Origin: a virus | Lineage: Duplodnaviria; Caudoviricetes | Direction: 5' to 3' (one strand) | Virus record (IMG/VR): IMGVR_UViG_3300011113_000415 | Length of the DNA stretch: 64,000 nucleotides | Shown here: one piece after another, positions 1-64,000 of the stretch | How positions within the stretch are numbered: position 1 is the first letter of the stretch | Layout of the letters: every line of letters begins with the position of its first letter | Notes under the pieces: generated by a model | Told to the model about the DNA's origin: nothing | Seen by the model: the letters and a program-made list of their open reading frames with translations, nothing else | Databases searched by the model: none | Made by a program: the position numbers and the translations under genes

Positions 1-2
1 AT

Positions 3-383
3 GTACTGGACACCTACGTCAAGGCCACGTATCCAGATCTACGCAAGTGTTTGAATCTGCTTCAGCCCAACAGTCAAACTGGGCAACTGCTTGCACCCAG
101 GACCTCGGACCGCAGTATAGGGGACTGGCGTTTAGAATGTGTGGACTTGTTCAAACAAGGTCGAGTTCGTGAGGCCCGAACTCTTTTGTGTCAAAGTTCT
201 ACGCCCGAAGAATCAGAAGACATATTCATCTGGATGTACAACAACTTGGAACTATGGGGCAAAACTGAAGAACAACAAGATCAAGCCATTGTGATCATTC
301 GCGATGGTCTGGCCAAAATTCCATTGGTAGCGGATCAAGAAATCAATTTAAGTGCCACACTCTGCGAACTCAGTCGATTGTAG
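3..383 (+). CDS. Clamp loader (RFC/gp44-like) subunit, C-terminal part; gene starts before the window
   Basis: Frame is open from the window edge: VLDTYVKATYPDLRKCLNLLQ resembles the RFC sensor-2 motif (GDLRKAIN); ends in a helical collar-like segment EINLSATLCEL. Confidence 0.7.
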   Translation, partial: VLDTYVKATYPDLRKCLNLLQPNSQTGQLLAPRTSDRSIGDWRLECVDLFKQGRVREARTLLCQSSTPEESEDIFIWMYNNLELWGKTEEQQDQAIVIIRDGLAKIPLVADQEINLSATLCELSRL

Positions 384-1009
384 ATTACTTTAAAGATAGC
401 ATGATGAGACTTAGGTCCAAAGGTATTTGATTGTGTATCTATACTGTGGTCAACATGAAAACGATTATAAACTAAAAATTGTTTTGATAAGGCTTCTGGT
501 AAATCTAAATTTTCATTATCCCAATATAAAAAAATCTTATTTTTTGACGCAAGGATTCTATTTACTTGATCCACATAATCAATCAATCTAGAAATACAAA
601 AATCTTTTTCATTAAAAATCGTAACAGTTTGATCATCAATTCGACGTCTATTGGCATTGTTAACCTGTATGATAAAAATATCATTACAATTGCTGTTTGC
701 CATAATTTTTAAATTGTTTAAATTATCATGGTTTTCATAACGATAACAACCAAAACTCATGTTACAGAGATGTAAATTTAATTGAGCAGCCAATTTATAG
801 GCATAGGTCAAGGATTGGTCAAGTCCTATTCCAAAACTTATACTGCCCCCAACTACCACTAGTTTTTTAGTTGTAGAATCAAATTCATCACAACGGAATC
901 CATGTTTATTAAAACTGTAATTGATAATATTACGATTGTCTATACCAAAATTGCTCACAGTTTTTCCTGCAAGAGATTTCATGTGGGCTGGTAGTGTCCA
1001 ATTTTCCAT
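335..1009 (-). CDS. Hypothetical protein, SGNH/GDSL-like
   Basis: 224 aa ORF; YSFNKHGFRCDEF followed by VVVGGSISFG resembles SGNH block I; AT-rich. Confidence 0.45.
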   Translation of the reverse strand: MENWTLPAHMKSLAGKTVSNFGIDNRNIINYSFNKHGFRCDEFDSTTKKLVVVGGSISFGIGLDQSLTYAYKLAAQLNLHLCNMSFGCYRYENHDNLNNLKIMANSNCNDIFIIQVNNANRRRIDDQTVTIFNEKDFCISRLIDYVDQVNRILASKNKIFLYWDNENLDLPEALSKQFLVYNRFHVDHSIDTQSNTFGPKSHHAIFKVIYNRLSSQSVALKLIS

Positions 1010-1707
1010 AAAAGCAGTTCTTTTCTAATTAAAAATTTTGTCTTAGTATCTACCTCGACTCTTTTGTCAAGGAACTGTTTAAGAAATCCTTGGTTGCGAT
1101 TTTTCCAGTCAAAGTAAAGTGGGCACCACTGATCCATACGCAGTGGATTTATTTTTAAGCCTAAAAAATCAAACATTGATTCAATCATCTTGTCAAGATT
1201 TTGAAATAGATCTTGGTAATACAACAGTTGATAGCCTTGGAAATTTTCTGGTATTTTATAGTAATCTACGAAGATTTCAGCATGTTCTAACAGTATCTGG
1301 CGTGTGGCATCTGTTCCAAATACATGATAAAGATTTTCAATCTTTTTTACAAATTCATTTTTTTTGTTTATTGTACAGAATCTTGCCAAAAGTTCTTGGT
1401 TGGAATTTCCTGCCTGGAAAATAATTTTTTTACAAGTGTATCTGGTCAAATAATCAATGTCATATTGATGACTGGGAGTGATATAAATTACAGACTGTTC
1501 ATTTGCATTTTCAAGTTGACGTAAATCTTTTGAATATCTGATATGATCTTTCTCAAATCCATGAGCGGTAGGTCCGATTAATGGATTTATATCAACTGGC
1601 ACCACAAGATTGTTTAAAGTTTTGTATGAGGCGGCTCCAGTCAAATAAGTAATAGACCAATTTAAAAAAGTAAAACCACAGCCACCAGGACCAATAGTCA
1701 AGATCAT
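979..1707 (-). CDS. Sulfotransferase-like P-loop protein
   Basis: N-terminal beta-strand plus Gly-rich loop ILTIGPGGCGFTFL; C-terminal LLYYQDLF...MFDFLGL resembles the sulfotransferase 'yEdl...i..fLg' segment. Confidence 0.45.
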   Translation of the reverse strand: MILTIGPGGCGFTFLNWSITYLTGAASYKTLNNLVVPVDINPLIGPTAHGFEKDHIRYSKDLRQLENANEQSVIYITPSHQYDIDYLTRYTCKKIIFQAGNSNQELLARFCTINKKNEFVKKIENLYHVFGTDATRQILLEHAEIFVDYYKIPENFQGYQLLYYQDLFQNLDKMIESMFDFLGLKINPLRMDQWCPLYFDWKNRNQGFLKQFLDKRVEVDTKTKFLIRKELLLWKIGHYQPT

Positions 1708-1718
1708 AAGGAAAATAA

Positions 1719-2027
1719 ATGCGTTATTTGTTACTTACCTACTATAAAAAACCCTCAGGACAAATCGACGAGATAACCGCGGTTGCTCGAAATCTCAAAA
1801 ACCGAGATCTTCAAACCTGTAATGTAATACTTGACTTCAAAACCCTTTCTGTAGTAAAATGTAGCATGGATGGCACGGTGGTTCCAAGAAATTGGGATCG
1901 TATTGTGAGTTACTATAACCAATATTACCAAAACATTATTGAACGATTACTACAAGAGAACGGATACGAAATTGTCAAACCCGAAGAAACCCCAGAAATA
2001 CAACCCCAAGCAGTTGATCCTAGTTGA
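1719..2027 (+). CDS. Hypothetical protein
   Basis: 102 aa ATG ORF with AAGGA SD upstream. Confidence 0.6.
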   Translation: MRYLLLTYYKKPSGQIDEITAVARNLKNRDLQTCNVILDFKTLSVVKCSMDGTVVPRNWDRIVSYYNQYYQNIIERLLQENGYEIVKPEETPEIQPQAVDPS

Positions 2028-2595
2028 CGCAGATGGTGTGATTTTGGATTGGGAATATGCGTTCTCGGTTTGGATGGAAGAACATGGCTTTACAAGAACT
2101 GAAGGCAGTCAGTTCATATATGATATAGGCCTACGCTACGGAATTGAACAAGAGCAAGGTCGTAAATTGATTAAGATTTTCAATGAGTCGGCAGCGATTG
2201 GATTCTTGCCACCCTTGCGTGATGCCATGTACTATGTAAAACGACTACATGAAGAACATGGCTATATGTTTCATTGTATTACTAGTCTAAGTCTTGATGC
2301 TAATGCAGGCAAATTGAGAGAAATGAATCTACGTAAGTTATTTGGAAAAACTGCATTTGAAAAAATTGTGTGCTTAGATACCGGTGCAGACAAGAATGAT
2401 GCATTGTGCGAGTATCAAAACTCAGGTTGCTATTGGATTGAAGACAAACCAGAAAATGCTGAAGTTGGACTAGATCTAGGTTTACGTAGCATCCTAATGG
2501 AGCATGGGCATAATATGAATCATGTCAATGAACAAATTCCGGTTGTCAAAAATTGGCGTGAAATCTACGAAATCGTCACCTCTCAATCTGCATAA
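1939..2595 (+). CDS. HAD-superfamily phosphatase (5'-nucleotidase-like); start uncertain
   Basis: Motif I ILVDADGV, motif II ITS, motif III K (DK), motif IV WIEDKPEN. Confidence 0.75.
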   Translation: MNDYYKRTDTKLSNPKKPQKYNPKQLILVDADGVILDWEYAFSVWMEEHGFTRTEGSQFIYDIGLRYGIEQEQGRKLIKIFNESAAIGFLPPLRDAMYYVKRLHEEHGYMFHCITSLSLDANAGKLREMNLRKLFGKTAFEKIVCLDTGADKNDALCEYQNSGCYWIEDKPENAEVGLDLGLRSILMEHGHNMNHVNEQIPVVKNWREIYEIVTSQSA

Positions 2596-3317
2596 AGTTT
2601 CAGCACTGAGCCAATTATGGGATGACGCTGGATATCACGACCAGTCATCCTGCACACTATCATGCCCGGCACAGGCTGGACTTCCAATCTAGAGCACAGA
2701 TCCAACAGGCCATTTGCGTCCTGCCGTCGATCTGCTTGTTCCACATCTCCAGTGACCACAATTCTACTGCCGGTGCCTATGCGGCTCAACAGCATTTTCA
2801 TTTGTGCAGGAGTGGCGTTTTGCATTTCATCTGCAATGATCCAGGCATGCTTGAACGTGCGTCCACGCATGTAGGCCAAAGGTGAAATTTCAACAGTGCC
2901 TTCTTCGATCATGGCCATGATCTCTGGGGGTCGGTAATATTCGCGTAGCACATCCAGCAGGGGTCTTGTCCAGGGTTCCATTTTGGCCACTAGATTGCCG
3001 GGCAAAAAGCCATGTTGTTCATCCTCCACGCCAATGGCTGGACGAGTTAGAACTATACGCTTGGCTTCGCCGCTTCTTAATGCACGGACCGCTGCCAGCA
3101 TGGCCAAATAGGTTTTACCAGTTCCTGCTGGCCCTGCTGTGATAATGATGTGTTGGTCTAGGTCGAGTAGAGCCAGTACAAGATGTTCTTGATTGCGTGT
3201 TTTGGGCAATAATTCTATGGGTCGTTGTCGCGTTCGGGGTTGCGGATTGAACTGAATTAAGTTTTCTTGGACTGTTTGCATACGTTTTTGCGCCTTGGCG
3301 CCTCGGTTTCTACTCAA
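2583..3317 (-). CDS. phoH: PhoH-like ATPase
   Basis: GPAGTGKT Walker A, RIVLTRP, GFLPG, YMRGRTF, DEMQN, GDVEQAD, RHP; TTG start at 3317 behind GGAGA SD. Confidence 0.92.
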   Translation of the reverse strand: MSRNRGAKAQKRMQTVQENLIQFNPQPRTRQRPIELLPKTRNQEHLVLALLDLDQHIIITAGPAGTGKTYLAMLAAVRALRSGEAKRIVLTRPAIGVEDEQHGFLPGNLVAKMEPWTRPLLDVLREYYRPPEIMAMIEEGTVEISPLAYMRGRTFKHAWIIADEMQNATPAQMKMLLSRIGTGSRIVVTGDVEQADRRQDANGLLDLCSRLEVQPVPGMIVCRMTGRDIQRHPIIGSVLKLYAD

Positions 3318-3358
3318 GTGCGATTCTCCTTTAAACACAGCCTGTTGGACTGTGTGAA

Positions 3359-3364
3359 TATTTA
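3359..3364 (-). promoter_or_regulatory. Putative late promoter -10 motif (TAAATA) for phoH
   Basis: TATTTA on + strand about 40 nt upstream of the phoH start; same motif precedes many late genes. Confidence 0.45.
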
Positions 3365-3469
3365 GGTTAGTTTAAAGCAAGTTTTATAGGCACGAATGTC
3401 CAAGATCTCAGGCATAAGTATTCCACTGTGCTCCAAAAAAACAAACACACCCCTAAAATATCTTTGCCA

Positions 3470-3475
3470 TAAATA
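3470..3475 (+). promoter_or_regulatory. Putative late promoter motif TAAATA
   Basis: CATAAATATC just upstream of ATG 3481; resembles T4 late TATAAATA. Confidence 0.5.
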
Positions 3476-3480
3476 TCAAT

Positions 3481-4089
3481 ATGACACTCCACGACGAAGC
3501 AATTTTTAAAGATCATACGGATTATTGGATGGTAGCAGACACCATTCGTGACATTTACTTGAGTGAGGGCAGTTTGCTTACACTGTTGGATTTTGAGCGT
3601 GTGCTGGACGAAATGGATCTGTATGCGTTCAAAAACTGGGACCGTGGCGAACTGGTACAAGGTCCTGACATTGGCAAATACAAAGTGGGCTGTATATTCA
3701 TGTGGCCCGAATCACTCATGCCCGATCCCCGTGGCGCCCGACGTTTGCTGCCATTTGACTGCGAAGTGAGATTCAAAAAAACCACTATCAAAATACCCAT
3801 CAAAGTTGAAAAACCGTCAGACTATCAAGCAGGCACCCACACAGCACGTCTAGTGGACAAGCACGTATGGCTAGTGGAAATAGTCATGCCCAAGAGTTTA
3901 ATTTCAGACATCCGCACAGGAAGTATAGAACTGGAAGATCAAGACATTGACCTAGAAGATTTGGACTCAGCCTATCAAGAAGATCTTGACAATGAACAGT
4001 ATCAAAGTGACGCCAGTGCTGATCAAGCACAGCAGTCATTACAACAACCAGGAGCACCAATTGCAGCCGCACCGCCAGTCGCTTCTTGA
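3481..4089 (+). CDS. Conserved-looking hypothetical protein with acidic C-terminus
   Basis: 202 aa ORF after a TAAATA motif. Confidence 0.7.
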   Translation: MTLHDEAIFKDHTDYWMVADTIRDIYLSEGSLLTLLDFERVLDEMDLYAFKNWDRGELVQGPDIGKYKVGCIFMWPESLMPDPRGARRLLPFDCEVRFKKTTIKIPIKVEKPSDYQAGTHTARLVDKHVWLVEIVMPKSLISDIRTGSIELEDQDIDLEDLDSAYQEDLDNEQYQSDASADQAQQSLQQPGAPIAAAPPVAS

Positions 4090-4609
4090 AGGTCTTGGCT
4101 ACAAAGACCTAGAGGGCATGCTAAAGCCCACTATTCACGTGGACGAATTTGATAGTAAAATGGGTGACAATGATGACATCATTGTCGTAAGTTTCTTTGC
4201 CCGTGATAAGGCCGCAGCCAAGGATCTAATGAATTGGTTTGAAAAAGGCTATGACTTTGTGCTGGATGCTGATCAAAGCCCAGGCGAAATCAAACCCAAC
4301 CGATATCTAGTGTATGTGGAAATGCGACGTCGCAGAGCCGCTCCTGAACAGATTGCGGAATTACTAGAAGACCTGGGCACACTCACAGAGTTTGATCCTG
4401 AGGAATGGACCATGGTTTATCGGGAAAAGAGTCATGACTGGAGTCCTGAACTGTTTGCTCGACTGGTGCCACTGAGCCCACGAGAGTATCGTGAGCGCAC
4501 AGAACGAGACTTGAATGAATGGCGTGTGGCAGCCGGCATGCCGGTCAAGACCACATACGAAGCAGATGATGCTATTCGCTCAATACAATCAGCGGCAGGT
4601 ATCCTATGA
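4061..4609 (+). CDS. Hypothetical protein with short ..LLE leader
   Basis: AGGAG SD at 4050 and TTG at 4061 in frame with track ORF 3986; MQPHRQSLLE/GLGYKDLEG. Confidence 0.65.
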   Translation: MQPHRQSLLEGLGYKDLEGMLKPTIHVDEFDSKMGDNDDIIVVSFFARDKAAAKDLMNWFEKGYDFVLDADQSPGEIKPNRYLVYVEMRRRRAAPEQIAELLEDLGTLTEFDPEEWTMVYREKSHDWSPELFARLVPLSPREYRERTERDLNEWRVAAGMPVKTTYEADDAIRSIQSAAGIL

Positions 4610-6621
4610 AAATACGTGACGTACTATTAGAATTCGCGCCTGGTGGTGGCGGTGACTCAGGTGATTACTTACGAGCCTTGGCTAGTGCCTGGTACAACGG
4701 CACATTTGATTCTGGTAGCCTGCAAAAAGGCATCAAGAGTCAACAAGATGTAGAACGCTTGTTGAATCGCGGCATTGTGTGTCCCGATGGTAAAACACGC
4801 AAACTACACATTGATTACAACTCAGACTTTGATGGTGTGGAAATCTACAGTGATGACTACTATGAACACGGTGACCTAGATGGCAATGACGGTCGCACAG
4901 GACAGCCCTGGGGACCATATGACCACATGGAGTTCAAAGACGAAGAACTAGACGAAGGTGTGGCGGAGGATACAGGTGATCAAAAGTTTGACTCAATGAT
5001 GAGCAGAATGACTGCCGAGCCAAAATATCCTGATCAGGACATGCCACCAACTAGTATTGCTGAATTGATACAATGGGCAGATAGGAACAATAAACCGTAC
5101 CATGAGTATTTTGCTCAATGGGCTAGAAGAAATGGATTTAAAAATGTAAATGATGCACTGGTATGGTTTGGTGACAATGTTGATCCATCTAATCCATGGG
5201 GACCAAAAGACTTTTTAGATCCTTTTGGCCGGCCCGCGGCAGAAGAACTAGAAGATGCTGCCAAGCACGATCCCAAGGCAGCAGAACTAATGAAGGTTTT
5301 TAGATGCTATGAAGAAATTGTATTTGATTGGCCCGATGAGTATCGTCAGATGAATATGCCAGCCTCAAGAAAAGGAACAGATGAAGGTGTGACGGAAGGC
5401 TTAGATCCTTACCGACTGGAACGCCTAGATCCACAGACACGCAGAGTGCTGACTCGCATGACCAAACACGCCGAACCCGGATCATGGCTCAGTGCCGCGG
5501 AGTCATATGCTATGCAACTGGGCCTAGAACAAAAAAATGAGAATCCACGAGCCTGGGAGCAAGAAGTTCAGTATTTTGTCGACCTTTACCGTCAATACAG
5601 TGGGCAAGGCGTGGCGGAAGGCTCCTTGAACGAATTTGCACCCGATAGCAACGACAGTGGTGAAGAAGATGCCTTACACCAGTACGCCAGAATGTGGTGG
5701 GCCGGAGATGAAGCCACACAAATGCAAATTGAACGTGCTCTAGCAAAAATGGGCTGGGAAATTGGTGAGGACGAAGGCAGTTACGACAACGGCGGTGTGT
5801 TTGTGGTACGTGCTGGCGACGTCAACGGCAATAGTTACATTTCATGGCCCGCAGAAGAACTAACAGAAGGCTCGGATCCCTGGGGTTCCCAAGGACGCTA
5901 CGTAGGCGACACAGGACCTGCACAAATATCTACCGCAGTCAAGAGAACCTCATTGAAACCAGGTGATCAAGTCATATACAAACCCACTGAACAACGTGCT
6001 CGTATAGAATCCCTGAGCCGAGACAGCACTCAAGCACGAATTCACATAGCAACTCCCATGGGTGGCCGGATTTTTAACTGCCAAACATCTGACCTAAAAC
6101 AACTGGCCAACGAGACTGAAATTGACCGACTGAAAAATCTTGCTGGTATCAAAGAAAGTCATGACCTTTGCAATGTTTGCGGACAAACACCTTGCAACTG
6201 CACACATTTGTCAGAAGAGTTTGATTTGATAGAATCAATTGTGGAGAAGATTGCTGTCCACAACGGAGTGGACGCAGACATGATCTGGGAAGATTTAGAA
6301 AGTCTCAGCGATGATGAATTGTATGTGTTTGCTGTGACCAGCGAACCCATAATGGAAGACTGGCAAAAGGTCAACAAACAGGATCGTACCTCGGGCATGA
6401 GTCGCAAGGCTGTAAAAGCCTATCGCAGAGAGCATCCAGGATCAAAACTAAAAACTGCTGTGACCACCAAGCCTTCAAAACTCAAGCGTGGTTCGAAGGC
6501 CAGCAAGCGACGCAAAAGTTATTGCAGTCGCAGTCGTGGACAAATGAAAATGCACAACATATCTTGTGCCAAAACTCCTGACAAGGCCATTTGCAAGGCC
6601 CGACGTCGTTGGAACTGTTGA
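4606..6621 (+). CDS. Modular cassette polyprotein (putative virion internal/cargo protein)
   Basis: Leader MKIRDVLLE; three GV[AT]E linkers; duplicated EFAP...W..G module; SH3/KOW-like segment; basic Cys-containing tail. Confidence 0.75.
   Translation: MKIRDVLLEFAPGGGGDSGDYLRALASAWYNGTFDSGSLQKGIKSQQDVERLLNRGIVCPDGKTRKLHIDYNSDFDGVEIYSDDYYEHGDLDGNDGRTGQPWGPYDHMEFKDEELDEGVAEDTGDQKFDSMMSRMTAEPKYPDQDMPPTSIAELIQWADRNNKPYHEYFAQWARRNGFKNVNDALVWFGDNVDPSNPWGPKDFLDPFGRPAAEELEDAAKHDPKAAELMKVFRCYEEIVFDWPDEYRQMNMPASRKGTDEGVTEGLDPYRLERLDPQTRRVLTRMTKHAEPGSWLSAAESYAMQLGLEQKNENPRAWEQEVQYFVDLYRQYSGQGVAEGSLNEFAPDSNDSGEEDALHQYARMWWAGDEATQMQIERALAKMGWEIGEDEGSYDNGGVFVVRAGDVNGNSYISWPAEELTEGSDPWGSQGRYVGDTGPAQISTAVKRTSLKPGDQVIYKPTEQRARIESLSRDSTQARIHIATPMGGRIFNCQTSDLKQLANETEIDRLKNLAGIKESHDLCNVCGQTPCNCTHLSEEFDLIESIVEKIAVHNGVDADMIWEDLESLSDDELYVFAVTSEPIMEDWQKVNKQDRTSGMSRKAVKAYRREHPGSKLKTAVTTKPSKLKRGSKASKRRKSYCSRSRGQMKMHNISCAKTPDKAICKARRRWNC
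4954..4968 (+). repeat. GVAE linker repeat
   Basis: gaaggtgtggcggag = EGVAE. Confidence 0.85.
5383..5400 (+). repeat. GVTE linker repeat
   Basis: gaaggtgtgacggaaggc = EGVTEG. Confidence 0.85.
5605..5622 (+). repeat. GVAE linker repeat
   Basis: caaggcgtggcggaaggc = QGVAEG, followed by SLNE. Confidence 0.85.
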
Positions 6622-6623
6622 CC

Positions 6624-7052
6624 ATGAGACAGTTGATCAATCTAGTAGAAGCAGTGGAAAAGGGCTGTCCCGTTGCCACACACGATATCACACTGAATCT
6701 CAAGAATCGACAAAAGGCCATTGACGACTATCACTACGGCCCAGCCAATCCTTTAGAACCCGGAGACTATTGGAAGCAGGCCGCCCGTCGTTGGCACGTA
6801 AGTGAAAAAATTATAAAAACAATGAAATGTGGAAATTGCGCGGCTTTTGATGCCAGTGACAGCATGCGTGAGTGTATTTCGGCGGGCATTAAAGGTGATG
6901 ACAAGAACATTGATTCAGCGGCTACTATAAATCTCAGTGACCTTGGCTATTGTAATTTTTTACACTTTAAATGTGCAGGTTCAAGATCTTGTTCGGCTTT
7001 TGTAGTTGGTGGACCTATCACTGAAAAAGATAAAGGTAAAAAGGCCAACTAA
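6624..7052 (+). CDS. Cys-rich hypothetical protein (HiPIP-like Cys spacing)
   Basis: ATG 6624 MRQLINLVE; CGNC...YC...C....C pattern. Confidence 0.6.
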   Translation: MRQLINLVEAVEKGCPVATHDITLNLKNRQKAIDDYHYGPANPLEPGDYWKQAARRWHVSEKIIKTMKCGNCAAFDASDSMRECISAGIKGDDKNIDSAATINLSDLGYCNFLHFKCAGSRSCSAFVVGGPITEKDKGKKAN

Positions 7053-7808
7053 ATGATTGCTAGAGACATTGTGGAATCTAGTGGCTACAGTTTGGCAGGC
7101 AGTTACACGCCTGATCTAGTGTTCAGCAAACTGTGGCTGGCCCGTGAATTAAAACACATATTGCAACAACAGGGTATTGATTCAGTACCAGTTGCTTATA
7201 TTTTGGGTTCATGGTACAGCAATCTCAGCACAATTCTACGCAAGACAGGTGTGCCCTTAGACAAAATTGTGGATGTAGAGCGCCGGAAGGAATGGTTAAA
7301 GACAGGCCAGCAATTACAACAAGACATGAACATCACAGGTGTAGAACAAATGCAGGCCGATGCTAACGAAATAGATTATAGACAACTTCAACAGCCCGGC
7401 ATAGTAATCAATACTTCAACCAATGATATTCCTGATCACGGATGGTTTGATAATATACCGTCTGGCACCATTGTGGCACTACAAGGACGTGATCATGTGC
7501 TACCCGGTGCTGAACACACATATAATTCGCCCAACGATCTATTACAAATGTATCCCTTGGAAACTGTGCTGTATTCAGGCACCTGGAACCTAGAAGATCC
7601 AGAAACTGAGTATCAGCGTAGCATGGCAATAGGTATCAAGGGTGCAAATCAATTGCGAGAACTACAGTTCCTGGGTTCAACCTGCACCAAGGACTGCTCG
7701 GGGCATCGTGCTGGCTACAACTGGTCCAAGCGCAAAGGCCTAGTTCACGCCGCATCCTGGAGTCCCAGTTTCAACAAAGGTGCCGCCTTGGCAGTGGCCG
7801 GCAAGTAA
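7053..7808 (+). CDS. Methyltransferase-like protein with leader and basic Cys tail
   Basis: MIARDIVES leader; ILGSWYSNL / DVE / QADANEIDY / INTSTNDI resemble a Rossmann SAM fold; tail after LRE: CTKDCSGHRAGYNW. Confidence 0.55.
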   Translation: MIARDIVESSGYSLAGSYTPDLVFSKLWLARELKHILQQQGIDSVPVAYILGSWYSNLSTILRKTGVPLDKIVDVERRKEWLKTGQQLQQDMNITGVEQMQADANEIDYRQLQQPGIVINTSTNDIPDHGWFDNIPSGTIVALQGRDHVLPGAEHTYNSPNDLLQMYPLETVLYSGTWNLEDPETEYQRSMAIGIKGANQLRELQFLGSTCTKDCSGHRAGYNWSKRKGLVHAASWSPSFNKGAALAVAGK

Positions 7809-8534
7809 TCACAGTCGGGTGTAAACAAAATACAATCTTTCATTGGCTTCACGTTTAAATGTATTCAATTGTAATTTATATCGTTCAGCAAATTCATTTG
7901 CTACTTCAAATGTCCAAGGAAAAATATCCACGTACGGTCCAGTTCTGTGCGGAATACCTGGATTGGCTCGTAGATAAAAGCGCCCACCTACCCGAAGCAA
8001 ATTTACACAGTGAGCAAAACGTTGTTCTATTTCATCTCGTGAATTAAAGTTGATTGAGCCCAAGGCCATGATTACATCGTACTGGTGGTTTACTCTATAT
8101 TCCAAAATATCAACTTCATAATCTGCGCAGTTATTGTACGGGTCAATTCCTACCAAATTCTGTATGCGTCCTTTGAAAGGATGATAGCCACAGCCCACGT
8201 CCAACACCCGTTCAGGATTTAATCGATTGATTTCATCCGCCAATTCCCAACCAGTGTGTTCATAGTCGCCAGTGCGCGGCTTCCATATTTCTGAAAAGAA
8301 ACGCAAGATATAGCGTTCACTCAGATCATCGGTGATTTCTCGTAATGTACCCACATAATCACAGGGCAAACTGAGTTCTGCGTCTATAGCGTCTCGGAAC
8401 TTTCTATAACGTGCCGGAGTCCAAGGTAAGTCTTGTACCTGGGTATCAGCGCCGATAGAAATATTTGCATACTTAGGTAAATTAAACGCAGATTGCAAAT
8501 TTTTTTGTAAAAGGTTAAAAATTTTTAAATTCAT
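7809..8534 (-). CDS. Class I SAM-dependent methyltransferase
   Basis: VLDVGCG motif I, VGIDP, YDVIMALGSINF, LRVGG. Confidence 0.75.
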   Translation of the reverse strand: MNLKIFNLLQKNLQSAFNLPKYANISIGADTQVQDLPWTPARYRKFRDAIDAELSLPCDYVGTLREITDDLSERYILRFFSEIWKPRTGDYEHTGWELADEINRLNPERVLDVGCGYHPFKGRIQNLVGIDPYNNCADYEVDILEYRVNHQYDVIMALGSINFNSRDEIEQRFAHCVNLLRVGGRFYLRANPGIPHRTGPYVDIFPWTFEVANEFAERYKLQLNTFKREANERLYFVYTRL

Positions 8535-8546
8535 AGAAATTTTTGG

Positions 8547-8576
8547 TAAATAAAGTTGATTTTCAAATACTATTTA
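8547..8576. promoter_or_regulatory. Divergent putative late promoters
   Basis: TAAATA at 8547-8552 (+) and TATTTA at 8571-8576 (TAAATA on -) between divergent genes. Confidence 0.45.
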
Positions 8577-8586
8577 AGGAGTTTCT

Positions 8587-9564
8587 ATGTCAATCAAAAA
8601 ATTTATAATCGCCGCACTACTAGTGCCTGTACTGGCTTTTGCCTGGGAGCCTGTCAAGCCAGTCACAGTTATTATTGGCAACACACCCGGCGCTGGAAAT
8701 GAAATGGCCTTTAGAAAACTGGCCGAAATTGTACAAAAGCGAAATCCCAACTTTGTTTATGTTGTGCAAAACATTCCTGGTGCAGATTCAGTTATTGCCA
8801 ACAATAAATTTTTGGAAGCGCCCAATGACGGATATACTATCAACTTGCCCAGCCACATGAGCAGTTATGTCACAAATGATATCTGGGAAAAGAATTTAAA
8901 GAAGTACAATTATGACAGTTTTGTAGACGTGCTGACCATGGGCAAAAGTCCACTGGTCTTGGTTGCATCAGTAAAGAGTGGAATTGAAACCCCACAAGAC
9001 TTTGTGAAGTATATACAATCTGGAAGAAACATCAATATAGCCATTGGTGGTGGCGCACATCGCACAGCATTTGAATATTTGATGGAAAAAGGCCGGGGCA
9101 ATCGAGACGCTGTTCGTTCGATCAAATTCAATGGTCCTGTGCCTGCGCTACAAAGTGTTGGACAGTGGGATGGACGAACTGGAACTGAATTTGGTATCAT
9201 GCCTATCGCTGTGGCCAAAGCATTGATTGATGCAGGCAAAGTAAAACCCATTGGATTTACAGGCACTAGGAAAATGGCACAATTCCCAAATGTACCGCTA
9301 TTAAACACAGTTGCTCCGGGCATCAATGTGTATGCGGCTTGGTCAATCGAATTGCCGCCAGGAACTAACAAGGACATTGTAGAATGGTATCAACGTGAAT
9401 TTTCAACTGCAATTCGTTCAGCCGAATATAGAGAATACACAGATGCCAATGTTATATTCTACTCTGAAGATGAACTCACACCAGCAGGTCTTAAAAAGCA
9501 CATGGATGAATTACGTGCGTCATTTATTCCTGTGCTGAGTCGAATTGATTTAAGTAAAGAATGA
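8587..9564 (+). CDS. Tripartite tricarboxylate transporter substrate-binding protein (TctC/Bug family)
   Basis: Signal peptide; KPVTVIIGNTPGAGNE, VVQNIPGADSVIA, APNDGYTI, FPNVP, PPGT matching TctC hallmarks (P..PGG..D, VENkPGA, PDGYT, PDVPT, P.GTP). Confidence 0.85.
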   Translation: MSIKKFIIAALLVPVLAFAWEPVKPVTVIIGNTPGAGNEMAFRKLAEIVQKRNPNFVYVVQNIPGADSVIANNKFLEAPNDGYTINLPSHMSSYVTNDIWEKNLKKYNYDSFVDVLTMGKSPLVLVASVKSGIETPQDFVKYIQSGRNINIAIGGGAHRTAFEYLMEKGRGNRDAVRSIKFNGPVPALQSVGQWDGRTGTEFGIMPIAVAKALIDAGKVKPIGFTGTRKMAQFPNVPLLNTVAPGINVYAAWSIELPPGTNKDIVEWYQREFSTAIRSAEYREYTDANVIFYSEDELTPAGLKKHMDELRASFIPVLSRIDLSKE

Positions 9565-10181
9565 AATATATCTTTGTGGCCGGCGCACCAGGCTCTAAAT
9601 GGTCGAGTGTAGTTAAAAATATCTATTATTCACCAGATATTGACAGATCTGATTATTCAGATGCACGTACCTATTATCACGATGCGTCAGGAAAATACGA
9701 CTTGATGCATCTGGGTGCATATTTTGACCCTGGAATGGAATTTGGCAATTTCTTTGATCAATTGGATCAGTACACAAAAGAACAATGTGAAACAGAATTT
9801 GATAGACCATTTTTGGGCACAGGTATACGCATTTTAAAAAGTCACGTGTTTGCCAATCATATTGATTATATCAAACAGACCTGGCCCGATTGTCCTATAG
9901 TGCTAGTGCATCGTGACGATGACGCTTGTTTGGGCTGGTGGGTCAAGTGCGGACATTTTGACATCACATATCCATTGTATCACGATTATTATCAAAACCT
10001 ACGAACCATGGCCGGTATAATTCGAGATCAAAATGAAGGTATACAACAGGCCGCATGGGATTATCCACGCAGACAGCCTCAGACCAATCGCGAATTGGCC
10101 AGGATTTTGGCCATTGCAGAACCGCCTGAGGGCTACGAACAACACTATATACAACACAACATTCGAGTGAGAGTAATATGA
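9561..10181 (+). CDS. P-loop/sulfotransferase-like protein
   Basis: IFVAGAPGSKWSS loop; ILKSH and IVLVHRD segments typical of the sulfotransferase fold. Confidence 0.5.
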   Translation: MKYIFVAGAPGSKWSSVVKNIYYSPDIDRSDYSDARTYYHDASGKYDLMHLGAYFDPGMEFGNFFDQLDQYTKEQCETEFDRPFLGTGIRILKSHVFANHIDYIKQTWPDCPIVLVHRDDDACLGWWVKCGHFDITYPLYHDYYQNLRTMAGIIRDQNEGIQQAAWDYPRRQPQTNRELARILAIAEPPEGYEQHYIQHNIRVRVI

Positions 10182-10828
10182 ATTCCAGTTGGGACATCAG
10201 CCGAGCATTAAGTACCTATCATTTTGATAGCCAAATCATTGATCAACCCCAAGATGTTGTACACTATTTGGGTCGCATCGAACCCACGTGGCTGGCAGAT
10301 CTTGAGGATATTGTGGCCAATTCCAGGCCTGCAACCTGGGCCACACGTGGTTACAAAGGCGAAGGCATTGAAGCACCGTCAGAAGAACTAGAACGAGAAC
10401 TGTATGATTTGACACGACACGGCATGAGTACAGATTTGCCAATCACACACCTAAACTGGCGCATACCCGAAAGTCTGCAACGCATCAGCGACGCATTTGC
10501 CTTGGATTCTTGCATGGATCGCATACATGTTCAGCGTCCCGGAGAAGTGTGGAATAGACACATTGACAAATTGGCCAAGTGGGCGCCAGATCATCCTGAC
10601 ACTGTCATGCGAATCATGATACAACTCACAGACTGGCAGCCAGGGCAGTTTTGGGAATACGGCAATTATCACTACAATCACTGGCGTGCCGGAGATGTCA
10701 CAACATTTGACTGGGCCAACATTCCGCACTGCACAGCCAATGCTGGACATCATGCCAGAGTCACACTTCAATTGACCGGAATTAAAACAGCCGCTACCAT
10801 GGATTATCTAGCACAATTGCCGCTATGA
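10178..10828 (+). CDS. 2OG-Fe(II)/cupin oxygenase (Asp/Asn beta-hydroxylase-like)
   Basis: RIHVQRPGEVWNRHID (HxD), distal H in PHCTANAG, R in ARVTLQ. Confidence 0.65.
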   Translation: MNSSWDISRALSTYHFDSQIIDQPQDVVHYLGRIEPTWLADLEDIVANSRPATWATRGYKGEGIEAPSEELERELYDLTRHGMSTDLPITHLNWRIPESLQRISDAFALDSCMDRIHVQRPGEVWNRHIDKLAKWAPDHPDTVMRIMIQLTDWQPGQFWEYGNYHYNHWRAGDVTTFDWANIPHCTANAGHHARVTLQLTGIKTAATMDYLAQLPL

Positions 10829-11448
10829 AGACTTTGTTGATCATGACAGGGCCGCAAGGTTCGGGCAATCACATGTGGTCAAAAATCTTTGCCTTGCATC
10901 CTGAAGTTCACGGCTGGCGGGCCCTGCTGGATCAATATTGGATAGGTCACGACCAAGAACCTTTTGCCAAGTACTGGGCCAATCCTGATTTATTAGAGAG
11001 TTTTGAATGGCAACACCGCTACTATGTGACGTCTATCAGTGTGCCTTACATGAACAATGGCACTGCAACCAAGCCCAACATTGTGCGTTTTGCCGCCTGC
11101 GCCATGGGAGCAGGATTGCGAGTCAAGATTGCTATCTTGGGACGTGATCGCAATATTGTCGATTATCAACAAATACGGGTGCGCGGAGCCAGCACACATG
11201 AACAGGCCTTGGCTGAATATCAAAAGTTGACATCTTGGCAACCCACATATTTGAGTTATGAATTGTTGTACATGTATGGCAGTGACTATTTGCGTCGATT
11301 GAGTGATCAATTAGAATTTCCAATTGCCTACAATGATCCCAGACTAAAAGAAATCATGGCCGAGGACACAAACAGTAAATATTTTACGGCTATTGATTAT
11401 CACCCTACAGATGATTTAGCACGCTACGCTTCAAGGAAACACCGATGA
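10825..11448 (+). CDS. P-loop/sulfotransferase-like protein
   Basis: IMTGPQGSGNH loop; ILGRD; YLSYELL. Confidence 0.5.
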   Translation: MKTLLIMTGPQGSGNHMWSKIFALHPEVHGWRALLDQYWIGHDQEPFAKYWANPDLLESFEWQHRYYVTSISVPYMNNGTATKPNIVRFAACAMGAGLRVKIAILGRDRNIVDYQQIRVRGASTHEQALAEYQKLTSWQPTYLSYELLYMYGSDYLRRLSDQLEFPIAYNDPRLKEIMAEDTNSKYFTAIDYHPTDDLARYASRKHR

Positions 11449-12287
11449 AAACCACCCGACGCATATTGATAATGGGCCTGCCAGGAGCAGGCAAAACTTA
11501 CTTTGCCGAACGACTAAAAAAATATTTAGAAGATCATATCAAACCCATAAATGAACACAGTCTGCGACCCATTGCAGATGCACAAGTCTCTGTGACCTGG
11601 TTCAATGCTGATGACATACGCAAAAAGTACAATGACTGGGATTTTTCACACGAAGGTCGCATACGTCAAAGTATCCGCATGCGAGACCTGGCGGATGAGT
11701 CTGGTTCTGATTATGCCATTGTGGACTTTGTGGCACCGCTAGTGGAAATGCGCAACAATTTCAAAGCCGACTGGACCATCTGGATTGACACTATAGAAAA
11801 AGGTCGCTTTGAAGACACAAATAAGATATTTGTGCCACCCGAAGTTTATGATTTCCGCATTACAGAACAGGCCGCAGAAAAATGGTCAGAATTTGTAGGC
11901 GAGCATATTGTGGAAAATAGACGAAGACCCGTTTTTGACTGGCAAAAGGAAACTGTGCAGATGCTGGGCCGCTGGCAACCTTGGCATCAAGGACATCGTG
12001 CCTTGTTTGAACGTGCTATTGCCAAGACCGGACAGGTTGTGATACAAATACGTGACTGTCAGGGCTGGCAAGGAACCAATCCCTTTGCCATAGAACAAGT
12101 TAAATATTTCATACAGCGGGACCTAGATCCTGTATATCAAGGACAGTATGAAATTCAAGTTGTTCCTAATATTGTTAATATCACTTACGGTCGCGATGTC
12201 GGTTATCGTATCGAACAAGAGTCCTTTGATGAACAGACTACCAATATCTCAGCGACCAAGATAAGAAAGGCCATGGGCCTTGAATAA
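11445..12287 (+). CDS. Fusion: adenylylsulfate-kinase-like P-loop kinase plus HxGH nucleotidyltransferase
   Basis: GLPGAGKT, NADDIRK, DFVAP, FEDT..IFVPP (CysC-like) then MLGRWQPWHQGH and ISATKIR (HIGH/KMSKS-type). Confidence 0.75.
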   Translation: MKTTRRILIMGLPGAGKTYFAERLKKYLEDHIKPINEHSLRPIADAQVSVTWFNADDIRKKYNDWDFSHEGRIRQSIRMRDLADESGSDYAIVDFVAPLVEMRNNFKADWTIWIDTIEKGRFEDTNKIFVPPEVYDFRITEQAAEKWSEFVGEHIVENRRRPVFDWQKETVQMLGRWQPWHQGHRALFERAIAKTGQVVIQIRDCQGWQGTNPFAIEQVKYFIQRDLDPVYQGQYEIQVVPNIVNITYGRDVGYRIEQESFDEQTTNISATKIRKAMGLE

Positions 12288-12504
12288 GTACCACGTGAGA
12301 TTCAATACCAAGCACAATGGTTCTGAACTAGTATGGCGTGTGTTTGAAAATGGTATTGAACACCTAGCCAAAGATGTAAGATTGGTGGGCGAAACCTTTA
12401 CAGAATGCACACACGAACATGGCGAAACCAAATGGAATATCGCCTGTGCGGGCCGTTTAATATGGGTAGATAACGTAGCGGTAATTGTGACCGGCAAGGA
12501 CTAG
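12280..12504 (+). CDS. Hypothetical protein
   Basis: 74 aa ORF overlapping the previous stop, operon-like. Confidence 0.55.
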   Translation: MNKYHVRFNTKHNGSELVWRVFENGIEHLAKDVRLVGETFTECTHEHGETKWNIACAGRLIWVDNVAVIVTGKD

Positions 12505-12530
12505 CCAACCCACGAGACCCTGACTGCAAC

Positions 12531-12536
12531 TAAATA
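12531..12536 (+). promoter_or_regulatory. Putative late promoter motif TAAATA inside a small palindrome
   Basis: caactaaatagttg immediately before ATG 12542. Confidence 0.5.
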
Positions 12537-12541
12537 GTTGA

Positions 12542-12985
12542 ATGTGGATCTTACACTTTCTTCCTGATTCAGTTATTGTATGGTTTTGCAATATCCTGCT
12601 CCTAGCGGGCATTGTGGCCACTATTGCAGGTTTTTTTGCACATCGCATTCCTGGACTTTGGCAGTATCAACTAGCATTCAAAATAGGTGGCATTTTGCTG
12701 TTGGTCTTGGGTGTTTATTTCCGTGGCGGATTGGCCGTGGAACAGGAATGGCGCGAGCGTGTGGCCGAAGTTGAAAAACGATTGCAAGTGGCCGAAGCAC
12801 AGGCTGCCGAAGCCAATCAACAAATAGAAAACAAAACACAACAACGAGTCACACAAATTCGTCAGCGCATGACCTACATCAAACAGTATGTGGATCGAGA
12901 AGTTGTACGATACAACGATCAATGCCAGATTCCTCAGGCATTTGTTCGTGCTCACAATCAAGCCGCGGAAGCACCTGCCAAATGA
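12542..12985 (+). CDS. i-spanin-like (Rz) membrane protein
   Basis: N-terminal TM helices then coiled coil; followed by a lipoprotein. Confidence 0.6.
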   Translation: MWILHFLPDSVIVWFCNILLLAGIVATIAGFFAHRIPGLWQYQLAFKIGGILLLVLGVYFRGGLAVEQEWRERVAEVEKRLQVAEAQAAEANQQIENKTQQRVTQIRQRMTYIKQYVDREVVRYNDQCQIPQAFVRAHNQAAEAPAK

Positions 12986-13245
12986 AATATGTTTTGCTTG
13001 CTCTAGTGTTGTCGGGCTGTAGCACAGTGGTTCCTGTCACAGCCAAATGGCCTGATCCTCCAGGCAAAGGCGCAATGACAGCATGTCCTCATTTGCAAAA
13101 ATTAACAGATGGCGCAAAATTAAGTGATGTTGCAAACACAGTGTCGGTAAACTATAACACCTATTATGAGTGTGCAGTCAAAGCAGATGCCTGGCAGGAG
13201 TGGTATCAAGTTCAAAAGCACATATTTGAAGGTGCTGGTCGATGA
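12982..13245 (+). CDS. o-spanin-like (Rz1) lipoprotein
   Basis: ATG 12982 MKYVLLALVLSGC lipobox; Pro-rich mature part. Confidence 0.65.
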   Translation: MKYVLLALVLSGCSTVVPVTAKWPDPPGKGAMTACPHLQKLTDGAKLSDVANTVSVNYNTYYECAVKADAWQEWYQVQKHIFEGAGR

Positions 13246-14228
13246 AAATCTCTGATGTGTTGACAGAAGCAGTGCCTGTGTCGGCACCATCAAATGTGGG
13301 TCGCGACTACATCAACATGCTGAACTTTGTCAAAAGCAGTGGCCTGGAAAACGTGCCGCAAGATCAGCAGGTGGCAGTGGCCTTGTTTAAAGAACTGCAA
13401 AAGCAACAGCAAAAGAACACACAACTAGGGCGTGAACTCAGTGCCGCAGAGCGGCGCATTGATCAAGCCATGCAAAGCGATGACCTGCGTGATCAAGAAT
13501 TGGCCTCACACGAAGCCGAACTTGAACGTGAACGTGGTGAAATTGAAAAGCAACAACAAAAAATGGGTCAAATTGATCAAGCCTATGCAGGTCGTGCGCA
13601 GGCCAGTGAGCGTCAAATGCAGGCCTTGACAACACAGTTGGCTCAATTGAAAGACAAACCAGGTGTGGACAAAAGCACCGCAGAACAATTGCAAAATCAA
13701 ATTGAGAAATTGCGAAAAGAAGGCATTGGTCAAGACAAATTAAAAGAACTGCAAAAGAATATTGAATCAATTCAAAGCATGCAACAGGTAGATGATTCGG
13801 TAATTCGAGACCTGGTTGCCAAAATTCAGTCTGCAGAGTCTATTGCCGCTGACGCAGTCCAAACCAAACAAAAATTAAGTCAGGACCTGGAACTCAAGAC
13901 CCAGGCAGCCTTGGACCAAGTGGCACAAATGCGACAGGATTTGCAAAGATTACAACAAGTTGAGAAGAAAGTGGCCAGCCTTGATAAAGAACTAAGTGAT
14001 CTGGAAATTGAATACAGCGACACTACTAAATCGGTCATGGATCTTGAACAAAATGTGTATCGCATAGACACTGCAATGACGGCAAGGAATCAGGCAGCCG
14101 CTGCCAATATAGCACGACAAATAAAACAAAATCCTCAGGCAGCGGCAACACAAGTACAAAAAACCCCGGCGTTAGAGCCATTGGCCGAATCGAGTTTTCG
14201 CAAATTAATTCGATGGGCCACCAAATAA
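13242..14228 (+). CDS. Long coiled-coil protein with capsid-targeting-like leader
   Basis: MKISDVLTE leader; Q/E/K-rich heptads; C-terminal LAE/SSFRKLIRW. Confidence 0.7.
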   Translation: MKISDVLTEAVPVSAPSNVGRDYINMLNFVKSSGLENVPQDQQVAVALFKELQKQQQKNTQLGRELSAAERRIDQAMQSDDLRDQELASHEAELERERGEIEKQQQKMGQIDQAYAGRAQASERQMQALTTQLAQLKDKPGVDKSTAEQLQNQIEKLRKEGIGQDKLKELQKNIESIQSMQQVDDSVIRDLVAKIQSAESIAADAVQTKQKLSQDLELKTQAALDQVAQMRQDLQRLQQVEKKVASLDKELSDLEIEYSDTTKSVMDLEQNVYRIDTAMTARNQAAAANIARQIKQNPQAAATQVQKTPALEPLAESSFRKLIRWATK

Positions 14229-14241
14229 AAAGGAAAAACAA

Positions 14242-14859
14242 ATGAGTACAATCTTGACAAAAGACCAACTAAAACAAATGGTCAAGAATCCTTACATTGA
14301 CCACTGGTACGACGTACTGGAACAATTGCTGGATGACTATGACATCAACACCCCGCTACGTGTTGCACATTTTGTTGCTCAATGCGCACATGAGTCAGGA
14401 AATTTTGTTTTTATCAAAGAAAATCTTAATTACAAGGCGGCCAGCCTACAAAAGATTTTCTCGAAGTATTTCCCCACAGCCGAATTGGCGGCACAATATG
14501 CCAACCGGCCCGAACAGATTGCCAATAGAATCTATGCCAATAGAATGGGCAACGGTTCGGAAGCGTCAGGTGACGGATATAGATACTGCGGGCGTGGCCT
14601 TATACAATTGACCGGCAAGGACAACTACACATTCTTTGCAGGCTCATTAGGCATCAGTGTGGAAGAAGCCTCAGAATATCTGGCCACATTTGAAGGTGCC
14701 GCACAAAGTGCCTGCTGGTTCTGGGAACAAAACAATTTAAATAGATTCGCAGATGCAAATGACGTCAAAGGGTTAACAAAAGCAATTAATGGTGGCTATA
14801 TTGGCTTAGATGATCGCATCAGTCATACAGAACATGCATTACACGTACTAGGTGCCTAA
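14242..14859 (+). CDS. Glycoside hydrolase family 19 endolysin
   Basis: FVAQCAHESG, ENLNY, YCGRGLIQLTGKDNY, TKAINGG. Confidence 0.9.
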   Translation: MSTILTKDQLKQMVKNPYIDHWYDVLEQLLDDYDINTPLRVAHFVAQCAHESGNFVFIKENLNYKAASLQKIFSKYFPTAELAAQYANRPEQIANRIYANRMGNGSEASGDGYRYCGRGLIQLTGKDNYTFFAGSLGISVEEASEYLATFEGAAQSACWFWEQNNLNRFADANDVKGLTKAINGGYIGLDDRISHTEHALHVLGA

Positions 14860-15852
14860 TTGCCTTTGCCCTCAATTAACAGTCACAATTCATGGTCACT
14901 GTTAGAAGAGGTTTGGTTAGGAGATGTATATCCTGTGGAGTGGTACGAACATCTTGCACCCCAAGTGAGAGATGTTTTTCAAAAACTAACCCAAATCACT
15001 CAACAAGATCTTTTGCTTATTCAACGCACAATTGAGTCATTTGGGGTAGTTGTACGTAGACCACAATTCAACAGTATAGACGACCACTTGGTCCGGGATG
15101 TGTTGCAAAAACCTCCTGTTGTGCCCAGGGATGATTTTGTAGTGGTAGGCAATTGTTTGCACCACACAAACTGTATCAATCCAGCATGGTCTTGGATCGT
15201 AGACCAATATCGCCAGGACTCTGCAAGTCAAGTTCGAGCCAGCCCGCACAACTGTGTACATGGCGCAAATGTTGTGCGTGTGGGTCGTGACATTGTGTTG
15301 GACACAGACGTGTTTGATATTGAATACAATAACTGGTGGCCTGACTATCGAGTACAGATGGAAAAAAATGGCGGACACATGGACGGGTGTTTTGCTGTGC
15401 TACGACCAGGTTTGATCTTGGCCAATCACTATTTTGACGGATATGATCGTACTTTTCCTGGTTGGGAAATATTATATCTAGATAATCCCACATATCACGC
15501 ACACCCCAGCACAGGCTACCAACAGCCATATCCGGTGTACAACGGCAAATTTTATGATACTACTGTGGGCACAAACAAAATGTTCAATGAACACATTATT
15601 CAACATGCTCTTGATTGGGTGGGCAATTACACAGAAACCTACTTTGAATTAAATTGCTTGAGCATAGATGAATCAAATGTGATTATGTTAGCAGAAAATG
15701 AACATTTGGCCAATGATCTAAGTCGTCGAGGCATCACTGTACACTGGGTTCCGTTTAGAACACGCAGTTTTTGGGATGGGGCTATGCACTGCTTGACTGT
15801 GGACATACGGCGTCAAAGTACCATAGAGGATTTTTTTGCTGAGCGTGGTTAA
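14860..15852 (+). CDS. Amidinotransferase (pentein family; glycine/inosamine-phosphate amidinotransferase-like)
   Basis: LEEVWLG, PRD, GHMDGCF, GAMHCLT catalytic Cys, R-x-x terminal motif. Confidence 0.8.
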   Translation: MPLPSINSHNSWSLLEEVWLGDVYPVEWYEHLAPQVRDVFQKLTQITQQDLLLIQRTIESFGVVVRRPQFNSIDDHLVRDVLQKPPVVPRDDFVVVGNCLHHTNCINPAWSWIVDQYRQDSASQVRASPHNCVHGANVVRVGRDIVLDTDVFDIEYNNWWPDYRVQMEKNGGHMDGCFAVLRPGLILANHYFDGYDRTFPGWEILYLDNPTYHAHPSTGYQQPYPVYNGKFYDTTVGTNKMFNEHIIQHALDWVGNYTETYFELNCLSIDESNVIMLAENEHLANDLSRRGITVHWVPFRTRSFWDGAMHCLTVDIRRQSTIEDFFAERG

Positions 15853-15873
15853 ATACATCACAAGGAAGAAATC

Positions 15874-16434
15874 ATGGCAGAACAAAAACAAGAAACAAAA
15901 CCATTATCACGTTCAGAACGTGAAGCACAAATCAAAGACAAGGCTGGATGGGTCATTGTTGTGCTGGCCGCACTACTGGCCATTAACACATACCTGGGTA
16001 ATGGCAACTCTGGAAAAGTGTTGAACAATACCATTGACGCCAACAACACCTGGGCATTCTATCAAGCCAAATCAATCAAAGGTACCTTGGCAGAAATGGC
16101 ACTTGATGATGCACTGGCACGCAAAGATGTGAACAAGGCTGCCGCTCTCAGCAAAAAGATTGCACGTTATGAATCTGACCCTGCCACAGGTGAAGGCAAG
16201 AAAGAACTAATGGAAAAGGCCCGTGGTTTAGAAGCAGATCGTGCGGTGGCAAAGTCACGTTCACCTTGGTATACATTTGCTGGATCCCTGTTTCAAATTG
16301 CCATTGTGCTATTATCTGCTAGTATCTTGGCAGTGAACAATCGTCTTTATGTGGCCAGTTTATGGGTAGGCGGTGCCGCAATGATCTTGATGAGCCAGGC
16401 CATTTGGCTTTGGATACCTACAATAGGACTATAA
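15874..16434 (+). CDS. Membrane protein (DUF4337-like)
   Basis: TM helices; NNTWAFYQAKSIK; LFQIAIVLLSASIL; TAAATA at 15850. Confidence 0.6.
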   Translation: MAEQKQETKPLSRSEREAQIKDKAGWVIVVLAALLAINTYLGNGNSGKVLNNTIDANNTWAFYQAKSIKGTLAEMALDDALARKDVNKAAALSKKIARYESDPATGEGKKELMEKARGLEADRAVAKSRSPWYTFAGSLFQIAIVLLSASILAVNNRLYVASLWVGGAAMILMSQAIWLWIPTIGL

Positions 16435-16435
16435 T

Positions 16436-17194
16436 ATGCCAATAAACATCGGCCCCGGAATTAACTTTGGTCCAGGTATCACAGTTGCCGCAGAGCCATC
16501 TCTCTACACACCATTAGCGGGCAGTCTACAGTTCAACGGGAGCAGTCAATATCTCAGTATGTCGCCAGGATTTGCATTGTCATCTGGGGCATATACCATA
16601 GAAGGTTGGTTCTACAACAACAGTTCTTATGCCACTCAAAAGGCATTGGTTGCCACAGATCAAACAGGTGCTCTAAGTCTATTCAACAATGATGCACAGT
16701 CATTTACCCTGGACAAATATGGTGGCTTGGGTGCCAGGACTTACACTTTTCCTACCAATACCTTGCAGATCAACAAGTGGCAGTACATCATACTCAACCG
16801 CAATGCCAGCACTCAGGTAGAAACCATGTGGGTCGGCACCTTTGTTGATACTAGTTCACTGGTAACTTGCAGTCGTGCTACCGCTGCCGCGGGTGGTTCC
16901 AGCATCAGTGGAGGAACACAGGTCAACAATCTTGATTACACAGGGGTCTGTAACTGGATAGGTAGATTCTATGGGGGATATTGGCCCGGTTATATCACCA
17001 ACCTCAGAGCCACCGTGGGTGCGGCTGTGTATGACAGTACCAACGCCACAGTGACAGCGCCGGCGGCACCGTTGACTTCGGGTGCAAATACCAAGTATTT
17101 AATGTTGGGTGCGGCAGTGACCACAGACACATCGGGCACACAAACTGTTACTAATAACGGTACAGTGACACAAACTTCAACTGTACCATTCTAA
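16436..17194 (+). CDS. Concanavalin A/LamG-like structural protein
   Basis: GSLQFNG, YTIEGWFY, WQYIIL, GYITNLR; Thr/Gly-rich. Confidence 0.65.
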   Translation: MPINIGPGINFGPGITVAAEPSLYTPLAGSLQFNGSSQYLSMSPGFALSSGAYTIEGWFYNNSSYATQKALVATDQTGALSLFNNDAQSFTLDKYGGLGARTYTFPTNTLQINKWQYIILNRNASTQVETMWVGTFVDTSSLVTCSRATAAAGGSSISGGTQVNNLDYTGVCNWIGRFYGGYWPGYITNLRATVGAAVYDSTNATVTAPAAPLTSGANTKYLMLGAAVTTDTSGTQTVTNNGTVTQTSTVPF

Positions 17195-17203
17195 GGAACA
17201 GCA

Positions 17204-17899
17204 ATGGCAATTGTAATAGGACCAGGAATCACAGTAGGACCAGGAATCTCAATAACTTCCGCAACTGCCTATGTGACTTCGGGACTTATTACCTATCTCG
17301 ATGCTGGTGACAACGCCAGTTATCCTGGCACAGGAACCACTTGGACTGACCTAAGCAGTGCAAGCAACAACTTTACTTTGACCGCCGGTCCTCCTTGGAC
17401 CAGTGCTGGCGCACAGAGTTATTTCACAATGGCTGGTGGATATGCTGTGAGTACGGCTATTTTGCCGGCTGCCGCATACACCAAGATAGCCGTGTTCTAT
17501 GTGACTGGAAACTTTCTAAACCTCATCAGTGGCGGAGTTACCAGTACTGATCATGCGTTCTGGGGCAACAACAGTCAATTTCTACAGGCCGGACATAACA
17601 GTGCTTGGTCAACTGTGGTTAGTCCTGTTACCACACCATTGAACCAATGGGTCTACGGAGCAGTAAGTTTCAACACCTCAACCGGTTGGCGACTGTATCT
17701 AAATCAAAATACTCCAGTTACCGATGCCAGCACAACCACATTCTCGCCCACGCCAGCAGTGTGTCAAGTTGGTGCGTATCAAGGCGGTAACTATCTAGGC
17801 GGACGAATGGCAGTGAGCATGATCTACAATCGTGTGTTATCAGACAGTGAAATCACGCAAAACTACAACTATTTCAAGACTAGATATAGTATAGCCTAA
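17204..17899 (+). CDS. Concanavalin A/LamG-like structural protein
   Basis: YLDAG..SYPGTGTTWTDLS, WVYGAV, MIYNRVLSDSEITQNY. Confidence 0.7.
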   Translation: MAIVIGPGITVGPGISITSATAYVTSGLITYLDAGDNASYPGTGTTWTDLSSASNNFTLTAGPPWTSAGAQSYFTMAGGYAVSTAILPAAAYTKIAVFYVTGNFLNLISGGVTSTDHAFWGNNSQFLQAGHNSAWSTVVSPVTTPLNQWVYGAVSFNTSTGWRLYLNQNTPVTDASTTTFSPTPAVCQVGAYQGGNYLGGRMAVSMIYNRVLSDSEITQNYNYFKTRYSIA

Positions 17900-17928
17900 A
17901 TCTCAATAAATATCTGAAAGGGGCTAGC

Positions 17929-18474
17929 ATGGCAGAAGAACAAAAATCAATAAGCGACTCAGAAAAGAAAAAAGAAGACTGGATGAACTCTAAATGGCGT
18001 CCGGCCATGGGTTGGATGTACATGTTGACATGTGTCACTGACTTTGTTATCTTTCCTATTCTTTGGAGTTTGTTACAAACTGTCATGAAACAACCAATCA
18101 CACAATGGCAACCACTCACACTACAAGGCGCTGGACTATTCCACATTGCCATGGGTGCTGTGTTAGGTATAGCGGCCATGGGACGCACACAAGAAAAACT
18201 AGCAGGAGCAAACAATGGCGGAGCAGGCACAACCACATCATCAAGCGGCGGTTCAGCATTTGGCTTACCTACAACAGGCCCAGCGCCAGTCACCAACAGT
18301 TGGGGATCACAGCCATTGGGTGGCAACGGCGGAAGCACGTTTGGAAGCGCACCTGTCACAGCACCAGCGTCAGGCTCTGGTAGCAGTGCAGGATTTGGAG
18401 CACCAGCGGCTGAAGTCACTACCGGGTTCGGGGGCAAACCAGCACCTGTAATTCCACCATTCCCAGAAAAGTAA
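17929..18474 (+). CDS. Holin-like protein (3-TM GTA-holin type)
   Basis: WMNSKWRPAMGW motif, TM segments, Gly/Ser-rich tail; ATAAATA at 17906. Confidence 0.6.
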   Translation: MAEEQKSISDSEKKKEDWMNSKWRPAMGWMYMLTCVTDFVIFPILWSLLQTVMKQPITQWQPLTLQGAGLFHIAMGAVLGIAAMGRTQEKLAGANNGGAGTTTSSSGGSAFGLPTTGPAPVTNSWGSQPLGGNGGSTFGSAPVTAPASGSGSSAGFGAPAAEVTTGFGGKPAPVIPPFPEK

Positions 18475-18488
18475 AAAGGAAAATCAAA

Positions 18489-18722
18489 ATGAAAAATGTC
18501 ATGTTTGTAGCAGGCCTAATGTTTTGTGTGCCAGCCTTGGCTGCTGACTCACACTCAGCAGATGTGGCCAAGGCAGAGGCAGCCAAAACACAGAAAGAAA
18601 CCAAACGGGTGTGTGTAGATCAAATGAAAGACGGCAAGCCTGTCAAGGATGCCAAAGGTGTTGTCAAACAAACTTGTAAAGAAGTCAAGCAACACAAAAA
18701 ACTAGAAGTCGAAAAGAAATAA
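18489..18722 (+). CDS. Small secreted protein
   Basis: Signal peptide (ALA-A), Lys-rich with two Cys. Confidence 0.55.
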   Translation: MKNVMFVAGLMFCVPALAADSHSADVAKAEAAKTQKETKRVCVDQMKDGKPVKDAKGVVKQTCKEVKQHKKLEVEKK

Positions 18723-18737
18723 TACACACCGCCCCGC

Positions 18738-18768
18738 AAGTCCTTTATAATTAAAACATACAGGACTT
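18738..18768 (+). promoter_or_regulatory. Hairpin occluding the dnaJ RBS
   Basis: aagtcct (18738-44) pairs with aggactt (18762-68); AT-rich loop contains TATAATTA. Confidence 0.45.
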
Positions 18769-18772
18769 TTTC

Positions 18773-19564
18773 ATGCCCGATCACTATGCAACGCTAGGTG
18801 TTGCCCGAACTGCCACTGCCGATGAGATTAAACGGGCTTTCCGTAAGTTAGCCAGTAAGAATCATCCAGACAAAGGTGGTGATACTAAAAAATTTCAAGA
18901 GATCCAGGCCGCTTATGATGTGCTAGGCAATGTGGCCAAGCGAGCGCAGTATGACTCACCACAACCACAGTTCAGCAGTTTTGGTGGCGGTCCAAACTTC
19001 AATGCCAACTTTGATTTCAATACTATATTTGACATGTTTGGTGCTAGGTTCCAACAACCACAACCACAGCGTCCGCAACATTCCCGAATGACTCTTTGGA
19101 TTACACTTCAGGATGTGGCCAATCCTGGCCCTAGAACTGTGAGCATGGGCACACATTCGGGCACTCACAATGTTCAAGTCAACATTCCCGACGGTATTGA
19201 AGATGGTGATCATGTGAAATATGACAATCTGGCTCCAGGTGGTCAAGACCTAGTGATAACTTATCGAATACATCCCATGCCGCGCTGGCAACGCAACGGT
19301 GCTACTTTGATAACAGAAGCACCTGCAAGTTTCTGGTGCCTGGTTGCTGGAGGTGATGTTACTGTGAGTGATATATTGGGCAATCAATTGGCCCTGACAG
19401 TTCCGCCCAATACTGCACCCGGAACCTTGCTACGTGCTAGAGGTCGCGGCTTACCAGATCGTTCGGGCAACCGTGGGGACATGTTGGTTCGGTTACAGGC
19501 CGCACTACCCACCGCAGTTTCTCCAGAATTAATGGCTGCTATCAAACAAGAAATTGGTCAATAA
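18773..19564 (+). CDS. dnaJ: DnaJ/CbpA-like co-chaperone (no Zn finger)
   Basis: J-domain DHYATLGV...HPDKGG...EIQAAYDVL; G/F region; DnaJ C-terminal domain. Confidence 0.9.
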   Translation: MPDHYATLGVARTATADEIKRAFRKLASKNHPDKGGDTKKFQEIQAAYDVLGNVAKRAQYDSPQPQFSSFGGGPNFNANFDFNTIFDMFGARFQQPQPQRPQHSRMTLWITLQDVANPGPRTVSMGTHSGTHNVQVNIPDGIEDGDHVKYDNLAPGGQDLVITYRIHPMPRWQRNGATLITEAPASFWCLVAGGDVTVSDILGNQLALTVPPNTAPGTLLRARGRGLPDRSGNRGDMLVRLQAALPTAVSPELMAAIKQEIGQ

Positions 19565-19582
19565 GTAATTGAGCCATAAAGG

Positions 19583-19611
19583 TTGCTGGCCCAGCCTTAT
19601 TCATGTATAAT
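19583..19611 (+). promoter_or_regulatory. Sigma70-type promoter
   Basis: TTGCTG-17 nt-TATAAT with TG extension, upstream of clpA. Confidence 0.6.
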
Positions 19612-19645
19612 CAATTGTATGACAACCTCTTCAGGACACAATCAC

Positions 19646-21919
19646 ATGCAACACAACCCAGAAATCGAAAGTATTATTGAAAACGCGGTCAAAATCGCCC
19701 GCACATGGCAACACGAATATGTGTTGACCGAACATGTATTGTTGAGTCTTGTCAGACACGAACCATTCCGTCGTTGCTTGACCAAGTTTGGCACCGACGT
19801 GGCCATGCTAGAAACTGAACTGTGTGCTTACTTAGACAGTTGCCAAAGTCTAGTATCAGACGACCCAGATATCACACCAAGAAAAACCACTGCCCTGGAA
19901 CGCACATTCAATCGTGCGCTGACCCAGGTGTTGTTTACCGGGCGGCGAGCAGTGACCACAATTGACCTGTATCTGGCGCTCATGGGCGAAACCAACAGTC
20001 ACTCACACTACTTCTTGCTCAAGTATGGTGTGACCAAACAGGAGTTTGTGGAGTTTTGGCAGGCCAACTACAATCAAGGCGAAGCCCACAAACTGTCGGA
20101 CCGCCAGGCCACTGAAATCCTAGATGAACATTGCGTGAGTTTGACTGCCCTGGCCAAGAAAGATCGCCTGGAACCCTTGATTGGTCGTGCAAAGGAACTG
20201 GAAGAAATGATTGCTGTGTTGGCTCGACGCTTCAAAGCCAATGTGCTCATGGTAGGCGATCCTGGTGTGGGCAAAACCTGTATTGTGGAAGGCCTGGCAC
20301 AGGAAGTTGCCGCTGGGCGTGTGCCTGAGTTCCTGAAAGATCATGAAGTGTGGAGCCTGGAAATAGGCAGTTTGTTGGCAGGAAGCAAATATCGTGGAGA
20401 GTTTGAAGAAAAGTTCAAGATGGTGATACAGGCCTTGGAAAGTAAGAAGAAGTGTATCTTGTTTATAGACGAAGCACACACCATGCAGGGTGCTGGAGCA
20501 GGATCAAACGGTGCATTGGACTTTGCCAACATGCTGAAACCTGCTATCACTAGAGGCAGTTTGAAAGTTGTGGCATCAACCACCTGGGAAGAGTTCTATG
20601 AAAGTTTTGAAAAGGACCGTGCGCTGATGCGTAGATTCTACCGCTTGGCCATAGATGAACCTGACCGTGACACCACAGAAAAGATTCTGATCGGTCTTTC
20701 TCCCCGCCTTGAGACCTTTCACAATGTGCTGATCGATACCGAAGCCATGACAGCCGCAGTGGACTTGAGCGGTCGCTACATACACGACAAAAAGAATCCT
20801 GACAAATCAATAGACTTGTTGGATGCGGCCTGTGCTAGAGAGCGTGTGAAAGATCAAGGTCAACTCACAGTCACACGTGACTTGATCATGGCTCAAGTGG
20901 CCCGTGTGACCGGTGTGCCAGTGGATCGCTTGCAAAACGAACGTTCGACCAAGATTGTGGATCTTGAATCAAACATCAAGCAGAAGTTGTACGGTCAAGA
21001 TGCCGCTGTAGATTCAGTACTGGAACGTGTATATATCAACTTTTCCGGCATCGGCAATCCCAATCGACCAATGGCTTCATTCTTGTTCTTGGGCCCAACA
21101 GGTACAGGCAAAACAGAATTGGCTCGACTGTTGGCCTCAAACTTGGACATGCACTTGCTGAAATATGACATGAGTGAGTATCAAGAGCGTCACACTGTAT
21201 CCAGCCTAATAGGTGCTCCTCCTGGCTATGTGGGCTTTGAAGATGGCAACATTGGTGGCGGCAAATTGATTTCAGATGTGAGCAGGAATCCATTCAGCAT
21301 AATCTTGTTTGATGAAATTGAAAAGGCTCATCCTGATGTCAGCAATATCTTGTTGCAGATGCTGGATGAAGGACACATAACTTCCAGTAATGGCAAACGA
21401 GTTGATGTCAAGAACTGTATTATCATCATGACATCAAACTTGGGTTCACAGGATTCTGAAGCCAACAACATTGGATTTGGCAGTTTTGAAAAGACAGGCG
21501 AAGATGATCGAGCACTTAAAAACTTTTTCAAACCCGAACTACGTAATCGTATTGATCACGTCTGCAAGTTTGCCAAGTTGGACACCCTGGCCATCAAGAA
21601 AGTTGTGGTCAAGTTTGTGGACGAACTCAAGACAAGTTTGCATACAAAAGGCATACGCCTCGTGCTATCCGAACCAGTCATTGACCTGCTTGCTCTCAAA
21701 GGCTATGATTCGAAGATGGGTGCGAGACCACTCAGCCGCAAGATTGACGAGTTGATTCGTGTGCCGTTGAGCAAGAAGATCTTGTTTGAGAGACTTGCCA
21801 ACTGTGATGTGGTGGCCACTATAGAGGATGATGCTGTGCATTTTGCAATCACTCCAAGATCGGATGCAGTGACCACTATAGGTGATGATGGTATTGTCAG
21901 AATTGTCAATGAAGTTTAA
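19646..21919 (+). CDS. clpA: ClpA-type Hsp100 AAA+ ATPase
   Basis: Clp N-domain; GDPGVGKT and FIDEAH; GPTGTGKT and LFDEIEKAH; IGF loop; GARPL; no ClpB M-domain. Confidence 0.9.
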   Translation: MQHNPEIESIIENAVKIARTWQHEYVLTEHVLLSLVRHEPFRRCLTKFGTDVAMLETELCAYLDSCQSLVSDDPDITPRKTTALERTFNRALTQVLFTGRRAVTTIDLYLALMGETNSHSHYFLLKYGVTKQEFVEFWQANYNQGEAHKLSDRQATEILDEHCVSLTALAKKDRLEPLIGRAKELEEMIAVLARRFKANVLMVGDPGVGKTCIVEGLAQEVAAGRVPEFLKDHEVWSLEIGSLLAGSKYRGEFEEKFKMVIQALESKKKCILFIDEAHTMQGAGAGSNGALDFANMLKPAITRGSLKVVASTTWEEFYESFEKDRALMRRFYRLAIDEPDRDTTEKILIGLSPRLETFHNVLIDTEAMTAAVDLSGRYIHDKKNPDKSIDLLDAACARERVKDQGQLTVTRDLIMAQVARVTGVPVDRLQNERSTKIVDLESNIKQKLYGQDAAVDSVLERVYINFSGIGNPNRPMASFLFLGPTGTGKTELARLLASNLDMHLLKYDMSEYQERHTVSSLIGAPPGYVGFEDGNIGGGKLISDVSRNPFSIILFDEIEKAHPDVSNILLQMLDEGHITSSNGKRVDVKNCIIIMTSNLGSQDSEANNIGFGSFEKTGEDDRALKNFFKPELRNRIDHVCKFAKLDTLAIKKVVVKFVDELKTSLHTKGIRLVLSEPVIDLLALKGYDSKMGARPLSRKIDELIRVPLSKKILFERLANCDVVATIEDDAVHFAITPRSDAVTTIGDDGIVRIVNEV

Positions 21920-22553
21920 CCCAGTTGACCGCAATCAACTGTACTTTGGGCAGTATCAATACTGTATCAGTTTCTACTTGAAAAATGTCAGTGTGTTGAG
22001 AGAATTAGACACCATCAAGGTATTGAAAACCATACAGTATCGCAATCAATGGGCGCCAAGTCGGCTCAGTAGGGGCATGATCTCTGAACAAGAACAACAC
22101 GATCTAATACAAGTGTGTGATTATTTGTTGGCTCGGGCGCATCCATTCAAACGCACAGTAACCACACACTTTATGTACATTTATACCAATCATCCTGAAG
22201 ATTTTCAAGACCTCAACAACACCGGAGGCCTGGTTGTTGGCAAATGTACTCAGACAAACCTGTGTCTACAACCTGGTGCTGTGACCTTAAAGAATCCTCA
22301 GCATAGTTATAGAACATTTTTTAGAGAACGTTGGCTGAGAGATTATGAACTGAGAAACATACGTGAATACTTTCAAGCCAGAGCCGGCCAGTTTAGACTC
22401 AGCCCTGGGTTTAGAATGCTGGTTGAAGGCAAACGCATGTGGCTCATGGACAGTTATTTTGTGGATCACGATGAGCCCAAAGCAGATCTCTTGATCAGCA
22501 TGGCTGTGCCGGGCATCGTAAAAAAGACCCTGCCCATTGTGGCCCGTGGCTAA
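21909..22553 (+). CDS. Hypothetical protein
   Basis: ATG 21909 overlapping the clpA end. Confidence 0.65.
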   Translation: MKFNPVDRNQLYFGQYQYCISFYLKNVSVLRELDTIKVLKTIQYRNQWAPSRLSRGMISEQEQHDLIQVCDYLLARAHPFKRTVTTHFMYIYTNHPEDFQDLNNTGGLVVGKCTQTNLCLQPGAVTLKNPQHSYRTFFRERWLRDYELRNIREYFQARAGQFRLSPGFRMLVEGKRMWLMDSYFVDHDEPKADLLISMAVPGIVKKTLPIVARG

Positions 22554-22563
22554 ATACTGCACT

Positions 22564-22728
22564 ATGGCAAAAATCATTGAAGAAATAGTTGTGATCAAAC
22601 TATCAAAATTGGTCCGGGATTCAGATGCTGACACTGAAATTGTCAGTGACGACACCATTGCTGCCTTGCAATCAGTGGTTGAAGAACTGGCTGGCACAGG
22701 CATCATTGTGGAAGCGGAACGAGCATAA
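22564..22728 (+). CDS. Small hypothetical protein
   Basis: ATG after TAAATA (22551); stop overlaps the next start. Confidence 0.6.
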   Translation: MAKIIEEIVVIKLSKLVRDSDADTEIVSDDTIAALQSVVEELAGTGIIVEAERA

Positions 22729-23105
22729 TGGCCACAACCACCGTGACTTTGGTCCCTCGAACCGTGAATGGCGTGCCTTCGGGCAATTATGACGGAAGCA
22801 GTCAAGACTTTGTGTGTGATCCACAAAAGGCTGCCAACTATTATCGTGGTCGCGGTGGTGTACAAACCATCAAATGGGATTTTGAAGGGGTGCAAGGTGA
22901 AGTGGCTATTCAAGCCACACTAGACGCAGATCCTGCCACCGAGCAGTGGTTCAGCATAGCCAGTTTTGGTGATGGCAGCACAGCAGATTCTGCCACTATA
23001 ACCACATTACATTATGAAAGTGTGCTAGGCAACTTTACCTGGTTGAGAGCAGTGGTCTCAAACTTTCAAGATGGGCTGATACATTCTGTCACAGCAACTT
23101 ATTAA
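22728..23105 (+). CDS. Hypothetical beta-rich protein (possibly structural)
   Basis: 125 aa, translationally coupled. Confidence 0.6.
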   Translation: MATTTVTLVPRTVNGVPSGNYDGSSQDFVCDPQKAANYYRGRGGVQTIKWDFEGVQGEVAIQATLDADPATEQWFSIASFGDGSTADSATITTLHYESVLGNFTWLRAVVSNFQDGLIHSVTATY

Positions 23106-23110
23106 TCATT

Positions 23111-23545
23111 ATGGACTTAATAAAATTTTCTTGTGTGGTGGCACCCAGCAACAGTGCTGTGCCATTGGGTTGTGAAATATGGCTGGACGATCACTGTGTG
23201 TTTGATCAGGAGCATGTGAGTGAACCAGTGCCGGTATCATATGAATTCAGTGATGACGATGGCGAACACACACTCAGTATTCAATTAAAAAACAAACTGC
23301 CAGAGCATACCAAAATTGATGATCGGGAAAATATTGTGTCAGACGCCATGATCAGTGTGACTGAAATTGCCTTTGATGAAATTGATTGCACACAGATAGT
23401 ACAGGAACAAGCAGTTTATCGTCACAATCTCAACGGCACAGCCCCCGAAATTCAAGACAAATTTTTTGGCGATATGGGTTGCAATGGCACAGTTGAGTTC
23501 AAATTTACCACCCCAATTTATCTATTCATGTTGGAAAACATGTAA
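23111..23545 (+). CDS. Hypothetical acidic beta-rich protein
   Basis: 144 aa ORF in operon. Confidence 0.6.
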   Translation: MDLIKFSCVVAPSNSAVPLGCEIWLDDHCVFDQEHVSEPVPVSYEFSDDDGEHTLSIQLKNKLPEHTKIDDRENIVSDAMISVTEIAFDEIDCTQIVQEQAVYRHNLNGTAPEIQDKFFGDMGCNGTVEFKFTTPIYLFMLENM

Positions 23546-23559
23546 CGCTAAATACCAGT

Positions 23560-24600
23560 ATGAAACAACTGGTCATAATGCCGGGCGGATTCCACCCTTT
23601 CCACGCAGGACATCTTGCACTTTACCAAGCCGCCAAAGAAGCGTTCCCTGGCGCCGACGTCAAAGTGGCTGCCACCAATGATACCAGTCAGCGGCCATTT
23701 CCATTCAAGATAAAAGAAAAACTGGCTCAGTTGGCAGGTGTTTCGCCCGGAGACTTTTATCAGGTCAAAAGCCCATTTCGTGCTGAAGAGATTACAAAAA
23801 ATTACACGCCCGAAGATACTGAATTGATATTTGTGCGTTCCGAAAAAGACGCCAACAAGCCTCCACAAGCAGGCGGTATTAAAAAGAATGGCGAATTGGC
23901 TTATTTGCAACCACTTGAAGGACAAGATGTTCTAGAGCCCATGAACCAACATGCCTACATGGCCTACCTGCCCACAGTGGAGTTTGGACCTGGCATGACG
24001 TCAGCCACAGAGATTCGTACTGCCTGGCCCACACTCAACGATAAACGCAAGACTGCTCTAGTAATGAGTCTGTATCCTGACACACAAAAGAATCCCCGAC
24101 TGGCTGCCACAGTTGTAAAGATGTTGGACACAGCAATTGGTACCGAACAACTCAATGAATTTTTACCTGCACTAGGTGCGGCTATTGGTGGAGAACTAGC
24201 GGCTGCTACAGAACTTGGAACAATGGGCACGCTAGGTATGCGTGTGGCTGGTCATAAGATTGGTAGCGATATTGAAGACCAGTTAAACAACAGTGACGTA
24301 GAAGAAACACGTATCATTGATCCCAAACGCATTGATGTGTTCTATCGCCCTGTTCAAAACAGTCGTGGCCGACGTGTGGTGGCCAAGAATGTACCCACCT
24401 CAGCATTGGATGCACTATTGGCCAAACTCAGCGACAAGTTTGGTGTACGTGACACTGACTTTGAGTGGACTGCCGCAGAGAAATCAGTCAGCGAAGACTA
24501 TGTGGAAGAAAAGTGGAGTCAAAAGTACAAGCGGAGCATCAACTGTGCTCACCCTAAAGGCTTCAGTCAACGGGCTCACTGTGCAGGTCGCAAAAAATAA
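23560..24600 (+). CDS. HxGH (cytidylyltransferase-like) nucleotidyltransferase with appended modules
   Basis: MPGGFHPFHAGH; MTSATEIR; then LNE/F.., VEE/T.., VEE/KWSQKYKRSINC basic tail; TAAATA at 23549. Confidence 0.75.
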   Translation: MKQLVIMPGGFHPFHAGHLALYQAAKEAFPGADVKVAATNDTSQRPFPFKIKEKLAQLAGVSPGDFYQVKSPFRAEEITKNYTPEDTELIFVRSEKDANKPPQAGGIKKNGELAYLQPLEGQDVLEPMNQHAYMAYLPTVEFGPGMTSATEIRTAWPTLNDKRKTALVMSLYPDTQKNPRLAATVVKMLDTAIGTEQLNEFLPALGAAIGGELAAATELGTMGTLGMRVAGHKIGSDIEDQLNNSDVEETRIIDPKRIDVFYRPVQNSRGRRVVAKNVPTSALDALLAKLSDKFGVRDTDFEWTAAEKSVSEDYVEEKWSQKYKRSINCAHPKGFSQRAHCAGRKK

Positions 24601-24649
24601 CGGTATGTGTTAAACTCGTTAAATATTCTACAATTTTGACGAGGACCTT

Positions 24650-25588
24650 ATGATAACCCAAACCGGAACAACACCCCCAACACCCCCAGAAACAATGTCA
24701 ACTGATGTGCCATTAGCACCTCAAGAAACACCAACTGGACAACCACAAAATCAAATTCAAGTTAACCTTGATTATTTGAGAACAACTAGGGTCCATCTAT
24801 GCATGCCTTGTTATGGTGGTATGCTCACTGAATCAACATTCATGAGTTATATCAAGTGGGCCAATACTGCTCGTCAACTGGGTATCGATTGGACAGTAGA
24901 AACCATGACCAATGAGTCATTGATCAGCCGTGCCAGAAACACACTCACCGCCAAGTTCTTGCACACCAAAGAATCAACGCACCTGATGTTTATTGATGCT
25001 GACATTGGTTGGGAACCCTGGCACCTGTTGGCCATGTTGAATCACAATGTGGATGTGGTAGGCGGTTTATACCCTATGAAATCATTGCCGGTCAAATGGT
25101 GTGTGAATGGCATTCCGGGCACTCCACAAGATGATCCTTCGGGTCTAATTGAAGTGACCAAGACCGGTACAGGCTTTTTGCTGATGAAACGTGAAGTGTT
25201 TGAAAAACTCAATAGTCACCCGGCTGTGAAGCCTTTTACCAATGACATTGGCCTGGACCCTGTACTCAATCCCTACATGAAAACCTACTTTGACACAGCC
25301 GTGCGTGAAAACCGCTACTACTCAGAAGACTGGACCTTCTGTGAAAATTGGCGTGATCTAGGTGGCCAAGTGTGGGTGGATCGTCGTGTGTTGCTGAAGC
25401 ACACAGGTACCTATGTGTTTGACTATCAAACCCAGGACAAACTGTATCAAGACCTGCACGAAATCGCTACCAACAATCAGATTGCTGCCGCTGCCGCACA
25501 AACAGCCGCGGCGCCTGTTGAAGCCAAGGTCATCGCTACCAACAAAAAAAGCGATAAAAAAGCAGATAAGAAGGCCAAAGCAGCCTAA
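24650..25588 (+). CDS. GT-A fold glycosyltransferase-like protein
   Basis: CMPCYGG, SLISRARN, MFIDADI (DxD), YYSEDWTFC; TAAATA at 24620. Confidence 0.7.
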   Translation: MITQTGTTPPTPPETMSTDVPLAPQETPTGQPQNQIQVNLDYLRTTRVHLCMPCYGGMLTESTFMSYIKWANTARQLGIDWTVETMTNESLISRARNTLTAKFLHTKESTHLMFIDADIGWEPWHLLAMLNHNVDVVGGLYPMKSLPVKWCVNGIPGTPQDDPSGLIEVTKTGTGFLLMKREVFEKLNSHPAVKPFTNDIGLDPVLNPYMKTYFDTAVRENRYYSEDWTFCENWRDLGGQVWVDRRVLLKHTGTYVFDYQTQDKLYQDLHEIATNNQIAAAAAQTAAAPVEAKVIATNKKSDKKADKKAKAA

Positions 25589-25602
25589 CGGTAAATACAC
25601 TC

Positions 25603-28600
25603 ATGAACCTCCATGAGTTAGACCGCTACAAACTTAGTGACGCTGTAAAATTCAATGCTCGTTTGAACCCTCGACTGTGGGGCAAAGATGAGCATTTGAA
25701 GCCCCAAGTGCGCGATGCACTGATGAAAATTGCAGATGATTTCCGCGAAAGTCTGGGCGTTAAAGATCTTGATTTAAAAGACATCACACTTTCAGGATCA
25801 AACGCCGCTTACACTTACACTCCCAATTCAGACATAGATCTACACCTTGTGGTGGATATACCTGATGACCCTGTGTATCGTGAATTGTTTGATGCCAAAA
25901 AGTACGCATATAACAATCAGCATAACATAAAGATTAGTGGCTATGATGTTGAACTGTATGTGCAAGATGTAGACCAGCCACATGTGACTCAAGGTGAATA
26001 CAGTTTGATCGACAACGACTGGATTCAAGTGCCACGTCGTCAACGTGCTGATGTTGTGGATCAAAGCACACGGAGCAAATACCAAGATCTCAAACAACGT
26101 ATCAAGGCGGCTATCAAAACTGAAGATCATGACGTCATGGCCAGTTTGATGGCCAAGATCCGACAACTGCGTCAAAGCGGTCTTGATCAACACGGCGAGT
26201 TTGGTCCTGAGAATCTTGCGTTCAAGATGTTGCGCACACAGGGCTATATCCAAAAATTAGTTGATGCTAGAAACGCTGCCAAGGATCAAGAACTCAGCAT
26301 TGATGAACGTGTGAAGCCGCGTGTGACTTATGGCTTTGCCACTGAATCAAAAGACAGTTTGTCGGACACCATCAATCAGTTTGCCCGTAGTTGTATTGAT
26401 TACTTGGGTATCAAGAAGGCGCCTGAAATCAAGTTGCATACTGATACCAACTGGAGTGAGCAGACAGGTTCGTTTGGTCAGTATGAGCCTGAAACCAATG
26501 TGTTGCACTTGGCCACATCAGGACGTCACACACTAGACATCTTAAGAACCATGGCTCATGAGTTCACACATCGCAAACAAGCAGAAAAACAAAAACTACC
26601 TGCCAATGCAGGTGAGACAGGCAGTCCTTACGAAGACGAAGCCAATGCCATGGCAGGTCGCATCATGCGTCACTGGGCAGAGAAGCATCCTGAGATGTTC
26701 GCTCATGTGCCCTTGGAAGAAGCATCAGGATACATTCCTACTAAAAAGCAAGCAAAGGATCCACGCTTTGTGATGGCTCTCACAAAAGATGTGCGTCCAG
26801 GGCAGACAGGCAAAGAAGCCAATAAACTGGGTTTGCAAACTGATGCCCAAGGTCATCCTGCATTACTAACTGCCCGACTGAATGAAAGTCTTGCTGTAGA
26901 AGATGACCGGTATGGCAATCAAGATCCCACTGGTCCAGAGTCACCACCCAAAATGCCGGACGGCACAATCAAAGTTGATGTAAGTGACATCTATGACTGG
27001 TACAAGATTGGACAAAAGATCAGTGACCTCAAGAGCATTGACAAAAAGACTCTGGGCAAAGGTCCTCCCAGCACTGTGTTGGCATTTGGTTCAGAAGAAC
27101 TTGAAAACATGTACAGCAATGCCTTGATCAACTTGGGCTTGAAAACACATGACCTAGACGAGCCCGGCGAAGAAGACAGACCTGGTTCGGGTCAAGACAT
27201 TGACGAAGCCTTGATTACTGAAACCATTGATGACGCATTGTTTGAAATCAAAATGTCTCCCTCCAATCTGCGCCAAGAAGCAGCCAAGACCGGTGCACTT
27301 GCCGGCATGGAATTTGAAATGATTGTGCCCAATACCGAGGGCGGTGACGATGGAGACCTAGAACCCGACTATGATTACGACCAACGTTGCCGTAGTATAC
27401 AAGACGCATATGACTTTTTCTACGATGGTGACTTCAATGGTCGTAGAGATGTCCAAAACCTGCGTGAAAAGATGCAGGAAGATTATCTTGAGTGGCTGGA
27501 CGAAAAGATCCAAGAAGAATGGGATAGTCAAGGTGAAGAATACATTGCGGAATGGGTCAAGAACAATGTGGATGAATCCGAATGGAATCCAGATGATCTA
27601 GAAGGCGATGCCAGAAACGAAGCACTAGAAGAATATTCTGTAAATGTTCATGCTGATCCTGCCAGTCGTGATTATCAATCAGCCTACGAAGAGTTCCGCG
27701 AAGAACATCAGGAAGATTATGATGAAAGTGACTGGTTGGATGATGCAGATCTAAGCCGCATGAGCGAAATTGAAAATGCCTACAGCATGAGTTGGCCACA
27801 TTGGCGATCACAGGGCGGTGGCGAAGCCAGCATTGAAGATGTGGCGCAGGAATTTGAAAACGCCATTGGGCGTGATGTTCGTGCCAGTGGCAACTATCAC
27901 TCAGGCAGTGTGATACGTCCTAGTCCAACTCAAATACGCTATGTTGTAGAACCTGACGGCAGTTTAGAACCAGATGATCCCAACGATCAAGGCCTGGAGT
28001 TTGTGAGTCCGCCACTACCCATAGACGAAATACTTAGTGACTTGAACAAGGTCAAACAATGGGCCAAGGAGTACGGCTGTTATACCAATGATTCAACTGG
28101 CCTGCACATCAACATTTCAGTGCCCAACTACAGCAGAGAAAACCTAGACTTTGTGAAACTGGCTCTGCTGATGGGTGACAAGTATGTGTTAGATGCTTTT
28201 GGACGTTCAGGCAATACCTATGCTAAGAGTGCGTTTGACATTGTGAAACGTCATGTGCGTGACAATCCTGAAGAGGCCGCCAAGTTGTTAGACAAGATGA
28301 AAGGCAACCTGGATCAACTAGCCACCAAGGCCATTCACTCAGGAATTACTTCAAAGTATACAAGTATCAACACCAAAGACGGCCACATTGAATTCCGTAG
28401 CCCTGGTGGTGACTGGTTAGACGAGAACTTTGATCAAATTGAAAATACCTTGTTGCGTTTCACAGTGGCCATGAGTGCGGCCCTGAATCCTGAAATGTAT
28501 CGTCAAGAATATTTGACCAAGTTATACAAATTGTTGAGCGACGGCAACAAAGATGTGGACACTATCAAGTATTTCTCAGACTATGTGGCCGGCAAGATTC

Positions 28601-36751: not shown

Positions 36752-37425
36752 GTGACGATATCTACAGCATCCTCCACCGCCTGGACTTGATTGAGGGAAA
36801 AATTACTCCCGCCACAGTCAAAAAAGGCCTGAACGCACAACAGAAGTCAGTGCCACAGATGCCGGCACTGTTCAAAATGCCCAAGCAAGGTGCTGTGCTG
36901 GGTGGCGATCCCAACAAGAAAGCAAGTTCGGCTGGTTACATGTTTGGTGATGATGTAGAAGTGGGCCAAATGCCCTTGGCAGAGACCATGGCCGAGATTG
37001 AAGAAGACATGATCAGCAAGGTCAAGAAAGACCTCACACACTATCTAGATCAACTGGCAGACAAAGTCAAAATAGATCAAGACCTCAAAGACAAAGCAGT
37101 CCGAGACATCGAAGATGACGATCCCACAGATCCTGACCGCCAAGAAGAAGATGCGGAAGTAGATGAGATGCATGGCACACAAGGCCAAATCTCCACCATA
37201 CCAGAACCTGCAACATCACCTGTAAAAACTATTCCGTTAGAAGATGGCACAGTGCTGGAAATACACGGTGACCAACGGCGTGGGTTTACCATTCACGCAG
37301 GCGGCCGTAGCATGCCTTCACGGTTTCGAGAACTAGATGAAGCCGAAATGGCAGTGAATCTATACCGTGCTAGACGTCCGGCTGCTCGGCCAGACTCTAA
37401 TCCGGACTACGTGGAAGAAGCATAA
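36748..37425 (+). CDS. Acidic hypothetical protein
   Basis: 225 aa; LDLIE leader-like start; ends DYVEEA. Confidence 0.65.
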   Translation: MSDDIYSILHRLDLIEGKITPATVKKGLNAQQKSVPQMPALFKMPKQGAVLGGDPNKKASSAGYMFGDDVEVGQMPLAETMAEIEEDMISKVKKDLTHYLDQLADKVKIDQDLKDKAVRDIEDDDPTDPDRQEEDAEVDEMHGTQGQISTIPEPATSPVKTIPLEDGTVLEIHGDQRRGFTIHAGGRSMPSRFRELDEAEMAVNLYRARRPAARPDSNPDYVEEA

Positions 37426-38402
37426 TGATACTGAACGAATTTTTTAATTTACCCCAAGTGTTTGAAAAGGACATGACCGAAGTTCAAAGTCAGCATACTG
37501 ACATGACTGTGGCACAACAAGTATTCAAAGACAATCCCAACATTGACCACGAAGATGACATATTGAATGCGGCATTTCCCTATGTGGTCGAACTAGTCGG
37601 CAGTCGCAAACGTGCCAACTACATGTTCAACTACGATGAAGACTTCCCCAGTGATTTGATCGGTGCCTATAGATATCTACAAAGAGACCAACATGATGTG
37701 GGCTTGGAGGAAGGCGAACCTGGCGACCTAGAACACGAATTAGAAAAGCAAGATTATCAGCGCAGACAACAGCGTGATAGTGATGCAGAAAAAGAATTAA
37801 ACAAACAGCAAGGTGTGGCGGAAGGCACGGATGAACTAGCAAAACAATATGGTTGGGCATACAATCAAGGCGAGTACGGAGCATCAATGACGCATCCAAA
37901 ACACGGTCGCATTTCGCTTAGTTCTCCAATTACCAGTAGAAGCGGAGATACCGCAGTTGAACGTGAGTGGACACATAATAATGCCAGTGGTGTTGGTGAT
38001 AGATCATTAGCACAGCATTTGCAAAGTTTGAAAGAGCAAGATGTGGCAGAAGGCATCTTTGGCTCTAAGCCAAATCCGGTGCTTCCCTTAGTTGACAAAA
38101 TTGCCAAGTTGGCCGGAGGACTCACTCCACAAAACGTTGAAGTTGGTAAACAAATTATTCAGGCCAATGTTAGAAATATCCAACGCATGTTGAGCCCACA
38201 AATCAAACCCGGTGTTGAGATTATCGAAGCCAAAGGCGACTATGTGCCACCTAAAGAAGCCGACTATGGTCCAGAATATCAGGCCATGGTAAAACGTGTG
38301 GGTCAAAAGGCCCGAGCACAAGAAAAAGCCAAACAACAACCGCCAAAAGCACCTGTGCGTGAAAGCCGTCTAGCATTGTTGAAACACATCATCCAATCAT
38401 AA
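37425..38402 (+). CDS. Cassette polyprotein
   Basis: MILNEFF leader; QGVAEG and QDVAEG linkers; IIE/AKGDY and VRE/SRL boundaries. Confidence 0.7.
   Translation: MILNEFFNLPQVFEKDMTEVQSQHTDMTVAQQVFKDNPNIDHEDDILNAAFPYVVELVGSRKRANYMFNYDEDFPSDLIGAYRYLQRDQHDVGLEEGEPGDLEHELEKQDYQRRQQRDSDAEKELNKQQGVAEGTDELAKQYGWAYNQGEYGASMTHPKHGRISLSSPITSRSGDTAVEREWTHNNASGVGDRSLAQHLQSLKEQDVAEGIFGSKPNPVLPLVDKIAKLAGGLTPQNVEVGKQIIQANVRNIQRMLSPQIKPGVEIIEAKGDYVPPKEADYGPEYQAMVKRVGQKARAQEKAKQQPPKAPVRESRLALLKHIIQS
37809..37826 (+). repeat. GVAE linker repeat
   Basis: caaggtgtggcggaaggc = QGVAEG (consensus copy). Confidence 0.85.
38037..38054 (+). repeat. DVAE linker repeat
   Basis: caagatgtggcagaaggc = QDVAEG. Confidence 0.8.
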
Positions 38403-38405
38403 GAA

Positions 38406-38480
38406 CACACCTACCTTAGGACCGTGTGGCCCGGCTGCTGGGCGTGGAAAGCAATTCGCTACTGTGATCCGCAAGTGAGC
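38406..38480 (+). ncRNA. Candidate structured RNA (three adjacent stem-loops), identity and strand unknown
   Basis: cacac/gtgtg (38406-10/38424-28), gcccg/tgggc (38429-33/38439-43), gtggaa/ttcgctac (38444-62); GC-rich island in an intergenic gap. Confidence 0.4.
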
Positions 38481-38500
38481 ATTTTTCTTTTCCAAACCCA

Positions 38501-38529
38501 TTGCTTTCGTCAACACATCAGTATATAAT
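38501..38529 (+). promoter_or_regulatory. Sigma70-type promoter for the replication module
   Basis: TTGCTT-17 nt-TATAAT. Confidence 0.6.
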
Positions 38530-38548
38530 ACATGATCAAGGAGAACAC

Positions 38549-38815
38549 ATGAGCGATTACACCAGAACATTCAATGGGGAGGCCAAGGCCAAACTCACAC
38601 AATTATTCAACGAAGGCACCCAAGTACTTCACGAGATCGAAACACTCAGTGAAGGCCTCAATGACACCATCAAGGCCATTGCTGAAGAATTGGAAATCAA
38701 ACCTGCCACGCTGAAGAAAGCAATCAAGATTGCTCACAAGGCCAAACTGGGCGAGACCAATCGAGATCATGACGAGTTAAACACTATCTTGGAAACTGTA
38801 GGCAAGACACTTTGA
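38549..38815 (+). CDS. DsbA(T4)/GapR-like dsDNA-binding protein
   Basis: 88 aa helical; IKAIAEELEIKPATLKKAIKI resembles the T4 DsbA/GapR core; AGGAG SD. Confidence 0.5.
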   Translation: MSDYTRTFNGEAKAKLTQLFNEGTQVLHEIETLSEGLNDTIKAIAEELEIKPATLKKAIKIAHKAKLGETNRDHDELNTILETVGKTL

Positions 38816-39120
38816 GTCAAACCTTTCGAGAATGGCGCAGTTCGGTTGCGGACTATGTTCGAGCCGACTACCGCGAATATCCCTTGCGCTTCTGCTTGGA
38901 GATGTTGGGGTGGGTCATAAGCATTGGTTGTAGTTTAACCTATGCCATTACAGTGCCCAACTTGCCATTCATACCCTTGTATGCGGCATTTATCACAGGA
39001 TGCTTAATCATGGCCTGGTGCGCTTACACACGGGGCAGTTTTGGTATCCTGGGCAACTATTTGATACTAAGTATTATTGACAGCACAGGGCTGATAAAAT
39101 TGCTGATACAAGGCAATTGA
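38812..39120 (+). CDS. Small membrane protein
   Basis: About three hydrophobic segments. Confidence 0.6.
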   Translation: MSQTFREWRSSVADYVRADYREYPLRFCLEMLGWVISIGCSLTYAITVPNLPFIPLYAAFITGCLIMAWCAYTRGSFGILGNYLILSIIDSTGLIKLLIQGN

Positions 39121-39175
39121 GAGTCGTTCACTTTAAGAACATGAATCATGGCCAACCAGCCACAAATGGAGACAG

Positions 39176-41836
39176 ATGAGTTATATTGACGCTTTATTTG
39201 ATCGTGAGCACGATCGTATTCACATTGTAGAACGCCGCAATGGCGAACGAGTATATAGAGAGTATCCTGCTAACTATATTTTTTACTATGATGATCCTAG
39301 AGGCAAGTTCCAAAGTATCTATGGCACACCCGTATCAAGATTTTCTACACGCAACAACAAAGAGTTCCGCAAGGAAGTCCGCGTTCACAGCCACAAGCCG
39401 CTTTATGAAAGCGATATCAACCCAATCTTTAGGTGCCTTGAAGAAAACTACAAAGACCAAGATGCGCCTGAACTTCACACAGCGTTTTTTGACATTGAGG
39501 TGGCGTTTGATCAAGATCGCGGCTTCTCACCGGTATCAGACCCTTTTAATCCCATTACTGCGATTTCAGTCTATCTCGACTGGTTAGATCAACTGGTAAC
39601 ACTTGCTGTGCCGCCCAAGAGCATGACCTGGGCCACAGCACAGGATCTTGTGGCTGACTTTGAGAACACCATCTTGTTTGAGCAAGAGTCAGAAATGATC
39701 AAGACCTTCTTGGACTTGATTGAAGACGCAGACATTTTGACAGGTTGGAACTCAGAAGGCTATGATATTCCCTACACCATCAACAGAGCCACACGAGTGT
39801 TATCAAAAGATGACACACGACGTTTTTGTTTGTGGAACCAACTGCCCAAGAAGCGCATGTTCGAACGCTTTGGCGCCGAAAACGAAACCTATGACTTGAT
39901 TGGTCGTGTGCATATGGACTATATGCAACTGTATCGCAAATACACTTATGAAGAACGTCACAGTTATAGTTTAGATGCTATCTCAGAATATGAACTGGGT
40001 GAACGCAAGACACAGTTCGAAGGCACACTAGACAGTTTATACAACCAACACTTCCGGACGTTTATTGAATACAATCGTCAAGATACTATGCTTATTGCCA
40101 AGATGGACAAGAAGTTGCGCTTCTTGGAATTGGCCAATGAATTGGCTCACGCCAATACCGTGCTACTGCAAACCACAATGGGAGCGGTGGCTGTAACTGA
40201 ACAGGCAATTATCAATGAAGCACATGAACGTGGAATGGTTGTGCCCAACCGCAAACAAAGACTCACAGACGAAGACACACAGGCGGCAGGTGCCTATGTT
40301 GCTTATCCCAAAAAAGGTGTCCACGAATGGATTGGATCAGTTGACATCAACAGTCTCTATCCCTCGGCTATTCGTGCGCTCAACATGGGGCCAGAAACCA
40401 TTGTAGGACAACTGCGTCCTGTGATGACTGATCGACTGATCAAAGACAACATGGCCAAGGGTCAGAGTTTTGCGGCTGCATGGGAAGGCGTGTTTGCCAG
40501 TTTAGAATATACCTCAGTGTTGAATCAAGAGCGTGGCACAGAGATCACCATAGACTGGCAGTCGGGTGAGGAGACTGTGCATTCAGGTGCTGAAATATGG
40601 CACATGATGTTTGATTCAAATCAACCCTGGATACTCAGTGCCAACGGAACTATCTTTACCTATGAAAAGAAAGGTATCATTCCTGGCTTGCTGGAACGTT
40701 GGTATAGTGAACGCAAAGAACTACAGGCCAAGAAGAAGGATGCAAAAGATGCCAAAGAAATTGCTTTCTGGGACAAACGCCAGTTGGTTAAAAAGATTAA
40801 CCTCAACAGTCTCTACGGGGCTATTCTTAACCCGGGCTGTAGGTTCTTTGACAAACGTATTGGACAGTCAACAACACTTACTGGTCGTTCAATTGCCCGG
40901 CACATGGACGCTCATCTTAATGAGTGTATCACAGGCGAATACGACCATGTGGGCCAAGCAGTTATATATGGTGACACAGACTCGTGTTATTTCAGTGCGT
41001 GGCCGGTCCTCAAGAAAGAAGTCGAAGAAGGCAGGATGGCGTGGTCGAAAGAAGCGTGTATTCAACTGTATGACAGCCTTGCTGAACAAGTCAACGAAAG
41101 TTTCCCAGCCTTCATGGAACAGGCATTCCATTGTCCCCGAGACATGGGTTCACTGATCAAGTGCGGTCGTGAAACTGTTGCGGATCGTGGATTGTTCATT
41201 ACCAAGAAGCGTTATGCTGTGAATGCCATCGACATTGAAGGCAAACGACTGGACGTGAATGGCTCAATCGGCAAGACCAAGGCCACAGGGCTTGACCTTA
41301 AACGCTCAGATACGCCCAAAGTTATTCAAGAGTTCCTGTTAGAAATTCTAAATAAACTACTATCTGGTGCAGGTCGAGATGAGATTGTGGAACGTATTCG
41401 TGCGTTCAAGTATGAGTTTATGGAGCGTCCAGGTTGGGAGAAAGGATCACCCAAGCGTGTGAACAATTTGACCAAGTATGGTGCTGAAGAAGCCAGACTG
41501 GGCAAAGCCAACATGCCAGGACATGTGCGAGCCGCACTGAACTGGAATCAGATGAAAAAAATGAATGGGGACAACTACTCAATGCAGATTGTGGATGGTA
41601 TGAAAACTATTGTGTGCAAACTCAAAAGCAATGCACTTGGGTGGACCAGCATTGGCTATCCCACAGATGAGCAACGTCTGCCCACTTGGTTCACTGAACT
41701 ACCATTTGATGATGGCCTTATGGAAGCAACCGTAGTAGATCAAAAGGTTGACAACTTGTTGGGCGTGTTGGATTGGGATCTTGCAAGTGCAACCAACACA
41801 GAAAACACATTTACTAATTTGTTTGAATTCGAATGA
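39176..41836 (+). CDS. Family B DNA polymerase
   Basis: Exo I FFDIEV, Exo II GWNSEGYD, DINSLYPS, KKINLNSLYG, YGDTDS, KKRY. Confidence 0.97.
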   Translation: MSYIDALFDREHDRIHIVERRNGERVYREYPANYIFYYDDPRGKFQSIYGTPVSRFSTRNNKEFRKEVRVHSHKPLYESDINPIFRCLEENYKDQDAPELHTAFFDIEVAFDQDRGFSPVSDPFNPITAISVYLDWLDQLVTLAVPPKSMTWATAQDLVADFENTILFEQESEMIKTFLDLIEDADILTGWNSEGYDIPYTINRATRVLSKDDTRRFCLWNQLPKKRMFERFGAENETYDLIGRVHMDYMQLYRKYTYEERHSYSLDAISEYELGERKTQFEGTLDSLYNQHFRTFIEYNRQDTMLIAKMDKKLRFLELANELAHANTVLLQTTMGAVAVTEQAIINEAHERGMVVPNRKQRLTDEDTQAAGAYVAYPKKGVHEWIGSVDINSLYPSAIRALNMGPETIVGQLRPVMTDRLIKDNMAKGQSFAAAWEGVFASLEYTSVLNQERGTEITIDWQSGEETVHSGAEIWHMMFDSNQPWILSANGTIFTYEKKGIIPGLLERWYSERKELQAKKKDAKDAKEIAFWDKRQLVKKINLNSLYGAILNPGCRFFDKRIGQSTTLTGRSIARHMDAHLNECITGEYDHVGQAVIYGDTDSCYFSAWPVLKKEVEEGRMAWSKEACIQLYDSLAEQVNESFPAFMEQAFHCPRDMGSLIKCGRETVADRGLFITKKRYAVNAIDIEGKRLDVNGSIGKTKATGLDLKRSDTPKVIQEFLLEILNKLLSGAGRDEIVERIRAFKYEFMERPGWEKGSPKRVNNLTKYGAEEARLGKANMPGHVRAALNWNQMKKMNGDNYSMQIVDGMKTIVCKLKSNALGWTSIGYPTDEQRLPTWFTELPFDDGLMEATVVDQKVDNLLGVLDWDLASATNTENTFTNLFEFE

Positions 41837-43002
41837 AACTCAGTAGCATAGTCAAGTATAAAAATTTACTAGATACTCTCAGCAGTAGGCCTGCGGCTGC
41901 GGAGTTTCTAAAAGAAATTCAAAGCATGACAAACATAGTTGAGGCCAGCACTGTGTGTATTCCGGGTGCAGTAGAACAATTGATTCGGGCACATGATCAA
42001 ATATCACACGCCATAGACCAATTTCAAAATCAGTTTGAGCAGTTGAAACGGTCAGTGCAAGTTCTAATAGAACAACAAGAACCTGAATATTTTCAAAACA
42101 GCCTGGCTCTATACAACACTGGTTATCGCAATGATACACCCGAACACATTAGAAATCGACGTATTGGTATAGATCCTGTTACCACCGTAATAATTCAACA
42201 GCGACTCAAACTTTACACCAGTTGGCAGCATCCTGGCATGGTCATAAGACCTGCCCATGCTCGCTATGTAGAAGATCTTGTGGCTTGTGATCCTATGTAT
42301 TTTGTAGACACTAGCAATCAACTGTTGGAACTAACTGAATCATGGTTCACTCCTGAATATCAACGTCGACTACGTCGCTATGTGATTGAAGAGTATGGTG
42401 ATCAACCTGCATTTATCAATTTGCCCGGTGGACAATTTGGATTAATTTATGCTTTTCATTTTTTTGAGTACAGACCTTGGCCAGTGCTACAACAGTATCT
42501 TAGGGAATGTTTTGATCTACTAAGGCCAGGTGGGGTATTGGCGTTTACCTACAACAATTGTGATCTTGCTCGACGAGTGGGCATGGTTGAACATTACTCC
42601 GGCTGCTATACACCCGGACGATTGATTCGGGCCCACGCACAAGAATTAGGATATGAAACTGTATTTGATCTGGACGATGATTCCAACACCAGTTGGTTGG
42701 AACTGCGCCGTCCAGGGGAATATTCCAGCATAAGAGGAGCACAGGTTTTGGCAGCCATACATCAAAGACCGGCCGAATCAAGTGTTGCCAATGCTGTTGA
42801 CAAACTGCCAGACTCTATGTACAATGAAGTGAACGTATTGTTGAATATTGCTCAACGGTTGGGCGTTGATCTAAAACAATGTATTGCCAAAGGCAAATAT
42901 TCAACCAAAAAACTCAGACGCAGTATTGAACAAAGTATACATCCTCAACCCTTAACTGAGCAGATGATAACGGAACTATTTAACCAAAGGAAAAACACAT
43001 GA
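41833..43002 (+). CDS. Coiled-coil plus methyltransferase-like protein
   Basis: FGLIYAFHFFEY...LLRPGGVLAF typical of class I MTase motifs. Confidence 0.55.
   Translation: MKLSSIVKYKNLLDTLSSRPAAAEFLKEIQSMTNIVEASTVCIPGAVEQLIRAHDQISHAIDQFQNQFEQLKRSVQVLIEQQEPEYFQNSLALYNTGYRNDTPEHIRNRRIGIDPVTTVIIQQRLKLYTSWQHPGMVIRPAHARYVEDLVACDPMYFVDTSNQLLELTESWFTPEYQRRLRRYVIEEYGDQPAFINLPGGQFGLIYAFHFFEYRPWPVLQQYLRECFDLLRPGGVLAFTYNNCDLARRVGMVEHYSGCYTPGRLIRAHAQELGYETVFDLDDDSNTSWLELRRPGEYSSIRGAQVLAAIHQRPAESSVANAVDKLPDSMYNEVNVLLNIAQRLGVDLKQCIAKGKYSTKKLRRSIEQSIHPQPLTEQMITELFNQRKNT
42797..42825 (+). promoter_or_regulatory. Sigma70-type promoter inside the upstream CDS
   Basis: TTGACA-17 nt-TACAAT with TG extension, about 170 nt before ATG 42999. 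Confidence 0.5.
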
Positions 43003-43721
43003 GAGACCATCTATTAGACCTAGTGCAACACACACACGATCTTGGCTGTATTGACTTGATCAAAATTGTAGGCGATGATGCCGCAACTGCAATCAACGGC
43101 TTAGCAGAAGACAAAAGTGTGGTAGTAGAAGCCAGATTCCACAATCCTGTGGCAGACTTCGCAGGCACTTTTGGCATGCCAAACTTGGCCAAACTCAAGA
43201 TCTTGTTGAACCTGCAAGAATATCGAGAAAATGCCAAAATAACATTGACTAAAAAATCTACTGGTGCTCCTGATGGCCTGAACTTTGAAAATGCCGACGG
43301 CGATTTCAAGAACAACTATAGATTTATGGCAGCCGAGATTGTGAATGAAAAACTCAAGACACTCAAGTTCAAAACACCCACATGGCATATTGAACTAGAA
43401 CCCACGGTGGCTGCCATTCAGCGCCTACGCATGCAGGCACAGGCCAATGCTGAAGAAATCAATTTCACCGCCAAGACTGAAAACGGAGACTTAAAGTTTT
43501 TCTTTGGAGATCATTCTACCCATGCTGGTAACTTTGTGTTCCAGGCCGGTGTAGCAGGTCAACTCAAACGTGCTTGGGCATGGCCAGTAGCACAGGTATT
43601 GAGCATCATGGGACTGGTCGGAGACAAGACCATGCGTATTTCGGATGACGGTGCCATGCAAATCACAGTAGATTCCGGCCTGGCTGTGTACAATTATATC
43701 CTTCCAGCACAAAGCAAGTGA
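42999..43721 (+). CDS. Probable DNA polymerase sliding clamp (gp45/PCNA-like)
   Basis: 240 aa, alternating helix/strand two-domain pattern ending YNYILP; located near PolB. Confidence 0.5.
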   Translation: MRDHLLDLVQHTHDLGCIDLIKIVGDDAATAINGLAEDKSVVVEARFHNPVADFAGTFGMPNLAKLKILLNLQEYRENAKITLTKKSTGAPDGLNFENADGDFKNNYRFMAAEIVNEKLKTLKFKTPTWHIELEPTVAAIQRLRMQAQANAEEINFTAKTENGDLKFFFGDHSTHAGNFVFQAGVAGQLKRAWAWPVAQVLSIMGLVGDKTMRISDDGAMQITVDSGLAVYNYILPAQSK

Positions 43722-44380
43722 TTGAACAACTGGCATCAAGAGGATACGGATATGGTTCAGGCTGCCTGAGTCCTGACCATACTCAATTCTTGGTGAATAT
43801 ACCAAAGAATGCCAGCAGTTACATGCTGGATTGGGCCAATCGCCACGGCTGGACCAGTGCTATGATTGTTCAGAGCAATGATATCAAAGAGATGATTGTT
43901 TGTATCAGAGATCCTGTTCAACGTTGGGTATCTGGTGTGGGACAGTATCTGACCAGTTATGTGCTGAACGTGACAGGTGCTTACAGTTGGGAAACAGGAC
44001 CAGGTGCTGACGATCAACAGATATCTGCTGATGATTTTATAACAGATTACAATCAAGTAGTAGAGCGATTGTTATTCGATAATCTTTCAAGACTGGATGA
44101 TCATGTTTGGCCTCAGATAGAATTTTTTGAAAATCTCTTGCCTGCAGTTCCAAGAAAGTTTTTCTACATAGATCATGACTTCGATCAGAGTATTGGCGAA
44201 TATCTTGGTTTCTCGCCAGCACACAATCTAGATCGTAATCGCGCAGAATCCAATCCCGACACACACAAAATTCAAACATTTATTCGTCATCGTCTAAATA
44301 CCAGACCCGAACTAGAGCAAAGAGTACGCAAGGCCTATGCTCATGACTATGAACTAATCAAACAAGTATTCAACCAATGA
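43718..44380 (+). CDS. Sulfotransferase family protein
   Basis: 5'-PSB-like IPKNASS; 3'-PB-like IRDPVQRWVSG; terminal YAHDYEL. Confidence 0.7.
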   Translation: MIEQLASRGYGYGSGCLSPDHTQFLVNIPKNASSYMLDWANRHGWTSAMIVQSNDIKEMIVCIRDPVQRWVSGVGQYLTSYVLNVTGAYSWETGPGADDQQISADDFITDYNQVVERLLFDNLSRLDDHVWPQIEFFENLLPAVPRKFFYIDHDFDQSIGEYLGFSPAHNLDRNRAESNPDTHKIQTFIRHRLNTRPELEQRVRKAYAHDYELIKQVFNQ

Positions 44381-45954
44381 CCGAACAAGACAACCTAACT
44401 GCCAAACAACTAGACTATGCTGTGTTCTTACCAGCCATTTCTGGTTTCTATGCTACCTTTGTGGGCAAGCAACGTGACCCGGTCAATGGTCCTTATGTGG
44501 ATCCTGCACGTATGCCTGCTGGTATACAAGACATGGAGATGATGAACTGGTTAAACAGTCAGCAGGGTCTGTTTCCTTACCGATGGAGCCTGTATTCAGG
44601 TGGACATGCCAACCTAGACTTGATCAAACAAGACTGGTCGGAGGACATGGTTCGTAATCGCGAGCCTGGCACTGTGATGTTGGGCGACTCGGGCGGATTC
44701 CAGATTGCCAAAGGCCTGTGGGAAGGTGACTGGAAAGCCAATTCAGGTTGTGCCAAGGCACAAAAGAAACGTGAAGCAGTACTCACTTGGTTGGATTCAA
44801 TCAGCACATACGGCATGGGTCTTGATATTCCAACCTGGGTGATTCATGACAAGAAAGCATCAGATGCTTGTCAAATCAAAACACTAGACCAAGCAGTTGC
44901 AGCCACCAAATACAACAACGAATACTTTATCAAGCATCGTCGAGGCAAAGACAACGGTGGTGCCCGGTTCTTAAATGTGCTACAAGGTGACAATCATCCC
45001 AATGCAGATGCATGGTATGAACTAATGAAAGAATACTGTGACCCTGTGAAGTATCCCGGACGTCATTTCGATGGCTGGGGCATGGGTGGACAGAACATGT
45101 GCGATGTGCATTTGGTGCTTCGACGCTTGGTAGCACTACGTCATGACGGCTTGCTACAAGAAGGTCTACACGATTGGATGCACTTCTTGGGCACATCAAA
45201 GTTGGAATGGGCGGTGCTACTTACCGTGATCCAAAGGGCAGTTAGGAAATACGTTAATCCGAGTTTTACTATTTCCTTTGATTGTGCCAGCCCATTCCTC
45301 GCCACCGCCAACGGACAGGTGTATCATCACATTGACTTGCCACACAACGACAAATGGTGCTATCGTATGAGTCCCATTGTGGACGACAAGAAGTATGCCG
45401 CAGACACCCGCCCATATGGTCAGGCCGTGGTAGCAGATGGACTAATCAATCACTTTGATGAGTCACCAATCAGTCGGCACCTACAGATGAAAGATATCTG
45501 TATTTACAAACCAGGTGATCTAAACAAAATCGGCAAAGAAGGCAAGACTTCATGGGACAGTTTCAGTTATGCGCTACTGATGGGCCATAATGTTTGGACA
45601 CACTTGGAAGCGGTACAACGTGCCAACCGCACATATGATTCGGGCTCATGGCCGGCCATGATGTGGAATCAAGGCACCAAAGGTCGCACTGGAGATCATG
45701 CACACTTCCGGGACATTGTGGATGCCATCTTTGCCACACCCAATCGAGCAGAATCGGAAGCCATCATTGAACACTACAGTCGATATTGGATGGACATTGT
45801 AGGCACTCGTGGGTTCAAAGGCGACAAAACCATCAGTGCCAGACCACAGTTCAGTATGTTTTTCGAAGAAGTTGAGGTTGCAGAAACCACCGATGATAGT
45901 GTAGAATTAGACACATCAGCATTGGATCAACTGGAACAGGATCAAGAAAAATGA
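44377..45954 (+). CDS. dpdA: DpdA-like transglycosylase (TGT fold), 7-deazaguanine insertion into DNA
   Basis: LGDSGGFQ, GLDIP, VLQG, HFLG, ISFDCASP (TGT-fold motifs); adjacent to folE/queD/queE. Confidence 0.75.
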   Translation: MTEQDNLTAKQLDYAVFLPAISGFYATFVGKQRDPVNGPYVDPARMPAGIQDMEMMNWLNSQQGLFPYRWSLYSGGHANLDLIKQDWSEDMVRNREPGTVMLGDSGGFQIAKGLWEGDWKANSGCAKAQKKREAVLTWLDSISTYGMGLDIPTWVIHDKKASDACQIKTLDQAVAATKYNNEYFIKHRRGKDNGGARFLNVLQGDNHPNADAWYELMKEYCDPVKYPGRHFDGWGMGGQNMCDVHLVLRRLVALRHDGLLQEGLHDWMHFLGTSKLEWAVLLTVIQRAVRKYVNPSFTISFDCASPFLATANGQVYHHIDLPHNDKWCYRMSPIVDDKKYAADTRPYGQAVVADGLINHFDESPISRHLQMKDICIYKPGDLNKIGKEGKTSWDSFSYALLMGHNVWTHLEAVQRANRTYDSGSWPAMMWNQGTKGRTGDHAHFRDIVDAIFATPNRAESEAIIEHYSRYWMDIVGTRGFKGDKTISARPQFSMFFEEVEVAETTDDSVELDTSALDQLEQDQEK

Positions 45955-46478
45955 ATCGAGACGGACACAAGGATGCCAACTTTTTTGTTGGCACCGAAGT
46001 AGAACGCACACCTGCGTTTGGCAAGAAAACTTTGTTTGTTGTGGGATGGCAACCCATAGTTGAAATTGTTCGACTGCTGGCCGAAAACAATGCCTATATC
46101 GACAAGTCCAAACATATCCGACACATCTTCTTTGGTGCCAATCACAGTTTCCATCCCAACAATAGATTGGAATGGCAACGTTGGGAAAGCATGATAGAAC
46201 CGTTCCTGCAGGATGGATACTTGTGTAGTTTGGATATTCCCATCACGCATGTGGAAGAATTCAACGAAGGCCCACTTTGTGACTACAGAAACTTCGTTCC
46301 ACAGATTCGGGTAAGTATCCCGTATACAAAGTTGTGGAATTATAATACCATGTTGAAAATAGACGACAAAGACTTTGACGCTACCAATCCCGGCGTTTGG
46401 TGTCATAATCTACATGACTTGATGAGTCGTAATACATTTACATCTTGGGATGACTACCGAGAGGACTCTGTGATCTAA
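45951..46478 (+). CDS. Hypothetical protein coupled to dpdA
   Basis: 175 aa; GTEVE, HIFFGANHSF, LDIP motifs; ATGA overlap. Confidence 0.65.
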   Translation: MNRDGHKDANFFVGTEVERTPAFGKKTLFVVGWQPIVEIVRLLAENNAYIDKSKHIRHIFFGANHSFHPNNRLEWQRWESMIEPFLQDGYLCSLDIPITHVEEFNEGPLCDYRNFVPQIRVSIPYTKLWNYNTMLKIDDKDFDATNPGVWCHNLHDLMSRNTFTSWDDYREDSVI

Positions 46479-46888
46479 TGGCAACTTATCCTGCAATCAT
46501 GGGTGCCAAGGCCAGTTCCCAACGGCATAAGATGAACCAAATCTATGGCACTGTCAGTACGGCCACCACAGTTAAACCAGTAAGAAAACTCCCATATCAA
46601 TCACAAGGACTCAATATGTTTAAACGAATGATCAGAGGCTTGGTCACCTGGAGCATGAACGATCGTCATCAAGAAGATATCCAAATATCAGATCGTGAAG
46701 AAGTCAGACTCAGTGGCTCGGGCATTAGATTTGAAGTGTATCGTGCCAATGGCGGCACAGTGATCGAAACTCGTCGCAATGATCGCCGTACAGGTGACAG
46801 TGTGTATGAATTGCATGTGGTTGCTGGAGATCAAGACATTGGCGAAGAGATTGGCAAAATCATAACCATGGAGTCATTAAAAGCATGA
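46478..46888 (+). CDS. Hypothetical protein
   Basis: 136 aa ORF in operon. Confidence 0.6.
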   Translation: MATYPAIMGAKASSQRHKMNQIYGTVSTATTVKPVRKLPYQSQGLNMFKRMIRGLVTWSMNDRHQEDIQISDREEVRLSGSGIRFEVYRANGGTVIETRRNDRRTGDSVYELHVVAGDQDIGEEIGKIITMESLKA

Positions 46889-47337
46889 ACCAAAGAGCAC
46901 AAGCACTAACAGAACAGCGTGAACGAATCATGAGTCACGCAGAACGTAAAATCTGGGTCACATTCCGCAAAGAAGGAATACATTGCTATCCTGCTGCCGC
47001 AACTGATCCTGCCCTGGCCACAGGTGATGAATATGACGTGAGTTTTCTTGGAACCCCACATCGTCACATATTCCATTTCCGTGTTTGGATTGATGTGTTG
47101 CACAACGATCGTGACATTGAGTTTATTCAATTCAAACGCTGGTTAGAAAACTTGTACAAAGACGGCATCCTGCAACTGGATTACAAGAGTTGTGAAATGA
47201 TGGCCGATGACTTGTATGCAGAAATTTCAGCACGTTATCCAGATCGTGCTGTATGGATTGAGGTTGCCGAAGATGGTGAGAACGGTGCCTTGATCAAATA
47301 TGAACTTGCTCGCCCTAGTCTTTCAATCAAAATTTGA
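46885..47337 (+). CDS. QueD-paralog T-fold protein, DpdL-like (putative CDG decarboxylase)
   Basis: LGTPHRHIF = LxxxHRHxF at 47047-47073; IEF, SCE, EDGENGA T-fold motifs. Confidence 0.6.
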   Translation: MNQRAQALTEQRERIMSHAERKIWVTFRKEGIHCYPAAATDPALATGDEYDVSFLGTPHRHIFHFRVWIDVLHNDRDIEFIQFKRWLENLYKDGILQLDYKSCEMMADDLYAEISARYPDRAVWIEVAEDGENGALIKYELARPSLSIKI

Positions 47338-47936
47338 TGCAGATCACTATTATTGCCTATCCGCCAAGCGGTGGGGGCAATCATCTCAAAAATTTATTGT
47401 GTCTTAGTGGTACATTTGCCAACAGCAATGATCTCAATTTGGAACCATATGAAACTGGCAATAGAGAAGTTCATAGTACCGGTGGACGAAACATGAACCA
47501 ATATCGAATTGCTGATGCATTGTCTAGTGCTGGAGATTTTATCTTGCATGGTCATTTTGGTGAACTTGCTCCTTATAGAGAAACAATCAACAACGTTCAG
47601 AACAAAAAATTTGTAATCATCAGTATAGATTCTTCTCATGACCAATATCTATTGCAAAGACGCCAGTCTAGACTAGGTCAACAAAGTCATCCTTATTACT
47701 TGCATGAAGAACAATATTTTTTGTACCAACCACAAATGTTCAGCACTTATTTTACTGGGCAAGAGTCCAAAATATTCTCTTTTCCGTTGACAGAATTATG
47801 GCATCCTGTTATAAATCATAGTACTACATGGGATAGTCTAAATAGTTTCCTTGGCATCACTATTGATCTAGCACAGGCACAACACCTGCACGATCAATGG
47901 CGTGCCAATAATCAAATGTCTACTTACTATTTTTAA
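47334..47936 (+). CDS. P-loop/sulfotransferase-like hypothetical protein
   Basis: IIAYPPSGGGNHL loop; AT-rich. Confidence 0.45.
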   Translation: MMQITIIAYPPSGGGNHLKNLLCLSGTFANSNDLNLEPYETGNREVHSTGGRNMNQYRIADALSSAGDFILHGHFGELAPYRETINNVQNKKFVIISIDSSHDQYLLQRRQSRLGQQSHPYYLHEEQYFLYQPQMFSTYFTGQESKIFSFPLTELWHPVINHSTTWDSLNSFLGITIDLAQAQHLHDQWRANNQMSTYYF

Positions 47937-47947
47937 AGGAAAATCCA

Positions 47948-48169
47948 ATGGCCAAGCCACAAATCAAACACAATCCTCGTACTCAACAAGTTTGGGAGGA
48001 TCTGGATCGCTATCGTGAGTTTGTACAAGACTATGGATATCGCTTCAACGAAGCGGACTTGTATAACTTCCGCAGTTATGCGTTCCAACAGTTCAACAAG
48101 TATGCTCAAGGCAAGACTGCCAAAAACATGTGGGACGAAGACGCCCGCCGTTTTGCATCGAGGTTCTAA
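47948..48169 (+). CDS. Small hypothetical protein
   Basis: 73 aa with AAGGA SD. Confidence 0.6.
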   Translation: MAKPQIKHNPRTQQVWEDLDRYREFVQDYGYRFNEADLYNFRSYAFQQFNKYAQGKTAKNMWDEDARRFASRF

Positions 48170-48172
48170 TCT

Positions 48173-48763
48173 ATGACCAAATGGCCACTGGTAAACCGCG
48201 CTAAAGATAATACCAGTTGGGTTGCTTTGGATAACATTTTTACAGATCAGGAACTTGATGACATTGTGGCTCAAGCCGATCAAGTGGAAAAAAAAATATC
48301 AAGTACTACTGGCAATAGATCAATTTCAGATTATCGTGTGTGTGATATTGCCTGGTTGGAATCTGATGAGATAGAATCAGATTTTGATTGGATATATGCC
48401 ACGCTGACAGATGTAATAAGCCGAGTCAATAATGAGTATTTTAGATTTGACTTGACGCATTTGAATGCGTTACAATACACAATATATGATGGAAACAATC
48501 ACAGCAACTATCAAAAACACATGGACCTAGGACGACAATTTCCCAATAGAAAATTGAGTTTTAGTGTGCAATTGTCTGACGATACTGAGTACACAGGAGG
48601 AGATTTGAGATTCCATTACGTCAAAAATCATCCTGAAGTCGCTCCAAGGCAAAAAGGTCAAGTGATCTTTTTTCCCAGTTGGCTAGTTCATGATGTCACT
48701 CCAGTCACACAAGGAACACGCCGCAGTTTGGTGGGTTGGGTTAATGGTCCAAATTTTAAGTAA
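48173..48763 (+). CDS. 2OG-Fe(II) oxygenase (prolyl-hydroxylase-like)
   Basis: YQKHMD (HxD), RKLSFS, GGDL, FPSWLVHDVTPVTQGTRRSL. Confidence 0.85.
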   Translation: MTKWPLVNRAKDNTSWVALDNIFTDQELDDIVAQADQVEKKISSTTGNRSISDYRVCDIAWLESDEIESDFDWIYATLTDVISRVNNEYFRFDLTHLNALQYTIYDGNNHSNYQKHMDLGRQFPNRKLSFSVQLSDDTEYTGGDLRFHYVKNHPEVAPRQKGQVIFFPSWLVHDVTPVTQGTRRSLVGWVNGPNFK

Positions 48764-48775
48764 ACAAGGAAAGCA

Positions 48776-49957
48776 ATGAGAAAACTTTACTACATGGGTC
48801 TTGAAAGTTATCAAGGCCGATACACGCTACAACTAACAGAGTGGAACCGGCGAGTGTTTGACCGCAGAGGTCTTGACGTTGTGTATGTTCCTGGCACAAC
48901 TATTGACAACACACAGGCCATATCAGTTGGTCAAGTGTTGGACGCACATGGTCGCAGTTACTTTGGCATGAGCCAGATGATGAACTTGGTTCAACTTATG
49001 AAGAATGGAGAAGTTACCAATGAAGATGTTATCTACTTTGAAGACATGTTTCAACCTGGAATCGAGAGTCTACCCTATATTCTTGATCAAGTTCCTGGCG
49101 ATCAGCGTCCCCGCGTATATGTTAGGTGTCTTGCTCAGTCCATTGATCCTGATGATTTCGTACATGTATGGGGTATGGCGCGATGGATGGGACTCTACGA
49201 ACAAATGGTCAATGAGTTTGTGGACGGAGTTCTTGCCACAAACGAAGAGATGGTTGCTCATATGCGCATTGCTGGATGGCGTGCTCCTATATACAATATT
49301 AGTGGCCTAGCATTTGGCAAGGCAGAAGTGTTAGAACGCATTGGTGGTGCCGACAACATTCGACCATTCCATGAACGCCAATTGCGTGTGGGCTTTGCCG
49401 CCCGCTTTGATCAAGAGAAACAACCTGGCTTCTTTATGGACCTGGCTGAACAGTATCAGAAGACAGACCCTAGTGTGAAGTTTGCTATCTTTCAAGGTGG
49501 CCCATTGAGATCAAACAATGCTGAGTATGTTGCTCGTGCTAGACAATTGGCCAGTGCTGGCCTGTTGGAAATACATGAGAACTTGAACAAGAATGACTAC
49601 TATGCTCTCGTTAACGATACTCGTGTGTTGTTTAATTGTGCCCTTCAAGATTGGGTCAGCAACACAGTTTCCGAGGCTGACACTCTGGGCTGTAATGTAC
49701 TTTACCCTGCTTATCGTAGTTTCCCTGAAACCTTTGCCAATGATCCTGAGCGTCTTTATGTTCCTTGGAGCATGGAAGATGCAATGAACAAACTGGATCC
49801 ACTGTTGGTCACGCCACACACCCGCATGGGACGTATCAGCGACTGGAACAATGGTACTGTAGATAGAATCATTGACATTATCGAGGGCTCTGGCGAGCGG
49901 TGGAATCGTTCGGGCACGAGATATCGTGATCATGTGGCAGGAGCCAAATACCTATGA
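48776..49957 (+). CDS. GT-B glycosyltransferase
   Basis: FAARFDQEKQP, QDWVSNTVSEA...GCNVLYP (GT4-like E-x7-E region). Confidence 0.7.
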   Translation: MRKLYYMGLESYQGRYTLQLTEWNRRVFDRRGLDVVYVPGTTIDNTQAISVGQVLDAHGRSYFGMSQMMNLVQLMKNGEVTNEDVIYFEDMFQPGIESLPYILDQVPGDQRPRVYVRCLAQSIDPDDFVHVWGMARWMGLYEQMVNEFVDGVLATNEEMVAHMRIAGWRAPIYNISGLAFGKAEVLERIGGADNIRPFHERQLRVGFAARFDQEKQPGFFMDLAEQYQKTDPSVKFAIFQGGPLRSNNAEYVARARQLASAGLLEIHENLNKNDYYALVNDTRVLFNCALQDWVSNTVSEADTLGCNVLYPAYRSFPETFANDPERLYVPWSMEDAMNKLDPLLVTPHTRMGRISDWNNGTVDRIIDIIEGSGERWNRSGTRYRDHVAGAKYL

Positions 49958-50901
49958 ACATCATAGTAACTGGATCAGCAGGCTACATTGGTGGCCAAAC
50001 TGCCTTGCTGTTGAAAGACGCAGGGCATACTGTGTATGGCATTGACCGTAGAGAGCCACCTCGACACTTGTTGGGAGTGGTTGACAAATTTTTGTTGCAA
50101 GACTTTGCATCTGACATTGCCTTGAGTTGGATCATTGCTAAACAACCAGATGCCATTGTCCACTGTGCCGGTACAAGTCTTGTGGGGCCTTCAATGCAAG
50201 ACCCAGCCGAGTACTACAACAACAATGTGGTCAAAACCCTAAAGTTGCTGGACATTGTACGCCGGAGTTTGCCTCGAACCAGAGTTGTATTCAGTTCCTC
50301 AGCGGCCACATATGGTGAGCCTGTGATGATTCCTTGCAGTGAAGTAGATCCCTGTGAGCCTGTATCACCATATGGTGAGAGCAAACTCATGATCGATCGG
50401 ATACTAGAATCATATCACCGAGCATATAGACTCGACTACGTGAGTTTCCGCTACTTCAATGCCTGCGGTGCAGATCCCCAAGGACGCCATGGACAAGAAC
50501 CAGGTGCCACACACATCATTGCTCGTGTGTTAGAAAGCATAAGAGATATAAAAGATTTTGTGTTAAACGGTAATGATTTTCCTACTATAGATGGAACATG
50601 CGTTCGTGATTATGTACACGTAGAGGACATTGCTCGGGCGCATGCCCTGGCCTTGTATCACAAGATTCCAGCAGGCATTTACAATCTTGGCAGTAACATG
50701 GGCACAACCAATCAACAAATTATTGAAGCCGCATTAGATGAAACACAACTACCGTTGAATGTTGTAGTAGGTGCTCGTCGTGTGGGAGATCCGCCTGTGC
50801 TGACTGCCAGCGCAGACAAGTTTAACATGGTGGCCGGTGCTTGGCGTCACTATGATTTGGATGCCATGATACAACACGCATGGTCTTGGTATGTTCGATA
50901 A
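49954..50901 (+). CDS. galE: NAD-dependent epimerase (UDP-glucose 4-epimerase-like)
   Basis: TGSAGYIG, SSSAATYG, YGESK, RYFNACG, RDYVHV. Confidence 0.85.
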   Translation: MNIIVTGSAGYIGGQTALLLKDAGHTVYGIDRREPPRHLLGVVDKFLLQDFASDIALSWIIAKQPDAIVHCAGTSLVGPSMQDPAEYYNNNVVKTLKLLDIVRRSLPRTRVVFSSSAATYGEPVMIPCSEVDPCEPVSPYGESKLMIDRILESYHRAYRLDYVSFRYFNACGADPQGRHGQEPGATHIIARVLESIRDIKDFVLNGNDFPTIDGTCVRDYVHVEDIARAHALALYHKIPAGIYNLGSNMGTTNQQIIEAALDETQLPLNVVVGARRVGDPPVLTASADKFNMVAGAWRHYDLDAMIQHAWSWYVR

Positions 50902-51487
50902 AATTTTGAAATTTGAACATGCGCTGGCCGAGTTTACAGGAGCGCCTTATGCTGTGATGACTGATTGCTGTACACATGCCATTGAGTTGTGCCTGCGACA
51001 CGAGCGTGTGAGAGAATGCCAATTTACACCTTACACCTATTTGAGTATACCCATGCTCATGCTCAAATTGGGCATTGAGTTTCAGTATTTGGACCATGCT
51101 TGGCAACGCTGGGTAGGAGAATACCAATTTATCAATACCAGAATTTGGGACAGTGCAAGACGGTTAGAAAAGAACATGTATCGGCCCGGTGCCATGCAAT
51201 GCGTAAGTTTTGGACATGACAAGCCTTTACATATAGGCCGTGGTGGTGCTATAATACTAGATGACAAAACCGCCTATGATGCACTAATTTGTATGAGGTA
51301 TGATGGTCGTGATCTAAATATCCAACCTTGGCAAGAACAGCGAGAGTTTAGAGTTGGTTATCACTACAAGCCCACACCCGAAGAAGCAATTCAAGGGTTG
51401 GCATTGTTGGAAGGCCTTAAAGAACATTATGCTCCGCCCCGCGAAGTTTTGTATCCAGATTTAAGAACTATTACCATTAGGGAATAA
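50891..51487 (+). CDS. Shortened DegT/DnrJ/StsC-family PLP aminotransferase
   Basis: FEHALAEF..YAVMTDCCTHAI, WDSA, SFGHDKPLHIGRGG, GYHY; only 198 aa. Confidence 0.7.
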   Translation: MFDKILKFEHALAEFTGAPYAVMTDCCTHAIELCLRHERVRECQFTPYTYLSIPMLMLKLGIEFQYLDHAWQRWVGEYQFINTRIWDSARRLEKNMYRPGAMQCVSFGHDKPLHIGRGGAIILDDKTAYDALICMRYDGRDLNIQPWQEQREFRVGYHYKPTPEEAIQGLALLEGLKEHYAPPREVLYPDLRTITIRE

Positions 51488-51488
51488 C

Positions 51489-52235
51489 ATGACAGACAAA
51501 AAGCAAACAGCATTAGACGCCATGGCAGGAGATGGCGGGTATTCAGAAGGCTACCTAGGAGGTTACATTCGTGCTAGAATGAGACGAGAAGGTAAGCGTT
51601 TCTGGGCAGGAGACAACATCAGTGAATACATCAACGATCTTGAAAAAGAAGTGTTAATCGATGAAGCAACTGAAGCATTTGAACTGGTTCTAGATCGTTT
51701 GCTTATAGATCGTGAAACCGATCCTAACAGTAAAGGCACAGCCCGTCGCCTTGCTAAAATGTATTTTAACGAAATAATGGCAGGACGTTATGAAACACCA
51801 CCAGATGCAACATGTTTTCCAAATGATTCGGCGGACCGTTACGAAGGTATGCTGGTTGTTCGCAGTGAGTTGCGGAGTATGTGCAGTCATCATCACCAAC
51901 CCGTTACTGGTGTTGCTTATATTGGTATTTTGGCTGCTGGTAAACTCATTGGACTATCAAAGTACACAAGAATTGCACAATGGTGTGCCCGACGTGGCAC
52001 TCTCCAGGAGGAACTTTGTATTGACATTGCTCGGGAAATACAACGAGCCACCGACTCAGAAAACGTAGGCGTGTACATTCAGGCCACACATGGTTGCTGT
52101 GAGAATCGTGGCATCATGGCACACTCCAGTTTGACACAGACCACTGTGTTGCGAGGCTTGTTCAAAACCGATGCAGGTGTCAAAAAAGAGTTCATGGACA
52201 ATATCAAACTGCAACAAGACTTTGCTCCGAGATAA
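51489..52235 (+). CDS. folE: GTP cyclohydrolase I
   Basis: TARRLAK, SMCSHHHQP, GLSKYTRI, LQEEL, HGCCENRG. Confidence 0.95.
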   Translation: MTDKKQTALDAMAGDGGYSEGYLGGYIRARMRREGKRFWAGDNISEYINDLEKEVLIDEATEAFELVLDRLLIDRETDPNSKGTARRLAKMYFNEIMAGRYETPPDATCFPNDSADRYEGMLVVRSELRSMCSHHHQPVTGVAYIGILAAGKLIGLSKYTRIAQWCARRGTLQEELCIDIAREIQRATDSENVGVYIQATHGCCENRGIMAHSSLTQTTVLRGLFKTDAGVKKEFMDNIKLQQDFAPR

Positions 52236-52237
52236 CA

Positions 52238-52429
52238 ATGTTATTAGAAATTGCATGTATCGTAGCAGGATTTTTGGCAGGCATGACCTATGCTCAAGAA
52301 CGAGACTGGCAACGCTACTGCAGGACTCGTGAAGAAGTCAAAGACGAAGTCAGTAAGGAGTTTGACTATTACAAAAACCTTTCAGTCAGCCTAAAACAAG
52401 ATTTACATCAACTCAAAAATAAAAAATGA
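52238..52429 (+). CDS. Small membrane-anchored protein
   Basis: N-terminal hydrophobic helix plus coiled coil. Confidence 0.5.
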   Translation: MLLEIACIVAGFLAGMTYAQERDWQRYCRTREEVKDEVSKEFDYYKNLSVSLKQDLHQLKNKK

Positions 52430-52539
52430 CTTGCATATCTAACCATGACGGCTCCATTCAACTGCCTGCGGAACCGGGTTTGTTGGAATGGTTGCAACAG
52501 CACTATCCTTATTCACAATATCATTTGATTGAATTATGA
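52426..52539 (+). CDS. 37-aa small ORF (not in track)
   Basis: ATGA overlaps at both ends: MTCISNHDGSIQLPAEPGLLEWLQQHYPYSQYHLIEL. Confidence 0.4.
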   Translation: MTCISNHDGSIQLPAEPGLLEWLQQHYPYSQYHLIEL

Positions 52540-52937
52540 AATACCAAACACTAGAATCAGCACAGACAGCAGGTGCGGCACCCTGGGATCTCAAAGTAGA
52601 TGAACTGTCAGACTTTCATGTTACAGTATTCCAAGATCGCTTTCCAGTCACTACAGGGCACTTGTTGTTTGTGCCCAACTACAATACCGCTGAACTTATC
52701 CGAGATGCATTTTACAGTGCTCAACTGGCTGGAGAAAGCATGGTACAACTGGGAGAATGCGATGCCTACAACATTGGTATCAATCAGGGTCGAGCCGCTG
52801 GTCAAACCATAATGTACCCACATATCCATCTAATTCCTCGTAGAACCGGGGACTGTGCGGATCCAGTAGGTGGTGTGCGGGGCGTAATTCCCCAACAACA
52901 GAACTATAAAACCCATCACTATCAACAGCCAGCATAA
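52536..52937 (+). CDS. HIT-family hydrolase
   Basis: FPVTTGHLLFVP; AGQTIMYPHIHLIPR. Confidence 0.9.
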   Translation: MKYQTLESAQTAGAAPWDLKVDELSDFHVTVFQDRFPVTTGHLLFVPNYNTAELIRDAFYSAQLAGESMVQLGECDAYNIGINQGRAAGQTIMYPHIHLIPRRTGDCADPVGGVRGVIPQQQNYKTHHYQQPA

Positions 52938-52948
52938 ATATTCTTTTA

Positions 52949-53012
52949 AGCGGTCTTGGCGTCATTCCCGCTCGACAAACTCTGCCGCCTATGCTACAAT
53001 TTAACATAGGAG
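52949..53012 (+). ncRNA. Candidate cis-regulatory pseudoknot/riboswitch-like leader of queD-yhhQ
   Basis: P1 agcgg/ccgct; loop GGCG complementary to CGCC (52986-89); cctatg/catagg hairpin covers the AGGAG SD; ATAAATA at 52934-40. Confidence 0.45.
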
Positions 53013-53018
53013 AACAGC

Positions 53019-53534
53019 ATGAATTCAATACAAATACCCGTTCCTCGCCAGTACAAATACACAAGTACCAAAGAGTATCACGACGCATTTCCTTGTGCCT
53101 ATCGACAGTGGCGGGCTGACAGCCATTGCAATCTCATACATGGGTATTCATTCTCAATGAAGTTCTACTTTGGCACAGATCACTTGGATGTACGCAACTG
53201 GGCCGCCGACTACGGTGGACTTAAAGAACTCAAATCAGTGCTGGAAGATCAGTTTGATCATACCTTGTTGGTTGCTGAAGACGATCCTGAAATCGAATTC
53301 TATCATGAAATGCAACGCAGGAACATTGCCAAACTAACTATATTACCCAAGTTGGGATGCGAAGGTCTTGCTGACCAACTATACAAGTATGTTAACGGTG
53401 TTTACATTCCGGACCTTTGGGGCCAGGGTGAAGCAGAGCGTCTCTGGTGTTATCGTGTGGAAGTACGTGAAACTCAGAGCAACATGGCTTTTAGAGAAGG
53501 CCATCGCGAATGGAATGAAGATCTGTTCGCATAA
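53019..53534 (+). CDS. queD: 6-carboxy-5,6,7,8-tetrahydropterin synthase
   Basis: CNLIHGYSF, DYGGLK, FDHTLL, GCEGLA, VRETQSN. Confidence 0.85.
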   Translation: MNSIQIPVPRQYKYTSTKEYHDAFPCAYRQWRADSHCNLIHGYSFSMKFYFGTDHLDVRNWAADYGGLKELKSVLEDQFDHTLLVAEDDPEIEFYHEMQRRNIAKLTILPKLGCEGLADQLYKYVNGVYIPDLWGQGEAERLWCYRVEVRETQSNMAFREGHREWNEDLFA

Positions 53535-53549
53535 TCTAAAGGAGAAATT

Positions 53550-54173
53550 ATGTTAGGCAAACTATTTGAAGGCGTAGATAAGAAGATGATGGCCAAACTT
53601 GCATTTTTGCATTTGGTTATTATTGTTATCTCAAACGCACTTGTTTCAATTCCAGTTGAAATCTTGGGTGTGAAATTGACCTGGGCGGCTTTTGTTTACC
53701 CAATGGTTATCTTGGCCAGTGACTTGACCGTGAGATTGATTGGTAAAGGCATTGCCAGAGCCACCATTGCGGCCGCATATCCCCTGGCCATTGTTGGTAG
53801 TATAGCAGTTGTATTGCTAGAAGGTGCACCTACCAGTGTTGCTTTACGCATTGGCTTTGGTAGTGCCACAGCATACTTGATTGGTTGCTTACTTGATGTA
53901 TACGTATTCCAATATGTGCGTGAAAAGTTCACACAACAATGGTGGGCCGCACCTGCACTCAGCATGGTTGTTGCTAACTTCATTGACAGTTATGTGTTCT
54001 TTAGTATTGCTTTCTCGGGTGGTGCAGATGAATACATGGCCGCTAACTGGCCTGAAATTGCTCTCAGCCAAAGCATCTTGAAGATTGTGGTTGGTTTCAT
54101 CTTGTTCTTACCAGCGTATGGCGTGTTATTAAACTACTTGAAGAAGCGTCTAGGCAACACCGATCAAGGTTGA
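53550..54173 (+). CDS. yhhQ: Queuosine-precursor transporter (YhhQ/VUT family)
   Basis: About six TM helices; IIVISN, YPMVILASDLT, LLDVYVF, ANFIDSYVFF. Confidence 0.75.
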   Translation: MLGKLFEGVDKKMMAKLAFLHLVIIVISNALVSIPVEILGVKLTWAAFVYPMVILASDLTVRLIGKGIARATIAAAYPLAIVGSIAVVLLEGAPTSVALRIGFGSATAYLIGCLLDVYVFQYVREKFTQQWWAAPALSMVVANFIDSYVFFSIAFSGGADEYMAANWPEIALSQSILKIVVGFILFLPAYGVLLNYLKKRLGNTDQG

Positions 54174-54183
54174 TAATGACCCT

Positions 54184-55011
54184 ATGAGCACAGATATTTC
54201 AATTCTGTTGCCCACACGTGGTAGGTCAGACATGCTGATGCGTAGTCTGACCAGCCTACATGATCTAGCCACTGATTTCACCCGTATCGAAATCTTGTTT
54301 GGCATGGACAACAATGATGCAGTAGGTCTCGAAAACATGTTGCATCATGTGATACCCTGGATTGAACGGCACAAAGTTGCACACAAGATTGTGATCTTTG
54401 AACCCATGGGCTACCACAATCTGCACAAGTACTTGAACGGCCTGGCAGAGTCAAGTGCAAGCCCCTGGTTGTTCTTCTGGAACGACGATGCTGTTATGAA
54501 AACACAGGGTTGGGACACATACATACGTGCCCGGACCGGCGAATTCAAATTGCTCAGTGTGATAACACACAACGAACATCCTTATTCTATCTTTCCTATA
54601 ATACCACGCGAATGGTTTGAAGTTTTGGGGCATATCAGTCAACACAGTCTCAACGATGCCTGGGTCAGTTGTATTGCCTATGGCCTAGACATATTTGAAC
54701 GACTGCCTGTGTATTGTGACCATGAACGCCATGATCTAACAGGCACCAACAATGATGCCACGTATCAACAGAGAACAGTGCTGGAAGGTGATCGTAGCAA
54801 CCCTTTGGATTTCAACTATCCCAGCGTGGTTGAACTCAGGATGCAAGATGCTGCCAAATTGGCACAATGGCTTCAGGATGTGAAAAATCAAGACATGACA
54901 TTTTTTGCAGAATGTTGCGAGGGCATACGAGATCCCTGGGTCAAAATGCGAGCCAACGATCCCAACCGACAAGTAGTGACCATGACTGTAGAACGATTAA
55001 ATAAAGAATGA
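54184..55011 (+). CDS. GT2-like glycosyltransferase (paralog A)
   Basis: ISILLPTRGR, WLFFWNDDA (DxD-like). Confidence 0.75.
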   Translation: MSTDISILLPTRGRSDMLMRSLTSLHDLATDFTRIEILFGMDNNDAVGLENMLHHVIPWIERHKVAHKIVIFEPMGYHNLHKYLNGLAESSASPWLFFWNDDAVMKTQGWDTYIRARTGEFKLLSVITHNEHPYSIFPIIPREWFEVLGHISQHSLNDAWVSCIAYGLDIFERLPVYCDHERHDLTGTNNDATYQQRTVLEGDRSNPLDFNYPSVVELRMQDAAKLAQWLQDVKNQDMTFFAECCEGIRDPWVKMRANDPNRQVVTMTVERLNKE

Positions 55012-56951
55012 CCAAAAGAACAATCAGTTTTGTCCAGCCCAACTTTCAACAAGGCCCCAAAGAGTTCAATGCCTATTATTTGCCTTATTCTGCAGGCGTA
55101 ATATTGAGTTATGCCTTTAGTTTTGAACACATAAGCCGGGCCTGGGCTGTGGATCAAATGATTTGGCGTAGAGAACCAATTGATGATCTTGCACCACAGT
55201 TGGCCAAGAATGACATCGTGGCATTCAGCACCTATGTTTGGAATCACAGATACAACTACAAACTGGCAGAAAAAATAAAACAAATCAATCCCGCGGTCAA
55301 GATAATATTTGGTGGTCCAGAACCTGCCATTGAAGATACTGAACTGTTTGTGAAAGAGCCATTCATGGATTTGGTCAGCAAAATGGAAGGTGAGATCACA
55401 TTCAAACGCATACTAGAAGACTTTGATACTGACTTTACTCACATACCCGGCCTATTAATCAACACGCCCAACGGTCTAGTCAACACAGGTGACTGTGCCA
55501 GAATCGATGATCTAGATCAAATACCCAGCCCTTATCTTACAGGCATCTTTGATCAAATCATTGAAGAGAACCCTGACGTGATCTGGAACGCTACACTAGA
55601 GACCAATCGCGGTTGTCCTTATCAGTGTACATTCTGCGACTGGGGCAGTCTAACCTACAACAAGGTCAAGAAGTTTGAACTCACACGAGTGTTTCACGAA
55701 ATGGACTGGATCGGAGCCAACTGTGGCTTTGTTACCATCACAGACGCCAACTTTGGCATGTTTGTGGAACGTGACAACATGATTGTGGACAAGTTGATTG
55801 AAGTACAAAAACGCTGGGGACGATTATCTTCGTTCTCCATGACCTGGGCCAAGAATCAAAAGAACGAAGTTGTGGACATTGTGAAGAAGTTGATACGTGA
55901 AAGTCCAAACTTTGGTCAAGGTCTTACTGTGAGTGTACAGAGCATGGACCACGATGTGTTAGAAAACATCAAACGTAGAAACCTAGATCAGCACAAGATT
56001 GATGAAATTTTTGCCTTGTGTGATCGCAACAACATTCCTGTGTACACAGAGTTAATTCTTGGTCTGCCAGGCGAAACAGTGCAGTCATGGAAAGATGCAT
56101 TCTGGAAAATTTTCCGTGCAGGCAATCACACAGGCATAAACATTCTGCAAGCACAGTTGCTGGAGAATGCTGAAATGAATCTGCTACAAAAACGAATGTG
56201 GAAAATTAAATCAGTTCCTGTATTTGACTACATGAGTGGCAGTTATGGCGATGCTGACCTTAACGAGTGTGTGGATGTGGTAGTGAGCACCAAAGATATT
56301 CCCAAAGAAGAAATGTTAGACACCTTGGTCTGGAACAGTTTTATTCAAACATTCCATATCAACGGCTTGACCACATACATTGCTAGATACTTAGACAAAG
56401 CACATGGCATCGAATACAGCAAGTTCTATGATGATCTGTATCAGTGGGTGCAACAGGACACATGGTTTAGTGAACAGTTTACTGAAACACGCGATTATTT
56501 TGCTAACTGGACACGACACGGATCTATCAATCATCCACCCATCGGCAACATTCAAGTGTTTGGATGGAACCTAGTGCACCGTACCACCTTGTATATGCAA
56601 CAGCAAGATCGAGTGGCCTATGTATTCGATAGTGTTGACAGATTCGTAAAAAGTCATTATAATATTGACAAGCACATATTAGATCAACTCATGCGGTTCC
56701 AGCGGAACTATGTGATTGACTATCGTGATCTTAAATCTTTACCAATAAAACAAGAATTTGATTATGATTTTCTTGGTTACATCTTGGATGACGAGCCAAT
56801 TAAACAGTCATGCACATACACATTTGACACCCCAGAGGATCAAGATATGAGTATGGACCGTTTTCTTGAAAACATGTACTTTGCTAGAAAGAGAAACTTT
56901 GGAAAAACAACTATCATCCGAGACCGCGTCCACGACGCCCAACTTGCCTGA
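55008..56951 (+). CDS. B12-binding radical SAM enzyme (class B type)
   Basis: N-terminal cobalamin-binding-like domain (FSTYVWN, IFGGP); ETNRGCPYQCTFCDW (CxxxCxxC). Confidence 0.85.
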   Translation: MTKRTISFVQPNFQQGPKEFNAYYLPYSAGVILSYAFSFEHISRAWAVDQMIWRREPIDDLAPQLAKNDIVAFSTYVWNHRYNYKLAEKIKQINPAVKIIFGGPEPAIEDTELFVKEPFMDLVSKMEGEITFKRILEDFDTDFTHIPGLLINTPNGLVNTGDCARIDDLDQIPSPYLTGIFDQIIEENPDVIWNATLETNRGCPYQCTFCDWGSLTYNKVKKFELTRVFHEMDWIGANCGFVTITDANFGMFVERDNMIVDKLIEVQKRWGRLSSFSMTWAKNQKNEVVDIVKKLIRESPNFGQGLTVSVQSMDHDVLENIKRRNLDQHKIDEIFALCDRNNIPVYTELILGLPGETVQSWKDAFWKIFRAGNHTGINILQAQLLENAEMNLLQKRMWKIKSVPVFDYMSGSYGDADLNECVDVVVSTKDIPKEEMLDTLVWNSFIQTFHINGLTTYIARYLDKAHGIEYSKFYDDLYQWVQQDTWFSEQFTETRDYFANWTRHGSINHPPIGNIQVFGWNLVHRTTLYMQQQDRVAYVFDSVDRFVKSHYNIDKHILDQLMRFQRNYVIDYRDLKSLPIKQEFDYDFLGYILDDEPIKQSCTYTFDTPEDQDMSMDRFLENMYFARKRNFGKTTIIRDRVHDAQLA

Positions 56952-57783
56952 ACGTGATCCCTCTGTAGATATCAGTATCTTGTTGCCTGTGCGTGGCAGG
57001 CCCGAACCCATGAAAAAATGTTTGCACACTTTGATCGATCATGCAAAAAATCCTGAACGTATCGAAGTGTTGATTGCATTTGATGACGATGACACAGATA
57101 CTATCAACTACTTTGTTGAAAATATTGCGCCTTATCTTGATGACATGGATGTGCGTTACAGTGCCATGCAGTTCCAGCGGCTAGGCTATATCAGGCTTAA
57201 TGAATACTTAAATGAACTGGCTCGACACAGTGCCGGTGCTTGGATGTTCTTTTGGAATGACGATGCTGTGATGACCACACAGGATTGGGATCAAGCAATC
57301 ATGGCTCACGATGGTGAGTTTGCGTTGTTACGTGCAGAAACCAATCACGCACATCCTTATGCAATCTTTCCTATTGTGCCACGCAAGTGGGTAGAGATAA
57401 CTGGACACCTGAGTCCACATCAGATCAATGATGCCTGGGTCAGCCAGGTGGCTTGGATGTTGGATATTGTTAAAAATATTCCAGTCATGGTCGATCATGA
57501 ACGCTATGATCTAACAGGCAAAAACGGAGATGATGTTTATAAAAATCGCCCTATGCTGGAAGGTAATCCTGCCAACCCACGAGACTTCAATCACATTACC
57601 TGGCGGAAGACCCGCATTGATGAATGTATGAAATTGGCTCAGCATCTTGTACCGCTTGGGCACAACATGAATCATTTCAAATGGGGTGTTGAAGGCAAGG
57701 ATGATCAAGGTCGTGACTATGATATTTGGTGCAAGATGAATGCGGCAGACCCACACAAACGCTTGAAACAATGGAAAGACTAA
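56866..57783 (+). CDS. GT2-like glycosyltransferase (paralog B); true start probably downstream
   Basis: ISILLPVRGR, WMFFWNDDA, HPYAIFPIVP. Confidence 0.75.
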   Translation: MKTCTLLERETLEKQLSSETASTTPNLPERDPSVDISILLPVRGRPEPMKKCLHTLIDHAKNPERIEVLIAFDDDDTDTINYFVENIAPYLDDMDVRYSAMQFQRLGYIRLNEYLNELARHSAGAWMFFWNDDAVMTTQDWDQAIMAHDGEFALLRAETNHAHPYAIFPIVPRKWVEITGHLSPHQINDAWVSQVAWMLDIVKNIPVMVDHERYDLTGKNGDDVYKNRPMLEGNPANPRDFNHITWRKTRIDECMKLAQHLVPLGHNMNHFKWGVEGKDDQGRDYDIWCKMNAADPHKRLKQWKD

Positions 57784-57784
57784 C

Positions 57785-58567
57785 GTGAACAATGATCAAC
57801 TGATTGACCGCATAAAGCAATATTGGAACGCACAACCCTGTAATGTAAAACACAGCCTGAGCGAACCCGGAACAGAACAATACTGGAACGAAATATCAGA
57901 ACGCAGATATTTTGTAGAACCACATCTACGTGATTTGGCCGGCTTTCACCAATGGCGCGGCAAACGTGTGTTAGAAGTGGGCTCAGGTATTGGATCTGAT
58001 GCAGTAGAGTTTGTGCGTCACGGTGCTGAGTATGTGGGCATTGATCTTTCAGCAGAATCAGTGGCCATGAGTCGTCAACGATTTAAGTTGTTTGGTCTTG
58101 ATGGCGAGTTTCATAATATAGATGCTGCCGACACCAAAAGCGTGGCCGCACTAGGCCGCTTTGATTTGGTTTACTCATGCGGTGTGCTACATCACTATCC
58201 AGACATGTCCACGTGTCTTGACAACATTCACAATGCATTAGAACCCGATGGTGAATTTAGAATGTTGGTTTATGCAAAGAATTCCTGGAAGTATGCCATG
58301 ATCCGAAAAGGTCTGGACCAGTTCGAAGCACAAGCCGGATGTCCTTATGCCCAGGCCTATTCGCACGAAGACATCTACAATCTCCTAAATGGAAAATTTG
58401 AAGTCCTAAGGATTAGACAAGCACATTGTTTCATGTATAATATACCCAAGTACCGTCAAGGTATCTACGAACTCGAACCTTGGTTTGCGGCCATGTCAGA
58501 AGAAATGCGTGAGGCCGTGAAAGAATATCTAGGTTGGCATTTATTAGTTAAAGCACGGAAAATATGA
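57785..58567 (+). CDS. Class I SAM-dependent methyltransferase
   Basis: VLEVGSGIG, GIDLS, FDLVYSCGVLHH. Confidence 0.85.
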   Translation: MNNDQLIDRIKQYWNAQPCNVKHSLSEPGTEQYWNEISERRYFVEPHLRDLAGFHQWRGKRVLEVGSGIGSDAVEFVRHGAEYVGIDLSAESVAMSRQRFKLFGLDGEFHNIDAADTKSVAALGRFDLVYSCGVLHHYPDMSTCLDNIHNALEPDGEFRMLVYAKNSWKYAMIRKGLDQFEAQAGCPYAQAYSHEDIYNLLNGKFEVLRIRQAHCFMYNIPKYRQGIYELEPWFAAMSEEMREAVKEYLGWHLLVKARKI

Positions 58568-59421
58568 GTAAACTTAAAGTAGCAGAATTGTTTTATAGTG
58601 TGCAAGGCGAAGGCAGGTACATGGGTGTGCCGTCAGTGTTCTTGCGTGTGTTTGGATGCAACTTCAAGTGTGCCGGCTTTGGCATGCCGCGTGGTGAACT
58701 CAGCACAGAAGTCAACGATATTGCATCAAGAGTACACTACTACAAAACCTACAACGAACTACCATTGGTATCTACAGGCTGTGACAGTTATGCGTCATGG
58801 GATCCAAGATTCAAGGATTTGAGTCCTGTGGTAGAAAGCAATGGCATTGTGCATCGCATCATGGAGATCTTGCCACATCGCCGTTGGGAAAGTGAGCATT
58901 TGGTAATCACAGGTGGCGAACCTTTGCTGGGTTGGCAACGTGCTTACCCAGACTTGCTAGATCACCCCAGCATGGACAGACTTCGAGAGATCACGTTTGA
59001 AACCAATGGCACCCAAGCATTAGATGATCGCTTCAAAGAATACTTGCATACATGGACATATCATCATGATCACAACTTTCGCCGAGAAGTCACGTTCTCA
59101 GTTAGTGCCAAACTACCCGGTTCGGGTGAATCATGGTCGGATGCCATTCGACCCGACGTGGTTTGTGAATACGAAGAGTATGGTTATACATACTTGAAAC
59201 TGGTGATTGCCACAGAACAGGATCTAGCAGATGCAGAACAAGCAGTCTTGGAATATCGCACAGCAGGGTTTGAAGGTCCTGTGTATGTTATGCCTGTTGG
59301 CGGTGTTGAACGGGTGTACAATCTTAATAATCGAGCAGTGGCAGAAATGGCCATGCGAAAAGGGTGGCGCTATTCAGACCGACTCCAAGTACCACTCTTT
59401 AAAAACGAATGGGGAACTTGA
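58564..59421 (+). CDS. queE: 7-carboxy-7-deazaguanine synthase (radical SAM) with atypical Cys spacing
   Basis: ELFYSVQGEG, VFLR, CNFKC-x36-CD, ITGGEP, ETNG, SVSAK, PVYVMP. Confidence 0.85.
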   Translation: MSKLKVAELFYSVQGEGRYMGVPSVFLRVFGCNFKCAGFGMPRGELSTEVNDIASRVHYYKTYNELPLVSTGCDSYASWDPRFKDLSPVVESNGIVHRIMEILPHRRWESEHLVITGGEPLLGWQRAYPDLLDHPSMDRLREITFETNGTQALDDRFKEYLHTWTYHHDHNFRREVTFSVSAKLPGSGESWSDAIRPDVVCEYEEYGYTYLKLVIATEQDLADAEQAVLEYRTAGFEGPVYVMPVGGVERVYNLNNRAVAEMAMRKGWRYSDRLQVPLFKNEWGT

Positions 59422-59813
59422 TGGGCATACGTGATTGGTTCCGCAAAAAACCCAAACCTGCTCCTAAGACCCGAGCAGAAACAAAACCCCCAGAGCCGGT
59501 CAAGAGCGAAAAACAGTTGGCCACTGAACGTGGCGAGCCTTGGGTGGCCATACTCAGCATGGATATTGACCCCAACAACCTGCATCAAGGTGCATTCGAA
59601 CTAGACTGGAACGACAAGTTCATATTCAATCTCATACGTGCAGGCTATCAACTCAAGAAAGAAGACACTGATGCAGAGATTGTGGATCGCTGGTTTCAAA
59701 ATGTTTGCCGCCATGTGGTAATGGAAACCTATGAGCAAGAAGAAGCCATGAAGAAGTCAGGCATTTATGTTCGCACCACCGATCTTGGTGACGGGCGCAC
59801 GGAAGTGTCTTGA
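59421..59813 (+). CDS. Hypothetical protein
   Basis: ATG overlapping the queE stop. Confidence 0.6.
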   Translation: MGIRDWFRKKPKPAPKTRAETKPPEPVKSEKQLATERGEPWVAILSMDIDPNNLHQGAFELDWNDKFIFNLIRAGYQLKKEDTDAEIVDRWFQNVCRHVVMETYEQEEAMKKSGIYVRTTDLGDGRTEVS

Positions 59814-60511
59814 TCTTATACGTCAACGGTGACAGCCATACTGCGGCAGCCGAAGCAGTAAATTCTTATGCATTTGCTGAAGATGATGGCTTGTATTATG
59901 GACTAGGTCGTAGACCACATCCAGACAACGAGCGTGTGAGTTGGGGTTGTGAACTGGCCAACCATCTCAGAGCCATATTGCATTGTGATGCAGAAAGTGC
60001 TTCTAGCAATGCTCGTATCATGCGTACCACACGAGCCTGGCTACAACAACAAGACAGCCTTGATGATACCTTGATTGTCATACAATGGTCAACTTGGGAA
60101 CGACAAGAGTGGTTGCATGACAACACATGGTATCAGGTCAATGCTAGTGGCATAGATGATGTGCCTGATTCCCTACAAGATCGATATAAAAGATTTATAT
60201 CTGACGTAAATTGGTCCAAAGCAAAACAATATGCACATAGCGAAATCTGGCAGTTTCATCGCGAACTGCACCTCAATGGTGTCCGGCATGTGTTCTTTAA
60301 TGGTAATTCGGATTTCTCAGGTGTGACAAATCGTCACGATTGGGGCGTGAACTATATGGCACCTTATGATCCGGACAATACCTACGATCGAGTACTAAGA
60401 AACGGTGGTTTCTCCACGGTACGCCCAGATTCCTGGCATTTTGGTGAGGCTGCCCATTGCTTTTGGGCACAACATGTGCTAAACTACATCAAACACAACA
60501 ACTTGGTTTAA
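59810..60511 (+). CDS. SGNH hydrolase-like protein
   Basis: VNGDSH block I, SSNARI, terminal WHF..AAH. Confidence 0.6.
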   Translation: MILYVNGDSHTAAAEAVNSYAFAEDDGLYYGLGRRPHPDNERVSWGCELANHLRAILHCDAESASSNARIMRTTRAWLQQQDSLDDTLIVIQWSTWERQEWLHDNTWYQVNASGIDDVPDSLQDRYKRFISDVNWSKAKQYAHSEIWQFHRELHLNGVRHVFFNGNSDFSGVTNRHDWGVNYMAPYDPDNTYDRVLRNGGFSTVRPDSWHFGEAAHCFWAQHVLNYIKHNNLV

Positions 60512-60513
60512 AC

Positions 60514-61536
60514 ATGCGATACTTGCTGATTGATACTGCTAACACATTTTTTCGTGCCCGTCATTCGGCTTTTCGTGCCGCAGATCCTTGGGAAAAGGTA
60601 GGCTATGCTCTGCATATTGTGATGAGCAGTATCAACAAGGTACATCGCAAATTTGAAGCAGACCATGTGGTATTCGCACTAGAAGGACGCTCATGGCGCA
60701 AGGACTACTATGAGCCTTACAAGAAAAATCGTGCTGTGGCCCGTGCGGCACTAACAGAAACTGAAAAAGAAGAAGATCAGTTGTTCTGGGAGACGTTCGA
60801 TAGCCTGACTAAATACTTGAGTGACAACACAAACTGTAGCGTGATACGTCACCCAGAGGCTGAAGCAGATGATGTGATTGCTCGCTGGATTGCATTGCAT
60901 CCACTGGACGAACACTACATCATCAGTTCAGACACAGATTTCATACAATTGCTTGCTCCTAATGTCAGCCAATACAATGGTATAACTGACGAACTTCACA
61001 CCTTGGAAGGAATCTTTGATGCCAAAGGTCGACAGGTCATTGATAAAAAAACTAAACAGCCAAAAACGGTACCAGATCCAGCCTGGCTGTTATTTGAGAA
61101 GTGTATGCGTGGGGACTCCTCCGACAATGTGTTTAGTGCATATCCGGGAGTACGTGAGAAAGGCACAAAGAATAAAGTTGGTCTCCGTGAGGCCTACGCG
61201 GATCGCAATGATAAAGGCTATGCGTGGAACAACCTAATGTTGCAACGTTGGTCCGATCACAATGGACAAGAACATCGTGTGAAAGACGATTACGAACGCA
61301 ACTGTACCTTGGTGGATCTCACAGCACAACCTGCAGAGATCAAGCACAAGGTAGACACAGCCATACACGAACAAATCAGTCACAAGGACGTGGGACAGGT
61401 AGGAGTTAGATTTATGAAATTTTGTGGCAAGTACGAGTTGAACAAACTTTCAGAGTCAGCAGAACAATACGCTCGCTGGCTCAACGAAACTTATAAAGGA
61501 CACTTAAATGAACATCATAGCCAAGCCAGTAGTTGA
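60514..61536 (+). CDS. 5'-3' exonuclease / RNase H (T4 rnh, FEN-like)
   Basis: LLIDT, ALEGRSWRK, EADDVIA, SSDTDF, GDSSDNV. Confidence 0.88.
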   Translation: MRYLLIDTANTFFRARHSAFRAADPWEKVGYALHIVMSSINKVHRKFEADHVVFALEGRSWRKDYYEPYKKNRAVARAALTETEKEEDQLFWETFDSLTKYLSDNTNCSVIRHPEAEADDVIARWIALHPLDEHYIISSDTDFIQLLAPNVSQYNGITDELHTLEGIFDAKGRQVIDKKTKQPKTVPDPAWLLFEKCMRGDSSDNVFSAYPGVREKGTKNKVGLREAYADRNDKGYAWNNLMLQRWSDHNGQEHRVKDDYERNCTLVDLTAQPAEIKHKVDTAIHEQISHKDVGQVGVRFMKFCGKYELNKLSESAEQYARWLNETYKGHLNEHHSQASS

Positions 61537-61966
61537 TAATCAATTCTGGATACTAAAACAAGACGATCGCAAAGTCGGCAACATAGAAGCCACTGACGAT
61601 GGCTATGCTGTGAAAATTGACAACAAGGTCACTAGTTTCAAAACTATCAACATGATTCGGCAACGAGCAAACATTGAGTTTGAAGCCATTGGCAACAAGC
61701 CCAACAAAGAGCCAGCCAGTTATCAAGTGCAAGGCTATCCATCGGGCAGTCGAGTATACAATCCTGTTTGGGACGTACAGCAAGGCTTGCCATTGTTTAC
61801 TAAGAAACGCAAAAGCAAATCTTGGTTCGCGGCCGGCTGGTATCAAGTGCGTCAACGCAAGACCTGGGCAGTGACACAGAGTCCCAAACTTATTACCCTG
61901 GAGCGTTATGCTTACCAAGGTCCTTTTCATACCGAAGACGAGGCACGTAATGAACCCCTTCCGTGA
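61508..61966 (+). CDS. Hypothetical protein
   Basis: 152 aa ORF in operon. Confidence 0.6.
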   Translation: MNIIAKPVVDNQFWILKQDDRKVGNIEATDDGYAVKIDNKVTSFKTINMIRQRANIEFEAIGNKPNKEPASYQVQGYPSGSRVYNPVWDVQQGLPLFTKKRKSKSWFAAGWYQVRQRKTWAVTQSPKLITLERYAYQGPFHTEDEARNEPLP

Positions 61967-62318
61967 TCAAGAAAAATTCATGCGAGCCTGTGACCAGTCA
62001 GTCGACGGGCCAATGGGTGCTCAATTTGACATGTACTGTGGCCTCATTGAAGAAGAGCACAAAGAACTTGTGGCCGCTTTGGCCGCCGACAATGATGTAG
62101 AGGCACTGGATGCCTTGATAGATATTCTTGTTGTCACAATTGGTGCCATACACTCAGCAGGCTTTGATGCCGAAGGTGCTTGGAAAGAAGTCATGCGTAC
62201 CAACTTTGCCAAGATTGATCACGAAACAGGCAAGGTTCGCAAGCGTGAAGATGGTAAAGTACTCAAACCGTTAGGTTGGGAACCACCCAACTTGAAACCT
62301 TTCTTGAAGAGACAATGA
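61950..62318 (+). CDS. MazG-like/all-alpha NTP pyrophosphohydrolase
   Basis: LIEEEHKEL, DALIDIL, VMRTNFAK, REDGKVLKP. Confidence 0.75.
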   Translation: MNPFRDQEKFMRACDQSVDGPMGAQFDMYCGLIEEEHKELVAALAADNDVEALDALIDILVVTIGAIHSAGFDAEGAWKEVMRTNFAKIDHETGKVRKREDGKVLKPLGWEPPNLKPFLKRQ

Positions 62319-62524
62319 GTCTACACATAAACCGATTCATTGACAACATCAAAGCACATGAAAGTCGCAATGCAAAGGACTTCATGTGCCCCATGCGAGA
62401 TGCCAAAGATCTCCATGCCGACATAACCAAATTGTTGTTGGTTGTCACTGACTTGCAGTCACGAGTTCAGGCTCTACAACAAGAGTCAGTAATCACCGTG
62501 GAAGTGGCTGGCCGGGACTTCTAA
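62315..62524 (+). CDS. Small hypothetical protein
   Basis: ATGA overlap. Confidence 0.55.
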   Translation: MSLHINRFIDNIKAHESRNAKDFMCPMRDAKDLHADITKLLLVVTDLQSRVQALQQESVITVEVAGRDF

Positions 62525-62567
62525 AACTACGTATATTTTGGGATAAATAAATGTAGGAGTTTAATGA

Positions 62568-62864
62568 ATGAGCAGACCCAAGCCACAAGTGCTGATTGAG
62601 CACACAAACAAGCAAACCTACAAGACGGAACAGGTACTTGCGGCCGAAGGCATCTGGGCGGTATTCTTTGACAACCAGCCTATCAATCTCAAAACTGCCA
62701 ACCTGTTGACACAGTATCCTGGCCCCAAGTACAAAAAGGTCAGTTTCTCAAACAGTGGTCATGCCATTAACTTGGCTCGCAAACTCAACCTACAGTTCAA
62801 GACCGACAAGTTCACTGTGGTGTTGTTAAAGAGTGGGGATAAGATCTATCCCAATGCGAGATAA
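62568..62864 (+). CDS. Hypothetical protein
   Basis: AGGAG SD; ATAAATA at 62543. Confidence 0.65.
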   Translation: MSRPKPQVLIEHTNKQTYKTEQVLAAEGIWAVFFDNQPINLKTANLLTQYPGPKYKKVSFSNSGHAINLARKLNLQFKTDKFTVVLLKSGDKIYPNAR

Positions 62865-63213
62865 ACTTGCTATCACTCAAGCATTAATTGCACAACTCAA
62901 ACCTGATGACCGTCCTGGCATCAACACAGCCATGCGTGACTGGTGGCAGAACATTAGATCAGGTTCGGGACTGCGATTGACTGCAGAGGGTTATGCAACC
63001 ATGAAACAGTTGAGTGTAGAAAGTTATCACTTTGACATCCGTCCAGACAAACTCACACCCCGATTGTTGGTCATGTTGGATCAACGACTACAAGATCCAT
63101 ATTTTCTCAAAGCCGATCGACGCCGACCATGGATTGAATTCTACGGCAGTCGCGAGGCCTTGCTGGCCAACTTGTACGGGGACTTGAGCAAGTTTCTGGA
63201 AAATTACAGTTAA
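62854..63213 (+). CDS. Hypothetical protein
   Basis: ATG 62854, coupled to the previous gene. Confidence 0.6.
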   Translation: MRDKLAITQALIAQLKPDDRPGINTAMRDWWQNIRSGSGLRLTAEGYATMKQLSVESYHFDIRPDKLTPRLLVMLDQRLQDPYFLKADRRRPWIEFYGSREALLANLYGDLSKFLENYS

Positions 63214-63217
63214 ACCC

Positions 63218-63270
63218 AAAGTATTACTTTTGTAACCCGCAAAAAGTAGTACTTTTATAGTACTACTTTT
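63218..63270. repeat. Three AAAGTA-n-TACTTT palindromic boxes and a 12-bp inverted repeat
   Basis: Boxes at 63218-30, 63243-55 and 63257-69; aaaagtagtact/agtactactttt. Confidence 0.75.
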
Positions 63271-63273
63271 CGG

Positions 63274-63302
63274 TTGACCAAAAAAGCAATTTCGGTTATA
63301 AT
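63274..63302 (+). promoter_or_regulatory. Sigma70-type early promoter
   Basis: TTGACC-17 nt-TATAAT. Confidence 0.75.
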
Positions 63303-63308
63303 ACATGT

Positions 63309-63653
63309 ATGGAAATTAAAAAGCAATCACGCAAAAAACGAGTGGACCGTACACACATTGTTTACTTCATCCAAATTGGTTTGGAGTACTACATTGGTGT
63401 TACAGCAAAGACTCAACGCACAATCAACATGAGCCTGCGCTCACGCATCAACAAGCACATCTATCGCTCACGCACAGAAGACAAATCATGGCGCCTGTAC
63501 GAAGCAATTCGTGGCGCTGGTGAGTCGGCTGTTAATTTTGCGATCATAGACATTGTGCGTGGCAAGACCCAAGCACACACTCTAGAGCGTGAACTAATAC
63601 GAAAGTATACACCTGCTCTTAACACAGATGTGCGTGTGAAAACGGTTGACTAA
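63309..63653 (+). CDS. GIY-YIG nuclease family protein
   Basis: IVYFIQ...YYIG, R..KH, LEREL, LN. Confidence 0.75.
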
Positions 63654-63674
63654 TAATTACCGATTTGCTATAAT
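63646..63674 (+). promoter_or_regulatory. Sigma70-type early promoter
   Basis: TTGACT-17 nt-TATAAT; shares the cggTTGAC context with 63274. Confidence 0.75.
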
Positions 63675-63704
63675 ATGTACATAGTAAGAAATAAGGAGCC
63701 CGAA

Positions 63705-64000
63705 ATGGAACAGTTCAAAAGTTGGGAAGAAATGTCTGCGCTAGAGCAAGCCCAGGCAACTTACTGGGACATGTACAAGGATGCCTATGGCGTTCGCCCT
63801 CGCGGTATTGATACGTCCGCATGGACCCTTGATGATTTTACATCTGAATTTGTTGCTCTCGGCAACGCCATTGAGGCTTCAGAAATCCAACGCCGTGACG
63901 CCGAAGCCAAAGCCATTGTCAAGTTCGAAGACCGTGTTGCAAATCTCATGCACCTCGGTACCAACCGCGAGCGTGTGATTGCCTGGCTCATGGACGCCGA
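63705..64000 (+). CDS. Hypothetical early protein, runs off the window
   Basis: AAGGAG SD, ATG 63705: MEQFKSWEEMSALEQ..YWDMYKDAYGVRPRG. Confidence 0.7.
   Translation, partial: MEQFKSWEEMSALEQAQATYWDMYKDAYGVRPRGIDTSAWTLDDFTSEFVALGNAIEASEIQRRDAEAKAIVKFEDRVANLMHLGTNRERVIAWLMDA

Follow-up and report, generated by a model that had tools for sequence, protein, structure and literature searches.

Eight genes in the window, as the whole 64-kb stretch of DNA analysed here is called, or nine if a second form is counted, start with an initiator-Met leader of 8-9 residues in front of cargoes that are otherwise unrelated. The DNA belongs to a roughly 335-kb uncultured freshwater jumbo phage. This leader family is real and far beyond chance. 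With a probability of about 0.7, as judged from sequence, the leaders are T4-type capsid-targeting propeptides, cut after Glu and carried by a variable set of packaged cargo, and the tagged proteins are probably head-packaged. Capsid targeting has been established for T4 and was proposed for its relatives decades ago; the present observations extend this known principle, and the concept itself is unchanged.

The leader family and its geometry

All 11 N-termini listed in the original prediction are present in the window sequence (Table 1), and independent gene calls on Logan contigs gave identical starts for 32520, 34472, 34964, 35227, 36136 and 37425. Defined as Met, three residues, Asp or Glu, two hydrophobic residues, an optional residue and Glu, the core leader M-[RK]-x-x-[DE]-[FIV]-[ILV]-(x)-E is found in eight of these genes, and the ending hydrophobic-x-Glu, with a small or polar residue behind it, is shared by nine of the 11. 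Of the predicted family, eight core members, or nine with the second form, are retained and 37425 and 4061 drop out, so that the postulated ten or more cargoes are not reached within the window. The tagged genes occupy at least three places within the 64 kb.

Table 1. Position of leader genes and neighbouring features in the window (a hyphen after Glu marks the junction with the following residue)
Feature	Position	Strand	Length (aa)	Leader or N-terminus	Description
3481 gene	3481..4089	+			virion-structural-protein homologue (phrog_12928, E 7.5e-28); TAAATA-N5-ATG in front
4061 gene	4061..4609	+		conserved LLE-GL	virion-structural-protein homologue (phrog_13138 'virion structural protein')
g4606	4606..6621	+	671	MKIRDVLLE (4606-4632)	
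g6624	6624..7052	+	142	MRQLINLVE-A (second form)	Cys-rich
g7053	7053..7808	+	251	MIARDIVE (8 residues; 7053-7076)	
g13242	13242..14228	+	328	MKISDVLTE	long Gln/Glu-rich, coiled-coil-like cargo
ClpA-like unfoldase gene	19583..21919				
TAAATA box	25592..25597	+			5 nt ahead of the ATG of g25603
g25603	25603..32523	+	2306		polyvalent protein; first gene of the main leader-gene run
g32520	32520..34475	+	651	MRAREFVRE	ParB-like domain, residues 141-228
g34472	34472..34939	+	155	MKVTDVILE	cargo AFDQPY...
g34964	34964..35230	+	88	MRAEEFINE	widespread NLRKWFKEKWVR module and basic tail
g35227	35227..35850	+	207	MILRDFFTE	
g36136	36136..36348	+	70	MRAREILE (8 residues)	
g37425	37425..38402	+	325	MILNEFFN..VFE	internal QGVAE-G and DVAE-G junctions

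The strict motif of the original prediction occurs at seven of 995 plus-strand ATGs in any frame, six of which are true gene starts, and at none of the 675 ATGs on the minus strand of the window. Six of 83 gene starts versus one of 1587 other ATGs amounts to a strong enrichment (Fisher test, p = 8.5e-8); the motif as first written does not cover the form with 8 residues, nor does it capture the fixed spacing. With the first 10 residues removed, no pair among these proteins displays similarity at E < 0.1. Leader codons vary from gene to gene and the leader DNA is not conserved, which indicates that the constraint acts on the peptide.

Related IMG/VR DNA (2.03 Mb) harbours 138 distinct leader-plus-cargo starts, and the 138 non-redundant leaders have the consensus M-R/K-A/I-x-E/D-F/I/L-I/L/V-x-E, followed by A/N/S/G (short form MRAxEFIxE). 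Glu at the last leader position is given by definition of the pattern; among the nine-residue leaders P3 is I/L/V in 84 of 89, and A, N, S and G are the commonest residues after Glu. In the window together with 12 related loci, the leader is present on 47 of 321 called genes, with a Met-to-acid spacing of exactly three residues in 46 of the 47, although the pattern allowed two to four. Throughout the 2.03 Mb of lineage DNA the leader is found at 182 of 5077 first Mets versus 21 of 13158 later Mets, a 22-fold enrichment; a control motif with Q/N/K/S/T replacing the acid showed no N-terminal enrichment in the same DNA (2 versus 24). Genes of bacteria and phages often have Lys or Arg at position 2 and an A-rich second codon, and codon or translation constraints on the start region, hidden paralogy or chance might accordingly mimic a signal where none exists. 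Such an explanation is highly improbable in view of the p value in the window, the first-Met enrichment with its failed control motif, the differing leader codons, the cargoes unrelated in sequence and with distinct domains, and the orthologues that keep the motif while sequence and length change.

The complete relatives G011 and G012 (PolB 88% and 86% identical), which were used as main comparison genomes in preference to G006 (PolB 60% identical; about six leader-like starts only), possess 4-6 strict leaders each among 430-450 called genes, so that the size of the tagged set varies much. Pattern scans of Phosso yielded about four leader candidates versus two control hits, too weak for use. 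Against cultured phages, neither megablast with 20 kb of the window nor tblastn with g32520 gave a match.

The second form, MR..IN[LIM].E-A, is located at 24 first Mets versus three later Mets; all hits are orthologues of g6624, a single cargo family, so that this form (MR..INL.E) gave no sign of portability. Membership of g37425 is doubtful, as its N-terminus resembles a leader in the front half, lacks Glu at positions 8 and 9 and is conserved only among its own orthologues. The TTG-started 4061 gene shares only the conserved LLE-G, and its orthologues carry other pre-sequences, which excludes it from the family. In Agrobacterium phage Atu_ph07 and in PA5oct, its homologues bear the annotation of virion structural proteins.

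T4 targeting sequence, protease and Glu junctions

The capsid targeting sequence (CTS) of T4 internal proteins IPII and IPIII, MKTYQEFIAE, and the related propeptides on IPI, Alt and gp24 are removed by the prohead protease gp21 (PMC9026906, PMC3012670). Mutagenesis has assigned CTS residues 4 and 7 to targeting and residues 8 and 10 to processing, with hydrophobic-x-Glu as the gp21-type site; Asp in place of the final Glu prevents cleavage in T4 but leaves targeting intact (PMC9026906). In the T4 record, ipII and ipIII both begin with MKTYQEFIAE. The conserved leader positions 6, 7 and 9 (F/I/L/V, I/L/V and E) align with T4 residues 7, 8 and 10, and the position matching Tyr4 varies (A, I, Y, F and others). 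Relatives carry the leaders MRAQEFIAE and MRFHEFIAE, and gp032 of cyanophage S-H34 begins with MKTYQELME. As a positive control, the leader regex was applied to 177 ORFs from 100 kb of T4. It retrieved ipII, ipIII, gp24 and Alt, each a known substrate of gp21, with 61.1, modA.2 and one internal Met as extra matches. The T4 CTS of IPII/IPIII reportedly goes back to work of Mullaney and Black in 1996.

No Peptidase_S77 prohead protease is encoded in the 64-kb window. G011 and G012 (protease gene at 204405-205052) encode one PF03420/S77 protease each and the more distant relatives Phosso, a Sinorhizobium phage, and G006 possess an S77 protease too, such that a gp21-family protease is found in all complete relatives tested (G011, G012, G006 and Phosso); no PF03420 hit was obtained in five fragmentary related contigs, which are 6-35% complete and hence uninformative. 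The head module of G012 displays the T4 order, with portal, two small core-like genes, protease, scaffold-like gene and gp23-like capsid protein, and matches gp20 (E 2.5e-28), gp21 (4.6e-18) and gp23 (2.4e-35). If the leaders function as in T4, they would dock freshly synthesised proteins onto the scaffolding core during prohead assembly and would subsequently be removed after the terminal Glu by the gp21-family (S77) protease.

Modules located directly behind a leader Glu turn up again in the interior of other proteins and are shuffled inside window proteins as well. Among 223 non-redundant internal contexts, Glu precedes the module in 68% (background 7.1%) and hydrophobic-x-Glu in 59% (background 2.3%), a statistic that counts related contexts and may partly mirror a conserved linker instead of a cleavage site. 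Internal copies of the g34964 module (NLRKWFKEKWVR, NLRKWF) are preceded by Glu in 42 of 42 cases and those of the g34472 module in 5 of 5 contexts, and for the CWKGY module Glu is in front in 29 of 33. Polyproteins with modules joined at hydrophobic-x-Glu may consequently be cut to pieces inside the head.

Such a junction grammar, common to leaders and internal sites, would also be expected if the leader were a short propeptide that merely ends in a prohead-protease site, with incorporation set by other protein parts or by co-assembly; the several LLE-G, ILE-N and LKE-N sites near the N-terminus of the G012 capsid protein and the polyvalent protein g25603, which has no leader, are in line with this alternative. 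It is nevertheless unlikely, as leaders alone possess Met plus exactly three residues, a basic position 2 and an acidic position 5, as Phe, Ile or Val stands just before P3 where internal sites are mostly polar, and as the N-terminal enrichment is lost once the acid in the motif is replaced. These leader-specific features map onto T4 CTS residues important for targeting, not for cutting (PMC9026906). The leader might, on the other hand, address a different machine, as a recognition or degradation tag for a ClpA-like unfoldase, a chaperone or a modifying enzyme, given a ClpA-type AAA+ protein and a DnaJ-like protein among the gene products of the window. The probability of this is lower still: conservation of the Clp gene extends to G006 and Phosso, two phages with few leaders, no enzyme gene was seen to accompany the leader genes in 90 related loci inspected by reading, and a degron or modification site leaves the protease-motif ending, the T4 CTS match and the polyprotein junctions unexplained. 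The proposal of a portable, T4-like and protease-cleaved capsid tag has thus gained from the near-identity to the T4 CTS in relatives, the T4 control, the Glu junctions, the S77 protease and T4-order head module of close relatives and the turnover described below, and had to be amended in motif form and member count.

Cargo, genomic context and turnover

Under the capsid-targeting interpretation, the cargo would be a fast-changing accessory set that includes a methyltransferase-fold enzyme, a ParB/GNAT protein, small basic Cys-containing modules and a coiled-coil protein, which, once packaged, is probably delivered to the host along with the DNA. The polyprotein g4606 consists of modules parted by GVAE, GVTE and LTE-G junctions. 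Its C-terminal module is DUF6321 (residues 592-669), which is preceded by Glu here as well as in cyanophages S-H34 and P-TIM68. The g7053 cargo has a class I SAM-methyltransferase-like fold (Foldseek of the model, E 5e-8 to methyltransferases), which starts behind unstructured residues 1-9 (pLDDT < 50). In its 1418 homologues M1 and E8 are invariant and the remaining leader residues vary, and orthologues swap leaders (MRAQELTE, MILGDIFE, MKTHEILSE and others) with M1, E8 and the cargo start SSGY constant. The leader of the g34472 orthologue is MKVTDIITE; atlas look-ups of g7053 and g34472 provided weak leads only. Homologues of g34964 in PHROG begin at residue 10, that is, without the leader. 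Protein g35227 combines AANPAQQAAIAIA, ACWKG (behind QMDE), a weak PG_binding_1 match and a zinc-ribbon-like CPECGG, and its cargo start AA(N/S)PAQQAAIAIA is located behind MILRDFFTE in the window and behind MKLNDVILE in the G011 orthologue. The cargo of g36136 starts with NASATTSSAGSIAT, which resembles the N-terminal arm of the major capsid protein of the lineage.

Gene g13242, the orthologue fragment of which (L014) retains the leader, is situated between spanin-like and endolysin genes; a lysis cassette is an odd location for a head protein and counts against the capsid reading.

Polyvalent proteins of phages and conjugative elements are effector-type proteins of several domains, for which packaging and injection have been predicted, with ART, ParB, GNAT and peptidoglycan-binding themes (Iyer et al. 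2017, PMC5512222). Defined by at least two disparate domains in one polypeptide in a late or packaging context, a definition that bears on the cargo and not on the leader, g25603 and g32520 are such proteins. The former contains NTP_transf_2 (nucleotidyltransferase), Amidoligase_2, ADPrib_exo_Tox (ADP-ribosyltransferase, E 3.9e-15) and GNAT domains; the latter a GNAT-like G-K-G-L-G-K motif besides the ParB-like domain, with later modules behind KVAE-G and QGVAE-N junctions. The N-terminus of g25603 (MNLHELD..) belongs to its first domain and was rejected as a leader. That the first gene of the main cluster is without a canonical leader counts against the capsid reading; either the tag is not the sole route or g25603 is not packaged.

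With respect to context, g4606, g6624 and g7053 come after two virion-structural-protein homologues in a tightly packed run (3481-7808). Boxes similar to the one ahead of g25603 are found at 3470, 12531 and 34953 in front of the other runs that hold leader genes, g34964 being preceded by TAAGTA-N5-ATG, and all eight plus-strand TAA[AG]TA-N4-7-ATG sites are gene starts. The TAA[AG]TA box appears to resemble the T4 late promoter TATAAATA in its core, but TATAAATA itself is absent from the window; a generic sigma-70 and terminator scan of the window added nothing. Such boxes stand ahead of kinase-like and cytidylyltransferase-like genes too, so that 'late operon' alone does not mean 'virion'.

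Leader genes turn over fast between relatives. Between the window and G011/G012, with PolB 86-88% identical, g6624, g13242 and g34472 are absent, and g4606, g32520, g7053 and g35227 have only end modules in common with G011/G012 (in g32520 the last ~100 residues only). Untagged neighbours show conservation from end to end.

Significance and comparison with known systems

Provided that the leaders act like the T4 CTS, proteins which an uncultured giant phage carries in its head, and probably delivers with its DNA, can be recognised by a simple sequence rule, and the tagged set would represent a first-strike toolkit against host defences. More than 1400 environmental homologues belong to a single cargo family. 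The leader rule may offer cheap metagenome mining for injected effectors. The label is nearly identical to that of T4 and might therefore work across phages, in which case cargo of uncultured phages could be tested in T4. More tentatively, with odds somewhat below even, the address label M-R/K-x-x-E/D-F/I-I/L-x-E and the hydrophobic-x-Glu junction rule could constitute a 'grammar' common to the T4 superfamily, from coliphage T4 via cyanophages to freshwater jumbo phages, by which phages put together, divide, join and exchange well over a hundred different capsid-delivered modules and enzymes.

With the T4 CTS, which as an engineering tag is already standard practice (PMC9026906), the leaders share the N-terminal location, a length of about 10 residues, the core acid-hydrophobic-hydrophobic-x-Glu and the occurrence on unrelated proteins, and QEFIAE is identical in leaders of some relatives. 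Shared are also, as seen in relatives, the gp21-family protease and the T4-order head module, and further the variable accessory character of the tagged genes, whose turnover parallels the variability of internal-protein loci in T-even phages (PMC3012670). In contrast, the T4 CTS has 10 residues versus 8 or 9 here, Arg-Ala is favoured here at positions 2-3, and Tyr4, important for targeting in T4, has no fixed counterpart. T4 cargo mostly comprises small basic proteins, while large enzymes and multi-module polyproteins with internal hydrophobic-x-Glu junctions are found here in addition. The relation to T4 is distant, gp23 of G012 being 28% identical.

Ejection proteins of the jumbo phages phiKZ, 201phi2-1 and SPN3US possess long N-terminal propeptides cut after Glu by gp21-like proteases (PMC5694885, PMC10052503). 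Common to both systems are the jumbo phage background, the processing of many head proteins after Glu and propeptides thought to target into the prohead; however, phiKZ-type propeptides are mostly longer than 100 residues and do not form one common short tag, whereas the leaders described here are of T4 length. For polyvalent proteins, domain architectures have been defined, but no N-terminal address tag (Iyer et al. 2017, PMC5512222); in the phage described here, many of the modules are encoded by genes of their own and have individual leaders.

Distribution and design of the leader

The eleven N-termini from which T4-like capsid-targeting leaders had been predicted were all recovered at their predicted positions, and independent gene calling on two Logan contigs from this phage chose six of these starts as well. 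The strict motif of the original prediction is concentrated at gene starts (Fisher p = 8.5e-8): with all frames counted, it occurs at seven of the 995 ATGs on the plus strand, six of which are real gene starts, and at none of the 675 ATGs of the minus strand. That all listed genes share one leader held only in part. A fixed design of Met, exactly three residues, Asp/Glu, two hydrophobics, an optional residue and Glu is carried by eight genes, named here by start coordinate (4606, 7053, 13242, 32520, 34472, 34964, 35227 and 36136), and 6624 (MRQLINLVE) has a second form, which in relatives recurs solely on orthologues of its own cargo, the protein following the leader. Two genes drop out: 37425 has the front half of the motif only, and 4061, a conserved virion-protein homologue with a TTG start, shares solely LLE/G (the slash denotes the leader/module junction). 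The proteins are otherwise unrelated, as had been claimed, with no two similar once ten N-terminal residues are trimmed. Leader codons differ between genes, thus selection acts on the peptide; a leader without function is hardly credible.

The window comes from an uncultured jumbo phage (the longest contig encoding one of its proteins has 334,901 bp) without DNA-level match in the cultured-phage collection (megablast with 20 kb of it). Its family-B DNA polymerase has 51% identity to the enzyme of Sinorhizobium phage Phosso and 47% to the one of Agrobacterium phage Atu_ph07, with 121Q/Rak2-type phages as more distant matches, and 88% and 86% to those of the complete relatives G011 and G012. Ninety-two related IMG/VR loci, collected with g32520, g13242 and g35227 as queries, were combined with the window and the complete relatives G006, G011 and G012 (96 sources, 2.03 Mb). 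The leader stands at 182 of 5077 first Mets versus 21 of 13158 later Mets, and a control motif lacking the acidic residue displayed no first-Met bias in these 2.03 Mb. The 138 non-redundant leader-plus-cargo starts include MRAQEFIAE, MRFHEFIAE and MRAQEFLTE; the consensus reads M-R/K-A/I-x-E/D-F/I/L-I/L/V-x-E, then A/N/S/G.

Modular architecture of the tagged proteins

The leader is an add-on to its cargo. PHROG homologues of g34964 start at its residue 10, and the g35227 orthologue in G011 has another leader in front of an unchanged cargo start. In g7053, whose family is very abundant in metagenomes (1418 homologues, E < 1e-5), the leader varies across 120 close homologues in sequence and even length (MRAQELTE, MILGDIFE, MKTHEILSE and others), with Met1, Glu8 and SSGY at the cargo start invariant. 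The AlphaFold model of g7053 has pLDDT < 50 over residues 1-9, beyond which a class I SAM-methyltransferase-like fold is predicted, followed by a conserved basic tail with Cys/His, CTKDCSGHRAGYNWSKRKG.

Judged by sequence, the terminal Glu marks the boundary of a module. When the 40 residues after each leader were sought elsewhere in the data set, Glu preceded the internal copies in 68% of 223 non-redundant places (background 7.1%), an indication rather than a probability as junction contexts are not all independent, and hydrophobic-x-Glu in 59% (background 2.3%). Glu precedes the two commonest modules in 42/42 and 29/33 places, behind many different upstream sequences, and several apparent exceptions are alignments shifted by a few residues. 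QGVAEG-type linkers are present in the window's proteins. Hydrophobic-x-Glu-type specificity has been reported for the T4 prohead protease gp21 and its giant-phage relatives (PMC9026906). That the leaders serve processing only, without targeting, is unlikely.

Gene context and head module

The genes g4606, g6624 and g7053 form one tightly packed run behind two genes whose homologues in Atu_ph07 and PA5oct carry the annotation of virion structural proteins. Ahead of the main leader cluster stands a polyvalent protein of 2306 aa, which combines nucleotidyltransferase, amidoligase, ADP-ribosyltransferase and GNAT domains and itself lacks the leader; in related contigs the length of its homologues varies between about 540 and 2317 residues with the N-terminal nucleotidyltransferase conserved, a sign that C-terminal modules have been gained and lost on a large scale. 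Each run that contains leader genes opens with TAA[AG]TA 4-7 nt ahead of ATG; eight such sites lie on the plus strand, all of them at gene starts, and one on the minus strand. We infer a late-type promoter core, which looks to abut the start codon, so that mRNAs would be nearly leaderless. Compared with G011 and G012, tagged genes are missing or alike in end modules only, whereas untagged neighbours are conserved full-length; the same turnover pattern has been described for T-even internal-protein loci (PMC3012670).

A lysis cassette surrounds the tagged coiled-coil gene 13242. Further downstream, a ClpA/ClpB-type double AAA+ protein (Clp_N, AAA, AAA_2, ClpB_D2-small), conserved in Phosso, G006, G011 and G012, is adjoined by a DnaJ-like protein, recognized by the N-terminal J-domain motif in its translation. 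It is quite improbable that the leader serves as a tag for some other machine, for example the Clp unfoldase of the phage.

Head genes are absent from the 64-kb window. PF03420 (Peptidase_S77) is encoded by one gene each in G011 and G012, and also in G006 and Phosso. The head genes of G012 (portal, two small core-like genes, protease, scaffold-like gene, capsid protein) are in the order of T4, with BLAST E of 2.5e-28 to gp20, 4.6e-18 to gp21 and 2.4e-35 to gp23, and the N-terminal region of its capsid protein has LLE/G, ILE/N and LKE/N sites. The capsid-protein stretch YLKE/NASAGSTAAGNIAT weakly resembles the g36136 junction EILE/NASATTSSAGSIAT (pairwise E about 0.01). Both g36136 (70 aa, MRAREILE/NASATTSSAGSIATISQPLGMVSR) and its orthologue in G012 are similar to the major-capsid N-terminal arm ..KYLKE/NASAGSTAAGNIATLNRVILPVIRR (pairwise E 0.01 and 5e-4), and g36136 could represent this arm as a free copy or a mimic.

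Coordinates of features in the window, its relatives and cultured phages
Feature	Source	Coordinates	Remark
TAA[AG]TA sites	window	3470, 9551, 12531, 22551, 23549, 25592, 34953, 54998	plus strand
g7053	window	7053-7808	
Lysis cassette	window	12542-18474	
Spanin-like genes	window	12542, 12922	two genes
Endolysin	window	14242	phrog_181, E 2e-77
Holin-like gene	window	17929	
DnaJ-like protein	window	18773-19564	
Clp-type AAA+ protein	window	19583-21919	
Polyvalent protein	window	25603-32523	
Main leader cluster	window	32520-38402	
Capsid-arm likeness	window	36136-36348	
Capsid-arm likeness	G012	62030-62230, 206174-207370	
DNA polymerase	window	39176-41836	
gp61.1	T4 (NC_000866)	18966-19130	
Synechococcus phage S-H34 locus	L317 (fetched locus)	649-1290, 1334-2755	
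P-TIM68 locus	L318 (fetched locus)	1481-2764	

Comparison with T4 and cyanophages

The best explanation, with a probability of about 0.7 and in agreement with the original prediction, is that the leaders are T4-type capsid-targeting propeptides, which would direct a variable set of cargo into the head and there be removed by the prohead protease. The concept is already established for T4 and proposed for T4 relatives; a literature search found no paper describing such leaders in this lineage.

In the T4 record, ipII and ipIII start with MKTYQEFIAE, gp24 with MAKINELLRE, Alt with MELITELFDE and gp22 with MLKEQLIAE. The leader regex applied to T4 (100 kb, 177 ORFs) returned ipII, ipIII, gp24 and Alt, hence the motif mostly marks known gp21-processed head proteins there; 61.1, modA.2 and one internal Met were also returned. 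Residues 4 and 7 of the T4 capsid targeting sequence (CTS) are important for targeting, 8 and 10 for processing (PMC9026906). Residues 7, 8 and 10 correspond to leader positions 6, 7 and 9, which are conserved; the position equivalent to Tyr4 varies. The 54-aa hypothetical T4 protein gp61.1 starts with MKTFKEFIKE and may be an unrecognised CTS-bearing protein; apart from ipII and ipIII, nothing else in the whole T4 genome matches M-[KR]-x(2,3)-E-h-h-x-E.

Similar junctions exist in cultured T4-like cyanophages. The DUF6321 module at the C-terminus of g4606 shares 63-73% identity with modules of these phages, equally preceded by Glu. In S-H34, gp032, the neighbour of a DUF6321-module gene, starts with MKTYQELME/A, and P-TIM68 gp097, with the same module type as g34964, starts with MDNSNSINE/SLRDWF.

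Follow-up and report, generated by a model that had tools for sequence, protein, structure and literature searches.

The window, i.e. the whole 64-kb stretch of viral DNA that was analysed, contains four genes that carry copies of a short peptide linker related to QGVAEG (Table 1). All 11 copies listed in an earlier note on this DNA are present; they lie in the coding frame, on the plus strand, and are confined to these four genes. Ten of them match the pattern [QE][GKD][VI][AT]E[GSND], which a six-frame scan did not find elsewhere in the 64 kb, and the eleventh (QGVAAA, at 33810) is a decayed linker. The neighbours of the four genes are replication and accessory genes rather than the head module. 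Three of the four gene products begin with a capsid-targeting-like leader, and one such leader, MILNEFF, matches that of a small gene located in core position beside the protease in the related contig G001.

Table 1. Linker copies, genes and cassettes in the window
Feature	Position	Strand	Remarks
671-aa multi-module gene	4606..6621	+	leader MKIRDVLLE, three linkers, C-terminal DUF6321 module
EGVAED linker	4954..4971	+	4 mismatches vs 18-mer consensus
EGVTEG linker	5383..5400	+	2 mismatches vs 18-mer consensus
QGVAEG linker, then SLNEFAP	5605..5622	+	1 mismatch vs 18-mer consensus
Lon-like protease gene	19583..21919		
2306-aa polyvalent protein	25603..32523	+	nucleotidyltransferase, HExxH zincin, amidoligase, then three linker-bounded cassettes
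EGIAEG linker	30040..30057	+	homology with G001 and G002 ends here
QGVTEG linker	30556..30573	+	coding-frame peptide
Arr-like (YLWHGS) cassette	30574..30990	+	linker at either end
QGIAES linker	30991..31008	+	coding-frame peptide
651-aa multi-module gene	32520..34475	+	leader MRAREFVRE
QKVAEG linker	33201..33218	+	3 mismatches vs 18-mer consensus
QGVAEN linker	33570..33587	+	module after Glu begins NMSHDKD...
164-aa cassette	33807..34298	+	between ...MNE and NFADG...; ends TMAE; not in G004
QGVAAA decayed linker	33810..33827	+	at cassette start
325-aa three-module gene	37425..38402	+	leader MILNEFF
QGVAEG linker	37809..37826	+	perfect 18-mer consensus
QDVAEG linker	38037..38054	+	2 mismatches vs 18-mer consensus

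The 2306-aa protein combines several conflict-type enzymatic domains in one phage polypeptide. In joining a nucleotidyltransferase, a zincin, an amidoligase, an ADP-ribosyltransferase and a GNAT domain, it resembles the polyvalent proteins of Iyer et al. 2017 (PMC5512222), a paper in which the word 'linker' is absent and zincin autoprocessing is proposed. Pfam matches to ADPrib_exo_Tox and Amidoligase_2 are above the cut-off, those to GNAT and NTP_transf_2 fall just under it, and the HExxH motif is present; the linker-bounded cassettes include the Arr-like module, the ADP-ribosyltransferase and GNAT. A near-identity search with this gene gave no match in cultured phages, and tblastn recovered only single-domain relatives. 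Cyanophage homologs of the DUF6321 protein are without a linker. The G+C counts by which the earlier note had illustrated compositional differences, 13/60 at 30301-30360 and 30/60 at 28921-28980, are correct, and module GC3 lies between 0.24 and 0.46. The same note held that a second L/I-x-E often follows the linker; this proved overstated, as a second hydrophobic-x-Glu (h-x-E) occurs within 5 residues in 16% of 290 copies compared to 8% for random positions.

The linkers are repeated at the DNA level as well. Exact copies of AAGGTGTGGCGGA start at three positions, 4955, 33571 and 37810 (0.00 copies expected), and GTGGCGGA has five copies in linkers, its window total being 8 against 1.2 expected (the non-linker copies are at 12723, 17529 and, on the minus strand, 28008). 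The 18-mer CAAGGTGTGGCGGAAGGC is found with at most three mismatches in seven window copies, all on the plus strand and in frame, where 0.02 would be expected. Over the wider set of sequences described below, the consensus is RAG CAA GGT GTG GCG GAA GGC (18-21 bases), translated [K/E]-Q-G-V-A-E-G; conservation runs from position -3 to +17 (21 bases), and the flanks beyond this block are unconserved.

We used an exact 17-mer to ascertain loci carrying the element (at least 120 stretches listed). It occurs in at least 120 IMG/VR contigs, and among the matches listed there are 162 copies, 159 of them in the longest open frame, with unrelated flanks. The reversed-sequence control gave 1 match. Those prokaryote genomes that match have a single copy each and are mostly high in G+C; of 120 such matches, 42 fall in an open frame, and they look like chance. 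The motif is absent from the cultured phages searched. In five relatives, copies with up to two mismatches are confined to the coding strand. All carriers that we examined belong to a single clade of T4-like jumbo phages from fresh water, in which the DNA polymerase of the relatives is 62-85% identical to that of the window; the window phage itself is present in lakes and rivers.

The earlier note regarded the conservation as acting on the nucleotide sequence, which requires that synonymous positions do not vary freely. Indeed, they are held against the codon bias of these phages. For 129 copies never selected by DNA, with the same ORFs as background, Ala is encoded by GCG in 80% (background 7%), Val by GTG in 77% (22%), Gly by GGT in 92% (45%) and Gln by CAA in 100% (73%). 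The version with the commonest codons, GTT-GCA, accounts for about five linker-like copies at most (a list read by eye) against at least 162 of the consensus. Synonymous identity rises from 59% in the flanks to 85% in the linker, a comparison that is biased by ascertainment.

If the linker joins exchangeable cassettes, as the earlier note suggested, breakpoints of module variation should coincide with it, and this is what we found in joint pairs, in recent exchanges and in comparisons with the relatives G001, G002 and G004. One flank is in common in 264-265 joint pairs and both flanks in 7-8. In 29 pairs, taken as recent exchanges, identity is at least 90% on one side and there is none on the other; the switch falls mostly at the edges of the 18-mer and otherwise inside it. 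Of the internal HSP ends, 18% are no more than 3 aa away from a linker, compared to 5% under the null. A control at module midpoints gave both flanks common in 16% against 2.6% at linkers, but midpoints are non-homologous, so that this comparison is confounded and weak. All three relatives differ from the window at linkers. The homologs of the 2306-aa protein in G001 and G002 stop at aa 1479/1480, i.e. at its first linker. In G004, the Arr-like cassette is located in another gene among other modules, and the NMSHDKD... module is a stand-alone gene behind the leader MRAQEFIVSE. We set aside one contig joint between linkers (30996 to 33566, four freshwater runs), whose 22-base side is probably a linker self-match; it is not counted as evidence. 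Taken together, the synonymous conservation, the hundreds of unrelated flanks and the exchanges that break at or beside the element identify it as an in-frame cassette swap point.

Judging from its sequence and from the leaders, the linker is most likely also recognized and cut by the head-maturation protease. The same modules are found, in register, either after ...QGVAE↓ or after a leader of the form M[RK]xx[DE][FL][IL]xE↓ (the arrow denotes the predicted cut); the DUF6321 module, for example, elsewhere follows either QGVAE or a leader. In position, the linker is interchangeable with the terminal h-x-E of leaders that resemble the T4 capsid-targeting sequence. Such leaders are present in 41% of QGVAE ORFs and in 9% of other ORFs (odds ratio 6.9, p = 4e-15). 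Proteases of the gp21 type cleave after Glu, and T4 Alt is cleaved at both ends (PMC5694885). Ten of the 11 window copies combine a hydrophobic P3 with Glu at P1 (V/I-A/T-E, then G, S, N or D), where Val at P3 is an extrapolation from the published L/I-x-E site of T4.

The likely protease was traced through relatives. Peptidase_S77 (the gp21-type prohead protease) was detected in 5 of the 15 related contigs searched, all but two of which are 18-81% complete. Gp23 was also found in related contigs, and it is in relatives only that a gp21-type protease lies beside scaffold and Gp23 capsid genes; G002, which is rated 99% complete, gave no match to Peptidase_S77 or Gp23. By analogy with its relatives, the window phage would have a gp21-type protease of its own. 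The capsid-protein propeptide of G001 offers several [IL]-x-E candidates (LLE↓S, LLE↓G, ILE↓N and LKE↓N). The mature N-terminus of T4 corresponds approximately to G001 residue 31 (a hand count on the PDB alignment), and the nearest candidate, ILE↓N at 34/35, is about 3 residues off.

These observations suggest a mechanism that we consider somewhat probable as a whole: an in-frame cassette joint combined with a putative gp21-type site, V-A-E↓G, and leader-led delivery to the capsid. In the multi-module proteins of these freshwater phages, the joint would separate cassettes that assort independently. Cassettes would most likely move through recombination over short homologies, between copies of the joint on genomes that co-infect or replicate, and the sequence would stay uniform through continual exchange and the loss of copies that have mutated. 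A length of 18-21 bases is close to the lower limit for homologous recombination. V-A-E↓G would be the equivalent of the h-x-E end of a leader, so that one leader could carry several linked enzymes into the prohead. There they would be cut apart, to be delivered later with the DNA; the linker proteins would then be injected virion cargo. A more far-reaching version falls a little short of an even chance in our estimate. It proposes integrase-free in-frame exchange in which the 21-base joint doubles as the head-protease site, any incoming cassette is automatically translated, packaged, freed and delivered, and cassettes with intact joints spread selfishly between co-infecting phages.

The strongest competing explanation is that the element acts solely as a flexible spacer and a place of recombination, and that the modules remain uncut in one polypeptide. 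Every DNA-level result fits it equally well, and delivery without processing occurs for some polyvalent proteins (PMC5512222). However, for several different modules the linker end is in register with the h-x-E of removable-type leaders, and the peptide is as conserved as the DNA, always in one frame; we judge this explanation unlikely. Less likely again is cleavage by some other protease (the polyvalent zincin, the Lon-like enzyme or a host enzyme), with products that need no packaging into the head. An HExxH zincin does reside in the polyvalent protein, autoprocessing has been put forward for this protein class (PMC5512222), and the gene for the Lon-like protease is within the window. Yet the majority of ORFs with linkers lack a zincin, in G004 linkers are carried by genes next to that of the zincin protein but not by the zincin protein itself, and both the leaders and the residue pattern from P3 to P1 agree with the gp21 system.

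It might also be argued that the nucleotides are conserved as a signal in DNA or RNA that has nothing to do with exchange, for example a Chi-like sequence, a site of protein binding, or a Shine-Dalgarno-like site for pausing or re-initiation. The 18-mer is purine-rich, with two AAGG repeats, and its G+C content is 67% (12/18 bases) in loci of about 41%. Nevertheless, the near-exclusive placement of the listed copies (159/162) in one reading frame inside ORFs speaks against such a signal, as does the lack of any enrichment seen in other frames or between genes and of a conserved start codon downstream of the element. It would in addition leave the breakpoints at the element to be explained. We regard it as very improbable. 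Finally, chance or ordinary codon bias on a common peptide can be dismissed as next to impossible, being refuted by the repeat counts, the codon shares, the reversed control and the spread across IMG/VR.

The proposed cassette joint with its putative head-protease site can be compared with several known systems. It shares several features with the internal proteins and Alt of T4: the window leaders resemble the T4 capsid-targeting sequence MKTYQEFIAE, to which cleavage is adjacent; module homology begins directly past the linker Glu; relatives have Peptidase_S77; and the window cargo includes an Alt-like ADP-ribosyltransferase. In contrast, the T4 proteins are encoded by separate genes and cut once, whereas here an ORF has many modules and an internal, DNA-conserved site of predicted cleavage. 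The earlier note called the arrangement integron-like, which is acceptable as an analogy only: integrons are characterized by a tyrosine-recombinase integrase and structured attC sites, neither of which was noted here, and the 21-mer is not an inverted repeat and has unconserved flanks. Closer precedents are the PeSL cassettes of T4-type phages and the motifs of the gp38 adhesin. In the former, short conserved repeats bracket variable cassettes and serve as crossovers for shuffling (PMC2839356, Arbiol 2010); analogous repeats at T-even internal-protein loci are attributed there to Repoila 1994. However, PeSL is an intergenic promoter plus stem-loop flanking whole ORFs, while the joint described here is coding, in frame, 18-21 bases long and inside ORFs, and moves protein domains rather than whole genes. 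In gp38 of T-even phages, conserved in-frame glycine-rich motifs part variable segments and permit crossover swaps (PMC3157838, and Tetart 1998 cited therein). The gp38 motifs are limited to one gene family, in which they make up the structural core of one domain, whereas the joint is common to many unrelated genes and enzyme cassettes. In the giant phages phiKZ and SPN3US, head and ejection proteins are likewise cleaved after Glu, some at several sites, but by a protease of the S80 family at an S/A/G-x-Glu motif, and the text consulted describes no DNA-conserved joint or cassette shuffling.

The separate ingredients, namely the T4 capsid-targeting sequence with gp21, PeSL cassettes and gp38 motifs, are thus already known. 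In the literature searched, we found no description of the combination of joint and protease site or of its spread, and neither QGVAEG nor GVAEG appears there in any phage paper. The linker provides a simple sequence tag by which cargo proteins of this kind can be spotted in metagenomes and divided into their modules, and it suggests a natural design for engineering in-frame cassette swaps and capsid loading. If the proposed mechanism is true, the joint would be constrained at the DNA and the peptide level together, and large phages would assemble libraries of enzymes for host takeover and anti-defence and quickly re-assort them domain by domain.

All 11 copies of the linker (an in-frame element of 18-21 bases reading approximately QGVAEG) that the earlier note had listed are present, each in the coding frame, within four plus-strand genes (see the table). 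A six-frame scan of the 64-kb window with the pattern [QEK][GKD][VI][AT]E[GSNDA] returned 10 matches, all in these four genes and none outside them. The remaining copy (33810) has the sequence QGVAAA. Compared with the 18-mer CAAGGTGTGGCGGAAGGC, one window copy is perfect and 10 carry 1-5 changes; QGVAAA, located at a true cassette boundary, is among the changed copies. Allowing up to 3 mismatches, the 18-mer occurs 7 times in the window (0.02 expected), and the 13-mer repeat described as exact indeed has three exact occurrences (0.00 expected). The reported differences in G+C between cassettes were likewise correct, with GC3 ranging from 0.24 to 0.46 across modules. A second L/I-x-E, said to follow the linker often, was overstated, as it follows 16% of copies compared with 8% of random positions.

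Features of the window relevant to the linker genes
Coordinates	Feature	Remarks
4606-6621	Linker gene, 671 aa	plus strand
6591-7052	Gene without QGVAEG	internal leader-type MRQLINLVEA
7053 (start)	Gene without QGVAEG	leader-type start
13242 (start)	Gene without QGVAEG	leader-type start
16436-17194, 17204-17899	Adjacent paralogous genes	each opens with a GPGI(N/T)xGPGI-type repeat
18773-19564	263-aa protein	begins MPDHYATLGVARTATADEIKRAFRKLAS, resembling a DnaJ J-domain; PHROG matches of unknown function only
19583-21919	Lon-like ATP-dependent protease, 778 aa	middle of accessory region; phrog_4871, E = 2e-235
25603-32523	Linker gene, 2306-aa polyvalent protein	plus strand
32520-34475	Linker gene	plus strand
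33587	Linker	followed by FADGKNPQDK in a river-metagenome contig
34472 (start)	Gene without QGVAEG	leader-type start
35227-35850	Gene without QGVAEG	leader-type start; ANPAQQAAIAIA[MK]KK module
37425-38402	Linker gene	plus strand
39176-41836	Family-B DNA polymerase	near linker genes

The linker genes do not lie in a head module; their neighbours also include genes for an exonuclease and for sugar enzymes. The 2306-aa product is a polyvalent protein, in which Pfam detects an ADP-ribosyltransferase and an amidoligase above the cut-off and GNAT and nucleotidyltransferase domains just below it; an HExxH zincin is also present. The window comes from an uncultured phage. Its DNA was found in metagenomes of lakes, rivers and viral fractions, drawn from four or more studies; none of 50,697 phage records is a near match.

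The conserved block, RAG CAA GGT GTG GCG GAA GGC, spans positions -3 to +17, with no conservation beyond them, and 12 of the 18 linker bases (67%) are G or C, compared with about 41% G+C in the surrounding loci. To avoid ascertainment bias, codon usage was analyzed in 129 linker-like copies lacking the exact 17-mer CAAGGTGTGGCGGAAGG, which were thus never selected at the DNA level, with the same ORFs outside linkers as background.

Codon usage in linker-like copies and in the background
Residue, codon	Linkers	Background
Ala, GCG	90/113 (80%)	7%
Val, GTG	90/117 (77%)	22%
First Gly, GGT	103/112 (92%)	45%
Gln, CAA	72/72 (100%)	73%
Last Gly, GGC	49/68 (72%)	31%
Lys at -1, AAG	23/34 (68%)	31%

Under free synonymous drift, GTT-GCA (the commonest codons) should be about eight times commoner than GTG-GCG. 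Across the collection, however, only 33 GTT-GCA stretches were found, of which about 5 or fewer are linker-like as judged by reading the list, the remainder belonging to unrelated conserved proteins. For the one-step variant GTG-GCA the number is 75, of which some 55 are judged linker-like in the same way. Since GTT-GCA linkers are rare where drift predicts an excess, synonymous positions do not vary freely, and the DNA-level conservation proposed earlier holds. The joint is constrained at both the peptide and the DNA level.

The exact 17-mer is present in at least 120 IMG/VR contigs, and these loci hold 162 copies; for 159 of the 162, the copy lies in the longest open frame. These copies read QGVAEG, have unrelated flanks on both sides and often occur several at a time, 150-500 bases apart. 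The reversed-letter control occurs once. Cultured phages contain no copy of the 17-mer. Among the matches listed for prokaryote genomes (596 Gb), each is single-copy, 108/120 are in genomes of at least 50% G+C and only 42/120 have the QGVAEG frame as the longest open one; these matches behave like chance occurrences. DNA polymerases of five large relative contigs are 71-85% identical to that of the window, and those of two of five smaller contigs (all five rated 18-25% complete) are 62-64% identical. The placeable carriers are thus one clade of freshwater phages of roughly 300-350 kb rather than phages in general. The five large relatives carry 2-7 copies per genome at up to 2 mismatches, all on the coding strand, and none of the reversed control. 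Apart from two copies, both in one relative (G003), these are found upstream of the polymerase at distances of up to about 40 kb.

When window proteins are compared with syntenic regions of relatives, homology ends at linkers. The polyvalent protein matches two relatives, G001 and G002, up to residue 1479/1480, the start of its first linker. In another relative, G004, the Arr-like cassette that lies between linkers 2 and 3 of the polyvalent protein (residues 1651-1801) belongs to a different gene. A perfect QGVAEG separates it there from each of its neighbours: a GNAT-like module, homologous to window 32520-34475, and a third module. Among 265 joints whose flanks are complete, 265 pairs have homology on just one side and 7 on both; a second count gave 264 and 8. 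Cassettes flanking the linker assort almost independently. Of the internal HSP ends, 18% fall within 3 residues of a linker, compared with 5% for random positions. In 29 pairs, one side retains at least 90% DNA identity over 90 bases and the other is at random level; the switch lies mostly at the edges of the 18-mer, otherwise inside it. For example, loci L109 and L072 are 100% identical right to the end of the linker and unrelated immediately after it. Recent exchanges therefore break at the linker or next to it. A single contig joint falls between two window linkers, one side being too short to count. Because breakpoints of module variation coincide with linkers, the interpretation of linkers as cassette joints stands.

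Linker-bearing proteins begin with leaders of the M-[RK]-x-x-[DE]-[FL]-[IL]-x-E type (MRAHEFIVE, MRAQEFITE, MILNEFF, MKTLREYINLIE), reminiscent of the T4 capsid-targeting sequence MKTYQEFIAE, which is removed by one cut beside it. Leaders matching the strict pattern open 41% of QGVAE ORFs and 9% of others (odds ratio 6.9, p = 4e-15). Among the four linker genes of the window, three carry a leader. Several modules occur, in register and starting right after Glu, behind either an internal QGVAE or the leader of a stand-alone gene: DUF6321 (TQGVAE/DWQKVN and MRATEFITE/DWNKVN), NFADG (QQDVAE/NFADG and MRINELLE/NFADG) and NMSHDKD (KQGVAE/NMSHDKD in the window and MRAQEFIVSE/NMDHSKD in G004). The sequence following the linker at 33587 in the river contig resembles the NFADG module joined directly, a third context. 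In some genes leader and linker are fused (MRATEFIIE-GVAEG, MKTLRDYINLIETAQ-QGVAEG). Leaders also occur on genes without QGVAEG (MIARDIVES, MKISDVLTEA, MKVTDVILEA, MILRDFFTEA), so the leader family is wider than the linker family. The small ANPAQQAAIAIA[MK]KK module recurs directly behind leaders of many linker-bearing proteins, in many IMG/VR loci including L010, L083, L089, L105 and L116.

Proteases of the gp21 type and related giant-phage enzymes cut after Glu, and both ends of T4 Alt are cut (PMC5694885). A search of 15 related contigs detected Peptidase_S77, the T4-type prohead protease family, in 5; with two exceptions, the contigs searched are 18-81% complete. In G001 the order is T4-like: a small core-position gene (starting MILNEFF, like window gene 37425-38402), an acidic protein, the protease, the scaffold and the Gp23 capsid protein. 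The capsid propeptide holds LLE/S, LLE/G, ILE/N and LKE/N; counting on the PDB alignment places the mature N-terminus of T4 near residue 31, which makes ILE/N at 34/35 the nearest candidate. An HNH-type homing-endonuclease-like gene directly follows the major capsid gene in this closest relative (L138:2609-3379). Several points count against a protease site: Val at P3 of the linker is an extrapolation from the published L/I, the linker genes are outside the head region, and G002 (343 kb, rated 99% complete) has no Peptidase_S77 or Gp23 match, although its DNA polymerase shares 80% identity with that of the window. Either the completeness of G002 is overestimated or its head genes have diverged strongly. 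Alternatively, the linker might be cut by the zincin of the polyvalent protein (PMC5512222); however, zincins are absent from most linker-bearing ORFs, and the G004 zincin protein carries no linkers. On the comparative evidence, cleavage of the linker by the prohead protease, together with packaging, is plausible but unproven.

All of the closest precedents come from T4-type phages. One is the capsid-targeting sequence, together with the processing of internal proteins and Alt by gp21. Another is the PeSLs, intergenic cassettes whose short conserved repeats allow ORFs to be shuffled; analogous repeats are present at internal-protein loci (PMC2839356). The third is a set of glycine-rich motifs, in frame within gp38, at which crossovers exchange variable segments (PMC3157838). 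The joint does not fit the definition of PeSLs, which are intergenic and combine a promoter with a stem-loop, or that of integrons, which rely on an integrase and structured attC. In the literature searched, neither QGVAEG nor GVAEG was tied to phages, and the word 'linker' is absent from the polyvalent-protein paper (PMC5512222).

The DNA side of the joint is well supported. Because all copies share one codon phase, recombination between them would join any two cassettes without a frameshift. Ongoing exchange would keep active copies uniform, while mutated copies would drop out of exchange and then decay. In the likeliest scheme, the prohead protease would cut the linker peptide after Glu, so that one leader could load a string of enzymes that are then released. 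Swapping a leader for a linker would interconvert individual genes and polyproteins.

Follow-up and report, generated by a model that had tools for sequence, protein, structure and literature searches.

A tightly packed operon in a freshwater giant phage carries at its 3′ end the gene for a two-domain protein, KNT, which, judging from its predicted folds, sequence relatives and genomic context, is probably a compact bifunctional PAPS synthase. Its nucleotidyltransferase half (NT) would be an ATP sulfurylase of a new kind and the protein would supply phage sulfotransferases. The window analyzed was a single 64,000-nucleotide stretch of the viral record IMGVR_UViG_3300011113_000415. We favor this function because KNT has sulfotransferase neighbors, because NT is fused to CysC in bacteria, and because of a SAR86 operon and a link to aprBA in SAR11. 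A literature search found no paper describing a phage mini PAPS synthase of the KNT type. The original prediction of a 280-residue minimal PAPS synthase feeding sulfotransferases was partly supported: it gained from the APS-kinase-like half, the sulfotransferase linkage and the ties to CysC and AprBA, and its own caveat about NT, which by sequence lies outside the ATP sulfurylase family, was borne out.

The operon and its surroundings

Five plus-strand genes (8587-12287) encode a TctC-type binding protein, ST1, an oxygenase-like protein, ST2 and KNT, and neighboring genes overlap by 4 bases (Table 1). Because of this packing they are probably co-transcribed. The four reading frames from ST1 to KNT lie exactly where they had been placed before, all on the plus strand. 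A late-like box (TAAATA) and a ribosome-binding site (AAGGAG) are found upstream of the TctC gene. This gene directly adjoins ST1 in nine related loci, and the N-termini of its relatives resemble signal peptides. The methyltransferase-like gene on the opposite strand is kept beside the TctC gene in nine related loci as well and travels with the module. The small ORF that follows KNT has a homolog directly 3′ of KNT in 14 of 80 loci, some of them lacking ST1 or ST2; a Pfam search with it gave no match, and its product is a possible partner of KNT.

Table 1. Positions of the operon genes, KNT domains and other features in the window
Position	Strand	Feature	Length	Evidence
979..1707	-	Candidate sulfotransferase-like gene, weak		Pfam Sulfotransfer_1 E 5.9e-4, 19.7 bits (cut-off 22)
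7809..8534	-	Methyltransferase-like gene, divergently oriented		NCBIfam TehB/CmoB, weak, E about 0.009
8587..9564	+	TctC/Bug-family periplasmic solute-binding protein, signal peptide; first operon gene		Pfam TctC E 7e-19
9561..10181	+	ST1, sulfotransferase-fold protein	206 aa	Pfam, AF2, Foldseek, VIA
10178..10828	+	Probable cupin/2OG-Fe(II)-oxygenase-like protein	216 aa	Motif only
10825..11448	+	ST2, sulfotransferase-fold protein	207 aa	ESM Atlas model
11445..12287	+	KNT	280 aa	AF2 model, motifs, conservation
11445..11921	+	KNT aa 1-159, divergent APS-kinase-like P-loop domain		Fold and profile
11943..12287	+	KNT aa 167-280 plus stop codon, minimal HxGH nucleotidyltransferase (NT); proposed ATP sulfurylase		Profile and fold
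12305..12502	+	Small conserved ORF directly 3′ of KNT	about 66 aa	Homolog conservation
43718..44380	+	Candidate Sulfotransfer_2-like gene, motif level		Pfam Sulfotransfer_2 E 4.4e-3, 17.6 bits (cut-off 22)

The two halves of KNT

KNT is a genuine fusion, in agreement with the earlier description of a CysC-like kinase joined to an HxGH nucleotidyltransferase. The AF2 model has a pLDDT of 92.2, the protein contains a Walker A motif (GLPGAGKT) and the motif pair GRWQPWHQGH...ISATKIR, and the fusion is kept in 80 phage loci at 74-88% identity. More than 7600 close relatives occur in metagenomes.

By fold and profile, the first 159 residues are APS-kinase-like, with CysC (PF01583; Mycobacterium tuberculosis 4rfv and Aeropyrum pernix 2yvu) as the best match on both counts. 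APS kinases gave Z scores of 18.3, 18.0, 16.6 and 15.8 by VIA (best rmsd 1.8 Å over 130 residues), followed by gluconate kinase as the next-best family (Z 14.8), and they made up all of the top 28 Foldseek matches. The first 20 matches of the family profile were also APS kinases (E 4.9e-15 to 1e-9), ahead of PSTK (2e-6). KNT shares with CysC its Walker A motif, catalytic Asp, stacking Phe and the two Arg residues that bind APS. Residues K17, N54, R59 and D94 are invariant and D56, F67, R72, Q75 and F129 nearly so, and among these the conserved D56, R59, F67 and R72 align to the D-x-x-R, F-S and R motifs of APS kinases. The KNT family differs from CysC in an invariant Asp in place of the first Ser of SFISP and in N54, which replaces the first Asp of the LDGD motif across the whole family and counts against a PAPS synthase. 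So do the Pfam APS_kinase score of 20.7 bits, just under the cut-off of 21.1, and the restriction of the matches in relatives to positions 4-91 of the 152 in that profile.

By sequence, NT is a cut-down derivative of an archaeal/NadM-type NMNAT and lies outside the classical ATP sulfurylase family, as had been suspected from its more NMNAT-like appearance. E values for the matches of its profile to these NMNATs ranged from 5.7e-13 to 2e-7. NT shares with its closest sequence relatives (MJ0541, 1f9a; Francisella NadM, 2qjt) the motifs GRFQPxHxGH, NPF and ISxTxIR and a Rossmann-like fold. Structural comparison by VIA gave Z 10.6 for PPAT and 10.3 for NMNAT over 110 aligned residues, and this closeness to NMNAT and PPAT counts against a PAPS synthase. 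In this case the domain is about a third shorter than NMNAT, by some 50 residues (110 of 164 aligned), and it scores 26.5 bits against an NMNAT equivalog cut-off of 181. Residues G175, R176, Q178, H181, H184, G249, R250, G253 and R274 are invariant. Two invariant arginines, R203 and R250 (the latter in YGRDVGY), are specific to the family, whereas NMNATs have Gly/Ser and SGN at these positions. These departures from NMNAT, in length and in arginines, count for a PAPS synthase. Among the contexts seen, NT was accompanied repeatedly by APS enzymes and not by NAD salvage genes. The NT profile search matched no ATP sulfurylase at E≤10, and a PF01747 match, the QxRNP motif and the PUA-like domain of ATP sulfurylases were all absent from NT, all of which counts against a PAPS synthase. 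Because the sequence family of NT is NMNAT, a sulfurylase role would represent a shift in function, and NT would then probably be an ATP sulfurylase of a sort not yet described.

The architecture of KNT resembles that of the bifunctional PAPS synthases (human PAPSS1/2, 1x6v; the Sat-APS kinase fusions of Aquifex aeolicus and fungi, 2gks and 1m8p), which likewise combine an APS kinase and an HxxH-type nucleotidyltransferase in one polypeptide, and the kinase-first order is that of the metazoan enzymes. Both domains of the KNT model aligned to 1x6v (252 residues, Z 16.8), with an rmsd of 18.5 Å because the domain orientations differ. KNT is much shorter, however, at 280 versus about 620 residues, with a truncated NMNAT-like domain in place of Sat, a shorter kinase lid and the changed LDGD motif.

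Sulfotransferase-fold proteins and gene context

The two operon genes described before as P-loop sulfotransferase-like, ST1 and ST2, are both predicted to adopt the sulfotransferase fold. ST1 (AF2 pLDDT 84) matched Pfam Sulfotransfer_3 at E 3e-4, under the cut-off, and one relative reached E 2.8e-6 (25.2 bits). Its best structural matches were the tyrosylprotein sulfotransferases TPST1/2 (5wri, 3ap3) and the small bacterial sulfotransferase Cpz8 (9kf1), with a Foldseek probability of 0.98 for the former and VIA Z scores of 10.2 (165 residues aligned), 9.8 and 9.6, a lead of only about 1.7 Z units over the best kinase (Z 8.5). A phosphate-binding loop at the N-terminus and a conserved Lys-x-His are common to ST1, TPST1/2 and Cpz8, but ST1 is 13-15% identical to the others and has 206 residues versus about 280-370. 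GAPGSKWSS, K93-S94-H95 and R118 are invariant in ST1, which has 3904 metagenomic homologs. The ESM Atlas model of the exact ST2 protein matched Sulfotransfer_3/_1/_5 clusters over residues 1-197 (TM 0.58-0.70); GPQG.GNH.WSK and GRD.N are invariant, and its viral cluster has 9886 members. ST1 and ST2 are highly divergent from characterized sulfotransferases, with Pfam scores under cut-off.

The assignment of the gene between them to the 2OG oxygenases stood at the level of its motif, HxD...H...RxT (H128, D130, H184, R194 and T196, invariant among seven homologs); Pfam, NCBIfam, PHROG and PDB profile searches gave no match, and hhalign against 2OG-FeII_Oxy_5 domains was negative. Three further sulfotransferase-like genes had been proposed elsewhere in the window. 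At 43718, IPKNASS and RDPxxRWxS (RDPxQRWxS) are invariant in eight homologs, and a PDB profile search gave no match. The sub-cut-off Pfam scores lend the genes at 979 and 43718 weak support, to which the homologs of 979 added nothing. The gene at 47334 received none from any tool applied.

A sulfotransferase-like gene was present within 4 kb of KNT in 42 of 80 related phage loci, directly adjoining it in nine; none was seen nearby in the other 38, which counts against a PAPS synthase. All ten 'LPRSGST'-type genes tested exceeded the Pfam Sulfotransfer_3/_1 cut-offs. Genes consistently found around KNT were those for sulfotransferases, methyltransferases, glycosyltransferases and SGNH hydrolases, in the vicinity of neck and tail genes. 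Homologs of 32-39% identity are encoded by cultured phages of Xylella and Stenotrophomonas, in which a Pfam-detectable sulfotransferase was absent, again counting against a PAPS synthase. The homolog in Xylella phage Bacata adjoins MazG and a COG3236/NADAR gene, and this last neighbor hints at NAD/ADP-ribose chemistry, a further point against.

NT and APS kinase are associated in several independent arrangements, as kinase-NT fusions, NT-kinase fusions and adjoining separate genes. At least 120 protein clusters contain NT fused to a full-length CysC (Pfam APS_kinase E 5.7e-63), and this fusion is chromosomal in OCS116 bacteria. A SAR86 chromosome carries an operon of Sulfotransfer_3, APS_kinase and NT. 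An NT encoded on its own, with 54% identity to that of the phage, adjoins aprBA in SAR11 and was found in 21 of 22 AprB-positive and 8 of 39 AprB-negative SAR11 genomes, counts that are uncorrected for shared ancestry. Pfam ATP sulfurylase (Sat) was detected in none of ten bacterial carrier genomes and in 3 of 61 SAR11 genomes, and a full match to PAPS_reduct, the family of CysD and CysH, in one of the ten carriers. Many of the carrier genomes are incomplete single-cell assemblies, which, like the uncorrected counts, weighs against a PAPS synthase. SAR11 lacks sat and cysDN and has aprBA and cysC (PMC5069961). The ties of NT to CysC and AprBA in bacteria without known ATP sulfurylases count for a PAPS synthase, although the reaction in SAR11 would run in the direction opposite to that needed by the phage, which counts against it.

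Proposed reaction and alternatives

From the observed gene anatomy, folds, families and gene associations we infer two catalytic activities, a specificity of NT for sulfate, the order in which the two would act and the kind of acceptor. NT, with about 113 residues, would adenylylate sulfate (ATP + sulfate → APS + PPi), and the APS-kinase-like half would then phosphorylate the 3′-OH of APS to yield PAPS. ST1, ST2 and perhaps further sulfotransferase-fold proteins encoded elsewhere in the phage genome would consume it. The acceptor may be a glycan or protein made or exposed late in infection; glycans on the virion, DNA or host surface had been suggested before. The hydroxyl that becomes sulfated may be introduced by the oxygenase-like protein. 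Bacterial sulfation cassettes such as NodPQ with NodH and RaxPQ with RaxST encode a private PAPS-making enzyme beside the sulfotransferase, using a CysD/CysN-type sulfurylase and a canonical CysC. The phage module would follow the same logic with a sulfurylase candidate from a different family and a phage as carrier.

Although unlikely, the strongest competing explanation is that only the kinase half takes part in sulfur chemistry, using APS from the host to make the PAPS that the phage sulfotransferases need, with NT being, for example, regulatory, structural or active in adenylylating another small phosphate-bearing molecule. The kinase half does stand alone in phages phiRSL1 and RsoM2USA and in many metagenomic proteins, and the missing sequence match of NT to ATP sulfurylases fits as well. 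However, HxGH, the ISATxIR arginine and further NT residues are invariant and NT is therefore under selection as an enzyme, a kinase-less NT adjoins aprBA in SAR11, and the joining of NT and APS kinase in three gene orders argues for consecutive steps. It is more doubtful still that KNT is a NadR-like NAD enzyme, in which NT is a genuine NMN adenylyltransferase and the kinase half acts on nicotinamide riboside or an adenine dinucleotide; such an enzyme would replenish NAD(P) in infected cells or oppose defenses that deplete NAD. The NMNAT matches and motifs of NT and the Bacata gene neighborhood speak for such a role. Against it, the kinase half reached only Z 10.5 with nicotinamide riboside kinase versus 18 with APS kinases, NT falls far below the NMNAT equivalog cut-off with about a third of the domain missing, and the recurring neighbors are sulfotransferases, CysC and AprBA rather than NAD genes. 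NAMPT/NAPRTase was absent from the complete relatives searched, and this lack of an NAD salvage partner counts for a PAPS synthase.

We consider it very improbable that KNT is an auxiliary metabolic gene boosting assimilatory sulfate reduction, and with it cysteine supply, in the host. This is the usual sense of phage 'cysC' annotations: JGI names KNT relatives 'adenylylsulfate kinase', and a preprint on large freshwater phages places cysC under assimilatory sulfate reduction (10.1101/2020.02.13.942896). Yet PAPS_reduct had no match above cut-off in five related phage records (three at least 97% complete), the consistent neighbors are the genes listed above beside neck and tail genes, and SAR11 and SAR86 carry the same enzyme but do not assimilate sulfate (PMC5069961). 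Equally slim is the chance that the module makes and uses another 3′-phospho-adenylyl donor (adenylyl-X), from which the sulfotransferase-fold proteins would transfer a group other than sulfate. The divergence of ST1 and ST2 and the altered kinase active site, with N54 and the invariant D94, would agree with such a donor. Elsewhere, however, NT is accompanied by canonical Pfam sulfotransferases, canonical CysC and AprBA, all of which act on APS or PAPS.

Architecture of the kinase-nucleotidyltransferase fusion

The 280-residue protein, here called KNT, was originally predicted to join a kinase to an HxGH nucleotidyltransferase, and its AlphaFold2 model (49-sequence alignment) agrees, showing two domains with a pLDDT of 92.2. 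The kinase half gave VIA Z scores of 18.3, 18.0, 16.6 and 15.8 against APS kinases (rmsd 1.8-2.7 Å, with 1.8 Å for the Z 18.3 match), compared to 14.8 for gluconate kinase, the next family, and 11.4 for dephospho-CoA kinase. The top 28 Foldseek matches of this half were all APS kinases, and in the predicted structure the APS kinase fold is the best match of residues 1-159. A kinase-half profile likewise placed 20 solved APS kinases (E 4.9e-15 to 1e-9) ahead of any other kinase in the PDB. The window KNT scored 20.7 bits against the Pfam APS kinase model PF01583, just under the cut-off of 21.1, and its relatives scored 36-61 bits, with coverage limited to profile positions 4-91 of 152. We looked for the motif of APS kinases, a Walker A followed by L-D-G-D-x-x-R, which contains the Mg-binding Asp, the catalytic Asp and the APS-binding Arg. 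The first Asp is replaced by an invariant Asn (N54) across the whole kinase family, while the Walker A lysine, the catalytic D56 and R59 are kept. R72 and F67 are also conserved, and together with R59 they align to APS-binding positions of APS kinases. An invariant Asp (D94) occupies the place of a Ser in the SFISP motif of CysC and, combined with the change at N54, may be a relocated metal ligand. Judged by sequence and model, the kinase half looks like a divergent member of the APS kinases and is predicted to convert APS to PAPS.

The nucleotidyltransferase half (NT, residues 167-280) had been suspected to resemble NMNAT, which was borne out by a profile search of the PDB that matched archaeal/NadM NMNATs at E 5.7e-13 to 2e-7 and returned zero ATP sulfurylases at E<=10. 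KNT also had no match to Pfam PF01747, the Sat/MET3 ATP sulfurylase. Enzymes of that family are recognized by an HxxH within Q-x-R-N-P-x-H-x-x-H, a GRD loop and a PUA-like N-terminal domain. In NT, the HxGH (H181, H184) sits in a GRWQP context as in NMNATs, not in Q-x-R-N-P, the invariant Y-G-R-D-V-G-Y aligns to the 'YSGN...GY' region of NMNAT, and a PUA-like domain is absent from the KNT model. By every sequence test applied, NT is outside the Sat/MET3 family. The NMNAT motifs GRFQPxHxGH, NPF and ISxTxIR are found in the window NT as GRWQPWHQGH, TNPF and ISATKIR and are kept family-wide. NT falls short of the equivalog level for an archaeal/NadM-type NMNAT, scoring 26.5 bits against TIGR01527 (cut-off 181.2) and 27.9 bits against NF002243 (cut-off 127). 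Its profile match to NMNAT is restricted to the first 62 and last 28 residues, and 110 of 164 residues align structurally, a full NMNAT domain being about 165 residues. NT is a minimal HxGH nucleotidyltransferase lacking about a third of the NMNAT domain, with invariant residues of its own at R203 and at R250 inside YGRDVGY. Its best structural matches are tied between PPAT (VIA Z 10.6) and NMNAT (Z 10.3, 110 residues aligned), and this tie and the NMNAT profile matches therefore point to descent from NMNAT-like enzymes. In domain order and predicted function KNT resembles a metazoan PAPS synthase, but the second domain comes from a different family.

The overlapping gene string and candidate sulfotransferases

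The source of the window is an uncultured, T4-like jumbo phage from freshwater, about 335 kb in size. KNT belongs to a string of five plus-strand genes (8587-12287) with a 4-base overlap at every junction, and this packing suggests a single late operon. An AAGGAG ribosome-binding site and a late-promoter-like TAAATA box precede the first gene, TctC; the box lies about 35 nt 5′ of its start codon, in the gap at 8540-8586. Endolysin and spanin-like genes are located downstream of the string. A search of 50,697 phage records with the operon by blastn returned no match.

Features in and around the KNT gene string
Feature	Position	Strand	Remarks
SGNH-like gene	335-1009	-	Beside sulfotransferase-like gene 979; SGNH-like by eye
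Methyltransferase-like gene	7809-8534		Divergent from the TctC gene, sharing the 8540-8586 gap
TctC/Bug-type periplasmic binding protein	8587-9564	+	Pfam E 7e-19; signal peptides in relatives
ST1	9561-10181	+	Second of five overlapping genes
Oxygenase-like protein	10178-10828	+	Third of five overlapping genes
ST2	10825-11448	+	Fourth of five overlapping genes
KNT, 280-residue fusion	11445-12287	+	Last of five overlapping genes
Small conserved ORF, ~66 aa	12305-12502	+	Directly 3′ of KNT

The TctC/Bug gene always adjoins ST1 in relatives, and TctA/TctB genes are absent nearby. The family search with the small ORF after KNT gave no match. Among 80 related loci, 14 have a homolog directly after KNT, also where ST1 or ST2 is missing, and the ORF product may be a partner of the KNT enzyme.

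Several genes in the window had been called sulfotransferase-like, and they fared unequally. ST2 itself has no Pfam match. Over residues 1-197, the Atlas model of the exact protein aligns with clusters in which Sulfotransfer_3/_5 makes up 96-100% (TM 0.58-0.70), and full-length structural matches span Sulfotransfer_3/_1/_5 clusters with feature scores up to 0.94. Based on this model, ST2 has a sulfotransferase fold. ST1 scored 21.4 bits (E 3.4e-4) against Pfam Sulfotransfer_3, below the cut-off of 27, and its best relative reached 25.2 bits (E 2.8e-6) against the Pfam sulfotransferase model; a profile of the ST1 family gave chance-level matches only among PDB sequences. The three best VIA matches of the ST1 model (pLDDT 84) are tyrosylprotein sulfotransferases (TPSTs; Z 10.2-9.6), modestly ahead of a UMP kinase (Z 8.5), and Foldseek gave a probability of 0.98 (E 0.012). 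The pattern sought in ST1 was an N-terminal 5′-phosphosulfate-binding loop, a catalytic base and a 3′-phosphate-binding Arg. Its invariants are GAPGSKWSS, which forms a phosphate-loop-like N-terminus, K93-S94-H95 and R118, and by eye these fit a sulfotransferase active site.

Outside the operon, the genes at 979 and 43718 have weak Pfam matches, and 43718 also has conserved PSB/PB-like motifs; its profile found no solved relative in the PDB. The gene at 47334 drew no support from Pfam, homolog or HMM searches. Homologs gathered for all three genes added no Pfam support, and ST1, ST2, 43718 and 47334 all went undetected by an HMM trained on 26 canonical sulfotransferases of phages. Three proteins in which a kinase appears fused to a sulfotransferase (P0183, P0187 and P0196) have PRSG[CS]T-like motifs, but the best Pfam match was at E 0.087 and the phage sulfotransferase HMM was negative. 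Because neither gave support, these were not counted as evidence.

The gene between ST1 and ST2 had been described as a 2OG oxygenase and is a candidate by sequence pattern. 2OG-Fe(II) oxygenases are defined by an HxD...H iron triad, a distal RxS/T and a double-stranded beta-helix fold. H128, D130, H184, R194 and T196 are invariant here, giving the HxD...H...RxT pattern only, and searches against Pfam, by profile against the PDB, and by hhalign against 2OG-FeII_Oxy_5 domains encoded on either side of the NT-CysC gene of OCS116 were all negative.

NT in marine bacteria and a possible ATP sulfurylase role

Among 1.8 billion representative proteins, a search recovered kinase-NT fusions, a swapped NT-kinase order (P0207), and NT fused to a full-length CysC (P0238). 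The CysC part of P0238 is textbook full-length (Pfam E 5.7e-63), with its context limited to short contigs. At least 120 clusters have the NT-CysC form, which in OCS116 alphaproteobacteria is encoded on the chromosome. OCS116 and SAR86 are abundant ocean bacteria thought unable to activate sulfate. In SAR86, a chromosomal operon has the order Sulfotransfer_3, APS kinase, NT; the kinase is 50% identical to the phage kinase half, and the NT is like that of the phage by eye only. A motif scan of cellular loci found no canonical sulfotransferase and missed this SAR86 Sulfotransfer_3 gene, later shown by Pfam. Around the OCS116 NT-CysC gene (L093 5307-20933; L096) lie genes for an MFS transporter, for several TPR proteins carrying 2OG-FeII_Oxy_5 domains, for an uncharacterized protein of 655 aa and for an RTX-type protein of 1660 aa, surroundings that may represent a protein hydroxylation and sulfation system.

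In SAR11, a stand-alone NT with 54% identity to the phage NT is encoded immediately 5′ of aprB-aprA and a TauE exporter gene (L143 10001-13633). Sulfur oxidizers usually have sat in this position beside aprBA. Among 61 sampled Pelagibacteraceae genomes (G033-G093), NT was present in 21 of the 22 with AprB and in 8 of the 39 lacking AprB (p 9e-9 by Fisher's test, uncorrected for kinship); in 10 genomes it lay no more than 5 kb from aprB. Canonical Sat was present in 3 of the 61. It was found in none of ten other NT-carrier genomes, such genomes often being incomplete, and one of these ten had a full match to the PAPS_reduct family, which includes CysD and CysH. SAR11 has been described as having aprBA and cysC without sat and cysDN (PMC5069961), and the stand-alone NT is a candidate for this missing ATP sulfurylase.

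Four independent genomic contexts tie NT to APS, namely kinase pairing, SAR86, SAR11 and the missing known sulfurylases. NT recurs with enzymes that consume or produce APS, in genomes lacking any known ATP sulfurylase, and the simplest reading is that it is an ATP sulfurylase itself. Such catalysis (ATP + sulfate <-> APS + PPi) would fit the chemistry expected of NT, adenylyl transfer with PPi release, and the case for it is built from fusions, neighborhoods and co-occurrence only. To our knowledge, two forms of ATP sulfurylase have been described, Sat and CysDN, and a literature search found no paper describing the NT domain as a sulfurylase. We consider the chances evenly divided that the following joint reading is correct: the 113-residue NT would be a third, unrecognized class of ATP sulfurylase that evolved from an NMNAT-like adenylyltransferase; its phage fusion to a trimmed APS kinase would be the smallest known PAPS synthase, used in sulfating virion or host-envelope molecules; and NT would also stand in for the 'missing' sat next to aprBA in SAR11 and would provide SAR86 and OCS116 with PAPS. 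If true, a third, very small ATP sulfurylase would alter the interpretation of sulfur metabolism in genomes and would supply a concrete candidate for the sat step reported missing in SAR11, and a 280-residue PAPS synthase would be a useful tool for enzymatic sulfation.

KNT neighborhoods in related phages

KNT has more than 7600 close relatives and is 74-88% identical across 80 phage loci. Its neighbors vary: the ST1/oxygenase/ST2/TctC set is confined to about 12 jumbo-phage loci, and 30 further loci have, no more than 4 kb from KNT, a canonical sulfotransferase of another type, marked by an N-terminal LPRSGST motif. All ten LPRSGST-type genes tested scored above Pfam cut-offs (E 1e-13 to 1e-20). 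A sulfotransferase-like neighbor was present in 42 of the 80 loci, adjoining KNT in 9 of those. KNT therefore accompanies sulfotransferases of several unrelated families, company that would be expected of a donor-supplying enzyme. Other recurrent neighbors were FkbM and other methyltransferases, GT-A glycosyltransferases, and SGNH hydrolases. All of these are beside T4 neck and sheath genes, and the surroundings look like a glycan or surface-tailoring island. Clues to the acceptor point in different directions, with the likeness of ST1 to tyrosine sulfotransferases on one side and the glycan-tailoring neighbors on the other. We know of no chemical description so far of phage-directed sulfation of virions or the infected cell.

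Other roles for KNT were also considered. NMNAT ancestry could place it in NAD salvage, and NAPRTase/NAMPT was sought in five related records, where none was found. Phage cysC has been published as an assimilatory sulfate reduction gene (10.1101/2020.02.13.942896), and the same five records had no match above cut-off to PAPS_reduct of the assimilatory pathway. If the sulfurylase reading is true, many phage 'cysC' genes would be donor supply for phage-directed sulfation, not cysteine supply; the role of phage sulfotransferases has been called unclear (PMC10580990). Cultured phages of Xylella, Xanthomonas and Stenotrophomonas encode KNT homologs at 32-39% identity. A Pfam-detectable sulfotransferase was absent from the whole records of Xylella phage Bacata (L081) and Stenotrophomonas phage DLP_6 (L082) in a search that is blind to ST1-type proteins (cf. 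genome record G003). In Bacata, the KNT homolog overlaps a COG3236/NADAR gene and is near MazG (L081 4562-5738), and in these two phages the homolog may have another use.

A GDSL/SGNH-like domain is fused to some relatives of the kinase half (proteins P0170 and P0270), with a weak Pfam match (E 0.009), and an SGNH-like ORF adjoins KNT in one related locus (L016).

Follow-up and report, generated by a model that had tools for sequence, protein, structure and literature searches.

A preQ1-I-like pseudoknot upstream of phage queD genes: a candidate new class of RNA switch specific to phages

A small RNA pseudoknot can form in the 80-base queD leader of a giant lake phage represented here by a 64-kb window (the whole stretch of DNA that was analysed). 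Comparison of its relatives strongly supports, at the level of sequence, both the existence of an H-type pseudoknot of preQ1-I-like anatomy and selection acting on it. We lean somewhat towards reading the leader as an RNA switch acting in cis, whose class would be new and specific to phages and in which a preQ1-I-like aptamer would be locked by its ligand and turn translation on. To our knowledge, few riboswitch classes come from phages and none is restricted to them; nor are we aware of an ON switch among those of the preQ1 type. A search of the literature found no description of this motif.

Table 1. Features of the queD leader and of its surroundings in the window.
Feature	Sequence or product	Position	Strand	Remarks
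HIT gene		upstream of leader		TAA stop codon at 52935-37, within ATAAATA (52934-40)
TAAATA box	TAAATA	52935..52940	+	candidate T4-type late promoter core; overlaps the HIT stop codon
P1 5' strand	AGCGG	52949..52953	+	fully paired across copies; also predicted by RNAalifold
L1	UCUU	52954..52957	+	consensus N-C-U, then a variable pyrimidine-rich spacer
P2 5' strand	GGCG	52958..52961	+	complementary to CGCC 52986-89
L2	UCAUUC	52962..52967	+	3' end is UC; C52967 may pair with the ligand
P1 3' strand (P1')	CCGCU	52968..52972	+	pairing test, RNAalifold
Sigma-70-like promoter	TCGACA-17-TGcTACAAT	52972..53000	+	10/12 consensus matches plus TG
L3	CGACAAACUCUGC	52973..52985	+	13 nt; consensus WUAYAAAYUCUGC
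P2 3' strand (P2')	CGCC	52986..52989	+	C52988-89 shared with the SD hairpin; P2 permutation tests
SD-sequestering hairpin	CCUAUG/CAUAGG	52988..53010	+	11-nt loop; present in the MFE structure
Shine-Dalgarno (SD)	AGGAG	53008..53012	+	6 nt 5' of the queD ATG
queD-like gene	PTPS/QueD, 171 aa	53019..53534	+	PF01242, 7.9e-14
yhhQ	queuosine-precursor transporter, 207 aa	53550..54173	+	PF02592; TIGR00697 112 bits (cut-off 51)

The leader sits among deazaguanine genes, with queD, yhhQ and queE downstream and folE upstream (Table 1); the QueD of the window also matches TIGR03367, but with a score under the family cut-off. A preliminary description of this leader had placed ATAAATA, P1, the ends of the loop, GGCG/CGCC, CCUAUG/CAUAGG and the SD, and all of these coordinates proved correct. 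Viral and metagenome contigs yielded 201 copies of the motif in total (124 distinct), each locus carrying a single copy. The proposed tie to queD and the deazaguanine genes extends to this family, since a QueD homolog lies directly downstream in 150 of the 155 copies checked, although the upstream genes vary; in one exception (L128), a cupin gene is inserted and QueD follows it. Among the collections scanned, the motif is almost confined to uncultured phage contigs. A genome scan by motif pattern returned 45 matches, of which only one (L204) is real, on a 183-kb contig binned as Haliscomenobacter that is probably phage, the others being chance matches in coding DNA. The phage record collection yielded nothing beyond a weak coding match to queD of Achromobacter phage Motura. 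Within the 64-kb window, the covariance model gave a single match, at 52947-52995 (54.1 bits, E 1.5e-15).

The aptamer measures about 41 nt, with a P1 of 5 bp and a P2 of 3-5 bp. The P1 loop of the window (52954-67, 14 nt) begins with U and ends with C, its length ranging from 13 to 19 nt across copies, and the linker 3' of P1 starts with CGACAAAC. Folded as a single sequence, the leader is no more stable than expected by chance (MFE -15.0 kcal/mol vs -14.7 +/- 3.0 for shuffles, z = -0.09). Among the copies, three of the five P1 pairs changed on both sides with all cells paired, under motif filters that demanded a perfect P1 (one mismatch occurs in three covariance-model or pattern matches, L085, L177 and L184), and none of 500 shuffles was as good, a significance that such tests overstate because the copies are phylogenetically related. 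Slid control helices paired in just 42-58% of cells. Six compensatory pair types were found for P1, with AGUGG/CCACU and UCCGG/CCGGA as further types; when P1' was left unconstrained in the search, 41 of 41 true matches paired perfectly and new pair types emerged. RNAalifold, moreover, recovered P1 unaided.

For P2, the haplotypes comprise GGCG/CGCC, GGUG/CACC, GGCA/UGCC, GACA/UGUC, GGCU/AGCC, GGGC/GUCC, GACG/UGUC and GACU/AGUC, and one position carries A-U, G-C, U-A and C-G among copies. With MAFFT, P1 is aligned, but the varying loop lengths leave the P2 5' strand scrambled; P2 was therefore tested by alignment-free and re-fitted permutation scripts. Loops paired with their own tails at -5.32 kcal/mol vs -4.22 kcal/mol with other tails, which none of 5000 permutations equalled. 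Full P2 pairing was present in 71 of 124 copies, compared with 43.2 +/- 4.0 (maximum 57) after permutation, a null that the GGC/GCC common to most copies already makes high. P2 is short, and some groups leave more than one register open to it, AGCA/UGCC and GGCA/AGCC each needing a mismatch or a 1-nt bulge; a bulge-tolerant helix search was used only as a bound because it chose odd registers. A second register is possible in the window, between GGCG and UGCC at 52983-86, and was set aside because GGUG/CACC and GACA/UGUC fit the 52986-89 register only. A small in-loop hairpin of the form G-N-C / G-N'-C was also rejected, since in the window its own loop would have only 2 nt. The check for covariation among phage queD leaders, which had been suggested earlier together with the preQ1-I-like H-type pseudoknot itself, thus returned compensatory changes in both helices of the 201-copy family.

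These changes also bear on the reading that the element works at the level of DNA only, as a sigma-70 promoter preceded by an operator in the form of an inverted repeat (AGCGG-N14-CCGCT), the RNA fold being incidental. Dimer-bound half-sites would co-vary too, and a near-consensus promoter does overlap the element; however, P2 covariation between the loop and the promoter spacer is predicted by no DNA-binding model, the helices that sequester the ribosome-binding site (RBS) covary with P2', variants without the promoter retain the motif, and the segment of 14-19 nt between the arms is asymmetric and conserved. Such an element is considered very improbable.

Conservation is concentrated around the putative binding pocket. 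The base directly 5' of P1' is C in 124/124 distinct copies and is preceded by U in 122/124, so that the cytosine noted in the preliminary description is invariant, while the U that it had placed after the P1 5' strand varies among copies (U in 57, C in 51 and A in 16 of 124). The following two loop positions are C and U, each in 121/124. L3 is 13 nt long in 124/124, with invariant A, AAA and UC.GC positions, an invariance that is partly forced by the search patterns. Aptamer identity is about 0.85 while QueD identity spans 0.35-1.0, and an aptamer that remains about 85% identical where QueD drops to 35-50% argues strongly, on the sequences compared, for selection on the aptamer.

The same comparison weighs on the possibility that the pseudoknot is a protein-binding translational operator, bound by QueD or by another phage protein. 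The motif always travels with queD, as autogenous control would predict, and a leader pseudoknot is so used in T4-type phages, where that of gene 32 nucleates cooperative gp32 binding and represses (PMC3014915). As in gene 32, the pseudoknot considered here is of the H-type and lies at the 5' end of the leader, upstream of the RBS. Its anatomy is nevertheless closer to metabolite-binding aptamers, its small size, UC and A-rich tail matching those of preQ1-I; the aptamer keeps its identity though QueD diverges; and PF01242 is the sole domain of QueD, with no RNA-binding domain seen. A protein operator is accordingly regarded as unlikely, and the metabolite-binding reading is preferred.

Among known aptamers, preQ1-I riboswitches share with the phage motif the H-type pseudoknot, the 5-bp P1, the short P2 that joins the P1 loop to the 3' tail, and a position before queuosine/7-deazaguanine genes including yhhQ. 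In preQ1-I riboswitches of type I, such as that of Carnobacterium antarcticum, the UC before P1' is the specificity motif, the specificity cytosine 5' of P1' being part of UC in type I and of AC in types II and III (PMC11625349). The phage motif likewise has UC directly 5' of P1', and its C is a candidate for Watson-Crick pairing with a guanine-like ligand. The A-rich 3' tail, which in preQ1-I lies in the P1 minor groove, may be a further likeness; here L3 is A-rich in its first half, yet is 13 nt long. In contrast to preQ1-I, the phage loop, at 13-19 nt, and L3, whose 13 nt include a conserved extension YUCUGC, are both much longer, and N-C-U stands in place of the UU found atop the P1 5' strand in types I and III. 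Moreover, the phage P2' does not contain the SD but lies 19 nt upstream of it and overlaps the anti-SD/anti-AUG strand, with ON wiring, whereas the representative preQ1 riboswitches tabulated in a review all occlude the SD or terminate transcription (PMC11625349).

At gathering scores, no Rfam 15 family matches anywhere in the window, and at E <= 10 no Rfam model, including RF00522 (gathering score 39 bits), matches in 52850-53100 or in nine variant loci. The check with preQ1 models proposed earlier thus came out negative in the window and in these loci, and the designation as a variant preQ1-I stands for the anatomy, the motif itself lying outside the catalogued family. When a bona fide preQ1-I was sought for comparison, no RF00522 match was found in the E. 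coli K-12 yhhQ leader, and no preQ1-I example in genome G001 or in 121 genomes of its phylum. An ordinary RF00522 member acting as an OFF switch, to which the H-type pseudoknot, the 5-bp P1, the C before P1', the A-rich tail and the Q-pathway genes would point, is largely refuted by the model search; the longer loop and L3, and a P2' that overlaps the anti-SD arm instead of the SD, speak against it as well, and its probability is judged minimal.

The expression platform overlaps the pseudoknot. In the window, the arms of the SD hairpin (CCTATG at 52988-93, CATAGG at 53005-10) cover the A, G and G of the SD, and the hairpin, at -5.7 kcal/mol, rises to +0.5 kcal/mol once the two C-G pairs claimed by P2 are removed. 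The hairpin is retained in 120 distinct platforms and takes a compensatory form, CCUAUA/UAUAGG, in L066 and L130. More generally, of 158 distinct leaders, 145 pair P2' with bases between the SD and the AUG, through at least four designs (the CCUAUG/CAUAGG SD hairpin, GCCAUUG/CAAUGGC, UGUCGUC/GAUGGCA and GUCUU/GAGAC); in one variant, L160, P2' adjoins the SD hairpin with no overlap. Since P2' shares bases with the helix masking the SD or the AUG, the wiring reads as ON. When P2 was blocked in modelling, SD accessibility rose from 0.37 to 0.55, going up in 78 of 123 leaders and down in 6. In the window's own leader, a pseudoknot mimic hardly raised the accessibility of the SD (from 0.38 to 0.41) and lowered that of the AUG (from 0.56 to 0.09), the latter closing via a UAUGCU/AGCAUG helix (-3.3 kcal/mol) that is possible once P2 forms. 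The ON wiring proposed in the preliminary description thus holds for the overlap across the family, while for the window's own leader, whose AUG that helix can cover, the ON direction is weak and the wiring ambiguous. An ON response to the end product of a pathway would also be biologically odd, which counts against the switch reading.

Other devices were looked for in the leader. An intrinsic terminator was rejected, as none lies at 52949-52985, where P1 has 5 bp and a 14-nt loop with no U run, and no terminator-like site was found at the queD leader. A leader peptide was rejected as well: no SD precedes the ATG at 52991, which opens a frame of 42 codons that crosses the queD start out of frame.

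In the proposed mechanism, a guanine-like small ligand would pair with C52967 and lock the pseudoknot, candidates being compounds of the 7-deazaguanine pathway such as CDG, preQ0, preQ1 or 7-deazaguanine, or else guanine or a pterin. With the pseudoknot locked, C52988-89 would leave the CCUAUG/CAUAGG hairpin, and the queD RBS would therefore be freed; the operon from yhhQ to queE might then also be turned on, the whole acting as a translational ON switch. Long transcripts would carry this switch, arising either by read-through or from the TAAATA box, for which the sequence suggests a start near 52946. In contrast, the sigma-70-type promoter in the hairpin would give a short transcript without the switch, translated unconditionally.

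The preliminary description noted ATAAATA but not its likeness to a T4-type late promoter, and it did not mention the sigma-70-type promoter. TAA[AG]TA stands mostly 5-11 nt 5' of P1 in 105 of 123 distinct upstream flanks. In the window, ATAAATA occurs four times, on the + strand only and each time just before a gene, and TAAATA-N5-ATG has four occurrences. The sigma-70-like promoter extends across L3 and P2' into the loop of the hairpin, which holds the -10, and its start is predicted near 53007, inside the 3' arm. The -10 follows a TAnnnT pattern in 120 distinct relatives, with conserved ends (T1 120/120, A2 119/120, T6 118/120), variable middle positions and a spacer of 17-18.

As has been reported for T4 genes e, soc, 49 and I-TevI, an RBS-sequestering hairpin can be combined with a promoter inside it that gives RNA with a free RBS (PMC3014915). 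The queD leader would resemble gene e in that the SD is hidden on the long transcript and the transcript of the predicted promoter would start inside the hairpin. The order of gene e is reversed, since here a sigma-70-like promoter, of early type, is internal and a late-like one lies upstream; moreover, the 5' arm of the phage hairpin is shared with a conserved pseudoknot. From this precedent, together with the conserved TAnnnT in the hairpin and the TAAATA box before P1, the leader might instead sort transcripts independently of any ligand: the SD hairpin would silence queD on long read-through RNA, RNA started in the hairpin would be translatable, and the pseudoknot would be a constitutive or co-transcriptional anti-sequestering fold on TAAATA-started RNA. 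Triplex contacts alone can conserve pseudoknot loops, which also fits. However, the aptamer and the overlap of P2' with the RBS persist in about 25 distinct platforms that lack a -10 element, the invariant UC 5' of P1' together with an L3 of exactly 13 nt resembles a binding pocket, and the tie is strictly to one enzyme family and not to a temporal gene class. Ligand-independent sorting is hence doubtful, yet we give it more room than the operator readings.

A fuller version of the ligand-locked switch, which we consider plausible but stop short of favouring, can be outlined. The leader would belong to a riboswitch class that is new and, in the collections scanned, almost limited to uncultured phages, with a preQ1-I-like pocket for a 7-deazaguanine-pathway or guanine-like metabolite; it would turn on translation and gate QueD, the first committed step of DNA hypermodification, and the promoter in the hairpin would act as a bypass by which early transcripts escape while later ones are metabolite-gated. 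If validated, this would mean that phages have evolved their own metabolite sensing for a pathway that makes DNA restriction-resistant. It would also provide an aptamer of about 41 nt with natural variation from about 124 distinct copies, whose ligand may be an intermediate without a known sensor. The possible two-promoter design, in which a late-type box precedes the aptamer and the RBS hairpin contains a sigma-70-type promoter, would extend the T4 gene e mechanism to metabolite control. Guanidine-III (mini-ykkC) is likewise a small H-type pseudoknot riboswitch, reported to be translational ON, but its consensus and its gene context of guanidine exporters are unrelated to those of the phage motif.

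The leader of the queD gene in the window reads exactly as the preliminary description of 52934-53021 had it, and it carries a predicted H-type pseudoknot (52949-52989) built from two helices, P1 and P2, of which the second joins the P1 loop to the 3′ tail; L3 (52973-52985) runs between their 3′ strands, P1′ and P2′. The interpretation placed on it, a variant preQ1-I-like aptamer ahead of queD-yhhQ, is retained for a conserved preQ1-I-like pseudoknot and an ON wiring across the family, but not for membership of the canonical class, and the element is on balance best read as a new, phage-specific, preQ1-I-like translational ON riboswitch. Taken singly, the 97-nt leader is no more stable than dinucleotide shuffles (MFE -15.0 vs -14.7 ± 3.0 kcal/mol, z -0.09) and its single-sequence fold is unremarkable; GGCG of P2 also has an alternative partner, UGCC at 52983-86.

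Genes and leader features in the window (genes around the leader are all on the + strand)
Feature	Position	Strand	Remarks
folE	51489-52235	+	upstream; followed by small ORF, HIT gene and leader
HIT-family gene	52536-52937	+	PF01230; directly before leader
ATAAATA box	52934-40	+	contains TAA 52935-37, stop codon of HIT-family gene
P1	AGCGG 52949-53 with CCGCU 52968-72	+	encloses 14-nt loop, first nt U, last nt C
P2	GGCG 52958-61 with CGCC 52986-89	+	complementary strands
Putative sigma-70-like promoter	TCGACA (52972) - 17 nt - TGc-TACAAT (53000)	+	10/12 matches plus extended -10 TG
SD hairpin	CCUAUG 52988-93 with CAUAGG 53005-10	+	pairs 3 of 5 nt of the SD
SD AGGAG	53008-12	+	precedes queD ATG at 53019
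QueD/PTPS homolog	53019-53534	+	first gene after leader
YhhQ	53550-54173	+	after QueD homolog
Genes between yhhQ and queE	54184-58567	+	unassigned 275-aa ORF, 647-aa B12-binding radical-SAM protein, unassigned 305-aa ORF, class I methyltransferase
QueE	58564-59421	+	last of the downstream genes listed

The radical-SAM protein resembles the KedN5-like C-methyltransferase family with a score below that family's cut-off. The four genes between yhhQ and queE all lie downstream of the switch, an arrangement suggestive of further modification of the deazaguanine base. The window also encodes a member of the T4-gp43-type DNA polymerase family and a Lon-like protease; deposited phage genomes include no close relative of it. 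The QueD N-terminus is highly variable in length, with 0 to about 25 extra residues ahead of the conserved YKY/STKTY motif (window 53019-53050 and homologs), and the leader is conserved despite this; the first queD codons (AUG GCA) belong to the sequestering helix in several variants.

A QueD protein search of IMG/VR gave 599 related stretches, and the same element was recognisable as the leader in 72 of 80 fetched QueD loci, with differing upstream genes. More copies were gained by an IMG/VR DNA-pattern scan in which both P2 strands and three P1′ bases out of five were unconstrained, and 41 further ones, some marine, by scanning metagenomes with those three bases free, so that 201 copies representing 124 distinct aptamers were collected. 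The element occurs once per locus across about 1.5 Mb of flanking DNA, and once in the 64-kb window (52947-52995; 54.1 bits, E 1.5e-15; runner-up 8.6 bits). Directly after 150 of the 155 copies examined comes a QueD homolog, with two or more subfamilies represented; the exceptions are two degenerate copies and three with another gene first (cupin, methyltransferase, unknown), and in the relative locus L128 the cupin is followed by a QueD 60% identical to that of the window. Since aptamer identity is about 0.85 both where QueD identity is 35-50% and where it exceeds 85%, the comparison points to the RNA being under strong purifying selection.

A pattern scan run on 185,579 prokaryote genomes yielded a single true copy; it precedes a QueD-like gene (L204:4300-4460, minus strand) on a contig of 183 kb that binning assigned to a Haliscomenobacter MAG. 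This is probably a mis-binned giant-phage contig and not a pointer to the host; a Bacteroidota host fits poorly with the strong AGGAG SD and the sigma-70 consensus. Six QueD-homolog loci (L024, L031, L045, L059, L075 and L080, at about 2940-3000) have no leader, and in these the upstream gene (protein end ...HIWGNTMGT) has its stop overlapping or adjoining the queD start, so translational coupling would replace the pseudoknot in some relatives.

Covariation among phage queD leaders is found in both helices. P1 is paired in every cell of the MAFFT alignment of 93 aptamers, a 100% figure inflated by a copy filter that demanded perfect P1; three of its five pairs change on both sides (A-U to U-A, G-C to C-G, C-G to A-U), the observed covariation score was not reached in any of 500 shuffles, pairing falls to 42-58% when the 3′ partner is slid, and RNAalifold predicts the helix unaided. 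All 41 model-confirmed metagenome copies, with three P1′ bases unconstrained, have a perfect P1, adding the types AGUGG/CCACU, UCCGG/CCGGA and AGAGG/CCUCU, and three IMG/VR copies (L085, L177, L184) carry one mismatch. An element acting solely as DNA is very unlikely.

As MAFFT could not align the loop strand, P2 was tested alignment-free. Loop-tail duplexes average -5.32 kcal/mol with the aptamer's own tail vs -4.22 with tails of other types, which none of 5000 permutations equalled. In a second test, in which a rule placed the 3′ strand while the 5′ strand was fitted anew for each permutation, P2 is fully paired (4/4) in 71 of 124 distinct aptamers vs 43.2 ± 4.0 (maximum 57) in 1000 permutations. 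Pairs vary at position 2 (G-C 81, A-U 16, G-U 12), position 3 (C-G 111, U-A 4, G-U or U-G 8) and position 4 (A-U 51, G-C 20, U-A 12, C-G 6), and two sizeable groups, AGCA/UGCC and GGCA/AGCC, fit poorly, each with a mismatch or 1-nt bulge. With GGC/GCC so common that the null is high, and with related copies in the set, these statistics are supportive, not conclusive.

In build the element resembles a preQ1-I aptamer. The P1 loop closes with U-C, its last nucleotide being C in all 124 distinct aptamers and the one before it U in 122; UC directly 5′ of the P1 3′ strand is the hallmark of type I preQ1-I aptamers, in which that C pairs with the guanine-like face of the ligand (2024 review, PMC11625349). 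L3 is constantly 13 nt (consensus WUAYAAAYUCUGC), an invariance partly imposed by the search patterns but seen also in the protein-seeded set. A canonical preQ1-I OFF switch is nevertheless scarcely credible: no Rfam 15 family reached its gathering score and none, preQ1 models included, matched at E ≤ 10 in the window or nine variant loci; UU after P1 is missing, and the U proposed there as a shared trait is not conserved, the family having N-C-U at this place; the loop and L3 are much longer; and P2′, unlike that of preQ1-I, is not part of the SD. The literature searched contained no description of the motif. An operator bound by a protein is unlikely. In E. coli K-12 MG1655, the yhhQ leader (L363:10900-11300, tusA-yhhQ intergenic) has no RF00522 match at E ≤ 1, and in K-12 this is therefore not the site of the type III preQ1-I riboswitch published for E. 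coli. L282, L290, L294, L322 and L357, in part of marine metagenome origin, form a divergent subgroup with P1 AGAGG/CCUCU or AGUGG/CCACU, P2 GACUU/AAGUC or GACUU/AGGUC, AAAAA within L3 and a short platform (GUCAUCAAAGGAG); this subgroup should help in defining the minimal aptamer.

For the favoured ON riboswitch, the evidence on direction lies in the platform, the downstream part sequestering the ribosome-binding site (RBS). When the downstream part is folded to its MFE, 145 of 158 distinct leaders have P2′ base-paired to the SD-to-AUG segment, most often with 2-3 nt in common. Several unrelated designs show this: the CCUAUG/CAUAGG SD hairpin in the majority, the window included; AUG-covering GCCAUUG/CAAUGGC and UGUCAUUG/CAAUGGCA helices (L151, L170, L033, L078); UGUCGUC/GAUGGCA, where P2′ itself is the anti-AUG strand (L041 group); and the anti-SD pairing GUCUU/GAGAC (L165). 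The calculated energies support the proposed competition with the window's hairpin, which is worth -5.7 kcal/mol when intact and +0.5 once P2 has taken its two C-G pairs. With the P2 strands blocked in a partition-function model, mean SD accessibility rises from 0.37 to 0.55 (up in 78 of 123 leaders, down in 6), and the AUG of AUG-sequestering types opens from about 0 to 0.4-0.6. Because P2′ is shared with the sequestering helix and blocking opens SD or AUG, pseudoknot formation would withdraw P2′ and turn translation ON. This wiring stands across the family but less well in the window, where, once P2 is formed, a UAUGCU/AGCAUG helix (-3.3 kcal/mol) can close over the start codon, taking the modelled SD from 0.38 to 0.41 and the AUG from 0.56 to 0.09; only 36 of 117 distinct CCUAUG/CAUAGG platforms have this option. 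If the response is ON, a guanine or pterin compound with a substrate- or signal-like role is as good a ligand candidate as preQ0 or preQ1.

We infer two promoters in the leader. The first, of sigma-70 type, overlaps with L3, P2′ and the SD-hairpin loop; its -10 hexamer keeps T1 in 120, A2 in 119 and T6 in 118 of 120 distinct relatives while position 3 varies freely, the extended TG is retained in 116, and TTTACA or TATACA lies upstream across a spacer of 17-18 nt, a pattern that, judged by conservation, would be the signature of a working -10 element and not of a hairpin loop. Its transcript would start near 53007, within the hairpin 3′ arm, leaving the SD free, as does the promoter-in-hairpin device of T4 genes e, soc, 49 and I-TevI (PMC3014915). 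A ligand-free leader that sorts transcripts is unlikely; the promoter fails to explain the motif, since about 25 distinct platforms without the -10 element keep the aptamer.

In addition, TAA[AG]TA lies 5′ of P1, mostly by 5-11 nt (mode 8), in 105 of 123 distinct upstream flanks, and the four ATAAATA copies in the window, fewer than the 7.85 expected, each lie directly ahead of a gene and on the + strand. A T4-late-type promoter is suggested, with its start about 6 nt downstream, near 52946, three bases before P1. TAAATA-N5-ATG occurs four times in the window, each at an ORF start (3470-3483, 12531-12544, 23549-23562, 25592-25605), and a fifth case has a 4-nt gap (54998-55010); no Shine-Dalgarno lies between TAAATA and ATG at these five sites, and if TAAATA is a T4-late-type core, the mRNAs of those genes would have no leader or almost none.
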